Under the pieces are notes generated by a model. It did not search any database. It had not been told where the DNA came from and worked only from the letters and a program-made list of their open reading frames with translations. Positions 1 to 64,000 of a DNA stretch of 64,000 nt are shown here, piece after piece. Position 1 is the first letter of the stretch, and each line of letters opens with the position of its first letter. Where the stretch lies: the NCBI GenBank assembly GCA_963771175.1, contig CAVYSY010000033.1:352001-416000 (forward strand), written 5' to 3'. The translations under genes and the position numbers were made by a program. The DNA is from an uncultured delta proteobacterium. GTDB taxonomy: Bacteria > Myxococcota > Myxococcia > Myxococcales > Myxococcaceae.

Positions 1-751
1 CGAGAAGGGCCGCGCCCACGGGCAGGCCCGCGGCGCCAGGAGAGCGCGCGCCGGGGGTGAGGTCGAAGAGGTGGACAGCGAAGCCGCGCTGCCCCAGAGC
101 CCCGGCGAGCGCCGCCGTGCGGGGAGCACCCTTCTCCAGTCCCGAGGGGCGCAGCATGCGCGAGCGAAGCGCCTCCTCCGTCCAACCGTCCGGGAGGAGG
201 CGTGCGAGCTGGTCGCGCTCCGTCGCCTCCAGCAGCGCGTGCAGGAGCGCCCGCGAGCGCTCGGAGTGGGCGCCCGAGCCGTTGCTCGTCCACTGGACGC
301 TCACCGGGCCGAGAGCCGGCGCTCCCGTGGGCGGGCAGTACACGCCCTGGGCGGGGACGAGCACGGGCGCACCCGAGTGCAGCTCGGTCGCCTCGCGCCA
401 CGCGCAGCGCACCTCGCGGCCCCACAGGCGAGGAACGACTACCGCGCCCCGAGTGCCAAGGGCCTCGGCCCCCCAGGCGGCGCGCCCCCGGGCCTCCAGC
501 CCCGCCAGGGACCCCCAGAGGAGCCGCTCCGGCGGCACCGTCTCCGCGGCCCACAGTTCCGCCGTCTCCAGGAGGGCCCCGGCCTTCGCGGCCTGGAAAT
601 CCAAGCCCTTCCCATTGCACACCTGCAGCACGTAGCCGCCTGGACGCACGGCGGCGGCCACCTCCACGCCCGCCCGGTCCAGCCCGGTCACCCGCGCCAC
701 CCGGGTGACGCCGAGCGCGCGGGCGAGCCGGTCGAGGAAGGAAGGTGTCAA
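1..751 (-). CDS. YcaO-like family protein, N-terminal part (runs off the window edge)
   Basis: Not in the ORF track. Manual minus-strand translation from TTG at 751 gives MTPSFLDRLARALGVTRVARVTGLDRAGVEVAAAVRPGGYVLQVCNGKGLDFQAAKAGALLETAE, matching the YcaO pattern GITR..TGLD..G...GKG....A..E..E. Confidence 0.8.
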   Translation of the reverse strand, partial: MTPSFLDRLARALGVTRVARVTGLDRAGVEVAAAVRPGGYVLQVCNGKGLDFQAAKAGALLETAELWAAETVPPERLLWGSLAGLEARGRAAWGAEALGTRGAVVVPRLWGREVRCAWREATELHSGAPVLVPAQGVYCPPTGAPALGPVSVQWTSNGSGAHSERSRALLHALLEATERDQLARLLPDGWTEEALRSRMLRPSGLEKGAPRTAALAGALGQRGFAVHLFDLTPGARSPGAAGLPVGAALL

Positions 752-857
752 AGGGGTTACAGGAGGGAGGGGCACGGCGGAGCTCGGGGGCGGGAAGTGC
801 GTGGGCCTGGCGGCGGGAAGCATGCTAGGGGAGGCCGGGCCCAGGAGGAGGAAGAAG

Positions 858-1325
858 ATGCTCGACGTGGGAGATGCCGCCCCGGACTTCTCCGGGACCG
901 ATTGCCAGGGACGCGCCTTCTCGCTCTCCGCGATGCGGGGGCGGCGGGTGGTGCTCTTCTTCTTCCCCAAGGCCTTCACCATCGGCTGTACCGAGGAGAC
1001 GCGGCACTTCCGCGACAACCACGAGCACATCCGGGCGCTCGGAGCGGAGCTGGTGGGCGTGTCGGTGGACACGGTGAAGACGCAGTGCGCCTTCGCCGAG
1101 CAGGAGAACATCCACTTCCCGCTGCTGGGCGACGAGGAGCGCACCATCAGCAAGGCGTATGACGTGCTCTGGCCCGTGCTGAACGTGGACCGGCGCGTCA
1201 CCTACATCATCGACCCGAGCGGATACATCGAGACGGTCATCCGCCACGAGGTGCGCGTCTACCGGCATCTGGACGACGTGCTGCGCTACCTGCGGGAGCA
1301 CCCGCTGGAGGCGGCGGGCGCCTAG
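858..1325 (+). CDS. bcp: Peroxiredoxin, BCP/PrxQ family
   Basis: VGDAAPDF start and PxxxTxxC motif (FFPKAFTIGC); GGAGG RBS upstream of ATG 858. Confidence 0.88.
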   Translation: MLDVGDAAPDFSGTDCQGRAFSLSAMRGRRVVLFFFPKAFTIGCTEETRHFRDNHEHIRALGAELVGVSVDTVKTQCAFAEQENIHFPLLGDEERTISKAYDVLWPVLNVDRRVTYIIDPSGYIETVIRHEVRVYRHLDDVLRYLREHPLEAAGA

Positions 1326-1370
1326 GGTTCACAGGAGCAGAGGTACTCGTGGTAGCGAGCTTTCGCGCTG

Positions 1371-1941
1371 TCAGTGCGCGTCGAGCTCTCCCAGACGCTT
1401 CTCCAGGTCCTCGCCGAGCTCCGTCGGCCGGCGCAGCACCGAGGCCATCAGGACCACCGTGCCATCCGTCCGGTCGACACGGGTATGCACCTGACGAAAG
1501 CCCTCCTGGAGATCCTGCATGAGTTGTCCGCGCAGTTTATCGCCCCACTCGTAGAACAGGCCCTCCCAGTCCCTCGAGCCACCCTTCCTGTGTGGCCATC
1601 CGGACTTCCAGAGCGCCCATCCGCCCCTCCAGCTTGTCCATCCGGGACTCCAGCTTGTCCATCCGGGACTCCAGCTTGTCCATCCGGGACTCCAGCTTGT
1701 CCATCCGGGACTCCAGCTTGTCCATCCGGGACTCCAGCTTGTCCATCCGGGATTCCAGCTTGTCCATCCGGGCGTTCAGACCCTCCATCTGAGCGCCCAG
1801 ACCCTGCACCTGAGCGCTCAGACCCTGCACCTGAGCGCCCAGACCCTGCACCTGAGCGCTCAGACCCTGCACCTGAGCGCCCAGACCCTGCACGGCCTTC
1901 AGGATCTCGGCGCCCATCTCGCCACTCATCGTCTCCACCAT
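1371..1941 (-). CDS. Heptad-repeat coiled-coil hypothetical protein with one apparent frameshift near 1565
   Basis: VQGL(G/S)AQ and MDKLESR heptads. Removing one G in ctgggagggc extends the frame into FYEWGDKLRGQLMQDLQEGFRQVH...ELDAH* (stop at 1371). Confidence 0.65.
1627..1772. repeat. 21-bp tandem repeat CTCCAGCTTGTCCATCCGGGA, 7 copies (coding, MDKLESR)
   Basis: Directly visible; no spacers. Confidence 0.95.
1777..1893. repeat. 21-bp tandem repeat CAGACCCTGCACCTGAGCGC(T/C), about 5 copies plus a degenerate one (coding, VQGL(G/S)AQ)
   Basis: Directly visible; the two variants alternate. Confidence 0.9.
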
Positions 1942-2148
1942 CGTCGCTCCCTCCTCGCCCTCCCGGGCAGTCCATGAGCCGCCCTGACCCGCGACTCGCA
2001 GCATGGCGGAGCCTTCCGCCAGCGCGAGCACCAATATAACCTTTCAAGTAGGGTCCACGCAACTACCTGGCAGAACACCCGCCCCCGCCGGGACGTCCGC
2101 GAGAAAAATCGCCTTTAACTTTTCGCCGGCTCCGGGGTTTGTAGGGGC

Positions 2149-2766
2149 GTGAGGGCCCTGGACCCATCCCTGGCGCTGATGGAGGCCGCCACCGAGCCGA
2201 GTGACGAGGCGCTGTGCCGCGCCTTCCTGGCGGGTGATCAGGCGGCCTTTGGCACGCTGGTGGAGCGACACCGGGCCCTGATCTTCTCCCTGATGCGGCG
2301 CTACGCGACCCGGCCCGAGGACGCGGCGGACCTCGCCCAACAGGCGTTCCTGCGAGCCCTGGAGGCCTCTCGCCGCGTCTTCTCCCGCTGGAGCCCCACC
2401 GGCCCCACGCCCTTCCGGGCCTGGCTGGTCCGCATCGCGCTCAACCTGGCGAAGAACCACGCCCGCCAGGGACTGCGCTGGCGCCGGATGGAACTGGTGG
2501 AGGTGACAGAGGCCGCCGCCCCGGACGAGTCCGCGCAGGAGGCCCTGGAGCGCGCCGAGCGGGAGCGACAGGTACGCGCCGCGGTGCTCGCCCTGCCCCG
2601 CCGCCAGCGGGAGGTGCTGACGCTCCGGGTGGACGGAGGGCTCGGCTTCCGAGAGATCGCCGAGACGCTCGGCATCACCGAGACGAACGCGAAGGTGAAT
2701 TTCCATCACGCCGTGAAGCGCCTGCGGGCGCAGGTGGCGGACACGCCCGAGGAGGGGCGCCCATGA
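2149..2766 (+). CDS. ECF RNA polymerase sigma factor
   Basis: Region 2 (DAADLAQQAFLRA, FRAWLVRIALN) and region 4 (LPRRQREVLTLR...FREIAETLGI). Confidence 0.92.
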   Translation: MRALDPSLALMEAATEPSDEALCRAFLAGDQAAFGTLVERHRALIFSLMRRYATRPEDAADLAQQAFLRALEASRRVFSRWSPTGPTPFRAWLVRIALNLAKNHARQGLRWRRMELVEVTEAAAPDESAQEALERAERERQVRAAVLALPRRQREVLTLRVDGGLGFREIAETLGITETNAKVNFHHAVKRLRAQVADTPEEGRP

Positions 2767-3308
2767 GCGCGTGCAGAGACCAGGAGGAACTGCTCACCCT
2801 CCATGCCACGGGGGCACTGGAGCCCGAGGACGAGACTCGGGTGCGCGCGCACCTGGAGTCCTGCGCGGCGTGCCGGGCCGAGGTGGAGGCCCTGCGCGAG
2901 GTACTCGGGCTCGCGGCGCTGCCCCCTCCGTCGGTCCGGGAGGAGGCCCTGCTGGCGGCGCTGCCCCGGAAGACCGCGGATGCCTGGCTGAGCACCCAGC
3001 TCCGGCAGGCGGCGCGAATGCGGACCGCCGGGGCGCTCCTGGCGGCGGCCGCCGTGCTGCTGCTGGCACTCGGACCGATGGTGCAGCGGCGTGTGGCCCC
3101 ACGCGCACTGCCGGCCGAGGTGGAGCTGACCACCAGCCCCGCCGAAGAAACCCCGTCCGAGCTGGAGCAGTGGGCCCTGTCGGATCCGCTGGCCGACGCA
3201 CTCGACCCGGCCGAGGTGCAACTCGAGGAGCTCGACGACGACACCGAGCCCTCGGATTCCGAGTTCGAGGATTTCCTGTCCTACCCCCATCCTGGAGAGT
3301 CGCTGTGA
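2763..3308 (+). CDS. Zinc-finger (ZAS, zf-HC2) anti-sigma factor with one TM helix
   Basis: HLESCAAC motif, a hydrophobic segment, and ATGA overlap with the sigma gene. Confidence 0.85.
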   Translation: MSACRDQEELLTLHATGALEPEDETRVRAHLESCAACRAEVEALREVLGLAALPPPSVREEALLAALPRKTADAWLSTQLRQAARMRTAGALLAAAAVLLLALGPMVQRRVAPRALPAEVELTTSPAEETPSELEQWALSDPLADALDPAEVQLEELDDDTEPSDSEFEDFLSYPHPGESL

Positions 3309-3850
3309 TGAAGCCCTTTCGACTGGCGGTGCTGACCCTCACCCTGCTCCCCCTGGTGGCGCTGGCCGCGCCGCCCGAGGGAAGTGAGGCCACGGAACGC
3401 GCGGAGAAGCAGACGCGGATGATGCGGGTGCTCAGGCTGGCGGAGGAGCTGGAGCTGAACGAGTCCCAGGCGCTGAAGATGGCGGAGACGATGCGCCAGT
3501 TCGACGAGAAGCGGCGGCCCCTGCTGGAGCAGGTGCGCGACTCGGCCCAGGTGCTGAAGCGGGCCGCGGAGGGAGACGCCTCGGCGCAGTCGCAGGTGGA
3601 CCCGTCGGTACAGCGGGTGTTCGACGCGCGGGCGCAGCTCACGACGCTGGACCGCGACATGTACCAGGCGCTCGCGAAGGACCTGCCTCCGCAGAAGCGG
3701 GCGCAGCTCGCCATCTTCATGGCCCGTCACGAGGGCAAGCTGATGAAGCATGTGCGGAGATTGGAGCGCGAGGACCGGCGGCAGGAGCGCATGCAGCGCC
3801 AGCAGGAGCGGATGAAGCACATGCAGCAGCGTGGCGCCGGCGGCCAGTAG
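3308..3850 (+). CDS. Exported helical protein, possibly Spy/CpxP-like
   Basis: Signal peptide MKPFRLAVLTLTLLPLVALA; LELNESQ and LPPQKRAQ resemble LTxxQ motifs; TGATG coupling with the upstream gene. Confidence 0.6.
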   Translation: MKPFRLAVLTLTLLPLVALAAPPEGSEATERAEKQTRMMRVLRLAEELELNESQALKMAETMRQFDEKRRPLLEQVRDSAQVLKRAAEGDASAQSQVDPSVQRVFDARAQLTTLDRDMYQALAKDLPPQKRAQLAIFMARHEGKLMKHVRRLEREDRRQERMQRQQERMKHMQQRGAGGQ

Positions 3851-3867
3851 GCCCGAGCACCCCGGCC

Positions 3868-4842
3868 CTACACGCGCACCAGCAGGGCCATCTGGTGCGC
3901 GCCGATGCCGAGGCCCAGGAGGACGAGGTACTTCGTGCGCAGCTCGCGGTGGTAGCGGGCCAGGGTGACGGGGATGGAGGCGAGCACCATGTTGCCGCAG
4001 TCCTCCATCGTGTGCAGGTACTCGCGGGGGCGGATCTTCTCGTTCCAGTGGTCGAGCAGCTTGCGCGTAGCCTGGTGTGACACGAGGGTGATGTCGTCCC
4101 CGGTGAGGCCGTGCTTGCGCAGCAGCCGCTCGACGAGCCTCGGCGGCCCGTCCATGCCGGTGAGCAGGAAGGCCTCCAGGCCCCGGGAGGGCTCCAGCCC
4201 ATACACGGGTTTGTCGAAGCCCGCCTCGGGGCGGGGGCGCAAGGTCATCGCCCCGTACTCGTCGCTGAAGGTGTCGGCGGCGTAGTCCACCAGGACGAGC
4301 CGCTCCCCGGGCCCGAGCACGGCCGCGCCGGCCCCCTCTCCAATCCCGAAGGCGTGACCCTGGGAGTAGTCCAGGTTCTGCGTCCACCTGGAGCCCACCG
4401 CCACGAGCGCCCGCTCCGAGCGCCCGGCGAGCATCGCCTCCCAGGCCAGCACGGCGCCCATGATGAAGTTGCCGAAGTCGGCCTGCACCGGCACCACCAG
4501 CGCGTGCGAGCCCAGCCCCAGCTCCCGGTGCACCTGGTAGAGCTCGTTGGGGGAGATGAACTCGGACACGGCGAGGTAGCCGTAGAGCCGGTCCACCTGC
4601 TCGGGCGACACGCCCGCGTCATCCAGGGCCACTCGCCCCGCCTTCGCGGTGAGCGAGGCCAGCGACTCGCCCGGCCCCAGGTACCGGTGCTCGCGGTTGC
4701 CATAGAAGAGCGAGGCCTCGGACACCCCTTGGGCCCGGGCCGCCTCGCGGATGCGGTCGAAGATGGGGTCGGCACTGGTGCGCACCTGCTCCGGCAGTGC
4801 CGCGCCAAGGCCCAGGAAGGCAATCGAAGGGCGTGTCATCAT
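3868..4842 (-). CDS. 3-oxoacyl-ACP synthase III (FabH/KASIII)-like protein
   Basis: GEGAGA, SHQAT and GNMVLASIP motifs; the catalytic Cys position reads QADFGNF. Confidence 0.8.
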   Translation of the reverse strand: MMTRPSIAFLGLGAALPEQVRTSADPIFDRIREAARAQGVSEASLFYGNREHRYLGPGESLASLTAKAGRVALDDAGVSPEQVDRLYGYLAVSEFISPNELYQVHRELGLGSHALVVPVQADFGNFIMGAVLAWEAMLAGRSERALVAVGSRWTQNLDYSQGHAFGIGEGAGAAVLGPGERLVLVDYAADTFSDEYGAMTLRPRPEAGFDKPVYGLEPSRGLEAFLLTGMDGPPRLVERLLRKHGLTGDDITLVSHQATRKLLDHWNEKIRPREYLHTMEDCGNMVLASIPVTLARYHRELRTKYLVLLGLGIGAHQMALLVRV

Positions 4843-4997
4843 CCCGGAAATCAGCACATTCAGGCGGCCCTGCCCAGCATACAGATGCACGCCCGCCGAG
4901 AGAGCGGGCATGCGCCGCTGCGAGCCCGCCTCCAGGCCGCCGACCGCGGCGCCAGCACCGAGCTGCTCCCGCCCCCGGGGTCCTTCCTGAGGTGCTC

Positions 4998-5573
4998 ATG
5001 TCCGCCACGATTCGTTTCCACGCATCCCTCGTGCCCCTCGCCGTCCTGCTGCTCCTCTCGGGCTGCTGTGAGACCTCGGGAGAGGTCTCCGGCCGCGTGG
5101 GCTCCGAGGCCATCCCGGGTCCGGTCGATCCCTCCTGCGGGTTCGGACTGCGCTACCCCCAGACGTCCGGGGAGAAGACCAACGCCCTGCTCGAGCTCAG
5201 CGCCGCGGGTGGGCGGCTCGCCTTCCGCGCGGAGCTCGCGGACGTGCGGCGCCCTGGCACCAAGGTGTACCTGCTGCCCGAGCCCGGAGGCACCAGCGCG
5301 GACGTGCCGGGCTTCAAGCTCCACCGTCCCGAGCTCGCTCCCCGCATGACCCGGGGAGAGCTCCGCATCCACAACGAGGGCACAGGCGACCTGCGCGGCG
5401 ACTTCACCTTCGACTTCGAGGGCGGCTCACACGCCGAGGGAACCTTCACGGTGTGCAGCGACCCGAGCCTCGACATCGGTGCCCCCTCTTCGAGCCCTGA
5501 CGGGGGCGGCGGTGGCAGTGGCGGCGGGAGTGGCGATGGGGACGACGACCACTGGTGGGACGACTGGGACTGA
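4998..5573 (+). CDS. Hypothetical lipoprotein
   Basis: Lipobox LLSG-C after a hydrophobic stretch; Gly-rich acidic tail ending DDDHWWDDWD. Confidence 0.65.
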   Translation: MSATIRFHASLVPLAVLLLLSGCCETSGEVSGRVGSEAIPGPVDPSCGFGLRYPQTSGEKTNALLELSAAGGRLAFRAELADVRRPGTKVYLLPEPGGTSADVPGFKLHRPELAPRMTRGELRIHNEGTGDLRGDFTFDFEGGSHAEGTFTVCSDPSLDIGAPSSSPDGGGGGSGGGSGDGDDDHWWDDWD

Positions 5574-5597
5574 TGGCGCGGTGGGCCCGCCCGACGC

Positions 5598-6515
5598 TCA
5601 GAAGGCGACGGGGATGTCGAGCTGGACGATGGAGTACTTCAGCTTCGACATCGGAGCGTCGAGCGCGAAGGCATAGGCCAGTCCCGGGCGAAGGGTGAGG
5701 CCGTCCCGCAGCTTCACATGGAAGCGGGGGCCGACGGCCACGGTGAGGTTGTCGCGCAGCTCGGGCGAGGTGACGCTGGCGGGAGTAGAGAGCCAGCGCT
5801 GGTAGCGCACCTCGCCGCCGAGCGACATCACCGGGAGCACGAAGTACCCGAGGTGCACCCCCGAGGTGAAGTTCGTCTTCGAGCGATCCGTCTGCACCGC
5901 CTCGCCCCGGACACGGGTGAGCTGGAGGACGGTGGCCTCCAGCTGGGCGGTGAATCCCCCAGCGGTATAGGAGAGGCCCACGCCGGGGAACACGGTGAAG
6001 TCATTCACCGCGAACATGGCGTTGTCCATGGCGGAGCGAGCCAGCACGCCCGAGCGCGTGGCGGCGACCACCGAGGCTTCGGGCTCGTTGCCACCGGACA
6101 TGCCCACCGGGAGGGTGAAACCCAGGAAGAGGGCCAGCCGCAGCGAGTCGTTCAGCGGGAGCGCGTAGGTGGCGCCCAGGGCCGGGTTCACGAAGGAGGA
6201 GCCGCTCGGACCCGTGGCCGGACTGTTGCGCACCGCCCCCAGGCGGACGAAGGGGGCGAGCTGGGGCGTCACCTTGTAGGAGGCCAGCAGCATGGAGGCC
6301 ACGGTGACGCCCTGGCCGCCGTCCACCGGCTGGTTGAGCGCCAGGGTCGTGTCGGAGCGCACGACATTGAGCGCCGCCGTGGGGCGAAGCTGCCACGGCA
6401 CCGAGTACGGCGCGGGCGTGGCCGCCCGGGAGGCCGCGGGCGCGAGCAGCGTCACCGCGGCGAGCACGGCCGCCTTCACGCGGCCCGGAGTGGTACGGAG
6501 CGACTGGGAAAGCAT
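5598..6515 (-). CDS. Putative outer-membrane beta-barrel protein
   Basis: Signal peptide, amphipathic beta-strand pattern and C-terminal Phe (QLDIPVAF). It is the distal part of ORF 5598..7457. Confidence 0.6.
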
Positions 6516-6526
6516 GGGGTGTGACC

Positions 6527-7962
6527 TCACTCGCCCTTCGGGGCGGCCGTCTGCAGCACCGGCTGCTGCTTGCGCAGCGCGTTCTGGCCGAGCCGCGAGA
6601 AGTTGATGGACTCGCCCGAGGATGCGCGCCGCCTCCTGCGGGCGCGTGGAAGCCGGTCGAGTTCTCCGCCTCGACGAAGTCGAGGTAGAACTGGGCCTTG
6701 CGCTGGAAGTCGCGGGCCTCGGCCAGCTCGGTCGTCCGAGGCGCCCGCGTCCTTGCGCGCCTCGATGTCCTCGATGAGGTCCACCAGCGCGTCCATGGCC
6801 ATGTTGCGCAGCTCGAAGTGACGCGGTCCTGGATGGTCTCGACCCGCGCCTTGAGCTCCTGCCTCGGACCACTTGTGGCAGGTCTGGCAGGCGCGGTTGA
6901 TGTTGAGCAGCGGGCTGCGCACGTGGTGGTCGCTGATCTTCATCGCGCCCTCGCGCTTGTAGGGCATGTGGCAATCGGCGCAGGCCACGCCGGAGCGGGC
7001 GTGGATGCCCTGGTTCCACATCTCGAACTCGGGGTGCTGCGCCTTGAGCACCGGCGCGCCGGTCTCGGCGTGCATCCAGTCCTTGTGCCCGATCTCCTCG
7101 TAGTAGGCCAGGATGTCGTCGACCTTCAGGCCCTTGGCCCACGGATAGGTCGAGCCGCTTCTCCGGGCCCTTGAAGTAGTACTCGACGTGGCACTGGCCG
7201 CAGACGTACGCGCGCATCTCCTGGCGCGTGGCCATCGTGTTGACGTCGTAGTTCGGGACGCCCTGCGCCGCCTTGAGCGCGCGGATGCCCTCGATGAAGC
7301 CGGGCCGCGTGACGCGCAGCTGCATCGTCTTCGGGTCGTGGCAGTCGATGCAGGCGACCGGGTGCTCCACCAGCTTGCGCGCCTCCGCGTAGGGCATCTG
7401 GTTCATCTTCTCGAAGCCCTTGATGAGGTCGCCGTCGCCCAGCTTCTTGTAGGGCACGTAGACCGAGGCGTGGCAGTGCAGGCAGGTGCCGGGCTGCTTC
7501 GCGACGTGCTGGCGCTCGGTGTAGCGTCTGGTCGTCGAGCATGTAGGCGTGGCCGCGCTCCTCGCGGAAGTCCACGGCGAAGGCGTAGCCGGCCCACATC
7601 GTCTTCAGGCGCGGGTCCTCCTCGAGCCGCGACTGCGCCACGACCGAGCGCGGGTCCGCCTGCGGTGGGCGTGCGCGGCACCGCCTCGCTGCCGCCGTAG
7701 CGCGTGCGCACCTGGTCGACCGTGCGCCGGTAGCCGTCGTACTGCAGCGGGAAGTTCTTCCCCCAGACCGCCGGGTCCTCGGTGTCGTCGGTCGAGCTCG
7801 ACGACGCGGAAGAAGGGGTTGCGCGCCTCCTGCTTGCGCTCGAAGATGTTGACCAGCAGCGCCGTGGCGGTCACCGCGCCGCGCGGCCGCGATGAGTGCC
7901 GCGAGGATGGCGAGCCGGGTCTTCCGGCGTCTCGGCTCCGGCTGTGTCGTGGGGTTGCTCAT
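6527..7962 (-). CDS. nrfA: Ammonia-forming cytochrome c nitrite reductase NrfA (pentaheme), with multiple apparent frameshifts
   Basis: Across frames: [61 protein letters not shown]. Confidence 0.9.
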
Positions 7963-8488
7963 GGTTGGGTCTCCTGTGACCGAAGCCCGGGCTGGCCCAG
8001 CCCTTCCGGGTGGCCCACCGAGTTGTGGCAGCGAAGGCACGAGCGTCTCTGGCGCGCCGTGAGGCGGCCTCGATCGGCTCCACGATCTCGGCGTGGCACT
8101 TGCGGCAGGCCTGCTCGGTCACCTCGCGGTTGCCGGGGCGGATCTGGATGGGCTCGTGGAAGCTGCCGGTGGTGAAGTCGAACGAGTGCCAGAAGCCGTT
8201 GGACGCCTTGGTCGCGTACTTGCCGACCAGGCCCGGCGGCGTGTGGCAGTCGTTGCAGGTGGCCACCGCGTGGTGGCTCGACTTCATCCAGCCGTCGTAC
8301 TGCTCGCGCATGACGTGGCAGTTGGCGCAGGCGGCCGGGTCGTTGGTGAGGTACGAGTAGCCCTTCGCGTAGATGAAGGTGAAACCGCCAATACCGATGG
8401 CGAGGCCCACACACGCGCCCAATGCGATGAGCAGCCAGGAGCGAGCGCTCAGGGCACCTCCCACCGTCCTCTCCGTTGCGCGTTCCAT
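7959..8488 (-). CDS. nrfH: Cytochrome c nitrite reductase small subunit NrfH (tetraheme), frameshift near the 3' end
   Basis: N-terminal TM helix, SYLTNDPAACANCH, CNDCH and CRKCH, plus CLRCHNSVGH in an adjacent frame; overlaps the nrfA start. Confidence 0.9.
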
Positions 8489-8625
8489 GCGCCACGGGGA
8501 CTTCAATTCCCGGGCCACGGGTGTTCGCACGGAAACACTGCCTCCGGAATGCATAATTTGCGTGCTGGGGGGAGTGCTCGGAGAAACTTGCGCGGGGGGA
8601 CAGCACGGTTGCCCTCCCCCGCCCG

Positions 8626-9075
8626 CTACTCGGGCACCAGACCCAGCTCGCGCCGGACTCGCTCGGCGGACTCGTGCAGACCCGAGAGCTCCAGCCGGTT
8701 GAGGGCCCACGCCAGCGCCTGACCCTCACGCGAAGCGATGCTGTACGGATAGGACGGCCGCTTCAGATGGAAGACGACGCCCAGCGACAGCCGGAGCACG
8801 GGACCGGGAGCGATATAGGCGATGCCGAGCACCGTCCGTCGAAAGAGCTCATCATGCTCCCGGAACCAGTCCACCTGACGTTGGCGCTGCTCGGTTGACA
8901 TCTTGCCAGCCCGGCACAGGTCGGTGATGACGACGTGGGGTTCCTCGCGGCGCAGGAAGCGAAGCCCCTCGGTGAGGTAGTCCTCGAACTCCTGGTTCGA
9001 CGGATCTCCCACGAAGCGGCTGATGAGCAGCGGCCAGTGCGAATCATCGAAAACGCAGAACCGGGAGGCGCTCAT
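8626..9075 (-). CDS. Small hypothetical protein, possibly STAS/SEC14-like
   Basis: Clean 149-aa alpha/beta ORF (WPLLI...VITDL...GIAYI) 14 bp downstream of the kinase gene. Confidence 0.6.
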   Translation of the reverse strand: MSASRFCVFDDSHWPLLISRFVGDPSNQEFEDYLTEGLRFLRREEPHVVITDLCRAGKMSTEQRQRQVDWFREHDELFRRTVLGIAYIAPGPVLRLSLGVVFHLKRPSYPYSIASREGQALAWALNRLELSGLHESAERVRRELGLVPE

Positions 9076-9089
9076 GGAAGGGGCAGGAG

Positions 9090-11099
9090 CTAGGGCGAGT
9101 CCGCCCCCACGCGCAACGTGAGGCGCTCGCGCAGACGCGTGGGCTTGCCCGGAGTGACCTCCACGGTCCAGCGCTCGGCCTCATACCCTGGCGCCCTCGC
9201 CATCACGTGCCACACGCCCGGCGTGGGTTTCGGGTCCGTATAGGGGCTGGGAACCTTGCGCTGCCGCCCTTTGGGGTCCGTCAGCTCCAACGTGGTGCGG
9301 CGCGCCGGCCGTACCTCGATGACGAGGCTCTCGTCTCGCGCCACGGAGCGCTCGGCGCGGGTCGGCTGGGCGACGGGCGAGTCTCCTGGCCGTGGCACCG
9401 GGGCTGCCGCCTCCTTCTGCTTCGGCGCGGGCGGCTCCGGCGCGGGCTGCTCCGGCTGCTGCTTCGGCGCGGGTTGGCTCGGGGGCTCCGTGTGGCCTGC
9501 CCGCAGCCCCAGACCCAGCATCACCGCCATCCCCGCGAGCGCGAAGAGCAGGGCCAACAGCCACGCCCTGCGCGCCGAACGGGGCTGAGCGTCCGCCTGC
9601 CCCGGCTGCGGAGCGGGCTTCGCCGGCACGGAGCGCGCACGAGCCGGGGCGGGCGCACTCTTCTCGATGGGCGCAGGGGGAGCCGGCTCGGGGAGCTGGG
9701 TCGCCAGGGCCGGGGCTTGCCTGGCCTCGACGACGCGCGCGGCAGGTTGCTGAATGGGTTCCGGCTCGGGCTCACGCACGGGAGCAGCCGGCGCCTGCCT
9801 GGCCACCACGACGGGCTCCGGTTCAGGCTCCTGTTCGAGCTCACGCACGGGAACGGCCGGGGGAGCCACCACGACAGGCGCGACGGGCTCCGGCTCGGGT
9901 TCCGGTTCGGGCTGCGTGAAGATAGGAGCGGCCGGAGTCAACGGGGCCGCCGCGACAGGGGCGGCGGGTGTCCTCACTGGGACGGGCTCGGGTCGCCAGC
10001 CTTCCGTGCGCGGGGCCCGCCGCATCGCCTCGACCAGGGCGGAGGAGACCCGCACGGGCTCGGGTTGCTGGAGCGCCGCGACGGGAACGGAAGGTGCGCG
10101 CGGTTCTGAAATCTGGGGACTCTTCGCCACCTGGAAGAGCGATGCCCCCGGAGCAGCGGGGACCTGGGTGGGCGTCGCCTCCCGAGACATGGAGACGGGG
10201 GCGGGCGTCGCCTCCCGAGGCACGGGCGGAGCCGATTGAACGGGAGGCTCGGCCTGCTCGACCGGGGCCTCCGCCACCAGCGCGGCGGCGAACTCCTGGC
10301 ACGAGGCGAAGCGACGCTCCGGGTCCAGGTCCATCGCCCGGTGGATGCTCGCCAGCAGTCGGCGCTCCAGGCCCGGGTGCGCCACCTCGGGCAGCACGTA
10401 CTCGGCCCGGACGACCTTCTCCATGATGTTGAAGTCGCTCTCGCCCTGGAAGCACACGTGCCCGGTGGCCAGCTCGTAGAGGGTGACTCCGAGCGAGAAG
10501 ATGTCCGAGCGCACCGTAACGTCCCGGGCCCCGCGGATCTGCTCCGGGCTCATGTACTGCGGGGTGCCCATGCGAACGCCCGTGCGCGTCGTCGGCCTGC
10601 CCTCGGAGTTGGCCACCTTGGCGATGCCGAAGTCGAGGATGCGCACCACCCGCCGGCCGTGGCTCTGCTCCAGGAAGATGTTCGAGGGCTTGAGGTCCCG
10701 GTGGATGACGCCCTGCGCGTGCGCGAAGCCCACCCCCGCCAGCACATGCAGGAAGATGTCGCGCACCTCGTCCGGAGCCGGAGGCTGCTGTGCCCGGGCA
10801 AGGTACTTGTCGAGCGACTCGCCCTCCAGGTAGTCCATCACCAGGCCCGCGACGCCGGGCGCCGCGACCACGTCCGTGATGCCCAGGATGTTCGGGTGCT
10901 TCAGGCGCGCCTGGATGCGGCCCTCGTCCAGGAAGCGGGCCCGAATCTCCGCGTTCACCACCAGCTCTGGGTCGAGCACCTTGAGCGCATGGACGCTGCC
11001 GAGGGCCACATGGTGCACCTTGTAGACGCGCGCCATCCCGCCGCCCCCCAGCTCGCGCTCCACCTCGTAGCGCTCGACCACGTCACCCGGGCTCAACAT
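9090..11099 (-). CDS. Hanks-type Ser/Thr kinase with Pro-rich linker, TM helix and PEGA-like C-terminus
   Basis: LGGGGMARVY, ALKVL, HRDLKPSN, DFGIAK, GTPQYMSPE; TM AWLLALLFALAGMAVMLGLGL; ARAPGYE. Confidence 0.93.
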   Translation of the reverse strand: MLSPGDVVERYEVERELGGGGMARVYKVHHVALGSVHALKVLDPELVVNAEIRARFLDEGRIQARLKHPNILGITDVVAAPGVAGLVMDYLEGESLDKYLARAQQPPAPDEVRDIFLHVLAGVGFAHAQGVIHRDLKPSNIFLEQSHGRRVVRILDFGIAKVANSEGRPTTRTGVRMGTPQYMSPEQIRGARDVTVRSDIFSLGVTLYELATGHVCFQGESDFNIMEKVVRAEYVLPEVAHPGLERRLLASIHRAMDLDPERRFASCQEFAAALVAEAPVEQAEPPVQSAPPVPREATPAPVSMSREATPTQVPAAPGASLFQVAKSPQISEPRAPSVPVAALQQPEPVRVSSALVEAMRRAPRTEGWRPEPVPVRTPAAPVAAAPLTPAAPIFTQPEPEPEPEPVAPVVVAPPAVPVRELEQEPEPEPVVVARQAPAAPVREPEPEPIQQPAARVVEARQAPALATQLPEPAPPAPIEKSAPAPARARSVPAKPAPQPGQADAQPRSARRAWLLALLFALAGMAVMLGLGLRAGHTEPPSQPAPKQQPEQPAPEPPAPKQKEAAAPVPRPGDSPVAQPTRAERSVARDESLVIEVRPARRTTLELTDPKGRQRKVPSPYTDPKPTPGVWHVMARAPGYEAERWTVEVTPGKPTRLRERLTLRVGADSP

Positions 11100-11126
11100 G
11101 GGACGACTCCACGCCTCCGTTCCCGC

Positions 11127-12575
11127 CTAGAAGAACTCCCAGGAGCCTATCTGTTTCCCGAGCCTGCGCTTGGACGCGATGCGGTAGGCGTCGATGCCCA
11201 GCAGGACGTTCACGACGAACAGGCCGCACATCCCCGTATCCATCGGGCCCACCAGCAGGCAGCACAGCAGGAGGAGGCCGATGCCCTTGAGCACCTGCCC
11301 GTTGTACATCTGACCGACCCCCGGGATGCAGAACAGACCCAGCAGCAGGGCGATCGCGGGCGAGGACGTGGAACCGGGGACGACCGCCTGCGCGGGAGGG
11401 AGCGCGGGACGGGGCGCCCTCGCGGGAGCGGGCGGGGCGCGGGGCGCGAGGAGGTCCGGCGGCGGCTCGCGGTGCTTCACCGCGGGCGGTGCGGCCACTG
11501 GGAGCGCATCGTTCGCCGGAGCCGCCACGGGCACCGGAGGCACCGGGGGCGGCGTGGGCTCCAGACGCGCCGTGTTCATCGCCGGCCTGTTGCCATTCGA
11601 AACGTACGTCGCCGCGAAGGCGGACTCCTGGGCGGGCTCGGATGCGGGCGCGACGTGCCCCACCTGGGTCTTCGCGAAGGAGCGGGACGGCCTCTCAGGC
11701 ACCGCGGGGTTCGCATCGAGCGCCTGCTCCAGGGCCTCGCGGAAGGCGGCGCAGTCCTGGAAGCGCTCGGACGGCTCCACCGCCAGCGCCTTGCGGATGC
11801 AGCCGGCGATGACGGGCGGCAGGTCGCCCACGACACGATCGGGAGGCTCGTAGGTGCCCTCCACGATGCGCTTCATCGTGTCGTACTCGCTCGACGCGTG
11901 GAAGGCGACCTGCCCGGTGGCGGCCTCGTAGAGAATGGCGCCCAGCGCGAAGATGTCGGTGCGCGCATCCACCTCGGCGGCCCCGCGAATCTGCTCCGGA
12001 CTCATGTACAGCAGCGTGCCCATGCGGGCGCCGGCCTGGGTGCGCGCCTTGCCGTCCGCGTTCTCCCCCACCAGCACCTTGGCGATGCCGAAGTCCGTCA
12101 CCTTGGGCTGGAGCCGGCCCCGGCTGTCCTTGCCGATGATGATGTTGTCCGGCTTGAGATCCCTGTGAACGATGTTGTGCCGGTGCGCCTCCTCCACGGC
12201 GTCCAGCACCGGCAGGAAGACCTCCAGGAGCAGCTTGGGCTCCAGTCCCCTGCCCCGGCAGAACTCGCCGAGCGTGGGGCCCTCGATGTAGTCCATCACC
12301 AGCCCCGCCACCGGGGTGGTGACGATCTCCGTCACCTGGACGATGTGGGGATGGCGCAGGTGCGCCTGGATGCGGCCCTCGGCGAGGAAGCGCCCGCGGA
12401 TGTCGTCGCTCCGCGACAGGTCCGCGTTGAGCACCTTCAAGGCGTGCGTGCTGTGCAACCCCAGGTGGCGCACCTGGTACACGGCGGCCATGCCGCCCTG
12501 CCCGAGCAGCCGGACCACCTCGTAGCGACCATCCAGCTGCGTTCCGGGCTGGAGGAGGTTCATGTCACCGCTCAT
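11127..12575 (-). CDS. Hanks-type Ser/Thr kinase with TM2-like C-terminal membrane domain
   Basis: LGQGGMAAVY, HRDLKPDN, DFGIAK, YMSPE; C-terminal IPGVGQMYNGQVLKG followed by hydrophobic helices. Confidence 0.93.
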   Translation of the reverse strand: MSGDMNLLQPGTQLDGRYEVVRLLGQGGMAAVYQVRHLGLHSTHALKVLNADLSRSDDIRGRFLAEGRIQAHLRHPHIVQVTEIVTTPVAGLVMDYIEGPTLGEFCRGRGLEPKLLLEVFLPVLDAVEEAHRHNIVHRDLKPDNIIIGKDSRGRLQPKVTDFGIAKVLVGENADGKARTQAGARMGTLLYMSPEQIRGAAEVDARTDIFALGAILYEAATGQVAFHASSEYDTMKRIVEGTYEPPDRVVGDLPPVIAGCIRKALAVEPSERFQDCAAFREALEQALDANPAVPERPSRSFAKTQVGHVAPASEPAQESAFAATYVSNGNRPAMNTARLEPTPPPVPPVPVAAPANDALPVAAPPAVKHREPPPDLLAPRAPPAPARAPRPALPPAQAVVPGSTSSPAIALLLGLFCIPGVGQMYNGQVLKGIGLLLLCCLLVGPMDTGMCGLFVVNVLLGIDAYRIASKRRLGKQIGSWEFF

Positions 12576-12605
12576 ACGCTCGACCCCACGACTCGATTGC
12601 CTCCA

Positions 12606-15383
12606 CTACCCCAATAGCCCGAGCACACCGGACTTGTCCGGACCGAACCCGAGCACCTCCTGGGGCGTACACTCAGGACACCCGTTGGCGCACTTGCAGT
12701 TGGCCAGGATGGCCCGCACCCACTTGAAGGTGTCGTCGATGAGCGCCAGGTCCAGGGCCTCGGCCACGCCCATGCCTTGGAGGTGCCGGTCCACCACGAC
12801 GATGCCGGCCGGGGCCTCGGGGAACATGCCCGGCCCCACCGGCACCACGTCCATGTCCTCGTCGCTGGAGAGCAGGTGCGCCACCAGCACCCCGTCCGCC
12901 GAGCGCGCCAGGTGGAAGAGGACGTTGGGCGTGGTGGCCGCGGGGAAGAAGACGCCGCGCACGCGGGTGCGGTAACGGCAGCTCACCGCGCCCACGTCCA
13001 CCCGCCCCGGTTTGCCCACCTGGGAGTAGCCGGTGACGCTCTCCACCACCGTCGCGTCCAGGGTACACACCTGGTACACGCACCGCCCCGTGCGCACCGT
13101 CTGGGGAGACTCCACCACGGTGGCGGACTCGAACTGGATTCGGAGCTGCGGCCGGGTGAGGGGCCGGTCGTTGGGCACCGGCTTCACGCGCAGCTCGTTG
13201 CGCTTGGTGTCCAGCGAGTGGAGCGGCACCTCGTAGCGCGTGTCTCCCACGGCGAACACGCGGCCCGGGTAGTAGCGCGTCTCCACGAGCAGCCGGTCCA
13301 CCTCGGTGAGGAGCTGGCCACTGTGCACGTCGAGGATGCGCACCACCTGCTCGCTGACGGTGCGCCGCAGCGGGTTGACGACCTCGGCCAGCACGGGCGG
13401 GACGACGGGGCTGCGCACGGGCTCGCGGCCCTGGGCGAGCCGCACCACGTGCCGCTCGGGGCGGAACTTCGGCCCCAGCACCTGCTCCACTCGCGAGCGG
13501 CCGAAGATGGCGGCCAGGGACTCCACGTCCTGCGTCCCCTCCTGCATGGCGGCCTTGAGGTGGGCCGAGGCCAGCGCCCCGTTGTGGTAGCCCACGAGCG
13601 GGCGCGGCGGCATCAGCATGCCGTTGCGGGCGAGCCCATCCAGGTTGCCGTCCCGGGTGAGGAAGCGCGTCACCGGGTTGTCGGAGAGGCCCCACAACGC
13701 GTCATGGGACTGCCCGTCCGCCAGCGGCACCCGGTGAGGGAGCGCCCGGTACGCGGCCACCAGCCATGCCTCGTCCAGCGAGCCCACCGAGGCCACGCCG
13801 AAGAGGGACACGTCGCGCACGAAGCGCAGCTCGCCGCCCCAGAAGTCCACGGCCTTGAGGTCGAAGGCACCGCTCGGGTCGCCCACGGCGGCGGGCAGCT
13901 TCGCCCCCACCACCGGCTCCAGCGCCCGACGCACCCAGGGAGTGCCGGGCTGGACGCGAAAGCCCTCGGCCACACGCCAGACGCGCACGGGGGCGGCGGC
14001 GCGCGGGGTGAAGGGCACCTCGCGGACGGAGATGCCCGGGAACATCTGCTCCACCAATCCACGCGTGCCCGCGCCGCCCACACCCGTGGCCAGCACGTTC
14101 CACCGCGCTCCGGCGGCCGACAGCGCCAGCTCCAGCCGCCGAAGGGTGAACATGCGGTGCGTGGAGACGAGCGGCGTCCCCCGGTCCACCCGCGACAGCA
14201 CCACCAGCCCCACGGAGCGGGCCCACAGGCGGCCGCAGCCCCCGCGCGTCTCGGCGAGCGCGCGGATGCCTCCGGCGGACAGTTGCTCCACGTCCAGGAA
14301 GACGGCGGCCGGCATGCGGTTGCCCGCGAAGGCCTCGCGCAGCGCCGCCTCGCCGGCCAGCAGCGGCCCCGAGGGCCACGAGCCACTGCGCGAGATGGCC
14401 TCGAGCACCGCGTCACGCAGCGCCTCCGGCTCGTCGCTGATGACGAGGCACGGCAGGCCTTCACGCTGGAGCGCGAGCAGCACGCTGGCGGTGAGGAAGT
14501 GGCGCTCCGTCGGGTCCGGCAGGTCTCCCACCAGCCAGCCCTGTTGCGGCGAGCCCCACGCACTGGCGATCTCCTCCAGCGCCCGAGGCGGAGCCCCGGT
14601 GGCACCGGAGTCCCTCCACGCGGCGGCGCTCCAGGCCGGAGCCGGCTCCGCGTTGCCCGTGCCCTGCGTCGCGAGCAGCGGGCGCGCGTTCGCGTCGAGG
14701 GCCCCCAGCTTCCGCCAGAGCGCCGGGACGTCCGCGCGTACGGGAGCGGGAACCTGAGGCTGGGGGGCCTCCTGCTTCACGGGCGGGGGCGCGAGGCGCT
14801 CGGCGCGCGTCCACACGGCGAGCGCCATGCACAGCATGGGCAGCACGGCGGCCACGTCCAGCAGCATGCGACCCGGGCGGTCCTGCCGCCACGCCCCGTC
14901 CACCACGATGAGGGCCAGCACCGGCACCGCCAGCAGCACCAGCGCCAGCGGGTCCGCGAGAGGGACGCGGAAGGGCGTGCCGAACTTGTGGTTCGCCTCG
15001 CGGAACGCGAGCACCGCCACCCCGAGGAAGAAGGCAGCGGCATGGAGCAGGACCAGCAGCACGACCGCGTCCACGGGGAACCAGGTCATCGAGGTCGCGC
15101 CGCGGGTCAGCGCCTGCTCGAGCCCGGCGAGCCACCCGAGCGGCCCGCCCTGCATGGTGGAACTGGCGGCTTCCACCAGCCGGGTGACGAGCACCAGGGC
15201 CAGGGTGACGAGGACGGCCTTGCCCACGGGAAGGGCGGCACGGCGCCAGCGGGAGTTGGGGCCGGGGCCCACCACCACGGCCGCCAGCGACCAGGCCAGC
15301 ACGGGCGTGACGAGCACGAGGCCCCACACCGCCAGGTACGCGAACGTCGCGAGGACGGCCGGATGCGGGAGTTGCAAGGTCAT
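12606..15383 (-). CDS. Membrane-anchored degenerate SF2 helicase-like protein with C-terminal DUF1998-type Cys cluster
   Basis: About five N-terminal TM helices; YPGRVF segment; VVVDRHLQGMG...CKCANGCPEC; no intact Walker A or DExH; ATGA overlap with the upstream gene. Confidence 0.65.
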   Translation of the reverse strand: MTLQLPHPAVLATFAYLAVWGLVLVTPVLAWSLAAVVVGPGPNSRWRRAALPVGKAVLVTLALVLVTRLVEAASSTMQGGPLGWLAGLEQALTRGATSMTWFPVDAVVLLVLLHAAAFFLGVAVLAFREANHKFGTPFRVPLADPLALVLLAVPVLALIVVDGAWRQDRPGRMLLDVAAVLPMLCMALAVWTRAERLAPPPVKQEAPQPQVPAPVRADVPALWRKLGALDANARPLLATQGTGNAEPAPAWSAAAWRDSGATGAPPRALEEIASAWGSPQQGWLVGDLPDPTERHFLTASVLLALQREGLPCLVISDEPEALRDAVLEAISRSGSWPSGPLLAGEAALREAFAGNRMPAAVFLDVEQLSAGGIRALAETRGGCGRLWARSVGLVVLSRVDRGTPLVSTHRMFTLRRLELALSAAGARWNVLATGVGGAGTRGLVEQMFPGISVREVPFTPRAAAPVRVWRVAEGFRVQPGTPWVRRALEPVVGAKLPAAVGDPSGAFDLKAVDFWGGELRFVRDVSLFGVASVGSLDEAWLVAAYRALPHRVPLADGQSHDALWGLSDNPVTRFLTRDGNLDGLARNGMLMPPRPLVGYHNGALASAHLKAAMQEGTQDVESLAAIFGRSRVEQVLGPKFRPERHVVRLAQGREPVRSPVVPPVLAEVVNPLRRTVSEQVVRILDVHSGQLLTEVDRLLVETRYYPGRVFAVGDTRYEVPLHSLDTKRNELRVKPVPNDRPLTRPQLRIQFESATVVESPQTVRTGRCVYQVCTLDATVVESVTGYSQVGKPGRVDVGAVSCRYRTRVRGVFFPAATTPNVLFHLARSADGVLVAHLLSSDEDMDVVPVGPGMFPEAPAGIVVVDRHLQGMGVAEALDLALIDDTFKWVRAILANCKCANGCPECTPQEVLGFGPDKSGVLGLLG

Positions 15384-17776
15384 CGCACACCTCGCGGGGC
15401 GGCCACGGCCGGCTGCGGGGCGGAGCGAGCCCCCCGAGCAATCTCTTCCACGGAGAGGCCCTCCCAGGTGCGAAGGAAGATGACGCGCGCGGCCTTCGAG
15501 GGAGACCAGAGGACGGGCAGGCGCGAGGGCACGTCCCGCAGGCCGGCGTCGAGCGTCTCGCGCCCCGCCGACGGAGCGATGACAAAGCCCTCGCCGGGAC
15601 GGAGGCCGAGCACCGGGTCTCCATGGGCATTCAACGGCTGGCACGGCGGCGCGAGCACCGCGCCCATCCGCGAGCCGAAGTCCCGCAGCACGTCCGCCGC
15701 CTGCTGGCCACCTTCCTGGTCATCCAGCACGCTGCGCTCGGCGAGGGGCCGCACCTGACGCCGGCTCAGCTCGGCGATGCGCTCGGGGTCGCCGCAGGGC
15801 ACGTCCTCGAGCAGCCCGCCCGAGGGCCAGGCACCTTCGAGGAGGCGGTCGGCCCAGACACGGTCCTCGGAGACCTCACGGCGGGAGGCGATCCACCGGC
15901 TGATGACCTCCGGAGGCACGAGCGAGCCGTGCAGCAGCCCGCCCGCACCGAGCAGCGGTCCGAGGTCGTCCAGCCGGGCCTCGACGGCGGGCGTCACGCC
16001 GAGCGCCGAGAGTTCCTGGCGCTTGCGATCCCTCGCCTCCAGCAGTGCATGGCGCACGGCCTGAAGCCGGGCCACGGCGTTCTCCAGTGCGAGGATGGCA
16101 CCCCGGCGGGCACGCTTGCGGCGAACCACGAGCTGCAGCTCCGCCTGTCGAGCGCGACGCCCTCCCCCACCCCGGCTGACGAGCGACTCCAGCGCATCAC
16201 GCCGGAGCTTCAACACCCGGCGGACCTCCTTCCGGGTGTGGTTGCCGACGAAGTAGAGCCACCCGCCTCCAGCGCCCAGCGCGGCGAGCGTGCCGAGAAT
16301 CCACGGCAGGGCCTCGCGCCAGTCGAAGCCGCTGGGGGTGGGAGTGGCCGTGACCGAGAGCTGGACGCGCGAGGGGCCGCTGCCAGCGGTGGGCACGGCC
16401 GGAGTCATGAGCGACAGCGTCCCGAAGGAGACGCCCAGCAGCACGGCGAGCGAGAGAGCCGCGGCGGCCACCATCGCCAGCCCCTTCGAGGGGAGCTCCA
16501 GCAGGGCGTGCTCCAGCTCCTCGCGGTGCGGGTCCACCGGAGGGCCCGACGGCTGGGAAGGATCCAACCGATGCAGGGCGGCGGCCTCCTGGGCCTGCTC
16601 ATCGTGGAGCTGCGCGATGACACGCTTCAGCCCCTGCTCGACGGCGGGGAGCTGGGACAGGCCCGAAGCGGGCCCGAGCGAGGCGTCGAACACCGCCTGG
16701 ATGCCCTGCTCCACCGAGGCAGCCACCTCGGCCTCGGCGCGGTCGAGCGCGCGGAAGGTCTCGTCGGTGCGGGCCTGATCGACGGTGGTGGGCGCGGCCT
16801 CCACCGAGGCCGGCTTGAAGAGGCCGGAGTGGTTGGCGCGAATCTCCTCGGCGGAGTCGAGGGGACCCACGTGAATCTGAGCGGGCAGGTCCACCGGGGA
16901 GCGGGACAGCTCGGCGGCGAGACGACGGGAGAGCTGCGCGGCCTGCCCCTCGACGAAGGGGGCCAACCAGCGGTCATTCTGGAGCGCGGAGACGGCGCCC
17001 ATGGCCAGGGTCGGGTCGGTCACCGACTGCTGCACGCGCTCCACCAGCACCCCGAGCCCGTCATAGGCGGCACGAGCAGCGGCATAGGTGCGCAGGCGCG
17101 ACTCGGGCAGCTCCACCGAGGCGAGCGAGACGAAGCCGATGAGGCCCTCGTCGCGCGCCGGGTGGGCCATGCGCCGGGACACCTCGTCCTCGGTGCGCAG
17201 CCCCGAGGCCACCATGCCGAGCGCGAAGGAGGCACAGGTGGACACCATCTCCTCGGAGGTGAGGGTGCCCGCGGCCGTCTGCTGGGACACGAGCCAGATG
17301 CGGGCCAGCACGGGGAACACGGGCCGCGCACGCGCCCAGCTCTCCAGGGAGGCCAGCCGCGCGAGGGCCACCGAGGCCCGGGGGTTGGACAGCGCCGGCA
17401 CCTGCACCACGAGGTGCAGCGTGGCGGTGCGCTGCTCCGGCGGCCTGTCCGGAGGGAACATGGCGCCATAGCCCTCGGCCAGCAGGCGCGCCGTCTGCTC
17501 GCACGCGGTGAGCAGGTCCTCGTCGCCGCCCTGCAGCGCGGCGGCGAAGGCGACGACATCCAACCGCTGGTCACGCCGCTCGCCCGAGCCTCGGCCCGCG
17601 CGCAGCAGGTCCTCCAGCAGGGGCTGGAGCCCGGCGGCCACGCCCGAGGGCTCGCAGCGCAGCACGCCGAGCAGCGGCGAGGAGGCCTCCAGCGACTGGA
17701 GCGCGCGGCCGATGACCTCATGGCCGAAGCGCCCCAGCCCGAGGAGGACGGTGGGGTACGAAACGGCGGCGTCCAA
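15380..17776 (-). CDS. Degenerate tubulin/FtsZ-like N-terminal domain protein with coiled coils and two TM helices
   Basis: PTVLLGLGRFGHEV parallels PTLFVGLGGNGGKI of the neighbouring gene; no GGTGSG; central hydrophobic pair. Confidence 0.65.
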   Translation of the reverse strand: MDAAVSYPTVLLGLGRFGHEVIGRALQSLEASSPLLGVLRCEPSGVAAGLQPLLEDLLRAGRGSGERRDQRLDVVAFAAALQGGDEDLLTACEQTARLLAEGYGAMFPPDRPPEQRTATLHLVVQVPALSNPRASVALARLASLESWARARPVFPVLARIWLVSQQTAAGTLTSEEMVSTCASFALGMVASGLRTEDEVSRRMAHPARDEGLIGFVSLASVELPESRLRTYAAARAAYDGLGVLVERVQQSVTDPTLAMGAVSALQNDRWLAPFVEGQAAQLSRRLAAELSRSPVDLPAQIHVGPLDSAEEIRANHSGLFKPASVEAAPTTVDQARTDETFRALDRAEAEVAASVEQGIQAVFDASLGPASGLSQLPAVEQGLKRVIAQLHDEQAQEAAALHRLDPSQPSGPPVDPHREELEHALLELPSKGLAMVAAAALSLAVLLGVSFGTLSLMTPAVPTAGSGPSRVQLSVTATPTPSGFDWREALPWILGTLAALGAGGGWLYFVGNHTRKEVRRVLKLRRDALESLVSRGGGGRRARQAELQLVVRRKRARRGAILALENAVARLQAVRHALLEARDRKRQELSALGVTPAVEARLDDLGPLLGAGGLLHGSLVPPEVISRWIASRREVSEDRVWADRLLEGAWPSGGLLEDVPCGDPERIAELSRRQVRPLAERSVLDDQEGGQQAADVLRDFGSRMGAVLAPPCQPLNAHGDPVLGLRPGEGFVIAPSAGRETLDAGLRDVPSRLPVLWSPSKAARVIFLRTWEGLSVEEIARGARSAPQPAVAAPRGVR

Positions 17777-17777
17777 G

Positions 17778-20700
17778 CTAGCTCCTCAGCTCGGTGGCGA
17801 GCGCCTCCACCACGGTGCGCTCATCCTGGAGGAAGCGGCGCTCGGAGTCCTTCTGCTCGGCGACGGCGCGCGCGTAGGCCTCGGTGAGGCGGCGCTGGTG
17901 GGCCTGCACCTCCTCCAGCAGCTTGTTGCGCGAGGGCCGCTCCACCGTCGCGTTCACCCAGGAATCGCGGGCGTTCTTCTCCAGGTCCTCGCGGAGCACG
18001 GGGTCGAGCGCCTCGAAGGCATCGAAGGCGCGCACCCGGTCCGGCGCGAGCTTGTTCTTCGTGCCGGCGAAGCTCCAGTGGTAGCCCTCCTCGTCGCGCG
18101 AGATGCCGCCGAACAGGGCGCACAGGGTGAAGGCGCGCAGGCGGGCGTCACGGGCCTCGCGGGTGGCCTGGGCGCTGCGCTCGACGGCGCGGCGATCCTC
18201 GGCCCGCTTCAGCTCCACCGGGTCCAGGTCGGGCAGGCCCGGCGAAGACTCCCACGCCGCCTCGATGTGCAGCGGGTAGGTGCGGTTCTTGTCGTCGCGC
18301 ACGCGCTTGTAGCCGGCGTACAGGTCGGACTGGACGTTCTTGAACCAGTACACGGGCACGCCGAGCAGCGCGCGGTAGAGCACGAGCGAGTCCCGCTCCT
18401 CCCACCCCGTGACGCGGTTGGAGCCGGACACCACGCCCCTGAGGATGTTCCAGAGCGAGCCCTCCTCGTCGCTGGCGTACTTGTCGTGCAGGCCGGCGTA
18501 GAAGACGTCCGCGGGCGTCACCGTGGGGTCGTCCCGGCGCGTGGCGTCGATGTGGGCCAGCAGCACGCACTCGTCGGACAGGCGCTTGAGCCGATCCTCG
18601 ATGCCGCGACGCACCTCGGTGGCGGACACGGCGCGCAGTTCCTCCTCCAGCTTGCCCTTGCGGCGCAGCTCCTCCAGGTCCTTCCCGGCCTTGTGCAGGG
18701 CGATGTAGCGCTGCTCCAGGTCGAGGCCCGAGGCCAGGTCGAGGCCCATCTCCTCCATCACCTTGCCGTAGACCTGGGTGGCCTGGGTCTCCAGCTTGCC
18801 GCGCACGTGCTGGACGATCTCATTGGCGTCGCGGGCGCGGAGCTGACCGTTGGGGTCTCTCACCGGGGTGAAGGCCTCGGTGACGGTGTCGAAGATGTCG
18901 GCGGCGCGGAAGTGGGCGTCGCTGTCGAGCTTGTGGGCGTAGAACTCCTTCCACAACCGCTCGCGGCGCCGGTCGTCGCGGAGCACCTCGGCGTCCAGGT
19001 AGTACTGGGCCACGTCCGAGCCCGCGTCCACCGCGGCCGGGTCCTTGCGGAAGCGCTCGGCCTGGGACTCGGCGTCACGGGCGCGCTCGTCGGCCACCTG
19101 GGCCACCTTGCGGAAGGACTCCAGCCGGGCCTCGGCGTCCTTGCGCAGCTCGCTCTCGAAGGACTTCCAGAAGAAGCGCTTGATCTCGTCGCGGAACTCG
19201 TTGGCCCAGCTCTCCACCTTGGCCACGGCGCGCAGTTTGGTGGTGGCGAAGGCCTTGTTGTCCCGGTCCGTGAGGCTCTGGAGGAAGCCGGGGTTGGCCT
19301 GCCGCGCCATCTCGCCGTCGAGCCTCGAAATCTCCTGGCGCAGCTCCGGGCTGTCCAGGTCGGGCGGAGCGCCGTCGGCCTTGAGGTAGGCGCCCTCCTC
19401 CGGGTCCTTGAAGGGGACGATGAAGGACTGCTCCAGCAGGCGGATGAGGAAGAGCCGCTGGGAGATGGGGTTGACCTCGTACTCCTTGAAGAAGGACTCG
19501 AAGAAGCGGCCGGTGCGCACGTCGCCGCGCTGGGCCTCGAGGTACTCGCCGCACACGCGGGCGCGCGACTCGTCCTTCGCCCGGCGCAGCACCGCGATGG
19601 CTCGGCTCAGCGACGGGTTGCCCGGGTTGATGGACTGCTTCTCCACGTCCGGGATGTCGATCTGCTCGTCCAGCTTCCCGAAGATGGCCTCCAGCTTCTC
19701 GCGGAAGGCTTCGGCGAGGTTCTTCCCGCCCTTACCAATCTGCTGCTGGATTCCGTAGAACTGGCCCTTCTCGTCGCGGCGATCCTCCTCGCTGGCACGG
19801 AAGGAGACATAGCCCTTGAACTTCTCGTCGATGCGGCGGTTCTTCTCGTTGGGCTCCAGCCGCTGGAAGGCCGGGTCGCCGTAGGGCACCTGGAAGTCCG
19901 GGTGGTCCGCGCCGAAGCAGAGGAACTGCCGGAAGGCGCTCGCCACGTAGCGCAGGCCCGCGTACTTGAGGAGGTCCTTCCGAGGCAGTTGCAGCAGCGC
20001 GGTGCCGAACGAGCCGTAGTGCACGGAGAAGTGGCCCAGGGCGAGCTTCTTCTGGTGCTTCTCGTAGTTGTCGTACTCACCGGCCTGCGCGCCGAGCAGC
20101 GGCGAGAAGATCTGCAGGTAGCAGGCGTCGGCCACCGCGTTCTCGTACTTCTCGATGGAGAGCTGGTCCGGCCGGTCGATGAGGTAGGTGAGCGTGAAGG
20201 GCCGCTCGGAGACGGTCTGGCGGCTGCGGTCCTGGCTGCCCGGGTCGTAGTGGAACTCGATCTCGCCGAGGCCGCCCGAGTAGTCGAGCTGGCGGTTGAG
20301 GTACTCCAGCTCCTTGAGGGCGGAGTAGCCGTTGGCGAGGATGTCCGGATGGAGCTGGGGCTTCACCTTGTCGAGGAAAGCCGTGGGCAGGGTGAGCACG
20401 CCCACCACGCTGGGCCGGCCCCAGCCCGCGTCGAGCACCATGCGGCGCAGCAGGTAGGCCATGGGGAGGAAGCCACCCGAGCCGGTGCCGCCGGCCACCG
20501 AGCCGTAGATCATCACCCGGACGACGCGGTTCTCGTTGTCGCGCCAGGGGTTCTCGCGGCGGGTGGACTCGTCGAGCAGCTTCTGGAGGGCCTTGCGAAT
20601 GCCGCGCCGATCCTCCTCGAGGTTGTAGTAGAGGCGCAGGCGGCTCTCCATGCGGATCTGCCCGGCGCCAGCGCCCTGGGTGGAGCGGAACTGGTAGGTG

Positions 20701-21002
20701 GAGGGGACCCACTGGGTGACGAGCGAATCCTCGTTCAGCTCGCGCTGGCCGCGCTTGCGCTCGATATAGGCGCGTGCGTCGAAGGCGGAGATGAGGAAGC
20801 GGTTCTCCACCGGGACGTCCTTGAGCTTGTCGAGGTCGTCCTTGTTGGTATCGATGGCCACGAAATGGGTGAGCGACTTGATGCGCTCCCAGTTCGGGTG
20901 TCGGCGCAACCGGCCAGAGAGAAGCTGGACGATCTTTCCGCCGTTACCACCGAGTCCCACGAACAGCGTCGGGTTGAACTTCTCCGTCGCGAGCAGCCCC
21001 AA
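17778..21002 (-). CDS. Large tubulin/FtsZ-like GTPase (Tubulin_2-type), 1074 aa
   Basis: VGLGGNG, AIDTN, GAGAGQIR, GSVAGGTGSG, ANGYSALKEL; long helical C-terminus; GGAGGGGG RBS before TTG. Confidence 0.88.
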   Translation of the reverse strand: MGLLATEKFNPTLFVGLGGNGGKIVQLLSGRLRRHPNWERIKSLTHFVAIDTNKDDLDKLKDVPVENRFLISAFDARAYIERKRGQRELNEDSLVTQWVPSTYQFRSTQGAGAGQIRMESRLRLYYNLEEDRRGIRKALQKLLDESTRRENPWRDNENRVVRVMIYGSVAGGTGSGGFLPMAYLLRRMVLDAGWGRPSVVGVLTLPTAFLDKVKPQLHPDILANGYSALKELEYLNRQLDYSGGLGEIEFHYDPGSQDRSRQTVSERPFTLTYLIDRPDQLSIEKYENAVADACYLQIFSPLLGAQAGEYDNYEKHQKKLALGHFSVHYGSFGTALLQLPRKDLLKYAGLRYVASAFRQFLCFGADHPDFQVPYGDPAFQRLEPNEKNRRIDEKFKGYVSFRASEEDRRDEKGQFYGIQQQIGKGGKNLAEAFREKLEAIFGKLDEQIDIPDVEKQSINPGNPSLSRAIAVLRRAKDESRARVCGEYLEAQRGDVRTGRFFESFFKEYEVNPISQRLFLIRLLEQSFIVPFKDPEEGAYLKADGAPPDLDSPELRQEISRLDGEMARQANPGFLQSLTDRDNKAFATTKLRAVAKVESWANEFRDEIKRFFWKSFESELRKDAEARLESFRKVAQVADERARDAESQAERFRKDPAAVDAGSDVAQYYLDAEVLRDDRRRERLWKEFYAHKLDSDAHFRAADIFDTVTEAFTPVRDPNGQLRARDANEIVQHVRGKLETQATQVYGKVMEEMGLDLASGLDLEQRYIALHKAGKDLEELRRKGKLEEELRAVSATEVRRGIEDRLKRLSDECVLLAHIDATRRDDPTVTPADVFYAGLHDKYASDEEGSLWNILRGVVSGSNRVTGWEERDSLVLYRALLGVPVYWFKNVQSDLYAGYKRVRDDKNRTYPLHIEAAWESSPGLPDLDPVELKRAEDRRAVERSAQATREARDARLRAFTLCALFGGISRDEEGYHWSFAGTKNKLAPDRVRAFDAFEALDPVLREDLEKNARDSWVNATVERPSRNKLLEEVQAHQRRLTEAYARAVAEQKDSERRFLQDERTVVEALATELRS

Positions 21003-21042
21003 GGCTCCCCCTCCGAGTCATCTCCACTGCATGTAGAGAGTA

Positions 21043-21069
21043 CCTGTCCGGTATAGCACGGCGGACAGG
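21043..21069 (-). promoter_or_regulatory. Perfect 8-bp inverted repeat CCTGTCCG-N11-CGGACAGG enclosing a TGCTATAC extended -10-like element
   Basis: Visible about 40 bp upstream of the tubulin-like gene start; the function is inferred. Confidence 0.4.
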
Positions 21070-21111
21070 GAGCCACGCGCACTCGTGGTTTCACCGCATG
21101 CCGACGCTGGG

Positions 21112-22893
21112 TCACACGCCCGGACTCACCCCAGCTCCCGACCCGCGCTGCCCGGCGCCCACGTATCGCGCCCGGATCGACATCCACTTGCGCGCGACCA
21201 CCAACCCGAAGCTCAGCAAGCCAACACTGAGCAGGTTCTCGGCCAGGAGGGCCAGGTGCCGCCCCTCCGCCCCCGCGAAGACGAGGAGCCCCAGCGGCAC
21301 CAGGAGGCAGGTGCCCAGCACGGGGGCCGCGTCGCTCCACGGGCCCGCACCGAAGTTCTCCGCCAGCGCGTGCATCATGCTGAAGACCCCGCACAGGCCC
21401 ACTCCCACCAGCACGCCCATGCTCGCGCCGAACGCGAGGCTGCTGGACTGGTGGTTCTGCAGGATGGGCTGGAGGAAGGCCCCCAGCGAGGCGAAGGCCG
21501 CGACCATGCCCAACAGCACGGTGCCAAACCACGTCCCCGGTGTCTCCCGCCTCCGCAGGAAGAACACCAGCAGGCCTGGGAAGACGAGCAGCAGGCCCAG
21601 CACGGCCCCCAGCGCCCTCTCACGCTCCATGCCCCAGGACAGGTCGGCGTAGGCGAACTGCAAGCCAATGAGGCCCACCGAGACGACCAGCACCAGTCCC
21701 TCCAGCAGTCCCCACATCACCGCCAGCAGTTGCCTCCGGGTGGGCGAGCGTCGCTCGTGCACACGCTGCATCCACAGCACGCCACACGCCGTCCCGCACA
21801 GCGTCCCCGCGGTCACGCCCCCTACAATCCAGCCACCCTCCTGCATCGGTATCGTGACGAGCGCCGCGACGCCCCCCGCCAACCCGCCCAAGGTCGCCGC
21901 TCCGACCGCCGCTCCCACTCCCGTGAGCACGCTCAATCCCAGCGCCCCCACCATGGCGAGGCAGTAGCTCATCATGAGGTGCTGGGAGACCGACTCCAGC
22001 ACACCAGGGAGGAACAACCCGGGGTTGCGCTGGAGCGAGCCAGCGAGTGACAGGTCGAACAGGAGCACCGTGACGAGCGGCCCCAACAGACATCGCAGCA
22101 GGAAGAAGAGCACCGGCGCTTGCTGGGCCTGGGCCACCGAGAGCTCGTACGCACCGAACCCCGGCGCCAGCCGCGGGTCCACACTGGAGAGTTCCCGCTT
22201 CCACCCCTCCGAGTCCGCGATGGCGGCCAGGAAGAGCTGGATGGTCCCGTAGGTGAAGCTCCGCTGCCGCCAGCCCTGCGGCCCAGCACTGGCCCGCCGC
22301 CGCCAGAGCGAGAGGACGGCCGATGCCGAGGTGGCGAGCACCCTTCCCTCCTCCCGCGTCCGCTGGGTCACCAGCCCCACCACCTTGCCCCCCTGCATCA
22401 CGGGGCAACCTGGCAGCGCCCGAGCCTCCACGTCGGCCTCCGGGCTCAGGGTCACCTCGAGGACGTCGCCCTGCGGAGCCAGACGCCCCGGGAGCCGCTG
22501 CCCTCCCTGCGCGGAGGAGAGGAGCACGAGGCAGTTGGAGACCTCCGTCGGAGCATCCTCCAGGAGGAACCACTCCTCCCGCACCTCGGCCGAGCCCCCC
22601 AGTACCTCGACCACGAGGGGCTCGCTTCCAGCCACCGCACTCGGGGCAACTCCCTCCATCTCCGGTGCCAGCAGCGCCAGGTTGGACTCGTCATCCGACT
22701 CCACGACGAGCACCTGCTCCGCCTGCCCCGGCGCTCGGACCACGACGCGTTGCACCTCACGGTGCCGGGGTCCCAGCAGGTGGGAGGCGGCCGTCAGGTA
22801 GAGGCCTGGACCCACGCGCCAGGCCGAGGCCTCACGAGCCTCCTCTCCCGTGGGGGAGAGACGAAGACGAACGACCTCGGGTTGAGTGTCCAT
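21112..22893 (-). CDS. Degenerate trypsin-like domain fused to a multi-pass membrane domain
   Basis: YLTAASH, ESNLALL and LPGCPVMQGGKVVGLV echo the S1 protease LTAAH, DLALL and GxSGxP motifs; the C-terminal half is a series of hydrophobic helices. Confidence 0.6.
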   Translation of the reverse strand: MDTQPEVVRLRLSPTGEEAREASAWRVGPGLYLTAASHLLGPRHREVQRVVVRAPGQAEQVLVVESDDESNLALLAPEMEGVAPSAVAGSEPLVVEVLGGSAEVREEWFLLEDAPTEVSNCLVLLSSAQGGQRLPGRLAPQGDVLEVTLSPEADVEARALPGCPVMQGGKVVGLVTQRTREEGRVLATSASAVLSLWRRRASAGPQGWRQRSFTYGTIQLFLAAIADSEGWKRELSSVDPRLAPGFGAYELSVAQAQQAPVLFFLLRCLLGPLVTVLLFDLSLAGSLQRNPGLFLPGVLESVSQHLMMSYCLAMVGALGLSVLTGVGAAVGAATLGGLAGGVAALVTIPMQEGGWIVGGVTAGTLCGTACGVLWMQRVHERRSPTRRQLLAVMWGLLEGLVLVVSVGLIGLQFAYADLSWGMERERALGAVLGLLLVFPGLLVFFLRRRETPGTWFGTVLLGMVAAFASLGAFLQPILQNHQSSSLAFGASMGVLVGVGLCGVFSMMHALAENFGAGPWSDAAPVLGTCLLVPLGLLVFAGAEGRHLALLAENLLSVGLLSFGLVVARKWMSIRARYVGAGQRGSGAGVSPGV

Positions 22894-22944
22894 GCGAATG
22901 CCCCCGCGCGAGGCCCACGGCACGGGCCCGAGACTCGCGGCGAG

Positions 22945-23427
22945 GCCACACGCTAACCTGCTTCAGGGAAGTCCGGTAAGGCGCAGGCTCGGCATCGCTA
23001 TGACGCGCTTCCATGGCGTCTTCGCACCCGGCGCGAAACTCAGGCCATTTCTGCTCCCTGCGGCGGCGAGGCCGAGCGAGGAGGAGGCACCCGCGGCAGC
23101 GGCAGCAGGGGTGGGCACGTGCAGGGGGCGTCAGCGCGCACCGAGGCTCGACTGGGCGGGACTGCTGCGCCGCGTTTTCAAGGTGGACGTCTTCTCCTGC
23201 GCCAGATGCGGAGGCAGGCGGCGGGTGCTGGCGTACTTGACGCATGCAGCGGCCATCCGCCCCATCCTCCAGCACCTGAAGCTGCCAGACACTCCTGCGC
23301 CGCTCGCACCTGCGCGCTGGCCACCGCAGGAGGCACTCTGGGGGTAGCCGCTCCACTGCGGCAGCACCCGTAAGCCCCATGCCCACTCGCGCCTCACCTC
23401 GCAACAGGGCCCCTGTTCCTCCTATGC
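22945..23427 (+). mobile_element. IS91-family (rolling-circle) transposase C-terminal remnant with oriIS-like end
   Basis: TRFHGVFAPGAKLR...RLDWAGLLRRVFKVDVFSCARCGGRRRVLA; downstream TGTTCCTCCTATGC. Confidence 0.72.
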
Positions 23428-23610
23428 GCCGCGGCCTGGACAGGCGAGTACCCCAAGGGGCTGCGCGGCCTCTCCACCAGGATCTCGGTCGATGACTCCA
23501 GCCCCGCGGTCACGGAGCGCAAGAGCTGGGGAGGGTTGGTCTCCTTTCAAGTGTGTCCTGCCGCTAATATCCGCCGCGGCAGAGCATCCCACACGGGATT
23601 TGGAGAGACG

Positions 23611-25155
23611 ATGACTGCACCGAGGCTTTGGCCGCTCGCGCTGGCCCTGATGGTGGGCACGCTGAGCGCCTGTTACGAGGAACCCACCCCCCCACCGGCC
23701 GGGAATGATGACGCGGGAATCGGCAAGGACGCGGGCGTCACCGACGATGCGGGCGTCGGAACCGACGCGGGCGTGGACCCGTGCAACGTGGACAACGTGT
23801 GCGCTCCCAACGCCACCTGCGAAGCTGTAGGTGGAGCCGCCATCTGCACGTGCAAGGCCGGCTACGCGGGCGACGGCGCGACGTGCGCGGACATCGACGA
23901 GTGCGGCACTGGCACCAACACCTGCGATGCCAACGCCACCTGCGCCAATACGCAGGGCGGCTTCACCTGCACCTGCAACAGCGGCTACAGCGGAAATGGC
24001 ACCTCCTGCTATGCCGGAGCTTCTTTTACCGAGGGCATGGTCACCATCACCCTCGACGATGGATGGGACACGCAGTTCACGGGTGCGCGTCCTGCGCTCA
24101 ATCTGCGCGGTATCCGCTCCACCTACTACATCCCGAGCGATCCGGTCCGTGAGGGCTGGTCGAACTTCATGCATGCCGCGGAGGTGCAGACCCTCATCAA
24201 CGAGGGCAACGAGCTGGCCTGTCACACGAAGACCCACCCGGATCTCACCACCCTGACGGCCGAGCAGGTGGAGATCGAGTTGCGCGACTCGCAGGCGTAT
24301 CTGCAGACCCGGTTCGGCGTGTCGGTGCCCGCCTTCGCCGTGCCTTTCGGCAGGCACAACGACGCCATCCTCTCCACCGTGAAGCCGTTCTACACCAGCC
24401 ACCGCACGGTGGCGCATGGCCAGAACTCCCGTGGCACCAACATCTACAAGCTCCGGGCCTACGACGTGACGAGCAGCGTCACCGTGGACACCGTGCGCGG
24501 GTGGATCAACAAGGCGAAGCTGGACCGGACCTGGGTCATCCTCCTCTTCCACGAGTTCGTGAGCGGCACGCCCACCAGGTCGACGCAGGTCGACATCGCC
24601 AACTTCGAGGCCATCCTCGACCACGTCAAGGCGAGTGGTATGCGCACCGTCACCGTCGCCGAGGGCGTGGCGATGATGGACGGGGTGACGACGGACCCCT
24701 CCGAGTACTCCGTCGTGCACGAGGATGAGCTCGGCAGCGGCTTCGTGGACTGGAGCTGGGCGACGCGCAACATGGAGGAGCGCGGCGTGGTTCACTCGGG
24801 TGTCACGTCCATTTCCTTCGAGCCCGACCACTGGAATGGGCTGAACTTCCACCGCGACGTGGCACTCGATGCGAGCCTCTACCAGTCCATCAACCTGTGG
24901 GTGCACGGTGGCACCACCGGCGGGCAGCTCATCAGTGTGAGTTTCCACGATGGCGTCTACGCGCTCAGCGGCTCGGTGCAGCTGGACACGGTGCTGGGTC
25001 ACCCCATCCAGGCCGGTGTCTGGCAGCAGGTCACCATCCCGATCTCCTCTATGAACCTGTCCACGAACTCCATCCATCAGATCCGCATTCATGATGCCTC
25101 GGGCATGGACCAGGGCACCGCCTACCTCGATGAGATCCTGCTCATCCGCCGCTGA
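23611..25155 (+). CDS. Lipoprotein with two EGF-like domains, a polysaccharide deacetylase (NodB-like) domain and a CBM-like C-terminus
   Basis: Lipobox LSAC; DIDECGTGTNTCDANATCANTQGGFTCTC; ITLDDG, HTKTH, VPFG, LLFH. Confidence 0.85.
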   Translation: MTAPRLWPLALALMVGTLSACYEEPTPPPAGNDDAGIGKDAGVTDDAGVGTDAGVDPCNVDNVCAPNATCEAVGGAAICTCKAGYAGDGATCADIDECGTGTNTCDANATCANTQGGFTCTCNSGYSGNGTSCYAGASFTEGMVTITLDDGWDTQFTGARPALNLRGIRSTYYIPSDPVREGWSNFMHAAEVQTLINEGNELACHTKTHPDLTTLTAEQVEIELRDSQAYLQTRFGVSVPAFAVPFGRHNDAILSTVKPFYTSHRTVAHGQNSRGTNIYKLRAYDVTSSVTVDTVRGWINKAKLDRTWVILLFHEFVSGTPTRSTQVDIANFEAILDHVKASGMRTVTVAEGVAMMDGVTTDPSEYSVVHEDELGSGFVDWSWATRNMEERGVVHSGVTSISFEPDHWNGLNFHRDVALDASLYQSINLWVHGGTTGGQLISVSFHDGVYALSGSVQLDTVLGHPIQAGVWQQVTIPISSMNLSTNSIHQIRIHDASGMDQGTAYLDEILLIRR

Positions 25156-25283
25156 TCCCCGCAGCGGCGGCCTCGGGCGAGGAAGAGGCACCAACTCCGA
25201 CGCCGGCAACCCCGGCTTCTCCGAGGTGCCGCAGGGGCTGTACTTCATCCACGATGAGCGCCAGGTGTTTCTGCTGCGCGAGG

Positions 25284-25473
25284 CTGCGGTGGCGAGGCCG
25301 AGCGAGGAGGAGGCACCCGCGGCAGCGGCAGCAGGGGTGGGCACGTGCAGGGGGCGTCAGCGCGCACCGAGGCTCGACCAGGCGGGACTGCTGCGCCGCG
25401 TTTTCAAGGTGGACGTCTTCTCCTGCGCCAGATGCGGAGGCAGGCGGCGGGTGCTGGCGTACTTGACGCATGC
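25284..25473 (+). mobile_element. Second, near-identical copy of the IS91-like transposase tail fragment
   Basis: About 190 bp almost identical to 23058-23247. Confidence 0.8.
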
Positions 25474-25888
25474 GCAGCTCCCCCACGTTCCGCACCACCC
25501 GCGCCCGGTGTCTCAGCTGCGGCATGGCCATGTTCAGCGACGTCTCCAGCGCCCACCGCACATCCGCCAGCCCATCCCGCGCGTCCCAGTCCTCCCCTCG
25601 CGCGAACGTCGTCAGGTCCCCCACCACCTCGCGGATGCGTTGGGTGCCCTGCTTCGCCTCGTCGAGGGCCTCCACGCACTCCACCAGCGTGCGCCGCAGC
25701 TCGTCGGGGTTCCTCGGGCCGTTCGGGTCGCTCAGCTCCTGCTTCAGCTCCGCGAGCGCCTCCCCGATGAAGTTGAGGTTGGAGGAGAGGTAGCCCAGGG
25801 GGTTGTTCACCTCGTGCGCCACCCCCGCCGCCAGCGTGCCCAGCGCCGCCAGCCGGTCCGCCTGCAGCAGCTTCAGCTCCAGTGACAA
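25474..25888 (-). pseudogene. Histidine kinase fragment (HisKA region)
   Basis: QADRLAALGTLAAGVAHEVNNPLGYL H-box; cut by the IS91 fragment before the ATPase domain. Confidence 0.75.
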
Positions 25889-26130
25889 ACGCTCCAGAGC
25901 CAGCGCGCCACGCGCCCCGTAGCGGCACAGCCGCTCCAGCCCCTGCCTGTCGTTGGCGTGCAGGTGTTACCTCTCGCCATTCGCTCCTCCATCTTGGGTG
26001 GACGAGCCCGGCGTTGCATGGCGCCGGACCGCCTGCCTTTCAGGACGACAGGTCGCGTCGATTCGTCTCAGCCCCGCACGGCCGCGAAAAGCGTTGACTC
26101 AGCCAACACCGCCCGCGTTCACTCGTCGCC

Positions 26131-26529
26131 ATGGCAAAGGTCACAGGAATCGGCGGCGTCTTCTTCAAGTCCACGAAGGACCACAAGGCGCTCGCCGCCT
26201 GGTACCAGAGGCACCTGGGCATTCCGCTCGAGGACTGGGGCGGCGCAATTCTGAAGTGGCCGGACGACAAGGCCGAGGACAAGGGCCTCACCGTCTGGCA
26301 CGTCGCGGAGAAGGACAGCGAGTGGTTCAGCCCGAGCACGTCGTCCTTCATGATCAACTACCGCGTCGACAACCTCGACGAGCTGCTCGCGCAGCTCCGC
26401 AAGGGCGGAGTCGAAGTCGTCAAGGGCCCCGAGATCCACGAGAACGGCAAGTTCGCGTGGATCATGGACCCGGACGGCAACAAGGTCGAGCTGTGGGAGC
26501 CGATGCTCTGGGACGAGAAGAACAAGTGA
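26131..26529 (+). CDS. VOC/glyoxalase family protein
   Basis: KVTGIGGVFFK, MINYRVDNLD, DPDGNKVELWEP. Confidence 0.9.
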   Translation: MAKVTGIGGVFFKSTKDHKALAAWYQRHLGIPLEDWGGAILKWPDDKAEDKGLTVWHVAEKDSEWFSPSTSSFMINYRVDNLDELLAQLRKGGVEVVKGPEIHENGKFAWIMDPDGNKVELWEPMLWDEKNK

Positions 26530-27471
26530 GCCTCTCCCGCCTCGGTGGACGGGTTGACTACGCTGCCTGCCTCGGTGCCTCAGCCGTTCGCTCGTACTCG
26601 GCCGGGCTGACGTAGCCGAGTGAGGAGTGACGGCGCCTGCGGTTGTAGAACACCTCAATGTACTCGAACAGCGCGAGCTTCGCCTCCTCGCGCGTCCGGA
26701 AGCTGCGCGTGTGGACGAGTTCCATCTTCAAGCTGCTGAAGAAGCTCTCGACGACGGCATTGTCCCAGCAGTTGCCCTTGCGACTCATCGAGCTGTCGGT
26801 GGTCCGCACGAAGGGTCGTTTTCTGCGTGCCGCCAGGCCTTTCTGCCGCATGAGGCGGGCGACGCGCTTCTCGGAGACACGTCGACCCCGTGCGCGCAGC
26901 TCCGCATGGACGCGGGGGCTGCCGTAGGGTGCCGCGGCTCTCGCGGTGCACGGCCTCTACCTCCACGGTGAGCTCCCGGTCGCTCTTCTTGCGCTGCGAC
27001 TCGGGCCTCTTGGCCCAGGCGTAGTAACCGGAGCGTGAGACGCCGAGCTGGCGGCACATGAAGGCCACCGACGTGGAGGCCTTCTTCGCATGGATGAAGC
27101 GGAACTTCACTTCATCTCCTTCGCGAAGAAGGCCGCCGCATTTTTTAGCAGGTCTCACTCCAGCTCGAGCTGGCGCACGCGCTTGCGCAGCTGGGAGAGC
27201 TCCGCCCGCTCCTCGCTGGTGAGTGCGCCAGGCCTGCCCTGGCCTTTGTCCGTCCTGGCTTGCTCCACCCACTTGCGGAAGGCGGTCTCGGTCAGGTCCA
27301 AGTCTTTCGCCACCTCCGCGACGGACTTGCCCTCCTCCAACACCAGCTTCACCGCCCCGGCCTTGAACTCCGGGCTGGACTACGTCGCTGCCGTCTCTGC
27401 TTCTTCTCGCTCTCCGACATCGAACACCCTTCCATCACATCGGGGGTGTCCACGGAAGCGGGGGATTTTCA
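26527..27471 (-). mobile_element. IS3-family element, internally deleted and inactivated
   Basis: Terminal IRs TGAGCCTCTCCCGCCTCGGTGGACG and TGAAAATCCCCCGCTTCCGTGGACA (18/25 match); orfA HTH with a premature stop; orfB VSRSGYY and [16 protein letters not shown] with most of the DDE core missing. Confidence 0.88.
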
Positions 27472-27557
27472 CCCCCGAAGGAGCTGCAGATGCTCCACTT
27501 CGGGGATATCTACATGTTGGTGAGGAAAGAGTAGCGAGCAGGTTGGATCGCGCTCGC

Positions 27558-28490
27558 CTACCAAAGAGAGGGGTTGGCGGGAGGCGCGTCCTCCAAGAAA
27601 GGCGTCACCATCGATTCGAGTACCTTCGACTCCCCTGAGAGCCCAATATGAGAGGTCGCGGGGAGGATCACCAACCGCGCCGCAGGAACCTTCGTGAGCA
27701 TCCCAGTTGAGGCCGCCTCCTCATCGCCTCCGCCCCGCAGCTTGAACATCGCCACTGCGTGTTCCAGCTTCACGCCATCCGCATCACCCACGATGACCAT
27801 CGTCTTGGCTGACATGGCGCGCATCTGAGCGTCGGTGATGTTCTGGTCGTTGATGTTCAACACCTTCATCTTCTCGATGTAAGCCTCGAACGCCTTGGGA
27901 TCAGCCGTGTGCTTCTTGAACGCTGCTTCGATTGGAGAACCTGCAAACACCTCGGCGCTCAGGCCCTCAATCGACTTGAACACCGCAGGGTACCAACCGT
28001 CCTTACGATAGGTGGCGGACAGCGAGACGAGCTTGTTGACGAGCGTGGGGTGACGCAACGCCAGCTGCAGTGCCACCCCTCCACCTTGGGAGTAGCCCAT
28101 CACATCCGCGCGCTCCACCTTCAGGGCCCGCAGCAATGCCGCAGCGTCATCGCCGAACTGCTCGTAAGACATCTTCCGCGACGTGTCCGCAGTTCGACCG
28201 TGGCCCTGTTGATCAAAGACAATCACCGGGCGCTTCGCAGCGAAGGCCGCCACCCAAGGCTTCATTGAGTCGGTGGATAAGAAAGCCCCAGGAATCAATA
28301 GCAACGGAGCTGTCTTGGACTTGCCCAGCTCTCCGTACACTTCGTAGTAGAGCTTCAAGCCGTTGATGGGCAGATGGCCACTGCGTGAAGGGCTCGGTCC
28401 TTGCGGCTTGGACGGTGGAGGCGACGACTCCGCAGCCCACGCCGTCACCCCCATGGCAACAAGTCCCATCACCACCATTCGTCGAAGCAT
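27558..28490 (-). CDS. Alpha/beta hydrolase with signal peptide
   Basis: FDQQGHGRT, GYSQGG nucleophile elbow, GDAD, ATSH. Confidence 0.88.
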   Translation of the reverse strand: MLRRMVVMGLVAMGVTAWAAESSPPPSKPQGPSPSRSGHLPINGLKLYYEVYGELGKSKTAPLLLIPGAFLSTDSMKPWVAAFAAKRPVIVFDQQGHGRTADTSRKMSYEQFGDDAAALLRALKVERADVMGYSQGGGVALQLALRHPTLVNKLVSLSATYRKDGWYPAVFKSIEGLSAEVFAGSPIEAAFKKHTADPKAFEAYIEKMKVLNINDQNITDAQMRAMSAKTMVIVGDADGVKLEHAVAMFKLRGGGDEEAASTGMLTKVPAARLVILPATSHIGLSGESKVLESMVTPFLEDAPPANPSLW

Positions 28491-28806
28491 CCGGCTGGCC
28501 TCCTCGAAAGAGAGCGCACCGCTTATGCCCGAGCAGACACGGAGCGTCGACGACTCACTTCTGCGATGTAGAGCACTTCACATCGTTAGGACAGCGGTGG
28601 GGTTCGACACGCGAATGCGGTAGCCCTTTCGTCCATTCTCGATAGGGGCGTAGCACTTGCCTTTGAAAAGCACGCTGCCGAATCAAGGCCTGATAACCTG
28701 CAGCCCGAGTGTACAACTCACCGACCGATCCCCTCGACCCGAACGCTGGACCTGCCGCGACGCTCCTCAAGCTGGTGGTGGTCTCGGGGCCCAGCACCGG
28801 CGCGGA

Positions 28807-28975
28807 GCTCCCTGCGGCGGCGAGGCCGAGCGAGGAGGAGGCACCCGCGGCAGCGGCAGCAGGGGTGGGCACGTGCAGGGGGCGTCAGCGCGCACCGAGG
28901 CTCGACCAGGCGGGACTGCTGCGCCGCGTTTTCAAGGTAGACGTCTTTCTCCTGCGCCAGATGCGGAGGCAGGCG
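28807..28975 (+). mobile_element. Third copy of the IS91-like transposase tail fragment
   Basis: Near-identical to the 23.1 kb and 25.3 kb copies; shares the ctcgaccagg variant with copy 2. Confidence 0.8.
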
Positions 28976-29177
28976 CACTTCGGCCGCTCCCATCCGCTCT
29001 ATCCGCATCGGGGTGGAGTATCATCGTGCCGATGACCGACTTGGAGTTGATGAACCGGCCCCCTCCATCTTCGGTGGAGGCGATGGCGCGGGCGGACGAC
29101 ATCATAGCGGAGCACTTCCCAGCGCCGGGCGACGTATCGGTCCCGGGAGGGAGTTCGCAGCCCCAGGAGTCTCGGCC

Positions 29178-29981
29178 GTGAGCGAATCGAACCAGCCCCC
29201 GCTGGACGCCGCCGAGCGCGAGTTCCTCCAGCTCGTGGAGAATGACGCTCCTGAGCCCGACCTCCAGGCGTTCTTGGAGCGCCGCCCCGCGTTCCTCGTG
29301 CTCCCCCACCTCCTCCACCACGGCCTGTTCGAGGACGTGGTGATCAGTCAGTTCCCGCTCGATACCTCGCTGGTCACTGACTTCGTGTACCTGACGAAGC
29401 ACAGCTCAGAGTGGCGCGTGGTCTTCGTGGAAATCGAGCGCGCCGGCAAGAAGCTTTTCAAGGCGAGCGCACCGTACCCGACCGAGCACCACGAGCTGAC
29501 GGCGGCGGTCGCCCAGGTGAAGACCTGGGCCGAATTCCTCCAGCGGTCCAGCGCGGAGGTGGTCCGTAGGTTGTCCCCTTTGATGAAGGGCTTGGCGCAG
29601 ATTCCGATCAACTTCCGATACGTGCTCGTGATCGGGCGGGACACCCAACTCGACTTGGACCACTCCCTGCGGCAGCGGTGGGCGAGCGAGTTCATCCCGG
29701 GCCTGTGCTGCGTCACCTGGGATACTCTTCTTCGGCACTACCGGAAGCAGCGCGACCAAGCTCTCCACCGCCGAGCTGCGATACAGCAAGCATTGGAAGG
29801 TCGTATCCAGGAGCTGTTCGGCCCGGACCCGCGCGGCGACCTCTGGGAGGCGGCGGACCGGGGAGATCCGCCCGTGGAGTGGCTTCCGAGGGAGCGTCCC
29901 AACGTGCTGTCCCTCACCCGAGCGCGCTACACCTTCAAGGCACTCCACAAAATGGGGAAGGTCGAATCTCGAGTCCTTTGA
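29178..29981 (+). CDS. Shedu (SduA)/DUF4263-like nuclease domain protein
   Basis: EPDLQAFL, TDFVYL, VEIE, AAVAQV..W, YVLVIGR and VTWDTLL occur in the order typical of DUF4263; GGAG before GTG 29178. Confidence 0.72.
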   Translation: MSESNQPPLDAAEREFLQLVENDAPEPDLQAFLERRPAFLVLPHLLHHGLFEDVVISQFPLDTSLVTDFVYLTKHSSEWRVVFVEIERAGKKLFKASAPYPTEHHELTAAVAQVKTWAEFLQRSSAEVVRRLSPLMKGLAQIPINFRYVLVIGRDTQLDLDHSLRQRWASEFIPGLCCVTWDTLLRHYRKQRDQALHRRAAIQQALEGRIQELFGPDPRGDLWEAADRGDPPVEWLPRERPNVLSLTRARYTFKALHKMGKVESRVL

Positions 29982-30026
29982 CACCTCTCGAGAGACACCT
30001 CTCGAGAGGGGACGTGAGGAAAAGCC

Positions 30027-31257
30027 ATGGATTTTCGAGCTCGACTGGAGGCGCTCTCTGAGTTGCTCGGGCCCTGGTCCGAGCTCTGGTCTCGCTCCAT
30101 CCTCCAGAATTGGCCGGAGTCCGGCGCCGCCTATCCCGACTCCTGGCTGTCCTATGCGGAATCCCTCGATGAAACGGGAGAGCGGAGGCTGGACCAGGGG
30201 GAGCTTCCCGGTGAGTCCGCCGGCGTCGCTGCATGCGCTCCTGCTCGCGCTTCAGCGGCTGACCGGGCTGCCCTGGCACCAGGGTGTCCATGGGCTGACC
30301 ACGACGGAGGCCCAGGGGCTCAACGCCAAGAAGACCCATGAGATCGAGCGGGTCCTCGCCCTGCTCGCGCCGAGGACGCAGGCCATCCGCCAGGCGGTCG
30401 ATATCGGTGGCGGAATGGGACATCTCGCGCGCCTCTGTGTGAGGACCTTCGACTGGACCTTCCACAGCATCGATCGGGATGCCGCGCTGCAGGAGAAGGG
30501 CCGGGACTGGCTGCGAAGAACCCGGAGCCTGCCGCGGGACAAGCTGGGCTTCCTCCACGCCTCCGTCGAGGATGGGCCGCAGAGCGAGCTCGACCCGCTC
30601 TTCCGCGGCCGGGACCGGGCCTCGCTCGGCCTGCACACCTGCGGGCCGCTCGCCCTCACGCAGATTCGCAAGAGCCAGGACGCGGGCTTCCTCCTGAACG
30701 TGGGCTGCTGCTACGACAAGCTGGACGCCGCACGGGACTACCCGGTCTCCCGCTTTGGGGAAACCCACCGCCTGCCCTTCACACGGTACGCCCTGGCGCT
30801 GGCGACGCGGGAACGGCACCACAAGAGCGGGGCCGAGTTCGCGCTGATGAAACGGGTGTATGCGCACCGCTTCGCGTTCGAGCTCCTATCGAGGAGGGAG
30901 TTTCCCGAGCGCGGCTTCGTGCGGGCGGGGGATGCGCCCAGGGCGCTCTATGCCGGGAGCTTCGCCGTCTATGCGAGGAACCGGCTGGAGCGCCTGGGAC
31001 TCGAGACCCGCATGACGGACGCCGGGCTGGAGGCCTTCGAGGTGTCCGTCCGCTCCGAAACGAGGCGCATCCTCCTCTGTCATCTGCTGCGGGAGCGGTT
31101 CGCGAGGGCGCTGGAGGTCGTGCTCCTGCTCGACCGCGCGATCCTCCTGGAGGAGATGGGCTTCCGGGTCGAGCTCCTGCAGGTCTTCGACCCGCGCCTG
31201 TCCCCCCGCAACATCGCGCTCATCGCGTCCAACGCATCATCACCGCCATCGCGGTGA
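30027..31257 (+). CDS. SAM-dependent methyltransferase (Methyltransf_32/METTL25-like), one apparent frameshift near 30210
   Basis: KKTHEI, VDIGGGMGHL, GLHTCGPL, VGCCY, SPRNIAL. Confidence 0.78.
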
Positions 31258-31372
31258 ACTGTTTACCCAGGGATGCGGACTGGAAGTTCCTGATGACCCG
31301 AGCAGCGGGCTCCGCCCACCAGAACAACAAGTTGCGCCTCGGCCGGCGTGTGGCTCCAGGGGGCTGCACGGC

Positions 31373-33379
31373 TCACAGCTCGATGCGGTTGCGGCCCTGG
31401 ACCTTGGCCCGGTACAGACGCTCGTCCGCCAGGCGCAGCAGCGTCTCCAGGTCGGCGCCGTCCCCAGGCATCTCCGCGAGCCCGGCGCTGAAGGTGACGC
31501 GGAAGCGCTGGCCCTTGTCCCCCTCGAATTCGATCCGCGACAGCTCCGCCGCCGTGCGCGCCAGGATGTCCCGCGCCCTGTCCGCCGTGGCTCCCAGCAG
31601 GGCCACCACGAACTCCTCGCCCCCCCACCGGCACCGCAGGTCCTCCCGGCGGAAGCGCGTCGCCAGCAGTCGTCCCATCTGCATCAGCACCCGGTCTCCC
31701 GCCAGGTGCCCATGGGTGTCGTTCACCTTCTTGAAGTGATCCACGTCCAGGAAGCCCAGCGTCAGCGGCCGGCTCAGCCGCTGGGCATCCGCCAGCCGCG
31801 CGCGCAGGTTGTCCAGGAAGGGGCGGCGCAGCAACAGCCCCGTGAGGGCATCGCGCTCGGCGCGCTCGCGCGCCAGCCGCGTCCGCTCCAGCCGGGACTG
31901 CACGCGGGCCCACAGCTCCTCGCGCAGCACCGGCTTGGCGAGGTAGTCGTCCGCGCCCGACCGGAAGGCCGCCACCCGGAACTCCACCCCCGTGTGGGTG
32001 GTGATGAAGAGGATGGGCAGCTCCCGCCACTCGGGCATGGAGCGCACGATGCGGCACAGGTCGAACCCGCTGGGGCCTGGCATCTCCACATCCAGCAGCA
32101 GCAGGTCCGGCCGGTGCTCGGCCAGCGCCTCCACCAGGCGATAGGGGTCTCCTATCCCCACCACCTCCACCAGGGCGCTGGTCAGGGCGGCGCTGAGGAC
32201 ACGCACCGCTTCGGGGTCATCATCCAGCACCAGCACGCGTGAGCGTTCCGGGCGTCGGGCGGCCACCATCCGCTCCACCGCCTCCGTCAGGTCACGCGCG
32301 GAGAAGGGCCGGGGCAGGTAGAGGGACGCACCGGCATGGGCCGCCGCCACCCGGTAGGCCACGTCTCCCTCCGTTCCGAAGAAGGCCAGCGGCAGGGACT
32401 GCAACCCGTCCTCACCGCGCAATCGCGCCGCCGTGGTGAAGCCTCCCTCCCGGCCTCCCAGGTTGACGTGCAGCAGCGCTCCATCCAGCTCCCGCCGCCG
32501 CGCGGCCGCCACCACCTCGTCCGCGCTGCGAGCCGTCACCACCCGCACCAGCAGGTCCTTCCCCATCCGCTCCACTTCGGCCAGCCACGCCTCATCCTCG
32601 TCCGCCACCAACACCGTGCCCTGGGATTGCACCGGGCCCGCGCTCTCCACCAGCGTGGACACCGCGCCCTGGGCCACCTCGGCCAGTTCTCGCAACGCCC
32701 TGCGCACGGAGCCCGGGTCCACCGGGGCCTTGTCGTCCCGGGCCTGTTTCAGCAATGCCTCCAGGCGCCCCGCCGCCGCGCTCACGGCGCCGAAGCCACA
32801 GGAGCCCGCCGTCCCATGCAGCTTGTGGGCATGCAGGTACGCCTCCCGCAGGGACTCGCGCTCGCCTTGCAGCACCCGATCCACCACCGCCGTCAGCAGC
32901 CGGATCTTCTCTCCCAGCTGGGCGCCATACTCGGAGCTCAGCGCCGCCATGGCGGTGATCACCTCGTCACTGGCGCCCTCCAACAGCGACGCGGAGCGCG
33001 AGTCCGCTGGCTCGGCCAGCACCTGCTCCACCCAGAAGAACAGCTCCTGGGGGGTGTAGGGCTTGTGCACCACCCGCGCCACCCTGAGCTGCCGGTTGAG
33101 GTGGTCGTGGCTCGTGAGATCCTTCCAGAAGGCGGAGGCGAAGACGATGGGGAGGGTCGGCTCCGTCTGGCGCAGTTCCTGGATGAACTCCACCCCGCTC
33201 ATCCCCGGGAGCATTCCATCCACGATGGTGGCGTCCACCCGGACGCGTGCCAGCACCTCGCGCGCCTCCGCGGCGGTTCGGGCCGACTCCACACGGTAGC
33301 CCCGATCACGCAGGTAGGTGGAGATGAGCGACTGCAGGTCTGCATCGTCATCGAGGAAGAGAAGCGTTCCGCGACTCAT
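31373..33379 (-). CDS. REC-Hpt-REC-REC-GGDEF diguanylate cyclase
   Basis: Receiver motifs, Hpt AHKLHGTAG, DVDHFKKVNDTHGH, RRED I-site and GGEEF. Confidence 0.92.
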   Translation of the reverse strand: MSRGTLLFLDDDADLQSLISTYLRDRGYRVESARTAAEAREVLARVRVDATIVDGMLPGMSGVEFIQELRQTEPTLPIVFASAFWKDLTSHDHLNRQLRVARVVHKPYTPQELFFWVEQVLAEPADSRSASLLEGASDEVITAMAALSSEYGAQLGEKIRLLTAVVDRVLQGERESLREAYLHAHKLHGTAGSCGFGAVSAAAGRLEALLKQARDDKAPVDPGSVRRALRELAEVAQGAVSTLVESAGPVQSQGTVLVADEDEAWLAEVERMGKDLLVRVVTARSADEVVAAARRRELDGALLHVNLGGREGGFTTAARLRGEDGLQSLPLAFFGTEGDVAYRVAAAHAGASLYLPRPFSARDLTEAVERMVAARRPERSRVLVLDDDPEAVRVLSAALTSALVEVVGIGDPYRLVEALAEHRPDLLLLDVEMPGPSGFDLCRIVRSMPEWRELPILFITTHTGVEFRVAAFRSGADDYLAKPVLREELWARVQSRLERTRLARERAERDALTGLLLRRPFLDNLRARLADAQRLSRPLTLGFLDVDHFKKVNDTHGHLAGDRVLMQMGRLLATRFRREDLRCRWGGEEFVVALLGATADRARDILARTAAELSRIEFEGDKGQRFRVTFSAGLAEMPGDGADLETLLRLADERLYRAKVQGRNRIEL

Positions 33380-33687
33380 ACGGACACCTCGGGCGGGGCG
33401 GGTGGAATCATGGGAGGGCTCGCAGGGAGGCGGGCGGGTATGGCGTGCCAGTCTAGCGAGGCCGAATCGGGGACGGGCGTGCATGTTCAGTGAAGCACCT
33501 CACTTCACGCGGAGTGGTGCTCCAACTGCACCGGCTCGGCCCACTCCTCCGCGAAGCGCCCCTGCGCTGCGGCCATGTCCTGGCGCCTCCGCTCGCCCCA
33601 GCGCTTCGAGCAGGTGGGACAAGCAAGCGGTGCGCTGGGTGCGCAGGCGCTACGGGCAAGCCCACTCGCCCGCGGCCCCCAGCAGCG

Positions 33688-33753
33688 TCTTGGCGTGGAG
33701 GTCCTCCGCGAAGAGGCCGGAGAGGAATTCATGGACCTGCTGCTCGTTGATAA
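33688..33753 (-). pseudogene. Possible short IS4-family transposase N-terminal remnant
   Basis: Translates as INEQQVHEFLSGLFAEDLHAK, which from memory resembles myxobacterial IS4 transposase N-termini; no full ORF. Confidence 0.35.
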
Positions 33754-33871
33754 ATGAGGGGATGCCTGAGGGGATAGACGTTACCGCGCCAACGCGAGGG
33801 GTGACGGCGGCGAGCACGCTGGTACACCTGGTCGCGCTGTGCCAGCAGTTGAGCCTCGCGGCCGGACGCGC

Positions 33872-34567
33872 CTACCCGCCGGAAGCGAGCTTCTTTCGCC
33901 GAGCAAGCTCCGCTTCGGTCGGCTTGTCCAACGCGAACGACCCGGTCTTCACCTCTCCGGCGCGTTCGTACGTCGCGATGACGACACCAGTCGGTGAGAC
34001 AGCGGACTTCGTGAGCTTCAATGCACCGGGCGCGATGCCGGGCCCGAACAGCCGTTTCCCCCGGCCGAGCAGCACCGGGTAGATGAGGAGACGCAGCTCA
34101 TCGACGAGCTGATCCGCGAGCAACGTCTGGAGCAGCTCGCTGCTGCCCTGAACGAGCAACACCGGACCCTCCTGCTTCTTGAGCGCGCGCACCGCGTCCG
34201 CGACGTCCTCGCCGAGCCACTGCGTGTTCTTCCAGGTGAGCGTCTCGGGGGAGTGGGTGGCCACGTACTTGGTCGCGCGGTTGAACGTCTCCGCGACCTG
34301 AGCGTTCAGCGTGTCGAAGGTGCTCTTCGAAGGATCGGTCTGGATGTAGGGCCAATACGCCGCGAAGATGTCGTAGGTGCGCCGGCCGAGAAGAAGGTCG
34401 AAGGGCTGCGAAAAGCCTTCGCCGAGCGACGCACCAATGGTGTCATCCGAATACGGCATCGTCCAGCCGCCGAACTGGAAGCCACCGGTCGGATCCTCCT
34501 CCGGACCACCCGGCGCCTGCATCACGCCATCGAGACTGACGAATACTCCGGCCACGACTCTTCGCAT
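33872..34567 (-). CDS. Dihydrofolate reductase-like (RibD C-terminal domain) protein
   Basis: FVSLDGVMQAPGGPEED, LLLGRRTY, QGSSEL, PVLLGRGKRLF. Confidence 0.9.
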   Translation of the reverse strand: MRRVVAGVFVSLDGVMQAPGGPEEDPTGGFQFGGWTMPYSDDTIGASLGEGFSQPFDLLLGRRTYDIFAAYWPYIQTDPSKSTFDTLNAQVAETFNRATKYVATHSPETLTWKNTQWLGEDVADAVRALKKQEGPVLLVQGSSELLQTLLADQLVDELRLLIYPVLLGRGKRLFGPGIAPGALKLTKSAVSPTGVVIATYERAGEVKTGSFALDKPTEAELARRKKLASGG

Positions 34568-34887
34568 GGAGCTGCTCCTTCGAAAGGGGTTCAGACCTAC
34601 GACGAACGGTCCCGGCGGGGATCGACATGGCCGCGAAGATTTTTTCCCGGTCCGCGGCAGTGCAGGGCCGACACGAGCCGGCTCCACAGCTCGCCGCCGG
34701 TACGGCCATCATCGGCGGAGAGTGAGCGTGTCCATGCACGGTAGCCAGGCCCAGCCCGGGCCTCGTCGTTGTCGAACCTTCATGAATGTTCCCCCTTGAG
34801 GAGCCAGAGGCTCCCGCCGCGAAGCTCTACACGGCCCTGCCCGCCTTCAAGCGACCTGCACCGGGGGGAGAGGCGAGCGGCAATGGG

Positions 34888-35315
34888 GCATAGGAAAGCC
34901 CAGCACTCATCACGTACACTGCTCATCCCTGGACCTCCTTCGAAACAGCCGTCACGGGCCCGCGGGCGCAGCGGGTCCGTAGAGCTCGAGCTCCGAGACA
35001 GAGTACGAGTTGTCTTCCCACTCCAGCACCCCCATGTGGCACACGGCTGACCTGGCCGCACTGGCTTGAGGAGAGCGGCAGGGAGTTGTGGGTCGTGGCT
35101 GCGCCAAACTCAACACCACGCCTGCTGGGGTAGCCCCTGCGCCGGGGCTCGCCTGGCAGGCCGCGTGGGCAGTCCCAGGTGCTCCACAATGGCGCGCCCC
35201 CCGCTGGGTGCTGTCTCGTACGCCAGCACTCGCCGCCTGCCTCCACACCTCACGCAGGCTCACGCCTCCCTCCCCTGGCACGAAGACTCCGTCCGGTACC
35301 AGCGCATGGGTGACC
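34888..35315 (-). mobile_element. Internally deleted IS91-family remnant, inverted relative to the 23 kb copy
   Basis: HALVPDGVF joined to CVRCGGRRRVLAY...IVEHLGLP; downstream CTTTCCTATGC oriIS-like end. Confidence 0.6.
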
Positions 35316-35402
35316 CGCCAAGCTCTTACTCGACTTCCCTGAAGGGGGTTGGCACACGCCCCCACCCACTCGGGAGAGGTCCCCGGGCAGGCGAGCACTC
35401 GC

Positions 35403-37481
35403 TCAACTCCACTTCATGTAGAGGTTGCCCACCCGGTACACCATGTTGGGCGTGTACCCGAGCGCCAGTTCCTCGGCCGGTACGGGCTCCCACTTCCCGG
35501 TGCGCTGCACCTTTCGCTCGAGCCCTCCCGCGGTGACGAAGCGCGTGGAGCCACCGGGCCCCGCTTCGAGCACGAGCACGGCCGCACGCGGAGAGCGCAC
35601 GAAGTCGCCTCCCGCGTTCAGGCACATCCGGGCGTTGCGGTAGAAACCACGGGTGCCACCGGGAGTCTCGCGCAGAGTGAGGGCCGAGGCGCGCTTGAGC
35701 CCCATCTCCGAGCCCGCCACGTAGACGCTGGCGGCCGGGTCGAAGTCGCTCGGCCGGACGAAGCCCATGACGACCCAGCCGAAGAAGAGCATGCCCCCCG
35801 CCAGGGCGAGCCAGGGCCACCAGCAGCGCAGCCAGCCCGTCTCCGACACCCTCACGAGTGCCGGGACCGTCACGGCGGCGGCGGCGTAGTGCGGGTGGCC
35901 GGCGGCGAAGAGCACCCCGATTCCCGGCGGGGCGAGCTGTCCGCAGCACCCCTCGGCGACGAAGCAGATTTCATACTTGAGCGGCTGTCCCTTGCGGCCA
36001 TTGCCCAGGTCCGCCTCGGAGCCCGCGACGGGCGCGCAGGAGAGCAGGCCTCCCTCCACAATCCCCTGCGCGGTGCAGGAGATGGGGACACGGTCCGCGT
36101 TGGTGGAGCGAGACAGGTCCACCACCGAGCACCGGCGCGTCTCGCTTCGCTCTCCCCGCCACTCGCCGAAGTCGAGCGAGGCCGGATTGGGCACCAGGGC
36201 GAGGTCGAGGAAGCCCTCCACCTGCACGGCCCGGCGCGCGCTCTGCTCCATCCACGCGTTGCGGAAGGTCACCGACACCGGCGTGGACGCGCCGTCCCGC
36301 GAGGGCTCCGAGGGCGTCCAGTCCGCCACGAAGCGCCCTCCCCCGGTGTGGCGCAGGGGCACCTCCTGGCCGTCGATGGTGGCCACTGCCGCGAAGCCGT
36401 CCGCCTGGAAGAAGGTCTCGTCGTCGAAGGTCTTCCCGCGGAAGAGCAGCCGTGCGTCGAGCTGCACCGGCTCGCCTACTCGCGCGGTGGGAGGCACGGC
36501 TAGCGAGGCCTCGAGGTCGTACCGAAGGATGAGGCCGTAATCGATGTCGCCCGACCCCTTCGGCAGCGACAGCGTCCAGCGACTGCGCGCGTCCGGCGAG
36601 TTGGGCGCACGAAAGACCTGGTAGTTGCGGTGCGGGGGCCGGCACAGCTTGGGCGCGTTGGCGTAACGGAGATTCGGCGGGCAGCCGTTGTCACCCGAGG
36701 CCTGGGACGGGACGTTGCCCTGGGGCCCCTCCAGCTTCGCGGTATAGGCGGGCCCGGGCGAGGCGGACGCCGTGGCCACCAGCACCTCCACCACGTACTT
36801 GCCCACCTCGAAAGTCTTCGACTGGCCGGGGGACAGCGAGCCCGTCTCCGGCCGTGAGCCGAGGACGCGGGCATAGCCCCGGGTGAAGGCGCCAATCACC
36901 TCGCGCGGCGTCTGGACGAAGACGAGGTCCTGCGGGTTGCGCGCCAGCGGACGGAGGAACTGCTCGCCCGTCTGGCGGACCTCGTCGCTGCCGAAGAGGC
37001 CGATGACCAGCGTCTCGAAGTCGGCCGACTCGGAGAGGCCAAGGGACCGGGGACCCTCGGAGGGGTCCCTCAGGTCCTCGGGGATGCCGTCGGTGAAGAA
37101 GAGGAACAGCCGGTTCTGGAGCGCCGAGCTTCGCAGCCGGTTGCCCGCCTCTTCCAGCGGGCGGCGGAAGAAGGTGCCGTTCGCGTAGGGCAGCGCGCGA
37201 ATGTCGTCCGCGCTCTGGGCCGGGCGAGGCGGGGCGTCCTTGCCATCACCAAAGGCCAGCACGCTGACCCGGTCGGCCGAGCCACGTGCCAGTCCCTCGA
37301 CGACGAGCGTGCCGAGCACCGCGGCGCGCTCGGGGTCATTGGGAGGCACCCGGCGCCCCGTCGTCTGGTCCCGGGCCTCCACGCCCATGGAGCACGAGTT
37401 GTCGAGGATGAGGACGATCTCGTTGCCACCGCCGGCCGCGCCGGTGAGGAGCAGGGGCAGGACGAGCTGCGCGAACGTCAT
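35403..37481 (-). CDS. vWA-domain membrane protein
   Basis: Signal peptide, MIDAS ILDNSCSM, NGT, FFTDG; Cys-rich segment, TM helix and C-terminal tail of about 115 aa. Confidence 0.85.
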   Translation of the reverse strand: MTFAQLVLPLLLTGAAGGGNEIVLILDNSCSMGVEARDQTTGRRVPPNDPERAAVLGTLVVEGLARGSADRVSVLAFGDGKDAPPRPAQSADDIRALPYANGTFFRRPLEEAGNRLRSSALQNRLFLFFTDGIPEDLRDPSEGPRSLGLSESADFETLVIGLFGSDEVRQTGEQFLRPLARNPQDLVFVQTPREVIGAFTRGYARVLGSRPETGSLSPGQSKTFEVGKYVVEVLVATASASPGPAYTAKLEGPQGNVPSQASGDNGCPPNLRYANAPKLCRPPHRNYQVFRAPNSPDARSRWTLSLPKGSGDIDYGLILRYDLEASLAVPPTARVGEPVQLDARLLFRGKTFDDETFFQADGFAAVATIDGQEVPLRHTGGGRFVADWTPSEPSRDGASTPVSVTFRNAWMEQSARRAVQVEGFLDLALVPNPASLDFGEWRGERSETRRCSVVDLSRSTNADRVPISCTAQGIVEGGLLSCAPVAGSEADLGNGRKGQPLKYEICFVAEGCCGQLAPPGIGVLFAAGHPHYAAAAVTVPALVRVSETGWLRCWWPWLALAGGMLFFGWVVMGFVRPSDFDPAASVYVAGSEMGLKRASALTLRETPGGTRGFYRNARMCLNAGGDFVRSPRAAVLVLEAGPGGSTRFVTAGGLERKVQRTGKWEPVPAEELALGYTPNMVYRVGNLYMKWS

Positions 37482-39664
37482 CTAGAGCTCCACCTTGAAG
37501 TACGTGCCCCCGGCCCGGTACAGCACCGAGGGGGAAGGAACGTGTCCCTGGGCCAGGTCCGTCACCGGCTCCCACTTGAGGGTGCGGCGATCCTGCTGCT
37601 CCAGGGGGCCACTGCCCTGTCAGCACCACACCGGCACCGCGGGTGGCGCGAAGCACGATGGGCGCGTTCCGGATGCGGCCATTCACCTCGCCATCGCCGT
37701 GCAGGCCCAGCCGGGCATCCCGGAAGAAGCCGGGACTGCTGCCGGGGCAGTCTTGGAGGAGGATGGCGGCGGCCTGTCGCATGCCGCGATCGCTCCCGGC
37801 CACGCGGATGGACGTGCCGGGCGGGAAGCGCGAGGGCTGGGTGAAGCCGGCGAGCAGCACACCGAAGCCGAGCAGCGCCAGCGAGGGCCACACCCACGCG
37901 CCATGGCAGCCGAGGAAGCCCTGGCCCTCGACCTTCCAGCGCAGACGCACCGTCTTCTCCTGGGCCTTGAACTCGGGGGTGAGCGGCACCACGCGCAGCA
38001 CGGCCGAGTCCGGCGACACGTCCCCGGCGCACCGAGGCACCTCCAGGCAGATGTCGAGTCGGCGCTCCCTCGGGTCCAACGCATCGATGCCGAGCGAGGG
38101 CAACAAGCCGCGCACGTCCGCCTGTCCCAGCGCATTGAGGAAGCTGAGCACCGGGCGAGCCTGGCAGCCGTCGAGCCCCTCGGCGCGCAACTCCCAGCGG
38201 TGCTCCTCGGCGCCCTGGGAGCGGCTGAAGTCGAGCTTCTGGCAGGCCTCCGTCACGGCGGTGCCCGCGGCGATGGTGCCGAAGTCCAGCGTCTCCGGCA
38301 GCTCCAGCCTGAGCTGGGGGCGCACCCGCACTTCGTGCGCGGGCATCGAGAATGGGCCCTCGCGGCGTCTGGAACACGACCGACCAGCTCGCGGCCTGGG
38401 GCTCGGCGTAGGTGACGCTGAACTCGTACCGGTCATCCGGTCGGGGCGGCCCGCTGTAGCGCACCTCGCCGGTGTCCACCATGCGGGCCTCCACCTTGGG
38501 GTCCGCGAGGAGCGCGTCCACCTGCTGGCGACCCGTACCCGGTGCCGGGCGGAGGAGCCGAACCGTGCCCCGGCAGGGAAGCCCGGCGTAGCAGGTGCGC
38601 GGCAGCTCCGAGGTGTCGAAGCCGAGCCCGAGGTCGCTCACCGTGGCCGTGACTTCCTCCGTGGGGCACACCACGCGATCGCCCGCGCGGCCGCCCGCGC
38701 TGATGCGTACCTCGCGCGGCTTGGGGGAGGCGGGTGGCGTCCATGCGGCCGAGAGCGAGCCATCGGCGGGAATCGTCCCCGGCTTCTCCCCTTCCACCTG
38801 GACAGTGAACGCCAGCGAGAGTCCCGCGGGTGGCGAAGTCACGGGCACCTGCCCCGCCGCATCGAAGAGTCTCGCGCTCAGCAGGGTGGACTGTCCGGCC
38901 ACGAGCGCCTCATGCACGGTGGGCTGCACCACGCGCGCCCGGTAGCTGCACACCTCCACCTTCAGACTCTGGGCCTCGGAGGCCGCCGCACGGAGCTGCT
39001 CGTTCTGGGCGAGTGGCGGCGCCATGGGGACGAACTCGATACGCAAGGAGCTGGAGGGCGGAAGGGAGAACCCGGCCGACACGGTGCCGTCGGGTTGCAC
39101 GGTGCCTCGATGCTCGGAGGTCTGGCCATTCGCGTCGGTGACGCGGAAGGTGCCGCCGGTGATGCGGCGCAGCGCCCCGTGCTCATCGCGAACCGCTCCC
39201 ACCACCGTCACCTCATCCCCGGCGGTGTACGGCCCCGGGGAGATGCGCTCCACCCGAGCGTCGAGTTGCACGGGCGGAGGCGGCGGAGGGGGCGTGACGG
39301 GCTTGCCGTCGATGACGTGCGCCACCAGGTTGTCCGCGCCGTGCTTCTCCCCGTAGAGCCGCGCGCACTCGTACGGCTCCGCGCGCCGGTAGGTCCCCGA
39401 AGAGCGCGAGAGGAACTTCGGAATGCAGGTGGAGTCCTCCTCGTCGTAGCAGACGAAGCACTCCTGACCGTTGGTGACCCAGCAGTGGTAGTGCCACTTG
39501 GAGTGCATCGCGCGTACGGCCGGCATGTCGCACGCGGCCACCACGTTCGGCGGAGTCCCCTCATACCCTCCAACGCAGTAGGTGTCCCCTTCCTGCGCCC
39601 GAGCAGACGTGGCCAGCAGGAACGACACAACGGCGAGCAGCGCTGGGAGCGCGCGGGCCATCAT
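37482..39664 (-). CDS. Secreted Cys-rich/Ig-like membrane protein with two apparent frameshifts (about 38350 and 37615)
   Basis: Signal peptide MMARALPALLAVVSFLLATSARA; pieced together from ORFs 37562..40186 and 37336..38436 plus a third frame ending GGTYFKVEL* directly before the vWA ATG. Confidence 0.7.
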
Positions 39665-40773
39665 TTCCCTCCGTCGGGAGACGGCTGTCCACCTACGGTG
39701 GGCGGTACCGGAGCCTGCTCGGGAGAGGAGGAAGCGCCACCACTCGTGGCCCTCAGCCCCAAGGCGAGGCCCACGCCCAGTGCCAGCACACCCGTCGCGA
39801 GCAGCCACCACAGGGGAACCCGGCGCCCGGATTTCCCCGTGGGTGCGACGGTCTCGGACACGGGCGGCGAAGCGGACTCGACCGTGCGCTGCTCGGGCCT
39901 CGGCGCGGCCTGTGTTGGTGCCACGGAAACAGGCGTCGGGGGCACCACCACCGAGGCCAGGGGCATCCCGTCCGGCAGCGTCTCCCGACGTCGCTCCTGG
40001 GGCTCCTGCACCACGCGCGGCACCTCCGGCTGACCCGCCACGAGGAGGATGACCGTGATGTTGTCGGCGCCTCCGCGCTCGTTGGCGATCTGGATGAGCC
40101 GCGTCACCGCGTCCTGATAGTCGCGGCCCTCGATGAGCGGGTACAGCTCGTGGTCCTCGATGAAGTCGTACAGCCCGTCGCTGCACAGCAGCACCACGTC
40201 ACCGGACTTCAGCTCCAGCGGCTCCGTCCAGACCTCGGGCTTGAAACTCTTCTGGACTCCCGGGCTTCCCCCCAGCGCCTGCACGAGTACGTGCGCGTCC
40301 GGGTGTTGCCTCGCCTCCTCGGGCGTGAGGATGCCGTGGCTGACCATCTGCGCGACCCTCGTGTGGTCTCGCGTGCGGTCGATCAGCGCGCCGGCTCGGA
40401 ACTGGTAGAGGCGGCTGTCACCCACCCAGCCGACGTAGCAGCGCCCCTCCAGCACCCAGCCGATGACGCCCGTCGTCCCCATGCCCTCCACGCCTCGAGT
40501 GAGCGAGGTCTCGACCACGGCCTGGTTGGCCTCGACGAACGCCTGATAGAGGGCGCGGGGCGGGTTCTCGGGCGAGCTGGCGGAGATGACCTCGACGATG
40601 CGATCGCTGGCCACCTGGCTGGCCACCTCACCGGCCTCGTGGCCACCCATGCCGTCACAGACGACGAGCAGCCGCGAGCCATCCGGCGGGGCGGCGACGC
40701 GGAAGGAGTCCTCGTTCTGGGCGCGCTGGCGCCCCACGTCGGAGCTCCCGTGGATGTAGAGCGGGAGGCTCAT
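39661..40773 (-). CDS. PP2C-family Ser/Thr phosphatase with C-terminal TM helix
   Basis: DVGRQRAQNED, VCDGMGGH, VGDSR, LCSDGL, GGADNIT. Confidence 0.95.
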   Translation of the reverse strand: MSLPLYIHGSSDVGRQRAQNEDSFRVAAPPDGSRLLVVCDGMGGHEAGEVASQVASDRIVEVISASSPENPPRALYQAFVEANQAVVETSLTRGVEGMGTTGVIGWVLEGRCYVGWVGDSRLYQFRAGALIDRTRDHTRVAQMVSHGILTPEEARQHPDAHVLVQALGGSPGVQKSFKPEVWTEPLELKSGDVVLLCSDGLYDFIEDHELYPLIEGRDYQDAVTRLIQIANERGGADNITVILLVAGQPEVPRVVQEPQERRRETLPDGMPLASVVVPPTPVSVAPTQAAPRPEQRTVESASPPVSETVAPTGKSGRRVPLWWLLATGVLALGVGLALGLRATSGGASSSPEQAPVPPTVGGQPSPDGGK

Positions 40774-42836
40774 TCGTCATCTCCCCTCGCGGGTGCGTAG
40801 AGGGTCCTGGCCTTCGCCCGAGGCGCCTCGGCGGCTGGCTGCGGTGCGTCGGGAGCAACCGGAGGCGCGGCGACGATGGGCGCACCGGCCGGAGGCGGCT
40901 CGGCGGAGGGCTGGAGCCCGGGCTGCTCCAGTGTGAGTTCCAGGTGCTGCGACAGGCGGATGGTCTGACCGGACTTCACCTGGACGCGCTCGCCCGGGTT
41001 CAGGCGGCGTCCGTCCACGAAGGTGCCGTTGGTGGAGTTCTCGTCCTTGACGAAGACGTTGCCCGCCTTGAAGAGCTGCACGGTCGCGTGGTGTCCGCTG
41101 AGCTGGGGCAAGTCCACGGCGAGGTCCATCTCTCCCGACCGTGCGCCAATGGTGAACGAGGACTTGTGGACCCGGTAGAACGGCTCGAGGCCAGGAGGCC
41201 CCCGGGTCACCATCAGCCGGGTCTCCGGCAGCGTGGCGAAGGGGTCCTTCCACACCACGGGAGCAGCCGGAGGAGGCTCGGGCTGTGCGGGGGGCGGCTC
41301 GGGCGCGGGGGGAGCCGCGGGCTTCGCCTCCTGAACGGGAGCCGGAGCAGGTGTCGAGCGGCTCCGGGACAACAGCACGATGAGCACGACCAACAGGAGC
41401 AGCCCCAGGCCCAGGAGCAACAGCACGAGCAGCCACCAAGGCCACACGCGAGGAGCCTGCACGGAGACGGGTCCCCCCATTCCACCACCGGGCTGCATCG
41501 CCGGCCCGGGAACGCCCGTCCCCGCTCCGGGTTGTGTCGAGGCACCTGCGCTCCCCGCCGGAGGGCCTGGCCGCGAGCCCATCCCAGGACCCGGTCGCGT
41601 CGTGGAGCCGGAGGAGCCCGGCATGGTGCCGGGAGCAGTGGTGGACCCGGAGGTGCTCGGGGAGGTGCCGTGCCCGGTGGGAGATCCGGAGGTACTCGGG
41701 GAGGTGCCGTGCGCGGTGGCTGACCCGGAGGAGCCCGGTGTGGAACCAGAGGGTCGCGACGATCCGGAAGTCGTGCCCTTCGCGCTCCCTGGCTGTGTCG
41801 GGGAGGGCCCGGTGGCGACCGAGGAGGGACAGGCGATGGTCGCCCGGCCCTCGGCGCTCTGCCGGAAGGAGACGGGATCGCTCCAGGCGGTGCGAGCGCG
41901 ACCCGAGAGGGACTCCACGAAGAGCCGGTCCGAGGTCTGCCCGCGCTTCACACCGCAGAAGGCCACGTCCAACCAGTAGATGTGCTCCAGCGAGCGCACC
42001 AGCCCCCCGAGCGCCTGCCGGGCATCCACGTCCTCCACCTGGATGTAGCGGCCACCGGTGCCCGCGGCGAGCTGGGACATCTCGTCGAGTCGCTGGGCGA
42101 TGCCCTTGCCCCTGGTTCCATCACTGAAGACCACCACGTGGAGGCGCACACCCAGCTCGCGTGCATCACCAACGAGCTTCTTCAGGCTGAGCGCGCTCGA
42201 CTCCTCGCCGGCATCGGTGAAGACGATGACCTCGCGCGAGCCACCCTTGGAGAGCGGCTGCTTGCGAGCGGCCTCGCGCATCGCGTCCTGGATGTAGAAC
42301 TTGAGCCGGGTGACGAGCTGGTGCGTTCCGAGCCGCTGGACCTTGTCCAGGCACGCCTCGAGACCGGCGGCGGAGGTCTCCTGACAGTGGGTGGCCTTGC
42401 TCTTCCCGAAGGTCATGACCGCCACGGTGTGGTTCCGTGGACGGGGACCGAGTGCTCCCGCGTAGGCCTTCGCGAGCTCGAAGGCCTGTGGCCAGTGCGA
42501 GGAGAAGGACCCGGACTGGTCGAAGGCGAGGATCGTGTAGCTCCCCTCCCCGGTGTCGGCCAGCCGCTGGAGCGCGGTGACCTGCGCGCCGGCCTGGCCC
42601 ACGGCGACGCGGAAGCGCTCCGGAGAGGCACCGGCCGCCCGCAGCTCCTTCTGGAGGGTGGGGTCGGTGACCTCGAACTGGAGCCGCATCTGCCCGGCGG
42701 ACGCGGGCGGCGTCGCGAGCACGGTGAGACCATTGTCGGCGGCGCTCGCGGGAGCCCCCACGAGGAGCACGGCGAGCAGGCTCGCCATCATGATGGCTGT
42801 GCGATGGATGTGCATCCCCCCTCCAGAGGAGCTCAC
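40770..42836 (-). CDS. vWA - repeat linker - TM - FHA domain protein
   Basis: AFDQSGS MIDAS, VFTDAG, TM WWLLVLLLLGLGLLLLVVLIVLL, FHA LSGHH...DENSTNGTFVDG. Confidence 0.85.
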   Translation of the reverse strand: MSSSGGGMHIHRTAIMMASLLAVLLVGAPASAADNGLTVLATPPASAGQMRLQFEVTDPTLQKELRAAGASPERFRVAVGQAGAQVTALQRLADTGEGSYTILAFDQSGSFSSHWPQAFELAKAYAGALGPRPRNHTVAVMTFGKSKATHCQETSAAGLEACLDKVQRLGTHQLVTRLKFYIQDAMREAARKQPLSKGGSREVIVFTDAGEESSALSLKKLVGDARELGVRLHVVVFSDGTRGKGIAQRLDEMSQLAAGTGGRYIQVEDVDARQALGGLVRSLEHIYWLDVAFCGVKRGQTSDRLFVESLSGRARTAWSDPVSFRQSAEGRATIACPSSVATGPSPTQPGSAKGTTSGSSRPSGSTPGSSGSATAHGTSPSTSGSPTGHGTSPSTSGSTTAPGTMPGSSGSTTRPGPGMGSRPGPPAGSAGASTQPGAGTGVPGPAMQPGGGMGGPVSVQAPRVWPWWLLVLLLLGLGLLLLVVLIVLLSRSRSTPAPAPVQEAKPAAPPAPEPPPAQPEPPPAAPVVWKDPFATLPETRLMVTRGPPGLEPFYRVHKSSFTIGARSGEMDLAVDLPQLSGHHATVQLFKAGNVFVKDENSTNGTFVDGRRLNPGERVQVKSGQTIRLSQHLELTLEQPGLQPSAEPPPAGAPIVAAPPVAPDAPQPAAEAPRAKARTLYAPARGDDE
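41595..41745 (-). repeat. Degenerate 39-bp (13-aa) tandem repeat in the Ser/Gly/Thr/Pro linker
   Basis: SGSATAHGTSPST / SGSPTGHGTSPST / SGSTTAPGTMPGS. Confidence 0.7.
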
Positions 42837-43585
42837 GGGGAACGTCGGGACAGCAGTGACTCGGGCACGATGACGAGCACCAGGGTCATCCCTCCCAGTG
42901 AGAGCACCGCGTGGTTCTGGAGAACGACCTGCTCACCGTGGACGACGGCCCCGTTGACGATGGAGCCGTTGCTGGAGACGTCCATGTACGAGGCGTCCTC
43001 GGCGCGGATGAACAGGAAGGCGTGCTGGCCGCTCACGCGTCCGTCATCGACCACCACGTCGCACTCGGCGTTGCGACCGAGCACGTTGCGCCCGGCGCGC
43101 AGTGGGTGGACGCGCCCGGGGTCGTTGGGGCCGCGGTACTCGAAGAGGGCGCCACGGATGAGGCCCGCGGCCGTCCCCTCGTTGGCGGTCTCCACGATCG
43201 TCCGGGCCTTGGGGCGCGGAGCGGCGGGCGCCGGGGCCGCGGCTGGCGCCGGTGGCATGGCGGCGGGCGCGGGCGCGGCGGCCGGACGGGAGGGCGGAAG
43301 AGATGCGGCGGCGAAGGGGTCGCGAGGATCGAAGGTGGGCCGGGGCGGAGGATTGGCGAAGAAGTCCGCGCTGCGGCGAGGGATGGGCGGAGGAGGCGCC
43401 GCCGCCGGATCCGGCTCGAAGATGGTGTGCCGCTTCTGGTGCGGGTTGGCCGGCTGGGGCGGCGGAGGCGGCGCGGGAGCGCTCTCGGCGACCGTGCCGT
43501 GCTTGGGAGGCGTCAGGTCCAAGCCGCACATGTCGCAATAGGCGGCGCCGACGGCGTTCTCGTTCTGGCAGGAAGGACAGCGCAT
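42833..43585 (-). CDS. Zinc-ribbon plus FHA domain protein
   Basis: CPSC...CDMC; FHA LGRN...VSGQHA...SSNGS; likely start at ATG 43585. Confidence 0.88.
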   Translation of the reverse strand: MRCPSCQNENAVGAAYCDMCGLDLTPPKHGTVAESAPAPPPPPQPANPHQKRHTIFEPDPAAAPPPPIPRRSADFFANPPPRPTFDPRDPFAAASLPPSRPAAAPAPAAMPPAPAAAPAPAAPRPKARTIVETANEGTAAGLIRGALFEYRGPNDPGRVHPLRAGRNVLGRNAECDVVVDDGRVSGQHAFLFIRAEDASYMDVSSNGSIVNGAVVHGEQVVLQNHAVLSLGGMTLVLVIVPESLLSRRSP

Positions 43586-44201
43586 GGGGGGCGTGTATCC
43601 GACTCTAGGGCACGCTCTGGAGGAAACTCCAGCCGGACGGGGCTCCCGGAGCCGTACGCACGAGCCCCTCGGGGATTGCAGACCTCCCCTCGACGCGTCC
43701 CGAGGCCGAAGTGCCCGCTCCCGTGGCTCCCGTTCCACAACCGCCGCCTCCATCACCCCCGCCGCCCCCCGAGACCCGCTCCCTGGCATGCGTTCCGCGC
43801 CCGGCACCTTCGTCGCCAGCCATTCCAGAGCATGGCGGACATGCCAGCGAGGAGCAGTGTCCCGCCCAGGGTCAGCGCCAGGAGTGCCCCGAGCTTGCCC
43901 ATCGCCGGAACACCCCCGAAGGACGCCCTTCGAGGGCTCGGTCCTTCGGTCTCAGCCCCGATCGGGCTTCGACCGCCTGGTCTCGCGTAGACGGTCGCCC
44001 GGCGATACTTGTCCCGGGTCAACAACTCATCCCTGGGCGGCCATCGGCACGGGCAGTGTCTAGCTTCAGTGGCGTACCGGCTCGAGTCAGTGACGTAACG
44101 GCTCGTCATCGAGGACACGAGCGTCAGCGCGGTTCTCGAACGATGCCCGGCTGACAAACATAGCGGGGTGCAGGCTGTCGGGCGCCGGCTTGAATGGAGG
44201 C

Positions 44202-45271
44202 ATGAATATGCTCACCGTCGTCTATGACACAAAACCCTACGACCGGGAGCAACTGCTCGCGGCTGCTCCTCGGGACACACTCCAGTGGCAGTTCTGGGAC
44301 TTCCGGCTCAGCACCGAGACCGCGCGGACTGCGAGCGGGGCGCAGGCCGTCTGCGTCTTCGTGAACGACGTGGTGGACCGGCCGTGCCTGCAAGACGCTC
44401 GGCGGGCTGGGCGTGAAGCTGCTGGCCCTCCGTTGCACGGGGTACAACAACGTCGATCTCCGCGCTGCGCGAGAGGCGGGCATCACCGTCACGCGCGTGC
44501 CCGTCTACTCCCCCTACGCCGTGGCTGAGCACGCCGTGGCCCTGCTGCTGACGCTCAATCGAAAGATCCACCGCGCATTCAACCGCGTGCGCGAACAGAA
44601 CTTCTCGCTGAACGGCCTGGTCGGCACCGACTTGCACGGCAAGACCGCCGGGATCTTCGGCACCGGCAAGATCGGCCGCATCACCGCCCAGATCCTGCGC
44701 GGCTTCGGCATGCGCATCCTGGCCTTTGACGCGTTCCCGGCCTCCGAGTGGGCGCGGCAGATCGGCGTGGAGTACGTCGACGCCCAGCACCCTCGCGCGC
44801 GAGAGCGACGTCATCTCGCTTCACGTGCCGCTGACGCCCGAGACCAGGCACATCATCCGCGGCGAGACCCTGGAGCTGATGAAGCCGGGGGCAATCCTGA
44901 TCAACGTGAGCCGTGGTCGCCTGATCGACACCACCGCGCTGATCGCCGCGTTGAAGGCCGACAAGCTGGGCGGCGTGGCGCTGGACGTCTACGAGGAGGA
45001 GGAAGGCGTCTTCTTCGAGGACCTGTCCGGCCAGGTGCTCCAGGACGATGAGCTGGCGCGGCTGCTGACGTTCCCCAAGGTCCTGGTCACCGCCCACCAG
45101 GCGTTCCTGACCCGGGAGGCGCTGGGTGACATCGCCCGGACGACCGTGGCGAACCTGGAGGCGCTGGCCGCGGGTCGGCCCTTCGTCGACGGTTCCGTGC
45201 TGACCGCGGTCGACGATCCGTGCGACCGCGGTCCCGCTGTCCTGCGAAGCGAAGTCGGGAAGCTCGCCTGA
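44202..45271 (+). CDS. ldhA: D-lactate dehydrogenase / 2-hydroxyacid dehydrogenase with two apparent frameshifts
   Basis: [51 protein letters not shown]. Confidence 0.85.
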
Positions 45272-45286
45272 TTCATCGGAGGCCCC

Positions 45287-46750
45287 ATGTCACTGCCTGA
45301 CCACAAGACCAAGATCGTCGCGACCATCGGGCCGGCTTCCGACTCGCCCGAGATGCTCGAGCGGCTGATCGCCGCCGGGTTGAACGTCGCGCGGCTGAAC
45401 TTCTCGCACGGCGACTTCACGGCGCACGCCGGGACGATCGCCCGCCTCCGGGCGGCCGAGAAGGCCGTGGGGCGGCCGGTCACCATCATGGCCGACCTGC
45501 CCGGACCCAAGATGCGGCTCGGCACGATCGACCCGGAGCCGATCAACCTCGTGGCCAACGACCGCTTCACCCTGACCACCGAGCCGATCACCGGCAACGC
45601 GAAGCGCGTCTCGATGAGCTTCGCGGCGCTGCCGAAGGTGGTCAGACCCGGCGACCGCCTGTTCCTGAACGACGGGCTGGTCCAGCTCGTCGTCGAGCGC
45701 GTCGCCGGCAACGACGTGGAGTGCGTGGTCGCGGTCGGCGGCGAGCTGCGCTCCCGCAAGGGGCTGAACCTCCCGGGGATCGACCTGGGGATCAGCGCCT
45801 TCACCGACCGGGACCGCGCCTGCCTGAGCTTCGCCCTGGAGCACGGCGTCGACGCTGTCAGCCAGTCCTTCGTGGAGACGGCGGCGGACATCGAGGCGGT
45901 GCGCGAGGCGGCCGCCGCGCGCGGGAAGCAGCCCTTCATCATCGCCAAGATCGAGCGTGCCGGCGCCCTCGAGCACTTCGACGAGATCCTGGCCGCCGCC
46001 GACGGAATCATGGTGGCCCGCGGGGACCTGGGCGTCGAGGTGCCGATCGAGGAGATCGCCCTGATCCAGAAGGAGCTGATCGCCCGGGCGAACCTCGCGG
46101 GCAAGCCGGTCATCACCGCCACGCAGATGCTCGAGTCCATGGTGTCCAGCCGCCTCCCGACGCGCGCCGAGGCCACCGACGTGGCCAACGCCATCCTCGA
46201 CGGCACCGACTGCGTCATGCTCTCCGCCGAGTCGGCGATGGGCCGCTATCCCGGTGGAGGCCGTCGCGATGCTGGCGAGCATCGCGGCCGCGACCGAGGC
46301 GAAGCGCCCGGCCAGGCGGCTTGCCGACCAGCGGGCGGACGGCTCCGGCTGGCAAGCCGACGACGGCGGCGGAGGCCATTGCGTCGGTCGTGGAGCACGC
46401 GCTGGAGACCGTCCCGTGCGCGGCGGTGGTGGTGCCGACGCAGGAGCGGGACCACCGCCCGGATGATCTCCCGGTTCAAGCCGGCGGTGTGGGTGGTCGC
46501 GGTGAGCAGCGACCCGGCGGTCTGCCGTGGCCTGGCATTCTCGTATGGGGTGCTGGCCGTCCTGCAGCCGGACGAGCCGGCGGACTGGCGAAGGTTTTCG
46601 GTGGACTGGGTCCGCCAGGAGCAGGTCGCCGGACCGCTGGTCATGCTGGTCTCGGGTCCCTCGAAGAGCGACCCGCAGGCGAACTACCGCCTCGAGTTCA
46701 TCAGTACCGGCGAGCGAGCCCTCGCTCCCGAAGTGGAAGCTCCGCATTGA
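45287..46750 (+). CDS. pyk: Pyruvate kinase with apparent frameshifts in the 3' third
   Basis: [43 protein letters not shown]. Confidence 0.93.
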
Positions 46751-46874
46751 CAGGGTTCGACCCTCGCGAGCTCGTCCCACTCGTCAACGCAGTGGGCAGT
46801 CCTTAGCTTCATTGCGAACTCTTCGGGGGACACCAGTCATGGCACAACCAGTCGCCAAGCAACGAGAAGAGACG

Positions 46875-47922
46875 ATGCGGGGTGCGATCCTGCCGGGCAA
46901 TCGGACGGTGGAGTTCAGGGAAATCCCCATCCCCCAGCCGCAGCACGGGCAGGTGCTGGTCAAGATAAAGGCCTCGAGCCATCTGCGGCAGCGACATCCG
47001 CGCCATCTATCGGGCTCACATCGGCGAAGGGGCCGAGCGTTACATCCCCGGCATGATCGCCGGACACGAGCCGAGCGGGGAGGTCGCGGCGGTCGGACCG
47101 GGTTGCCAGGCGCTGCGGATCGGCGATCGCGTGTCCGTCTACCACATCAGCGGCTGTGGGGTCTGCGACGACTGCCGCCACGGCTACCAGATCAGTTGCA
47201 CCAACCCGGCGCGGGCCGCGTATGGCTGGCAAAGGCACGGCGGCCATGCGCCGTGGATGCTGGCGGACGAGCGCGACTGCATCCCGCTGCCCGCGAGCCT
47301 GTCCTACGTTGACGGCGCCCTGTGCGCTTGCGGTCGTCGGTACCGCCTGGGAAGCCCTGACGCGGATCGGCGTCACCGGCAGCGATGCGCCTGCTGGTGA
47401 CGGGTCTGGGGCCGGTCGGAATGGGCGTGGCGATGCTGGGCAAGGCGCTGGGAGCAAACAAGGTCATCGGCACGGAAGTGTCGGCGGTGCGGCGAAAGCT
47501 GGCCATGGACCTCGGCCTGGTCGACGAGGCCCTGGAAGCGGACGACAAGGCGCTGGCCCGGATCAAGGACCTCACGCGCGGCCGGGGATGCGAGGCCAGC
47601 GTCGATTGCTCGGGGTCGGCAGCGGGGCGATTGCTGGCCCTGCACGGCACGCGACAGTGGGGGCGATGCGCGTTCGTCGGTGAAGGCGGCAAGGTCGAGT
47701 TCGACGTCTCGCCAGTGCTGATTCATCCGCAGATCACGCTGTACGGGTCCTGGGTGACTTCGCTCAAGCATATGAGCGATCTCTTCGATCGCCTCGACCG
47801 CTGGGGGGTGCACCCGGAGAAGATCGTCACGCACCCGCTTGCCGCTGAGCGAGGCGGCGCGCGGCTACCAGCTGGCCGACCAGGGCGAGGCCGGCAAGGT
47901 GTGCTTCGTCTTCGACATCTGA
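46875..47922 (+). CDS. Zn-dependent alcohol/polyol dehydrogenase (MDR family) with apparent frameshifts
   Basis: [18 protein letters not shown]...C, GLGPVG. Confidence 0.85.
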
Positions 47923-47943
47923 CCTCGAGAGGAGTCACGCCGC

Positions 47944-48921
47944 ATGATGCTGCTCGCCGGAGATGTGGGCGGAACGAAGACCGCGCTCGCCCTGGTGCAA
48001 GGCGGAACCATCGTCGAGCGGCAGGTCTATCCGAGCGCCGCCTTCACGAGCCTCGAAGCGCTGGTGGGCGAGTTCCTGGGCCAACGGGGCAAGGAGATCT
48101 CGCGGGCGTGCTTTGGCATCGCCGGCCCGGTGATCGAGGACAGCTGCCGGACCACCAACCTGCGCTGGGTCGTCGAGGCGAGGAGCCTCGAGCACGCCCT
48201 CGGGGTGCCGCGCGTCACCCTGGTCAACGACTTCCATGCCATGGCCATTGGGATCACCGTGCTGCCCGCGTCCGACTTCGCCGTCCTGAACGACTCGCCG
48301 TCGGATCCCAAGGGTCCGTGGGCGTTGATCGGCGCTGGGACCGGGCTCGGAGAGGCGGTGGTGGTCCGCATCGGGGACGGCTACGAGGTGGTCGCCTCCG
48401 AGGGCGGCCACGCGGACTTCGCGCCGCGCAACGAGCTGGAGATCGACCTGTTGAGGTTCCTGCTGAAGAGGCACAAGCGCGTCTCCTACGAGCGGATCGT
48501 CTCCGGGCGCGGGCTGGTGGCGCTCTACGAGTTCGTGCGTGGCCGCTCGCCCGAGCTGGAGTCCGCCGTGGTGAGCGAGGAGATTGCCGACTCGTCCGGC
48601 GACGCCGCTCCGATCATCTCGCGCCACGGGCTCGCCGGCGACGACCCGCTCTGCGCTCAGGCGCTGTCGCTGTTCGTCTCCATCTACGGCGCGGAAGCGG
48701 GGAATCTCGCGCTCAAGGTCGTGGCGCGCGGCGGGGTCTTCATCGGGGGAGGAATCGCCCCGAAGATCCTGCCCAAGCTGCTCGACGGGACCTTCCGCGC
48801 CTCCTTCGTCGCCAAGGGCCGGCTCAGCCCCCTGCTCGAGGCGACGCCGGTGAAGGTCGTGCTCAACAGCGACGCCGGACTGCTCGGCGCCGCGGCGCTG
48901 GCAGCCCGCCTCTCCCTCTAG
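47944..48921 (+). CDS. glk: Glucokinase
   Basis: GDVGGT, LVNDF, GAGTGLG, SEGGH, SYERIVSG; intact ORF. Confidence 0.93.
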   Translation: MMLLAGDVGGTKTALALVQGGTIVERQVYPSAAFTSLEALVGEFLGQRGKEISRACFGIAGPVIEDSCRTTNLRWVVEARSLEHALGVPRVTLVNDFHAMAIGITVLPASDFAVLNDSPSDPKGPWALIGAGTGLGEAVVVRIGDGYEVVASEGGHADFAPRNELEIDLLRFLLKRHKRVSYERIVSGRGLVALYEFVRGRSPELESAVVSEEIADSSGDAAPIISRHGLAGDDPLCAQALSLFVSIYGAEAGNLALKVVARGGVFIGGGIAPKILPKLLDGTFRASFVAKGRLSPLLEATPVKVVLNSDAGLLGAAALAARLSL

Positions 48922-48960
48922 CCTGCCAGTAAGCGCCTTTCCTTGGCCGAGGTGAGGACA

Positions 48961-49008
48961 ATGGCCAACATGAACGATGGCTGACATGAACAATGGCTGA
49001 CATGAAGG
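48961..49008 (+). repeat. 16-bp direct repeat, 3 copies (ATGGCTGACATGAA core), just upstream of pfk
   Basis: atggccaacatgaacg / atggctgacatgaaca / atggctgacatgaagg. Confidence 0.8.
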
Positions 49009-49020
49009 GGAGGCGCGGAC

Positions 49021-50120
49021 ATGCTCGACCCCAAGAAGATCAAGCGAATCGCCATCAACACCGGCGGCGGCGACGCGCCGGGCCTCAACGCCGTCATCCG
49101 CGCGGCCACCCTGGCGGCCATCGAGCGCGGCTGGGAGGTCTACGGCATCCGCCACGGCTACCGCGGCCTCATCGACACCAAGCGAGCTCGTCCCGCTGAC
49201 CCGCGAGTCCGTGCGCGGCATCACGCACCTGGGCGGCACCATCCTGGGCACCGCCAACAAGGGCAACCCCTTCGAGTACCCGATCCAGACGCCGGAGGGC
49301 GTCCAGCTCACCGACATCTCCGACCAGGTGGTCGAGAACTTCCGCGCCAAGCAGCTCGACGCCCTCATCTGCATCGGCGGCGACGGCTCGCTGCGCCTCG
49401 CGCAGAAGTTCATCGCAGAAGGGCATCCCCATCGTCGGCGTGCCGAAGACCATCGACAACGACCTCTCGGGCACGGTGGCGACGTTCGGCTTCGACACCG
49501 CGGTGAGCACCGCGACCGACGCCATCGACAAGCTGCACTCCACCGCCGAGGCGCACGAGCGGGTGATGGTCGTCGAGGTGATGGGCCGCTACGCGGGCTG
49601 GATCGCGCTCGAGCGCGGGCGTCGCCGGGACCGCGGACGTCATCCTCATCCCGGAGATCCCCTTCGACCTCGAGAAGGTCTGCGAGAAGGTCATGCAGCG
49701 CGAGCGCGCCGGCCGCCACTTCTCCATCGTGGTGGTCGCCGAGGGCGCCAAGCCCAAGGGCGGCGAGATGATGATCCGCGGCCCAAGGAGGCCGGCCGCG
49801 AGGTCCTGCTCGGCGGCATCGGCCAGTACGTCGCCGACGAGATCGCGCGCAGGACCGGCAAGGAGACGCGCAACCTGGTGCTCGGGCACCTGCAGCGCGG
49901 CGGCGGCCCCACGACCTTCGATCGCCTGCTCGGCCTGCGCTTCGGCGCCGCGGCGGTGCGCACCCTCGCGGAGGGGAAGGTCAACGTGATGGTCGCGCTC
50001 GACCCTCCGACGGTGAAGACCATCCCGCTCACCGCGGCCATCGAGCGGATGAAGTCCGTGCCGCTCGACAGCGACACCGTGCTCACCGCGCGCGCGTTGG
50101 GAATCTGTCTGGGCGACTGA
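49021..50120 (+). CDS. pfkA: 6-phosphofructokinase with apparent frameshifts
   Basis: [48 protein letters not shown]. Confidence 0.92.
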
Positions 50121-50346
50121 ACCCCAGGGAGGGCGTCCCACCAAGCGCGGAATCGTAGAGGCCGTTGCGCTCCTACTATTGGTTACGCGGGGTGTGGCGG
50201 GTGGTGGACACAACCTCGGGCCAAAGGGTGCCGGAGCTTGCACGTACGATCAGCCACGCGCATTGCTCCCTGCGGGGGAGACGCGGACCAACCCGGGCGT
50301 GCTCGCTGACACGCCCACCCTTCTCCGACCACAGGGGGATTCCGGT

Positions 50347-51936
50347 ATGCGCGGTCATGACGGTGCCAGGCAGGCGAAGTCCAGGGAGGGTTCCTCCCTC
50401 TTCCGCGCGGCGCCAGTGCTCTCTGTATTGGCGCTCGGCGGGTGTCCGCGGTGGGTCCCGATTTCAAGAGGCCCGAAGCCACCGTCACCGAGAGCTGGAG
50501 CGCCCAAGGCGATCCGCGGATCGCCACTCAGGCGGCCATCGACAGTCAGTGGTGGAAGGCGTTCAACGATCCGGCACTCGATCGCCTGGTCGAGCTCGCC
50601 TACCAGCAGAACCTGCCGTTGCAGGTCGCCGGCCTGAGAATCGTGGAGGCGCGCGCCCAGTTGGGGGTCGCCACCGGCAGGCAGTATCCCGCAGGTGCAG
50701 GCGGTCTTCGGCAGCGTGACGCGCGGTGGGGCTCAGCAAGAACGCCGCCAACGCTGGCCGGCTTCGACAGCCACTTCGTCGATTATCAGGTGGGGTTCGA
50801 TGCGGTCTGGGAGCTGGATTTCTGGGGCAAGTACCGGCGGGGCGTGGAGGCGGAAGCCGCCAACCTGCTCGCGTCGGTCGCCGACTACTACTCCGCCCTC
50901 GTCTCGCTCACCGCGGAGGTCGCGCGAACCTATGCCGTGATCCGGACCTTCGAGGTGCTCATCGAGCAAGCCCGGGAGAACGACAGAGATTCAGGAGGAG
51001 GGGCTGCAGATCGCCGAGTCTCGTTTCCGCAACGGCGCCACCTCGGAGCTCGACGTGGCCCAGGCCACGACTCTCCTGGAGAGCACCCGGGCGTCCATCC
51101 CCCAGCTGCAAGTCGGGCTGCAGCAGGCTCGCAACGCCTTGAGCACGCTGCTCGGGCAACCGCCGGGCATGCTCGACGAGCTGCTCGCGGGACCCAAGGA
51201 GATTCCGCAGGCGCCGGCAACGTGTCGCCGTCGGCGTGCCCGCGGAGATGCTGCGGCGGCGTCCCGACATCCGCGCGCCGAGCTCTCCGCCGCCGCGCAG
51301 TGCGCCCGCATCGGCGTCGCCAAGGCGGAGCTCTATCCGACGTTCTCACTGTTCGGCACGATCGGGCTTCAGGCCACCAGCGGCGCGCGGCGCTGCCTTC
51401 AGTCTGGAGCGACAGCTTCTTCTATCCGTGGGCCCTCGGATTCGCTGGCCCTTCTTCAACTACGGCCGCATCAAGAACAGCGTGCGCGTCGAGGACGCGC
51501 GCTTTCAGCAGTTGCTCGTCGGCTACCGCAACACCGTGCTCAAGGCGGCCCAGGAGGTGGAGGACGCGCTGGCCGGCTTCCTCAACGCCCAGGAGGCCGT
51601 GGTCTTCGAGGAACGCTCCGTGAAAGCCGCCCAGAGGTCGGTGGAGATCGCCCTCGTGCAATACCGGGAAGGCGCCGTGGACTACCAGCGCGTGCTCGAC
51701 GCGCAGCGCTCGCTCTTGCAGCAGCAGAACAGCCTGGCGCAGACGCGCTCATCGGTCGCCACCAACTTGATCGCCCTCTACAAGGCGCTGGGCGGAGGGT
51801 GGGAGTCGCGCCAGGGCCAGCCCGTCGTGCCGGAACCCACGCAAGACGAGATGAAGAAGCGGACCAACTGGGGCGACATGCTCTCGGAGCCAAGCGCGGC
51901 AGAAACCAAGAAGTCCCCGAGCCCGCGAAGCACTAG
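50347..51936 (+). CDS. Efflux outer-membrane factor (NodT/TolC-family lipoprotein) with several apparent frameshifts
   Basis: LGGC lipobox then VGPDF, WWKAFNDPAL, WELDFWG, LRRRPDI, LYKALGGGW. Confidence 0.85.
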
Positions 51937-51946
51937 GGAGTCTACC

Positions 51947-52972
51947 ATGTCCAAGATGATCTCGAAGAAGGCTCTCAAGTGGCTCCTGGTGGTGCTCGGC
52001 GTCGCGGTGGTCGCGCTCATCGGCTTCCGGTACTGGAAGGCGAGGCAGACCGCGCTGCCCGAGGGGATCGCCTCGGGCAACGGCCGGCTCGAGGCGAAGC
52101 TCGTCGACGTGGCCGCCAAGGAACCGCTGCGGGTCAAGGAAGTCCTCGTCGACGAAGGCGCTCTCGTCAAGCCGGGTCAGGTGCTGGTGCGGCTGGACAC
52201 CGTCACCCTCGAGGCGGAGCTGGCCGAGGCCAACGAGGGCATCGCGGCCGCCGAGGAACGCCTGGCGTTCTCCAAGGCCTCCATCGTCAAGCAGAAGAGC
52301 GAGATCGAGCTCGCCGAGATCGAGCTCGAACGCTCCCGGAGACTGGTCAAGGAAGGCGCCGGCTCGCAGCGGGAATTCGACGTCCGCAAGACGCAGCTGG
52401 AGACGACCAAGGCCACCCTCGCGGAAGCGGAAGCGATGCTGCAGACCGCCAAGCAGCAGGTCGAGGTCGCGCGGGCAAACGCGGCGACGATCCAGACGCG
52501 CATCGACGACGCGACGCTCAAGTCCCCCGTTCATCGGAAGAGTCCTCTATCGCCTGGCCGAAGCTCGGCGAGGTCCTCGCTGCCGGCGGAAAGGCGCTGA
52601 CGCTGGTGAACCTGGAGGACGTCTACATGGAGATCTTCCTCCCTTCGGAACAGGCCGCCAGCGTGAAGATCGGCGCCGAAGGGCGGATCACGCTCGACTA
52701 CGCTCCCGACCGCGCCGTCCCCGGATACGTCAGCTTCGTGTCCCCGGAGGCGCAGTTCACGCCCAAGCAGGTCGAGACGCGCAGCGAGCGGGAGAAGCTG
52801 ATGTTCCGCGTCAAGATCCAGGTGCCCAAGGAGCTGGCCAGCCAATACGTCGAGCGCATCAAGACGGGCGTTCGAGGCGTCGGCTACGTCAAGATCGACC
52901 CCTCCGCCAGTCTGGCCGGACTGGCTGCAGAACCTCGTCGCAGCCCGGCTCGTGAGCTCGAAGCCCAGTTGA
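51947..52972 (+). CDS. HlyD-family membrane fusion protein (YhiI-like) with apparent frameshifts
   Basis: ASGNGRLEA, AQFTPKQVET..EREKLMFRVK. Confidence 0.85.
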
Positions 52973-52992
52973 GTGACCTTGGAGACTCATCC

Positions 52993-55784
52993 ATGGTCTC
53001 ATCCGCGTCTTCCGCCGGACAAGGCGGCAAGCCGGTCGTTTCCATCAAAGACGTGACCCACCGCTATGGCAAGGTCGTGGCGCTCGACGGCATCTCCCTC
53101 GACATCCCCAGCGGCATCATGGTCGGCATCGTGGGCCCCGACGGCGTCGGCAAGTCGACGCTCATGGCGCTGATCGCCGGCTCCAAGAAGATGCAGCAGG
53201 GGACGGTGACCGTCCTCGACGGGGACATCGCGCGACGTCCGGCATCGGCGCGCCGTGGGCCCGCGGATCGCGTACATGCCTCAGGGCCTGGGCAAGAATC
53301 TCTATCTGGAGCTCAGCGTCCGCGACAACGTCGACTTCATGGCGCGACTGTTCGGGCTGTCGGCCGCGGAGCGTGAGAGCCGCGATCAAGGAGCTGCTCG
53401 ACGCCACCGGGCTCGGCCCGTTTCCCGATCGCCCGGCCGGCAAGCTCTCGGGCGGAATGAAGCAGAAGGTGGGGCTCTGCGGCGCGCTGGTCCACGAGCC
53501 GGACCTGCTCATTCTCGACGAGCCCACCACCGGCGTCGATCCGCTCTCCCGGCGGCAGTTCTGGACGCTCATCGACGAGATTCGCGCGGGACGCCCCGGC
53601 ATGAGCGTCGTCATTTCCACCGCCTACATGGACGAGGCGCAGAAGTGGGACTGGATCGTGGCCATGGACGCCGGGCGCGTGCTGGCGACGGGAACGCCGG
53701 CCGAGCTGATGGAGCGGACGGGCACGAAGGATCTGGAGCAATGCTTCATCGCCCTGCTGCCGGAAGAGAAGCGCACGGGGCACACCGAGCTGGTGATCCC
53801 GCCCCGGGCTTCCAGGCACGTCGGAGATCGCCATCGAAGCCCACGGCCTGACGCGCCGCTTCGGCAGCTTCACCGCCGTCGACCACGTCACGCTGTCGAT
53901 CGAGCGCGGCGAGATCTTCGGCTTCCTCGGCTCCAACGGCTGCGGCAAGTCCACGACCATGAAGATGCTGACCGGGCTCCTGCCGCCCACCGAGGGGACC
54001 GCGACGCTCTTCGGCAGCTCGGTCGAAGCCGGCAGCATGGAGGTGCGCAAGAACCTCGGATACATGACGCAGGCGTTCTCGCTCTACGGCGAGCTGAGCG
54101 TCCGCCAGAACCTGGCCCTGCACGCGCGCCTGTATCACCTCCCGCCCGAGAAGGCGGAAGCCGCGCATCGAGGAGCTGGTCGAGAGATTCGGGCTGGGCG
54201 CGCACCTCGATGCGTTGGCCGAGGATCTGCCGATGGGCTTGCGCCAGCGGCTTTCGCTGGCCGTCGCCGTTCTGCACGAGCCGCAGATCCTGATCCTGGA
54301 CGAGCCGACGTCGGGCGTCGATCCGGTCGCCCGGGACAGCTTCTGGGAGCTGTTGATCGATCTCTCGCGCAAGCAGGGCGTCACGATCTTCGTGACGACG
54401 CACTTCATGAACGAAGGGATGCGCTGCGACCGCATCTCCCTCATGAACGCGGGAAAGGTGCTGGCCTGTGACGCGCCACAGAAGCTGATCGAAGCGCGCG
54501 GCGCCGCCAGCCTGGAGGACGCCTTCATCGCCTACATGGAAGACGCGATCGCCGACGCCGCGTCACGTCGCGGAGCTGCCCGCCCCACAAGCAGCGGCGG
54601 AGAAGGCGGGTCCCGCGCCATCGCCGCCGCCGCCGCAGCAGTCCGGCCTCCGGCTGCGCCTCGGCCGGATGCTCGCCTACACCCACAACGAGACGATGCA
54701 GATCCTCCGCGATCCGATTCGATTGACCTTCGCTTTCGTCGGGTCGGCGCTGCTGATGCTGGTCTTCGGCTTTGGGATCACCACCGACGTCGAGCACATT
54801 CGCTATGCGTCGCTCGATCTCGATCAGTCGCCCGAGAGCCGGATGTATCTCGAGCAATTCGCGGGCGCAGGCCGGTACTTCTCCGCGACTCCGCCGGCCC
54901 GCTCGGCCGACGAAGCCTTCAAGCGCCTGCAATCGGACGACGTCTCGGTGGTCCTCGAGATCCCGCCCAGCTTCGGCAGAGACTTCCGCCGCGGCTCCGG
55001 CCCGGAGGTCCTGGCGCAGGTGGACGGCGCCATGACGTTCCGCGGCGATACCGTCGAGCAGTACGTCCAGGGAGTGCACAACACCATGCTGCGCGATCCC
55101 GCGAGCGGACTGCAGACGGCCACTCCCCAGAAAGGACAGGCCGACATCGAAGAGCGGTACATGTACAACCCGACCTTCGAGAGCATCTACTCGATCGTGC
55201 CGAGCGTCCCGGCGCTGCTGCTGCTCCTGATACCGGCGATTCTCATGACGGTCAGCATCGTGCGCGAGAAGGAGCTGGGCTCGATGATCAACTTCTATGT
55301 CACGCCGACCGGGAGGCTCGAGTACCTGCTGGGGAAGCAGCTCCCCTACATCGCGATCGGCATGATCAACTTCTTCATCCTGACCGCTCCTGGCGCTGAT
55401 CGTGTTTCGGCGTCCCGATCAAGGGCAGCTTCTTGATGTTGACGCTCTGCACGCTGCTGTACGTCACGGCGACGACGGGCATCGGGATGGTCACCTCGAC
55501 CTTCACCAGCAGCCAGGTCGCGGCCGTCTTCGTCACGGCGATTCTCACCATCGTGCCGACGATCCAGTTCTCCGGGCTGCTCCAGCCGGTCTCGACGCTC
55601 CAGGGAAGCGCCGGGTTCATCGGTTCGATCTGGCCGGCCTCCTACTACATGCACTCCAGCGTGGGCGCCTACACCAAGGGGCTCGGCGCCCGCCTCATGA
55701 TGCCGGACATCGTCTTTCTGGCCTGTTGCATCCCGATCCTCTGGGCCGTCAGCGTCGCTGGGCTTGAGAAAGCAGGAGAAGTAG
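52993..55784 (+). CDS. rbbA: RbbA-like ABC protein (two ATPase domains plus permease) with several apparent frameshifts
   Basis: [51 protein letters not shown]. Confidence 0.85.
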
Positions 55785-55786
55785 CC

Positions 55787-56913
55787 GTGAAGACGCTGCT
55801 GAACATCTTCTGGCTTGGGCTCAAGGAGATTCGCAGCCTGATGAGCGACCTGGTGATGGTCGTGTTCGTCGATCTATGCGTTCACCTTCGCGATCTACGT
55901 CCAGGCGACGGGGACCTCGAGCGAGGTCAACAACGCATCGATCGCCTTCGTGGACGAGGACGGGTCGGCCTTGTCCAAGGAGCTGTTCAACGCTTTCTAT
56001 CCGCCGCGTTTCAAGCTGCCGGAGACGATCTCCGCCGCCGAGGTCCAGGGGCTGATGGACAGAGGCCAGTTCATGTTCGTCGTCGTGATTCCGCCCCGCT
56101 TCGAGCACGACCTTCGCGCGGGTCGCAATCCGGCCATCCAGGTGAACATCGACGCGACCGCCATGCAGCAGGCCGGCATCGGCGCCGGCTACATCAAGAA
56201 CATCATCAACGACCGCGTCGCGTCCTTTCTCAAGCGCACGGAAGTGACGCCGCACGAAGCCCATCAACCTGGTCGTTCGCAAGCTGTTCAACCCGAACGG
56301 AGTCTCCTCCTGGTTCAAGAGCGTGGTGGCCATCATCAATCAGATCACGCTGCTGACGGTCGTCCTGACGGGCGCCGCGGTGATCCGCGAACGCGAGCAC
56401 GGAACGCTCGAGCACCTGCTCGTGATGCCGCTGAGCGCGTTCGAGATCGCGATGGCGAAGGTGTGGGCCAACAGCCTCGTGATTCTCGTCGCGACCGGGG
56501 CTTCACTCCTCCTGGTCGTGCGGATGGCGCTGAAGGTGCCGTTCGCCGGTTCGGTCGTCCTGTGGTTCATCGGCGTCGTGCTCTATCTGTTCTTCGCGAC
56601 GGCGCTCGGAATCTTCCTGGGGACGATTTCACGGTCGATGGCGCAGTTCGCGCTCTTGATCATTCTGGTGATCCTCGTGCTGATGCTTCTTTCGGGCGGG
56701 AGCACACCCGTCGAGAGCCAGCCGAAATGGCTGCAGTACCTCACGTACCTCCTGCCCGCGCGGCATTTCGTCAGCTTCTCGCAGGTGATCATCTATCGCG
56801 GCGGCGGCCTGAGCGCGGTCTGGAGCCAGTTCCTGATGGTGAGTGCGATCGGTCTTGGGTTCTTCGTGTACAGCCTGGCGCTCTTCCGGAAATCGATCGC
56901 GGTGACCAAGTAG
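55787..56913 (+). CDS. ABC-2 type permease (YhhJ-like) with apparent frameshifts
   Basis: NIFWLGLKEIRSL, IREREHGTLEHLLVMP, LSGGSTPVES. Confidence 0.85.
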
Positions 56914-56961
56914 GTTCCGGTCCGTCTAGTCGACTCCCAAGAGGGCAAAGAGACACGAGGC

Positions 56962-59900
56962 TCATCGCCCCCGCGCCACCTTCCGGGCCGGCTCCTCCGC
57001 GGTGAACAGCGCCTTGAGCACCCGGCCCGTGGCCGTCTTCAGCCGCGACACCTCCCGTGGCGTCCCCTCGGCGACGATGAGCCCACCGGCCTCGCCGCCC
57101 TCGGGCCCCAGTTCCACCACGTGGTCCGCCGAGGCGATGACGCTCGGGTGGTGCTCGATGACCACCAGCGTGTCCCCCCGGTCCACCAGTCGGCGCAGGA
57201 AGGCGATCAGCTTCGACACGTCCCCGAGGTGAAGGCCCGTGGTGGGCTCGTCGAGCACGTACAGCGTGGGCTCGTGGCGCGAGGAGGCAGTGAGCTCCGC
57301 GGCCAGCTTCAGCCGCTGCGCCTCTCCGCCCGACAGCGTGTTGGACCCCTGCCCGAGCTGCAGATACCCCACGCCCAGGTCGGACAGGCAGGACAGCGGC
57401 GCGGCCACCTTGGGCAGTGCGTGGAAGACCTCCTTCGCCTCGTCCGCGGACAGGCGCAGCGCGTCGCCGATGGTCAGCCCGTGGTAGCGCACCTCCAGCG
57501 TGGACGCGTCGAAGCGCGCCCCGCCGCAGGCCTCGCAGGGGGTGATGACATCCGGGAGGAAGGACATCTCGTGCGAGATGGCCCCCTGCCCTTCGCACTC
57601 CGTGCACCGGCCTCCGGACGCGGTGTTGAACGAGAACCGCGCCGGAGCGAAGCCACGCAGCTTGGCCTCGGGCATGGCGGCGAAGGCCCGACGCAGCTCG
57701 TCCCAGAGGCCCAGGAAGGTGGCCGGCACCGAGCGCGGCGTGCGCCCGATGGGCGACTGATCCACGGCCAGCACGCGGCGGATGGCCTCCACGCCCGAGA
57801 GCGACTTGAAGGGCCCCGGCCGCGTCGTCACCAGCCCGAGCGCCTCGCGCAGGGCCGGATACAGCACCTGGCGCACCAGGGTGCTCTTCCCCGAGCCCGA
57901 CACCCCCGACACCACCGTGAGCCGACCCACCGGGATTCGCAGGTCCGCGCCCTTCAGGTTGTTGGCGCGAGCCCCCTTCAGCTCGATCCACTTCTCGGGC
58001 ACACCCCGGTCCACAGCGGCCTGCACCGCGGGCTCCCGGAGCGCACGGGCCGTGGGAGCATCCTCGACCTGCAGCACCTTCTCGGGCGGACCCTCGGCGA
58101 GGATGCGCCCGCCACCACGACCACCGGTGGGCCCCAGTTCGATGAGGTGGTCCGCCGCGCGGATGGTGTCCGTGTCGTGCTCCACCACGAGCACGGTGGA
58201 GCCGGTGTCCACCAGCGCGCGCAGGTTGGACAGCAGCCGGTGGGTGTCGCGCGGGTGCAAGCCGATGGTGGGCTCGTCCAGCACGTACATCGCCCCGGTG
58301 AGGCCCGCGCCGAGCTGCGCGGACAACCGCAGCCGCTGCATCTCGCCACCCGAGAGCGTGGCCGCGTTCCGGTCCAGCGACAGGTAGCCCAGCCCCACGC
58401 GGTCGAGGAACTCCATGCGCCGCAGCAGTTCCTGGCGGGACGGTTCGCCGAGCAGTGCCCGGTCCCCGCGGAACTTCCACCCGCGCACCTGCTCCAGCGC
58501 GGCGGTGACGGACTGCTGCACCACCTCGTGGTAGCGCGAGCCCTCCAACTTCACGGCGCGCGGCACCGGCTCCAGGCGCGAGCCCTCGCAGGTGCCGCAC
58601 GGCTCCGAGCGACCCTCGGCCAGCGCCTCGGCGCCACCCTCCACGCCGGTGCCCTCGCAGTCCACGCAGCGGCCCTGCTTCGTGTTGAAGGAGAACCACC
58701 GCGGGTCCATCTCCGGCACGGAGAAGCCGCAGACGGGACAGGTCCGCTCGCTGGACAGGAGCGTCTCCTTGTTACCGCTGGTGCGCACCTTCACGGCGCC
58801 CTTGCCCCAGGTGAGGGCCTTGTCGAACACCTCGCGCGGCAGCTTCGCCAGCTTGCCCTCGTACATGACGAGGTCGATGTCGTGCTCGCGCGACTTCACG
58901 AGCTGGGGCGGCTGATCGGTGGAGACCGGCTTGCCGTCGACGATGGCGGCCTCGATGCCCGCCCGGGCGGCGGCGGCGAAGACGTCCAGGTAGGTGCCCT
59001 TGCGCGCGCGCACGGCGGGGGCGAGCACGGTGCCCTCCCCCTTCGTCCCGGTGAGCTGCGCGTAGAGGGCCTCGGCCGTGGTGGCGGCGATGGGCTCTCC
59101 GTCACGCGGGCAGTGGGGCTGGCCCAGCTTGGCGAAGAGGAGGCGCAGGTAGTGGGACACCTCGGTGACGGTGGCCACGGTGCTGGTGGCGCCCGCGCGC
59201 GAGGTGCGCTGCTCCAGCGCCACCGAGGGCGGGATGCTGCTGATGCGCTCCACGTCCGGGCGCGGCATGGTGGGGAGGAACTGGCGCGCGTATGGCGTCA
59301 GCGTCTCCAGGAAGCGCCGCTGGCCCTCGGCGAACACCACGTCGAAGACGAGCGAGCTCTTGCCCGAGCCGCTCGGCCCCGTCACCACCGTCATCTTCCC
59401 CAACGGAATCTGGCAGGACACCTCCTGCAGGTTGTGCTCGCGCGCGTGCTCCACCTCGATGGAGTGAGACACCTGCGCGGCGCCCTTCCCGCGCCGCCCC
59501 GGCACCACCACCTCGCCCAGCTCCCCGCGCAGCGCCTTCGCCGTGAGGCCCTCGCCCCGTGCGACGAGCTGCTCCGGAGTCCCCTCGGCCACGAGGCGCC
59601 CGCCATTGCGGCCACCGCCGGGCCCCAGGTCGATGATCCAGTCCGCGCCCCGCATCACCACGAGGTCATGGTCCACCACGATGATGCTCGCGCCCCGGTC
59701 CACCAGCTCGTGCAGCGCGGCGAGCACCTGGCGCACGTCGGCGTCATGCAGGCCGGCGCTCGGCTCGTCGATGAGGAAGAGCGAGCCCTTGGCCTCGCTG
59801 GCCAGGGCGCGCGCCAGCTTGAGGCGCTGGGCCTCGCCGCCGGAGAGGGTGGACAGGGGCTGGCCGAGGGGCAGGTACCCCAGGCCCAGCCGGGCCACGG

Positions 59901-62265
59901 GTCCCAGCGCACGCATCAGCGCCTTGTCGTCGGAGAAGCGCTCCAGCACCTCGTCCACGGTGAGCTCCAGCACGTCCGCCACGGAGAGGCTCCGGTGCCG
60001 GACGGCCAGCACCTCCTCCTTGAAGCGGCGGCCCCGGCACACGGGGCACAGCAGGGAGACGTCCGCGAGGAACTGCATCTCCACCGTCTCGTAGCCCTCG
60101 CCCGAGCAGGCCTCGCAGCGGCCCTTGTCCACGTTGAAGGAGAAGTGCGCCGAGGTGAGGCCGCGCACCTCGGCCTCGGGCTCGGAGGCGAAGCGATCGC
60201 GAATCCGGTCCCACGCCTTGGTGTACGTGGCCGCGTTGCCTCGCGAGGTACGCCCCAGCGGCGACTGGTCCACGAAGGTGACGCGCTCCACGGCCTCCAG
60301 ACCGTCGACTCCGTCCGCCTCGCCAGGTGCCTCCGCGTCCTTCTCACCGAGGGCGCGCGCGAGGTGGCGGTACACCACCTCGTCCATCAGCGTGCTCTTG
60401 CCCGAGCCACTCGGCCCGGTGATGGCGCACAGCACGCCCAGCGGCACGCGCACGTTGACGCCCTGGAGGTTGTGGGCACGGGCGTTGTGCACCACCAGCT
60501 CGCCGGTGCGCGCGCGCGGCTCGCGCTTCACGTCCTCGGTGCCCGACAACAGCCGGCCGGTGGGCAGGTCCGCGCGCTTCGCCAGCGCCTCGGGCGTGCC
60601 ATCGAAGCACATCTTCCCACCGTGCTTGCCGGCCCCGGGACCCAGCTCCAGCACGCGGTGGGCGGAGCGGATGACGAGCGGATCATGCTCGATGACCAGG
60701 GCGATGTTGCCCCGGGTGGCCAGCTCGGCCATGGCGCCGGTGAGGGGTCCCACGTCGGACGGGTGCAGGCCCACGGTGGGCTCGTCCAGGACGAAGAGCG
60801 CGCCCGTCAGCGAGGTACCCAGCGCCGCGGTGAGGGACACGCGCTGCGCCTCGCCTCCGGAGAGCGTGCGCGCGGGCCGGTCCAGCGTGAGGTAGCCCAG
60901 GCCCACCCGCTCCAGGTAGCCCAGGCGGCTGGCCAGCTCGCGGCGCACCAGCTCACCCTGACCGGTGTGGGTGCGCAGGGCCTCCAGGCGCGCACGAGCA
61001 TCGGACAGCTCCAGCCCGTGCCAGCCGGCCAGATCCACCCCGCCCACGCGCCAGGCCCGAGCGGACTCGTTGAGGCGCGCACCCTGGCAGCTCTCGCACA
61101 GCGAATAGGCGCGATAGCGCGAGAGCAGCACGCGCACATGCATCTTGTACGTGCGGCTCTCCATCCAGCGGAACCACGCGCGCACACCCGGGTAGGCGCG
61201 GCCACCGTCGTAGTCCCCCTCTCCCTCCAGCACCCTCTCCCGCTGCGCCGGGGTGAGCTGCCCCCAGGGCTTGTCCAGGGGAATGCCGTGCTCGCGCGCG
61301 TAGCGGAAGAGCATCTTCCGCTCCCACTCGGACGTCTTGCCCGACCACGGGCGGATGGCGCCCTTCTCCAGGCTCAGCGTCGGGTTCGGCACCACCTTGC
61401 CCCAGTCGATGCCGATGGTGCGGCCGAAGCCCCGACACGTGGGGCAGGCCCCGGTGGGCGACTGGTAGCTGAAGAGGCCAGGCCGGGCCTGCTCGAACTC
61501 GCGCGCGCACTTGGGGCACACCAGTCCACGGCGGATGCGCCGGACGCCCGCGGGGGTGAAGGCCACCGCCTCGCCGTTGCCCATCGTCCACGCCGACTCC
61601 AGCGCCGCCGTCACCCGGCTGAGCTGCGCCTGGGCCAGCTTCAACCGATCCACCACCACGTGCGCTACGCCGGCCGAGTCGGTGGCCTCGCTCGGCCGCA
61701 GCGACTCCAGCTCCCGCACCTCGCCCTGCACCACCAGCCGGTGGAAGCCGTCCTTCAGCAAGCGGGCGCGCACGTCGAGGAACTCAGCGGTGTCCGCGAT
61801 GCGCAGGGGAAAGGCCAGCACGGCCAGGGCGTCGGGCTCGGCGGCGATCGTCGCCGAGGCCGCCACGCGCGCATCGGTGCGCACCGCCTCCACGCCACAG
61901 GAGGGGCACACCGGCATGGCCTCCCGGGTGAAGAGGGCGGACAGGTAGGCCTCCACGTCGGCCAGGGTGGCGACGGTGGAACGCGAGCTCTTCACCGGCG
62001 CGCGGCGATCCACGGCCACGCCCGCTGCCACGGGCTCCAGGGAATCCATCGGAGGCCGCTCCAGTCGCTCGAGGAACTGGCGGGCGTACGGGCTGAAGCT
62101 CTCGACGAAGCGGCGCTGGCCCTCGGCGTAGAGGGTATCCAGGGCGAGGCTGGACTTGCCGGAGCCAGACACCCCGGTGAGGCACACCATTTCACCTTCG
62201 GTGAGCTCCACCGACAGGGACTGGAGATTGTGGGTCCGAGCGCCAACGAGGTGCGTCTTATGCAT
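56962..62265 (-). CDS. uvrA: Excinuclease ABC subunit A, double-length form (about 1767 aa)
   Basis: Four Walker A motifs (GSGKS), four LSGGE signatures, two AEGQRRF motifs and Zn-finger CxxC pairs; likely start ATG 62265. Confidence 0.93.
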
Positions 62266-62424
62266 GGGAGGTGGGTGTTTAACGGCGGAAGTCGGGCCCG
62301 CCAACGGAATCCGAGACGTTGGAGCGAGGCCCCCCACCCCGCCTGCGCCATCGGCATTCGCAGGAGCGCCTGACAGCGCTACCATGAAGCCCCCCCTGAT
62401 TTCCCCCCCGTCGAGGCCGTCCGA

Positions 62425-63609
62425 ATGAGCAGCCGCGTGAACCTGTTCGCACCCGAAGTGCGGGCCAACCCCTACGCCTTCTATGCCGAGCTGCGCCGCA
62501 ACAACCCGGTGTGTCAGGTGGATCCTGGCGGGATGTGGGCCGTCGCGCGCGCCGATGACGTGATGACCGCCTTCAAGAACCCGAAGATCTTCTCATCCGA
62601 GGGTCTCCGGCAGACCTACCGCCCGGAGTGGATTCCCAACTACCCGATCGCGGACTCGATGCTCGTCATGGATCCGCCGGACCACACCCGGCTGCGGGCA
62701 CTCATCTCCCGCGCCTTCGGGCCGAGCGTGCAGACCCGGCTGGAGCCTGACATCCGGGAGAACGTGAAGCGGGTCGTCGCCGCGCTGCCCGCGGGCCGCT
62801 CGGTGGACTTCGTCGAGCACTTCGCCTTCCGCGTCCCCATCGCCGTCGTCGGTGAGCTGGTGGGCATCACCAACCATCCGAAGATCAAGGACTGGATGGA
62901 GGTCATCACCCAGTTCACCAGCGTCGGCTCGGACCTGGATCGGCAGGCGCAGATGCGCGCCACGGTGAATGAGATCCGGCAGCACTTCGAGGAGGTGCTG
63001 GAGGCGCGCCGACGCGAGCCACGCGAGGACCTCGTGAGCGATCTGCTCCGGGCGCGAGTGGACGGCCAGGAGCTGACGCACACCGAGCTGATGGGCTTCC
63101 TCATGCTGCTGCTGCTCGGAGGACTGGAGACGACCGTCCACCTGCTGAGCTACTGCGCCATGCGGTTCCAGGAACAGCCGGAGCTGATGACCCGGCTGCA
63201 CGCGGATCCCACCCTCATTCCCCGGTTCATCGAGGAGGCCCTGCGCCACGGCTCGCCCATCCAGGGGCTGGTGCGGCTGGTCATGGAGGACACGGAGCTC
63301 AGCGGCGTGCGCATTCCCAAGGGAGGGAAGGTGCTGCTGCTGCTGGCCTCGGCCAACCGTGACGAGGCCTGGTTCCCCGACCCCGAGCGCTTCGACATGG
63401 AGCGCCCCGGGCCGCAGAACCTGCCATTCGGTCATGGCATCCACTTCTGCCTGGGCGCGCAGCTCGCGCGCCTGGAGGCTCGGTTGGCCCTGGAAGCGCT
63501 GCTCGCCCGGTTCTCGCGACTGACGCCCGGCGACGGACCGGTGCGCTTCAATGTCTCGGTCATCATGAGAGGCGCGCTGGCCCTGCCCCTCGTGCCCCAC
63601 GAGGTCTGA
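62425..63609 (+). CDS. Cytochrome P450
   Basis: DPPDHTRLR, GGLETT, EEALR, FGHGIHFCLG. Confidence 0.95.
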   Translation: MSSRVNLFAPEVRANPYAFYAELRRNNPVCQVDPGGMWAVARADDVMTAFKNPKIFSSEGLRQTYRPEWIPNYPIADSMLVMDPPDHTRLRALISRAFGPSVQTRLEPDIRENVKRVVAALPAGRSVDFVEHFAFRVPIAVVGELVGITNHPKIKDWMEVITQFTSVGSDLDRQAQMRATVNEIRQHFEEVLEARRREPREDLVSDLLRARVDGQELTHTELMGFLMLLLLGGLETTVHLLSYCAMRFQEQPELMTRLHADPTLIPRFIEEALRHGSPIQGLVRLVMEDTELSGVRIPKGGKVLLLLASANRDEAWFPDPERFDMERPGPQNLPFGHGIHFCLGAQLARLEARLALEALLARFSRLTPGDGPVRFNVSVIMRGALALPLVPHEV

Positions 63610-63717
63610 GGCCCCTCAGATTGGCCGGTCGCCCTGCCTTCATCGGGCCGCGCTGGCGACGCCGCCTGCCCGGCCCTCTTGGCGTGTCCATGCTCTAAGG
63701 AAGCGCAGGAGGCTCCC

Positions 63718-64000
63718 ATGATGACCGCCGACACCGAACTCTCCACCGCTGAACTCTCCACCGCTCGAGCGGTCGCCGCCCGAGCAGCTCCCTCTCTTGC
63801 CATCCTGGAATTACCGGGCCGCCAGGGCGTCGGCTTCGTGGTCTCCCCGCAGGGCTACCTCGTCACCAACCTGCACGTGGTGGCCGGCGCCGAGGAGGTC
63901 CACGTCCAGCTTGCCGACGAGCAGCTCCTACAGGTGGATGAGGTCGTCGCCCTGGACGAGAAGCGGGACCTGGCCGTGCTGCGGCTGCCCGCGTACGACC
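63718..64000 (+). CDS. Trypsin-like (S1C) serine protease, N-terminal part (runs off the window edge)
   Basis: Not in the ORF track. Manual translation gives GVGFVVSPQGYLVTNLHVV...RDLAVL. Confidence 0.8.
   Translation, partial: MMTADTELSTAELSTARAVAARAAPSLAILELPGRQGVGFVVSPQGYLVTNLHVVAGAEEVHVQLADEQLLQVDEVVALDEKRDLAVLRLPAYD

Follow-up and report, generated by a model that had tools for sequence, protein, structure and literature searches.

The closest described relatives of the locus analysed here are the FtsZl1-vWA operons, for which comparative genomics predicted a role in membrane remodelling and noted protein kinases (Makarova and Koonin 2010, PMC2875224). The locus is a variant of this kind, which was predicted in 2010 and is known from genome comparison only. 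The common features are a Tubulin_2 GTPase of ~1000 aa, an intact-MIDAS membrane vWA protein encoded directly upstream, a large membrane protein encoded directly downstream, Ser/Thr kinases as frequent companions, and an expected role other than conventional cell division; the myxobacterial example in its table, from Plesiocystis, has the order vWA, FtsZl1 and a 903-aa hypothetical protein. The locus differs from the operons described there in the following respects: (i) the downstream membrane protein is modelled with a tubulin fold lacking the GTP signature; (ii) a MrfA-derived membrane pseudo-helicase is the constant fourth gene; (iii) FHA readers, a PP2C phosphatase and a second receptor type are added; and (iv) the P-loop GTPase and the OmpA-like gene are absent. 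The main text of PMC2875224 nowhere uses the words helicase, DUF1998 or trypsin. The initial annotation had not recognised the composition as a characterised system; the membrane pseudo-helicase and the FHA/PP2C extension do set the locus apart from the operons of that paper, but the kind of operon had already been described.

Two further sets of systems share parts with the locus. Tubulin, membrane vWA and kinase/PP2C themes have been grouped among bacterial conflict systems (Kaur et al. 2020, PMC7159879), and the features in common are coiled-coil tubulin-domain proteins, membrane proteins with external vWA domains, active kinases with a zinc ribbon or TM helices beside PP2C, and the proposal that cytoskeleton-like complexes assemble in a regulated way. 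On the other hand, what defines those systems is a GAP1-N2 GTPase together with FNIII-repeat proteins, and they are reported from Firmicutes and Actinobacteria, whereas Pfam searches of the locus ORFs found no GTPase besides FtsZl1; DUF1998 and MrfA are not mentioned in that main text. For the threat-sensing Esr pathway of oral Actinobacteria, experiments show that a vWA/kinase/PP2C/FHA set can carry a surface signal to a phosphothreonine output (10.64898/2026.09.08.750141). As described in that preprint, Esr and the locus both co-encode a vWA protein, a Ser/Thr kinase, a PP2C-type phosphatase and an FHA output protein; unlike the locus, Esr works with a MoxR ATPase and with surface filaments of beta-propeller proteins, it responds through transcription and through an effect on Esx secretion, and the pathway as presented there has no tubulin-like protein, the words tubulin and FtsZ not occurring.

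The window, a stretch of 64,000 nucleotides from a genome of ~70% G+C, was interpreted from an ORF list combined with third-position GC. As initially annotated, the genes fall into two blocks, a high-coordinate one (35403-43585, block A) and a low-coordinate one (8626-22923, block B), all on the minus strand:

42833..43585, minus strand: cytoplasmic protein with a zinc ribbon, a Pro-rich linker and FHA, 250 aa (Pfam)
40770..42836, minus strand: signal/TM segment, external vWA, Ser/Thr/Gly/Pro-rich linker, TM segment and cytoplasmic FHA, 688 aa (Pfam)
39661..40773, minus strand: PP2C Ser/Thr phosphatase with C-terminal TM segment, 370 aa (Pfam/NCBIfam)
37482..39664, minus strand: Cys-rich/beta-rich exported receptor with signal peptide, TM segment and conserved cytoplasmic tail (predicted topology)
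35403..37481, minus strand: exported vWA receptor with intact MIDAS, beta-rich domains, TM segment and conserved cytoplasmic tail, 692 aa (alignment/profile)
21003..35402: variable insertion of 14.4 kb separating the two halves of the locus (Pfam/PADLOC)
29013-29981, within the insertion: Shedu SduA (Pfam/PADLOC)
26558-26953, within the insertion: IS3-type transposase remnant (rve_2, E 4e-17)
21112-22923, minus strand, within the insertion: optional polytopic membrane gene, 603 aa (ORF)
17778..21002, minus strand: FtsZl1/Tubulin_2 GTPase with a long charged helical C-terminal part, 1074 aa (Pfam)
15380..17776, minus strand: putative membrane-inserted pseudo-tubulin, 798 aa (AF2 model and structure search)
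12606..15383, minus strand: 5-6 TM helices and a MrfA-derived pseudo-helicase with a zinc-binding MZB domain, 925 aa (Pfam, profile, AF2)
11127..12575, minus strand: Ser/Thr kinase with C-terminal membrane segments, 482 aa (Pkinase, E 4.4e-41)
9090..11099, minus strand: Ser/Thr kinase with a Pro-rich linker, TM segment and external C-terminal domain, 669 aa (Pkinase, E 4.3e-49)
8626..9075, minus strand: optional small cytoplasmic protein, 149 aa (ORF)

Direct reading of the sequence reveals tight coupling within each half, with six junctions in total showing a stop/start overlap or a spacer of 0-1 nt. The high block has GTGA, ATGA and ATGA overlaps, the first between the 250-aa FHA gene and the vWA-TM-FHA gene and the other two at either end of the PP2C gene, and the ATG of the 692-aa gene directly follows the preceding TAG (spacer 0 nt); in the low block, FtsZl1 and the pseudo-tubulin gene are separated by 1 nt and the pseudo-helicase gene starts in an ATGA overlap. 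Between the halves, the insertion also carries an EGF/polysaccharide deacetylase, a HisKA fragment, a glyoxalase, an alpha/beta hydrolase, a methyltransferase, a Hpt-REC-GGDEF protein and RibD_C, and its G+C drops to 0.63 at 26-30 kb; the transposase remnant confirms the mobile-element debris noted earlier.

The proposal that blocks A and B belong together is supported by comparative data, according to which they are the halves of one conserved locus that inserted DNA has split here. All 17 other genomes of the genus that were searched have a vWA membrane gene just upstream of FtsZl1 on the same strand, with a gap of 18 bp to 5.8 kb compared with 14.4 kb here, and the order FHA, vWA-TM-FHA, PP2C, Cys-rich, vWA, FtsZl1, pseudo-tubulin, pseudo-helicase recurs collinearly in a second genus (G240; FtsZl1 80% identical, gap 20 bp) and in another family (G143; FtsZl1 46% identical). 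The reverse pattern, blocks distributed independently and never adjacent, was looked for and not seen. Gene tallies cover 79 FtsZl1 loci, the denominators being those with enough flank. Among loci whose FtsZl1 is 46-67% identical, the vWA receptor (22/25), pseudo-tubulin (20/21) and pseudo-helicase (16/16) form a core with FtsZl1, and the extension comprises PP2C (14/18), vWA-FHA (15/18), FHA (14/17) and the Cys-rich receptor (14/22); a Ser/Thr kinase occurs anywhere in 7 of the 11 such loci having both flanks. The four-gene core also reaches other phyla, in loci labelled Acidobacteriota and Gammaproteobacteria. FHA, PP2C and Cys-rich genes were found in 0/21 to 0/25 of the distant loci (27-40% identity), and the phospho-module is therefore an add-on that is not required; the FHA/PP2C/Cys-rich extension marks one Myxococcota clade.

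These data also bear on whether a generic FHA/vWA/PP2C/kinase operon and a vWA-FtsZl1 operon are merely neighbours, two independent modules with no common function. The four-gene core is found by itself in G039, as it is in every locus of the 27-40% class, the junction tolerates insertions up to the 14.4 kb seen here, and the kinase position is variable, being same-strand downstream in 4/13 loci and sometimes upstream or on the opposite strand. The insertion here, together with shorter ones in most congeners, shows that the halves are separable. Nevertheless, collinear linkage with stop/start overlaps is kept from 46% to 97% FtsZl1 identity, and the break point in the genus falls between the vWA receptor and FtsZl1, the best-established partners, and not where the signalling genes meet the FtsZl1 core. 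Moreover, the core vWA receptor and the Cys-rich receptor of the "signalling" half have a cytoplasmic tail in common, and the kinases are encoded at the distal end of the FtsZl1 half, whereas their phosphatase and the FHA readers belong to the other half. We consider two unrelated modules highly improbable.

FtsZl1 itself matches PF13809 with 185 bits (E 3.2e-54; cut-off 27 bits) and has Gly-rich T1 and T4 loops invariant in 5/5 aligned sequences, no predicted TM segment and 93-97% identity across the genus. The AF2 model of the 798-aa protein (pLDDT 79.4) shows a tubulin/FtsZ fold broken by helices and a TM hairpin and lacking the GTP signature, VPALSxPRA occupying the T4 position. Foldseek alone returned no match at E <= 0.001, but when the model was re-aligned to the Foldseek candidates the best 50 rows were all tubulin, FtsZ, CetZ, TubZ or BtubAB (Z 13.3-15.1). 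On this one model and its re-alignment, the protein is probably a tubulin relative, which bears out the label that the initial annotation had given it; the sequence match to FtsZl1 is weak (hhalign probability 12.8%, E 0.0022). The 925-aa protein combines a Pfam MZB match (E 2.4e-7) with a profile match to MrfA (6znp, E 1.1e-12), and its AF2 model (pLDDT 90.8) places a MrfA-type helicase fold behind the membrane helices (Foldseek E 5.8e-23 over 811 columns), bearing out its earlier description as a membrane pseudo-helicase with DUF1998. Its whole cytoplasmic part aligns with the DUF1998 helicase MrfA/YprA of Bacillus subtilis (PDB 6znp), and the four zinc-binding MZB cysteines are invariant. 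Unlike MrfA/YprA, it has 5-6 N-terminal membrane helices, belongs to an FtsZl1 operon instead of a repair setting, and lacks Walker A (0/37 family members, one distant member retaining a vestigial PPGSGR) and DExH, whose position reads S-R-V-D. Judged by their motifs, both the pseudo-tubulin and the pseudo-helicase appear to be catalytically dead yet conserved, the N-domain of the former and the RecA-like part of the latter each being 93% identical across the genus.

The 692-aa receptor, the FtsZl1 partner vWA, is encoded directly upstream of FtsZl1 in relatives. It has no Pfam match of its own; however, its MIDAS residues D27, S29, S31, T103 and D131 are invariant in 6/6 aligned relatives, its family profile matches vWA proteins of solved structure (E 1.1e-4 for Mfa5, with weaker matches to BatA/BatB-type proteins and NorD), and its counterpart in G039 matches Pfam VWA (E 1.1e-12). 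The Cys-rich receptor returned nothing in family searches including Pfam, and its tail and the tail of the 692-aa protein share 31-37% identity, the common element being a conserved cytoplasmic stretch of ~115 residues. Third-position GC changes frame within the Cys-rich gene, which is one open frame in congeners; because of two 1-bp insertions relative to 4/4 aligned congeners, at ~38352 and ~37618, and the absence of the extra base from public contigs (3/3 runs covering 37618; 4/4 at 38352/38353), we conclude that the gene is frameshifted in this assembly. Within the genus, the external domains are 85.5% (vWA) and 87% (beta-rich part) identical, and none is hypervariable.

The 250-aa protein matches FHA (E 2.6e-11), Yop-YscD_cpl (E 1.8e-11) and a zinc ribbon (E 7e-4) in Pfam; its start is placed at the ATG at 43585, and relatives align from residue ~71 of the long ORF. 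The 688-aa protein, 63-70% identical in congeners, matches VWA (E 4.8e-10; MIDAS, DQSGS) and FHA (E 1.3e-14), with hydrophobic segments at 10-28 and 469-487, and phosphothreonine-binding residues are kept in both FHA domains. The phosphatase (TM segment 321-339) matches PP2C_2 (E 1.4e-14) and NCBIfam Stp1_PP2C (E 1.9e-65; 220.6 bits, slightly below the cut-off of 230). Both kinases keep HRD and DFG (HRDLKPDN in the 482-aa one), and the TM segment of the 669-aa kinase spans 514-532. Comparable parts are known from the threonine phosphorylation pathway of type VI secretion, PpkA-PppA-Fha1, in which assembly of a large envelope machine is gated by a membrane kinase system that has an external vWA domain, together with PP2C as eraser and FHA as reader. 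A TagH/VI_FHA model matched the locus far below its cut-off (E 4.8e-6), and no type VI genes were found among the ORFs scanned at 3.9-48.9 kb.

A comparison with surface machinery also arises from these parts. The Myxococcus focal-adhesion complex includes a vWA adhesin, FHA and zinc-ribbon membrane proteins, and a cytoskeletal NTPase with a coiled coil. The locus, whose part types parallel these, could accordingly encode a focal-adhesion-like complex for surface growth or fruiting-body development, in which external MIDAS-vWA adhesins connect to a filament inside the cell, much as in integrins or the Agl-Glt gliding machinery; the named carriers are mostly surface-living Myxococcota and conservation within the genus is high. 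However, the NCBIfam GltG match to the FHA part (E 1.4e-5, far below the cut-off) reflects the shared FHA domain only, the locus has no outer-membrane or motor (TolQR/ExbBD-type) gene, most sampled Myxococcota, which glide and develop too, were not found to carry it, and the core extends to Chromatiaceae- and Thermoanaerobaculia-labelled loci. An adhesion or motility complex is thus quite unlikely.

Eleven of the 12 initial gene labels stood; the exception was the "degenerate trypsin". This 603-aa ORF, with ~9 hydrophobic segments, has no Pfam match at E 0.05, and its N-terminal 230 residues match no protease among solved structures; it is full-length in 3/9 congeners fetched, a fragment in a fourth, and also full-length in one further congener locus (L062). 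The 149-aa gene is present in 4/9 of the congeners fetched (53-56% identical); the protein matches no family in Pfam, PADLOC or NCBIfam models, and an ortholog has sub-threshold SpoIIAA-like/DUF7793 matches (E 0.004-0.007). Of the 12 genes initially taken as one system, ten therefore form the core of the locus and these two, patchy among congeners, are optional.

Patchiness above the genus raises the question of biological conflict. Of 401 genomes in the phylum sample, 19 carry the pseudo-helicase family, and FtsZl1 was found in none of seven other genera of the family (40-genome sample), a distribution more in keeping with accessory or conflict genes than with core envelope biology. The locus could then be a conflict or immune system as conceived by Kaur, Burroughs, Iyer and Aravind (2020, PMC7159879), in which an invader or hostile neighbour (phage, epibiont, competitor contact) is detected and an NTP-thresholded assembly arrests or sacrifices the cell, the pseudo-helicase sensing incoming nucleic acid at the membrane. 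The themes shared with the systems grouped in that paper are consistent with this, as are the reported defence against epibionts by the related signalling set in Esr, the spread of the core to other phyla, the modular gain of accessory genes and the tandem receptor-gene copies in some loci. The intra-locus junction of the genus, furthermore, collects Shedu here and a Tox-REase-5 ORF in G017. DUF1998/MZB proteins occur in the DISARM defence system, which we count on the same side. On the other hand, PADLOC, run as initially proposed, matched the locus proteins only to generic kinase models and a sub-threshold PP2C model, and among 115 flanking ORFs of 23 other loci only nine had any match, with no enrichment of known defence genes and one specific defence system (SspAB, L102). 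The ten conserved genes include no effector-type enzyme (nuclease, protease, pore former), housekeeping genes flank the locus on each side in the same position across the genus (same downstream gene in 6/9 congeners fetched), and presence in the genus is 17/17, with core proteins 83-97% and the whole locus 56-97% identical and no hypervariable external domain. A conflict function is a tentative and rather unlikely alternative.

The reading that we favour, with about even confidence, is that this conserved, chromosomally fixed ten-gene locus encodes an inner-membrane-spanning assembly around FtsZl1, in which outside-in signalling leads a tubulin-like scaffold anchored in the membrane to assemble; sensors, scaffold and the proteins that write, read and erase the marks would act as one machine, expressed in this genome from two transcription units that the insertion probably created. 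Three single-pass proteins, two with MIDAS-type vWA and one Cys-rich/beta-rich, would display ligand-binding domains outside the cytoplasm, and their engagement or clustering would be relayed across the membrane to its cytoplasmic face. There, GTP-binding FtsZl1 may assemble on the two dead membrane-embedded partners encoded directly downstream: the hairpin-held pseudo-tubulin could cap or anchor the polymer, like the non-exchanging subunit of tubulin pairs, and the MrfA-derived pseudo-helicase could serve as a static scaffold or clamp. Phosphothreonine marks would be written by the two membrane Ser/Thr kinases, read by the two FHA proteins (one of them vWA-fused) and erased by the membrane PP2C, which together would give assembly a threshold and a reset. 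The likeliest output would be local reorganisation or reinforcement of the inner membrane where receptors are engaged, suggesting that the locus may serve envelope surveillance or remodelling rather than cell division.

The region is organized as two minus-strand gene blocks, a high block and a low block, separated by a gap at 21003-35402. The window has a G+C content of ~70%, at which long spurious ORFs are abundant, and genes were chosen by third-position G+C together with family and homology searches. The genes are listed below by window position.

Genes of the high and low blocks
42833-43585, minus: zinc-ribbon/FHA protein (high block)
40770-42836, minus: signal/TM segment, vWA domain with DQSGS, low-complexity linker, TM segment and FHA domain (vWA-FHA; high block)
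39661-40773, minus: PP2C with C-terminal TM segment (high block)
37482-39664, minus: exported Cys-rich, beta-rich protein with a single TM segment and a cytoplasmic tail (high block)
35403-37481, minus: 692-aa vWA protein with the same tail as the Cys-rich protein (high block)
17778-21002, minus: Tubulin_2/FtsZl1, Pfam E 3.2e-54 (low block)
15380-17776, minus: 798-aa protein, no family match (low block)
12606-15383, minus: 925-aa protein ending in an MZB (DUF1998) domain, with 5-6 hydrophobic helices (low block)
11127-12575 and 9090-11099, minus: two Ser/Thr kinases (low block)
8626-9075, minus: 149-aa ORF (low block)

Six junctions between genes, as read from the sequence, are stop/start overlaps (GTGA, ATGA, ATGA and ATGA) or have spacings of 0-1 nt. 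The coordinates of the initial annotation agree with the true gene ends, and its letters A and B, for the high and low blocks, follow the direction of transcription. Outside the locus, a coding-like ORF of 1877 aa with a third-position G+C of 0.92 lies at 56962-62592 (-).

A sample of 41 related genomes, with the window's genome counted, contained FtsZl1 in 19. It was found in all 17 other members of the genus (93-97% identity) and in one of the 16 genomes that belong to other families of the order, but in none of the seven other genera of the family. For the 692-aa protein the count is 18 of the 41, with 17/17 in the genus once more, and in all 17 congeners its gene sits upstream of FtsZl1 in the same orientation; G010 gives no exact distance, as it has the two genes on different contigs. 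The two genes are separated by as little as 18 bp (G014) and by as much as 14.4 kb (the window), with 1.0-1.4 kb between them in five genomes, 2.2-2.9 kb in four and 4.1-5.8 kb in six. When all window proteins were searched by tblastn against 40 kb from each of nine congeners, the order was identical in the nine: FHA, vWA-FHA, PP2C, Cys-rich, 692-aa protein, gap, FtsZl1, 798-aa protein, MZB protein, kinase, kinase. The order is also kept in G240, from another genus (FtsZl1 80% identical), with a gap of 20 bp, and in G143, from another family (FtsZl1 46% identical), with its sole kinase on the opposite strand. The distant relative G039 has a bare set of four genes, encoding a vWA protein, FtsZl1, an 806-aa protein and a 1038-aa MZB protein, without kinase, FHA or PP2C. 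Judged by gene order, the two blocks are one locus, and the initial annotation, which had joined them across the gap, is borne out by the adjacency in 17/17 congeners and the collinearity in G240 and G143. The same collinearity, together with the place of the break, makes it highly improbable that two unrelated modules are merely neighbours here.

The gap itself varies among genomes and has a G+C content of 0.56-0.68, below that of its surroundings. It is empty in G014 and holds an ORF of ~130 aa in three genomes, and in the window it contains the genes or remnants of a 603-aa membrane protein, an EGF/polysaccharide deacetylase, a HisKA fragment, a glyoxalase, an IS3-type transposase remnant, a hydrolase, Shedu, a methyltransferase, an Hpt-REC-GGDEF protein and RibD_C. 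The Shedu SduA gene and the Methyltransf_32 gene after it (29013-31257, plus; PADLOC E 5.2e-49, Pfam SduA_C E 3.6e-22) lie in a stretch of 0.63-0.64 G+C beside the transposase remnant (26558-26953 (-)) and look like a small acquired defence cargo. DUF2381 genes occupy the junction of two congeners in the orientation opposite to the operon (L009:17982-19055 (-), E 4e-69; L012:782-1915 (+), E 1e-74), and in G017 an ORF in the operon's orientation that directly follows the vWA receptor gene (L016:567-2230 (+)) carries a C-terminal Tox-REase-5 polymorphic-toxin nuclease domain (E 1.1e-11). Cargo such as Shedu and toxin genes can thus land repeatedly at a junction within the operon. The Hpt, REC and GGDEF protein of the insertion (31373-33484 (-); Response_reg E 6e-56 in three stretches, GGDEF E 7e-39) is encoded by a gene unrelated to the conserved locus of the congeners.

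Among the nine congeners fetched, G001, G004 and G016 have a full-length copy of the 603-aa gene, as does one further congener locus, L062; G008 and L047 retain fragments. Its variable presence, like that of the 149-aa gene, indicates that neither is a conserved part, and the 12-gene machine of the initial annotation therefore loses these two members. The trypsin label once given to the 603-aa ORF was not confirmed, as Pfam gave no match at E 0.05 and the sequences of solved structures gave no protease among matches at E up to 10. For the 149-aa protein, an ortholog gave only sub-threshold SpoIIAA-like matches, and a partner-switching identity is a lead rather than a confirmed label.

For a wider survey, the FtsZl1 alignment was scanned over one genome per species, and the resulting 79 loci were searched with profiles of the three unnamed families and with the kinase, PP2C, FHA, vWA, Cys-rich and tail segments of the window proteins themselves. 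Denominators count only loci with enough flank.

Occurrence of locus components by class of FtsZl1 identity (46-67% class; 27-40% class)
vWA receptor: 22/25; 20/33
Pseudo-tubulin (798-aa family): 20/21; 18/35
Pseudo-helicase (MZB family): 16/16; 18/31
PP2C: 14/18; 0/25
vWA-FHA: 15/18; 0/23
FHA: 14/17; 0/21
Cys-rich receptor: 14/22; 0/25
Same-strand downstream kinase: 4/13; 5/27

A kinase occurs anywhere in 7 of the 11 loci of the 46-67% class that have both flanks. Misses of FHA and vWA-FHA in the genus-level class arise because the gap moves those genes outside the 10-kb flank. By record titles, members of the 27-40% class include Nannocystaceae, Polyangia, Sandaracinus, Bradymonadales, Thermoanaerobaculia, Terriglobia, Chromatiaceae and Competibacteraceae. 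These tallies indicate that the four-gene core is old and crosses phyla, and that the FHA/PP2C/Cys-rich extension marks one Myxococcota clade. Some loci have two or three receptor genes in tandem. Three loci titled Thermoanaerobaculia (L086, L093 and L094) have three tandem vWA receptor-like genes upstream of FtsZl1, with a pseudo-helicase-like gene downstream in two of the three and no pseudo-tubulin match with the profile used.

No branch of the tubulin/FtsZ superfamily is known to be more divergent than FtsZl1. The window protein matches Pfam Tubulin_2 (PF13809) over virtually the whole model (185 bits, cut-off 27), residues 13-357 aligning to profile positions 1-355 of 356. In five of five sequences (28-100% identity), residues G16, G18, G19 and G21 of the T1 loop and S168, A170, G171, G172, T173, G174, S175 and G176 of the T4 loop are invariant, so that by alignment both Gly-rich nucleotide-binding loops are intact. 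As in FtsZl1-vWA operons, a vWA membrane protein gene belongs next to it; the two are 14.4 kb apart in the window and neighbours in 17/17 congeners. The Pfam search gave no vWA match for this 692-aa protein. Six relatives, the most distant at 25% identity, were aligned and showed no variation at its MIDAS residues D27, S29, S31, T103 and D131, and its family profile matched the solved structure of Mfa5 at E 1.1e-4 and, more weakly (E 0.005-0.09), BatA/BatB-type proteins, NorD and pilus-tip adhesins. The counterpart in G039 matches Pfam VWA at E 1.1e-12. Going by these residues and profiles, the 692-aa protein is a vWA protein.

The Cys-rich receptor gave nothing usable in the ESM Atlas, where the best score was 0.85 and the clusters were unnamed. 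An FHA identity for the shared cytoplasmic tail, a weak lead from the ESM Atlas (0.79, rank 3), was rejected when hhalign of 60 tails against 36 FHA domains gave a probability of 0.15%. Within the gene (37482-39664), third-position G+C switches frame twice, and comparison with four congeners located single extra bases at ~38352 and ~37618. Public contigs of 95-99% similarity from four runs in three studies lack the extra base at 38352/38353 (4/4 runs) and at 37618 (3/3 covering runs); all these runs come from strains other than the window's, the best sharing 0.53 of the sampled words and giving a contig that differs at 54 of 2401 bases, and two RNA runs share only 0.05. The orthologs of a NapC/NirT-type cytochrome gene at ~7960-8600 (-) match in two frames with a switch near 8050, and this third apparent 1-bp indel hints at consensus errors in the assembly, which is 81.7% complete in 58 contigs. 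For the Cys-rich gene we lean towards assembly error rather than a real pseudogene.

The 798-aa protein was modelled by AlphaFold2 from 15 sequences (pLDDT 79.4). Its hhalign match to FtsZl1 is weak (probability 12.8%, E 0.0022), with collinear match positions. Foldseek gave nothing at E <= 0.001 and returned TubZ (E 0.004) and FtsZ (E 0.023), both with probability 1.00, amid long-helix matches. When the Foldseek candidates were re-aligned with VIA, as a second look rather than an independent search and with a model of more than 400 residues, the top 50 entries were solely tubulin, FtsZ, CetZ, TubZ, BtubA/B and Asgard tubulins (Z 13.3-15.1, 235-271 residues aligned, rmsd 4.3-8.5). The alignment spans model residues 6 to ~785, and a long helix, other helices and a TM hairpin (431-457 and 486 to ~510) therefore break up the fold. 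None of the 15 aligned members has the tubulin T4 signature GGGTGSG; at that position they read VQVPALSxPRA, without a Gly-rich loop. With the caveats of the Foldseek E values and the hhalign probability, the modelled protein appears to have the two-domain tubulin/FtsZ fold, in agreement with its earlier description as a degenerate tubulin.

The 925-aa protein matches Pfam MZB at 31.8 bits (cut-off 24.2), and a profile of 37 family members matches B. subtilis MrfA/YprA at E 1.1e-12. Its AlphaFold2 model (pLDDT 90.8, pTM 0.78) consists of six N-terminal helices, two RecA-like domains and an MZB module; Foldseek aligned it to MrfA (6znp_A) at E 5.8e-23 over 811 columns, other SF2 helicases following at ~1e-6. 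The zinc cysteines C897, C899, C903 and C906 are invariant or nearly so in the 37 sequences. Walker A (GxGKT/S) occurs in 0/37, the P-loop position being GDLPxPTE, and DExH never occurs at its column, which reads S-R-V-D in the window protein; five DExH/D-like strings found elsewhere lie at non-homologous places. The most distant member, the G039 homolog (L019:8437-11553 (-)), reads PPGSGR in the P-loop region and SGLERY in the columns of DExH; in the alignment the former looks like a relic of GSGKT, and such relics indicate descent from an active MrfA-like helicase. The fold match, the motif loss, the kept cysteines and the 93% identity of the RecA-like part across the genus together indicate a conserved, catalytically dead, membrane-tied helicase fold, as the label of membrane pseudo-helicase had anticipated. 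The family is small: of 1.84 billion representative clusters, 96 match at E <= 0.001 (62 at E <= 1e-30), and 19 of 401 genomes sampled from the phylum are carriers; all five carriers outside the genus have a Tubulin_2 gene, on the same contig in four. In one family of the phylum (G059:C92 and G066:C122, L025), the pseudo-helicase match is limited to profile positions 577-875 and falls, ~8 kb downstream of FtsZl1, inside an open frame of 2037-2045 aa that may be a fused or expanded form.

Among 15 proteins scanned with PADLOC-DB 2.0.0 (library of 2023), the two kinases matched generic PD-T4-6/mad6 models and PP2C matched PDC-M21C (E 1.6e-5), along with the unrelated Shedu gene of the insertion; FtsZl1, the pseudo-tubulin, the pseudo-helicase and the receptors had no match. 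No locus protein matched a specific model. FtsZl1 was defined by Makarova and Koonin (2010, PMC2875224), whose paper places vWA genes in most of its operons, together with kinases, a divergent GTPase, OmpA-like genes and unnamed membrane families B1-B9, and proposes membrane remodelling; the main text does not contain the words helicase or DUF1998. Kaur et al. (2020, PMC7159879) assign themes of tubulin, of membrane vWA and of kinase/PP2C to GTPase-centred conflict systems of Firmicutes and Actinobacteria. The GAP1-N2 GTPase and FNIII protein of those systems were not found here, no GTPase or FNIII Pfam family (as for a TRAFAC GAP1-N2 GTPase or an FNIII-repeat protein) appearing among the region's 22 ORFs in a Pfam search that a very divergent GTPase could escape. 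The Esr pathway preprint (2026; 10.64898/2026.09.08.750141) describes a vWA/kinase/PP2C/FHA set as a surface threat sensor, without tubulin, unlike the present locus with its FtsZl1.

Such analogy and the patchy distribution would suit a role in conflict or immunity, which we consider unlikely given the genomic context and the conservation. The flanks are housekeeping, with NrfH/NrfA-like cytochromes on one side and a 2-hydroxyacid dehydrogenase fragment, pyruvate kinase, alcohol dehydrogenase and glucokinase on the other. Nine of the 115 ORFs flanking 23 other loci have a PADLOC match at E <= 1e-10, seven of them to widespread domains (helicase part, protease, kinase, ABC-type) and two to SspA/SspB of one locus; a defence-island context was rejected, with a specific system (SspAB) in just one of the 23.

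From the observed linkage, folds, motif loss and predicted topology, we infer, with confidence evenly balanced, that the locus encodes one envelope-spanning assembly, together with the contacts among its proteins, the output and the direction in which it signals. In this reading, the MIDAS-vWA and Cys-rich receptors with their shared tails would face outwards, GTP-binding FtsZl1 would assemble on the membrane pseudo-tubulin and the membrane pseudo-helicase, and the kinase/FHA/PP2C set would switch the assembly. A complex prediction for FtsZl1 residues 1-400 and pseudo-tubulin residues 1-300 scored 0.00 against a mark of 0.32, giving no answer and evidence neither way. A focal-adhesion-like role is improbable. 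It is a bolder, rather doubtful proposal that such an assembly is a tubulin-based bacterial counterpart of integrin signalling and a cytoskeletal membrane organelle of a new kind, serving envelope surveillance or immunity and switched by Ser/Thr phosphorylation, in which the tails of MIDAS-vWA receptors outside the inner membrane would be wired to a polymer of GTP-binding FtsZl1 and membrane-inserted dead tubulin, and also to a dead zinc-bearing helicase still gripping nucleic acid or a partner protein. If so, two enzyme families would have been turned into structural parts.

The initial annotation had called the composition uncharacterised, and this stands in part: the class has been known since 2010, and the novelty lies in the composition, chiefly in the dead helicase and in the identification of the dead tubulin as such. 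Sixteen years after the description of FtsZl1, a literature search outside bioRxiv supplements and subscription journals, on FtsZl1/Tubulin_2/PF13809 and on DUF1998 with tubulin, gave no experimental study of the family and no description of the link to the helicase. The parts list supplied by the locus is well defined and more complete than usual: a core of four genes across phyla with two dead, strongly conserved membrane partners, to which one clade adds a complete phosphothreonine write/read/erase set. This list raises concrete questions: whether the dead tubulin anchors the live one to the membrane, what role a helicase fold without ATP plays, and whether assembly is gated by phosphorylation. 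By source names, the carriers include cultured Archangium and Pyxidicoccus strains, in which genetics may therefore be possible.
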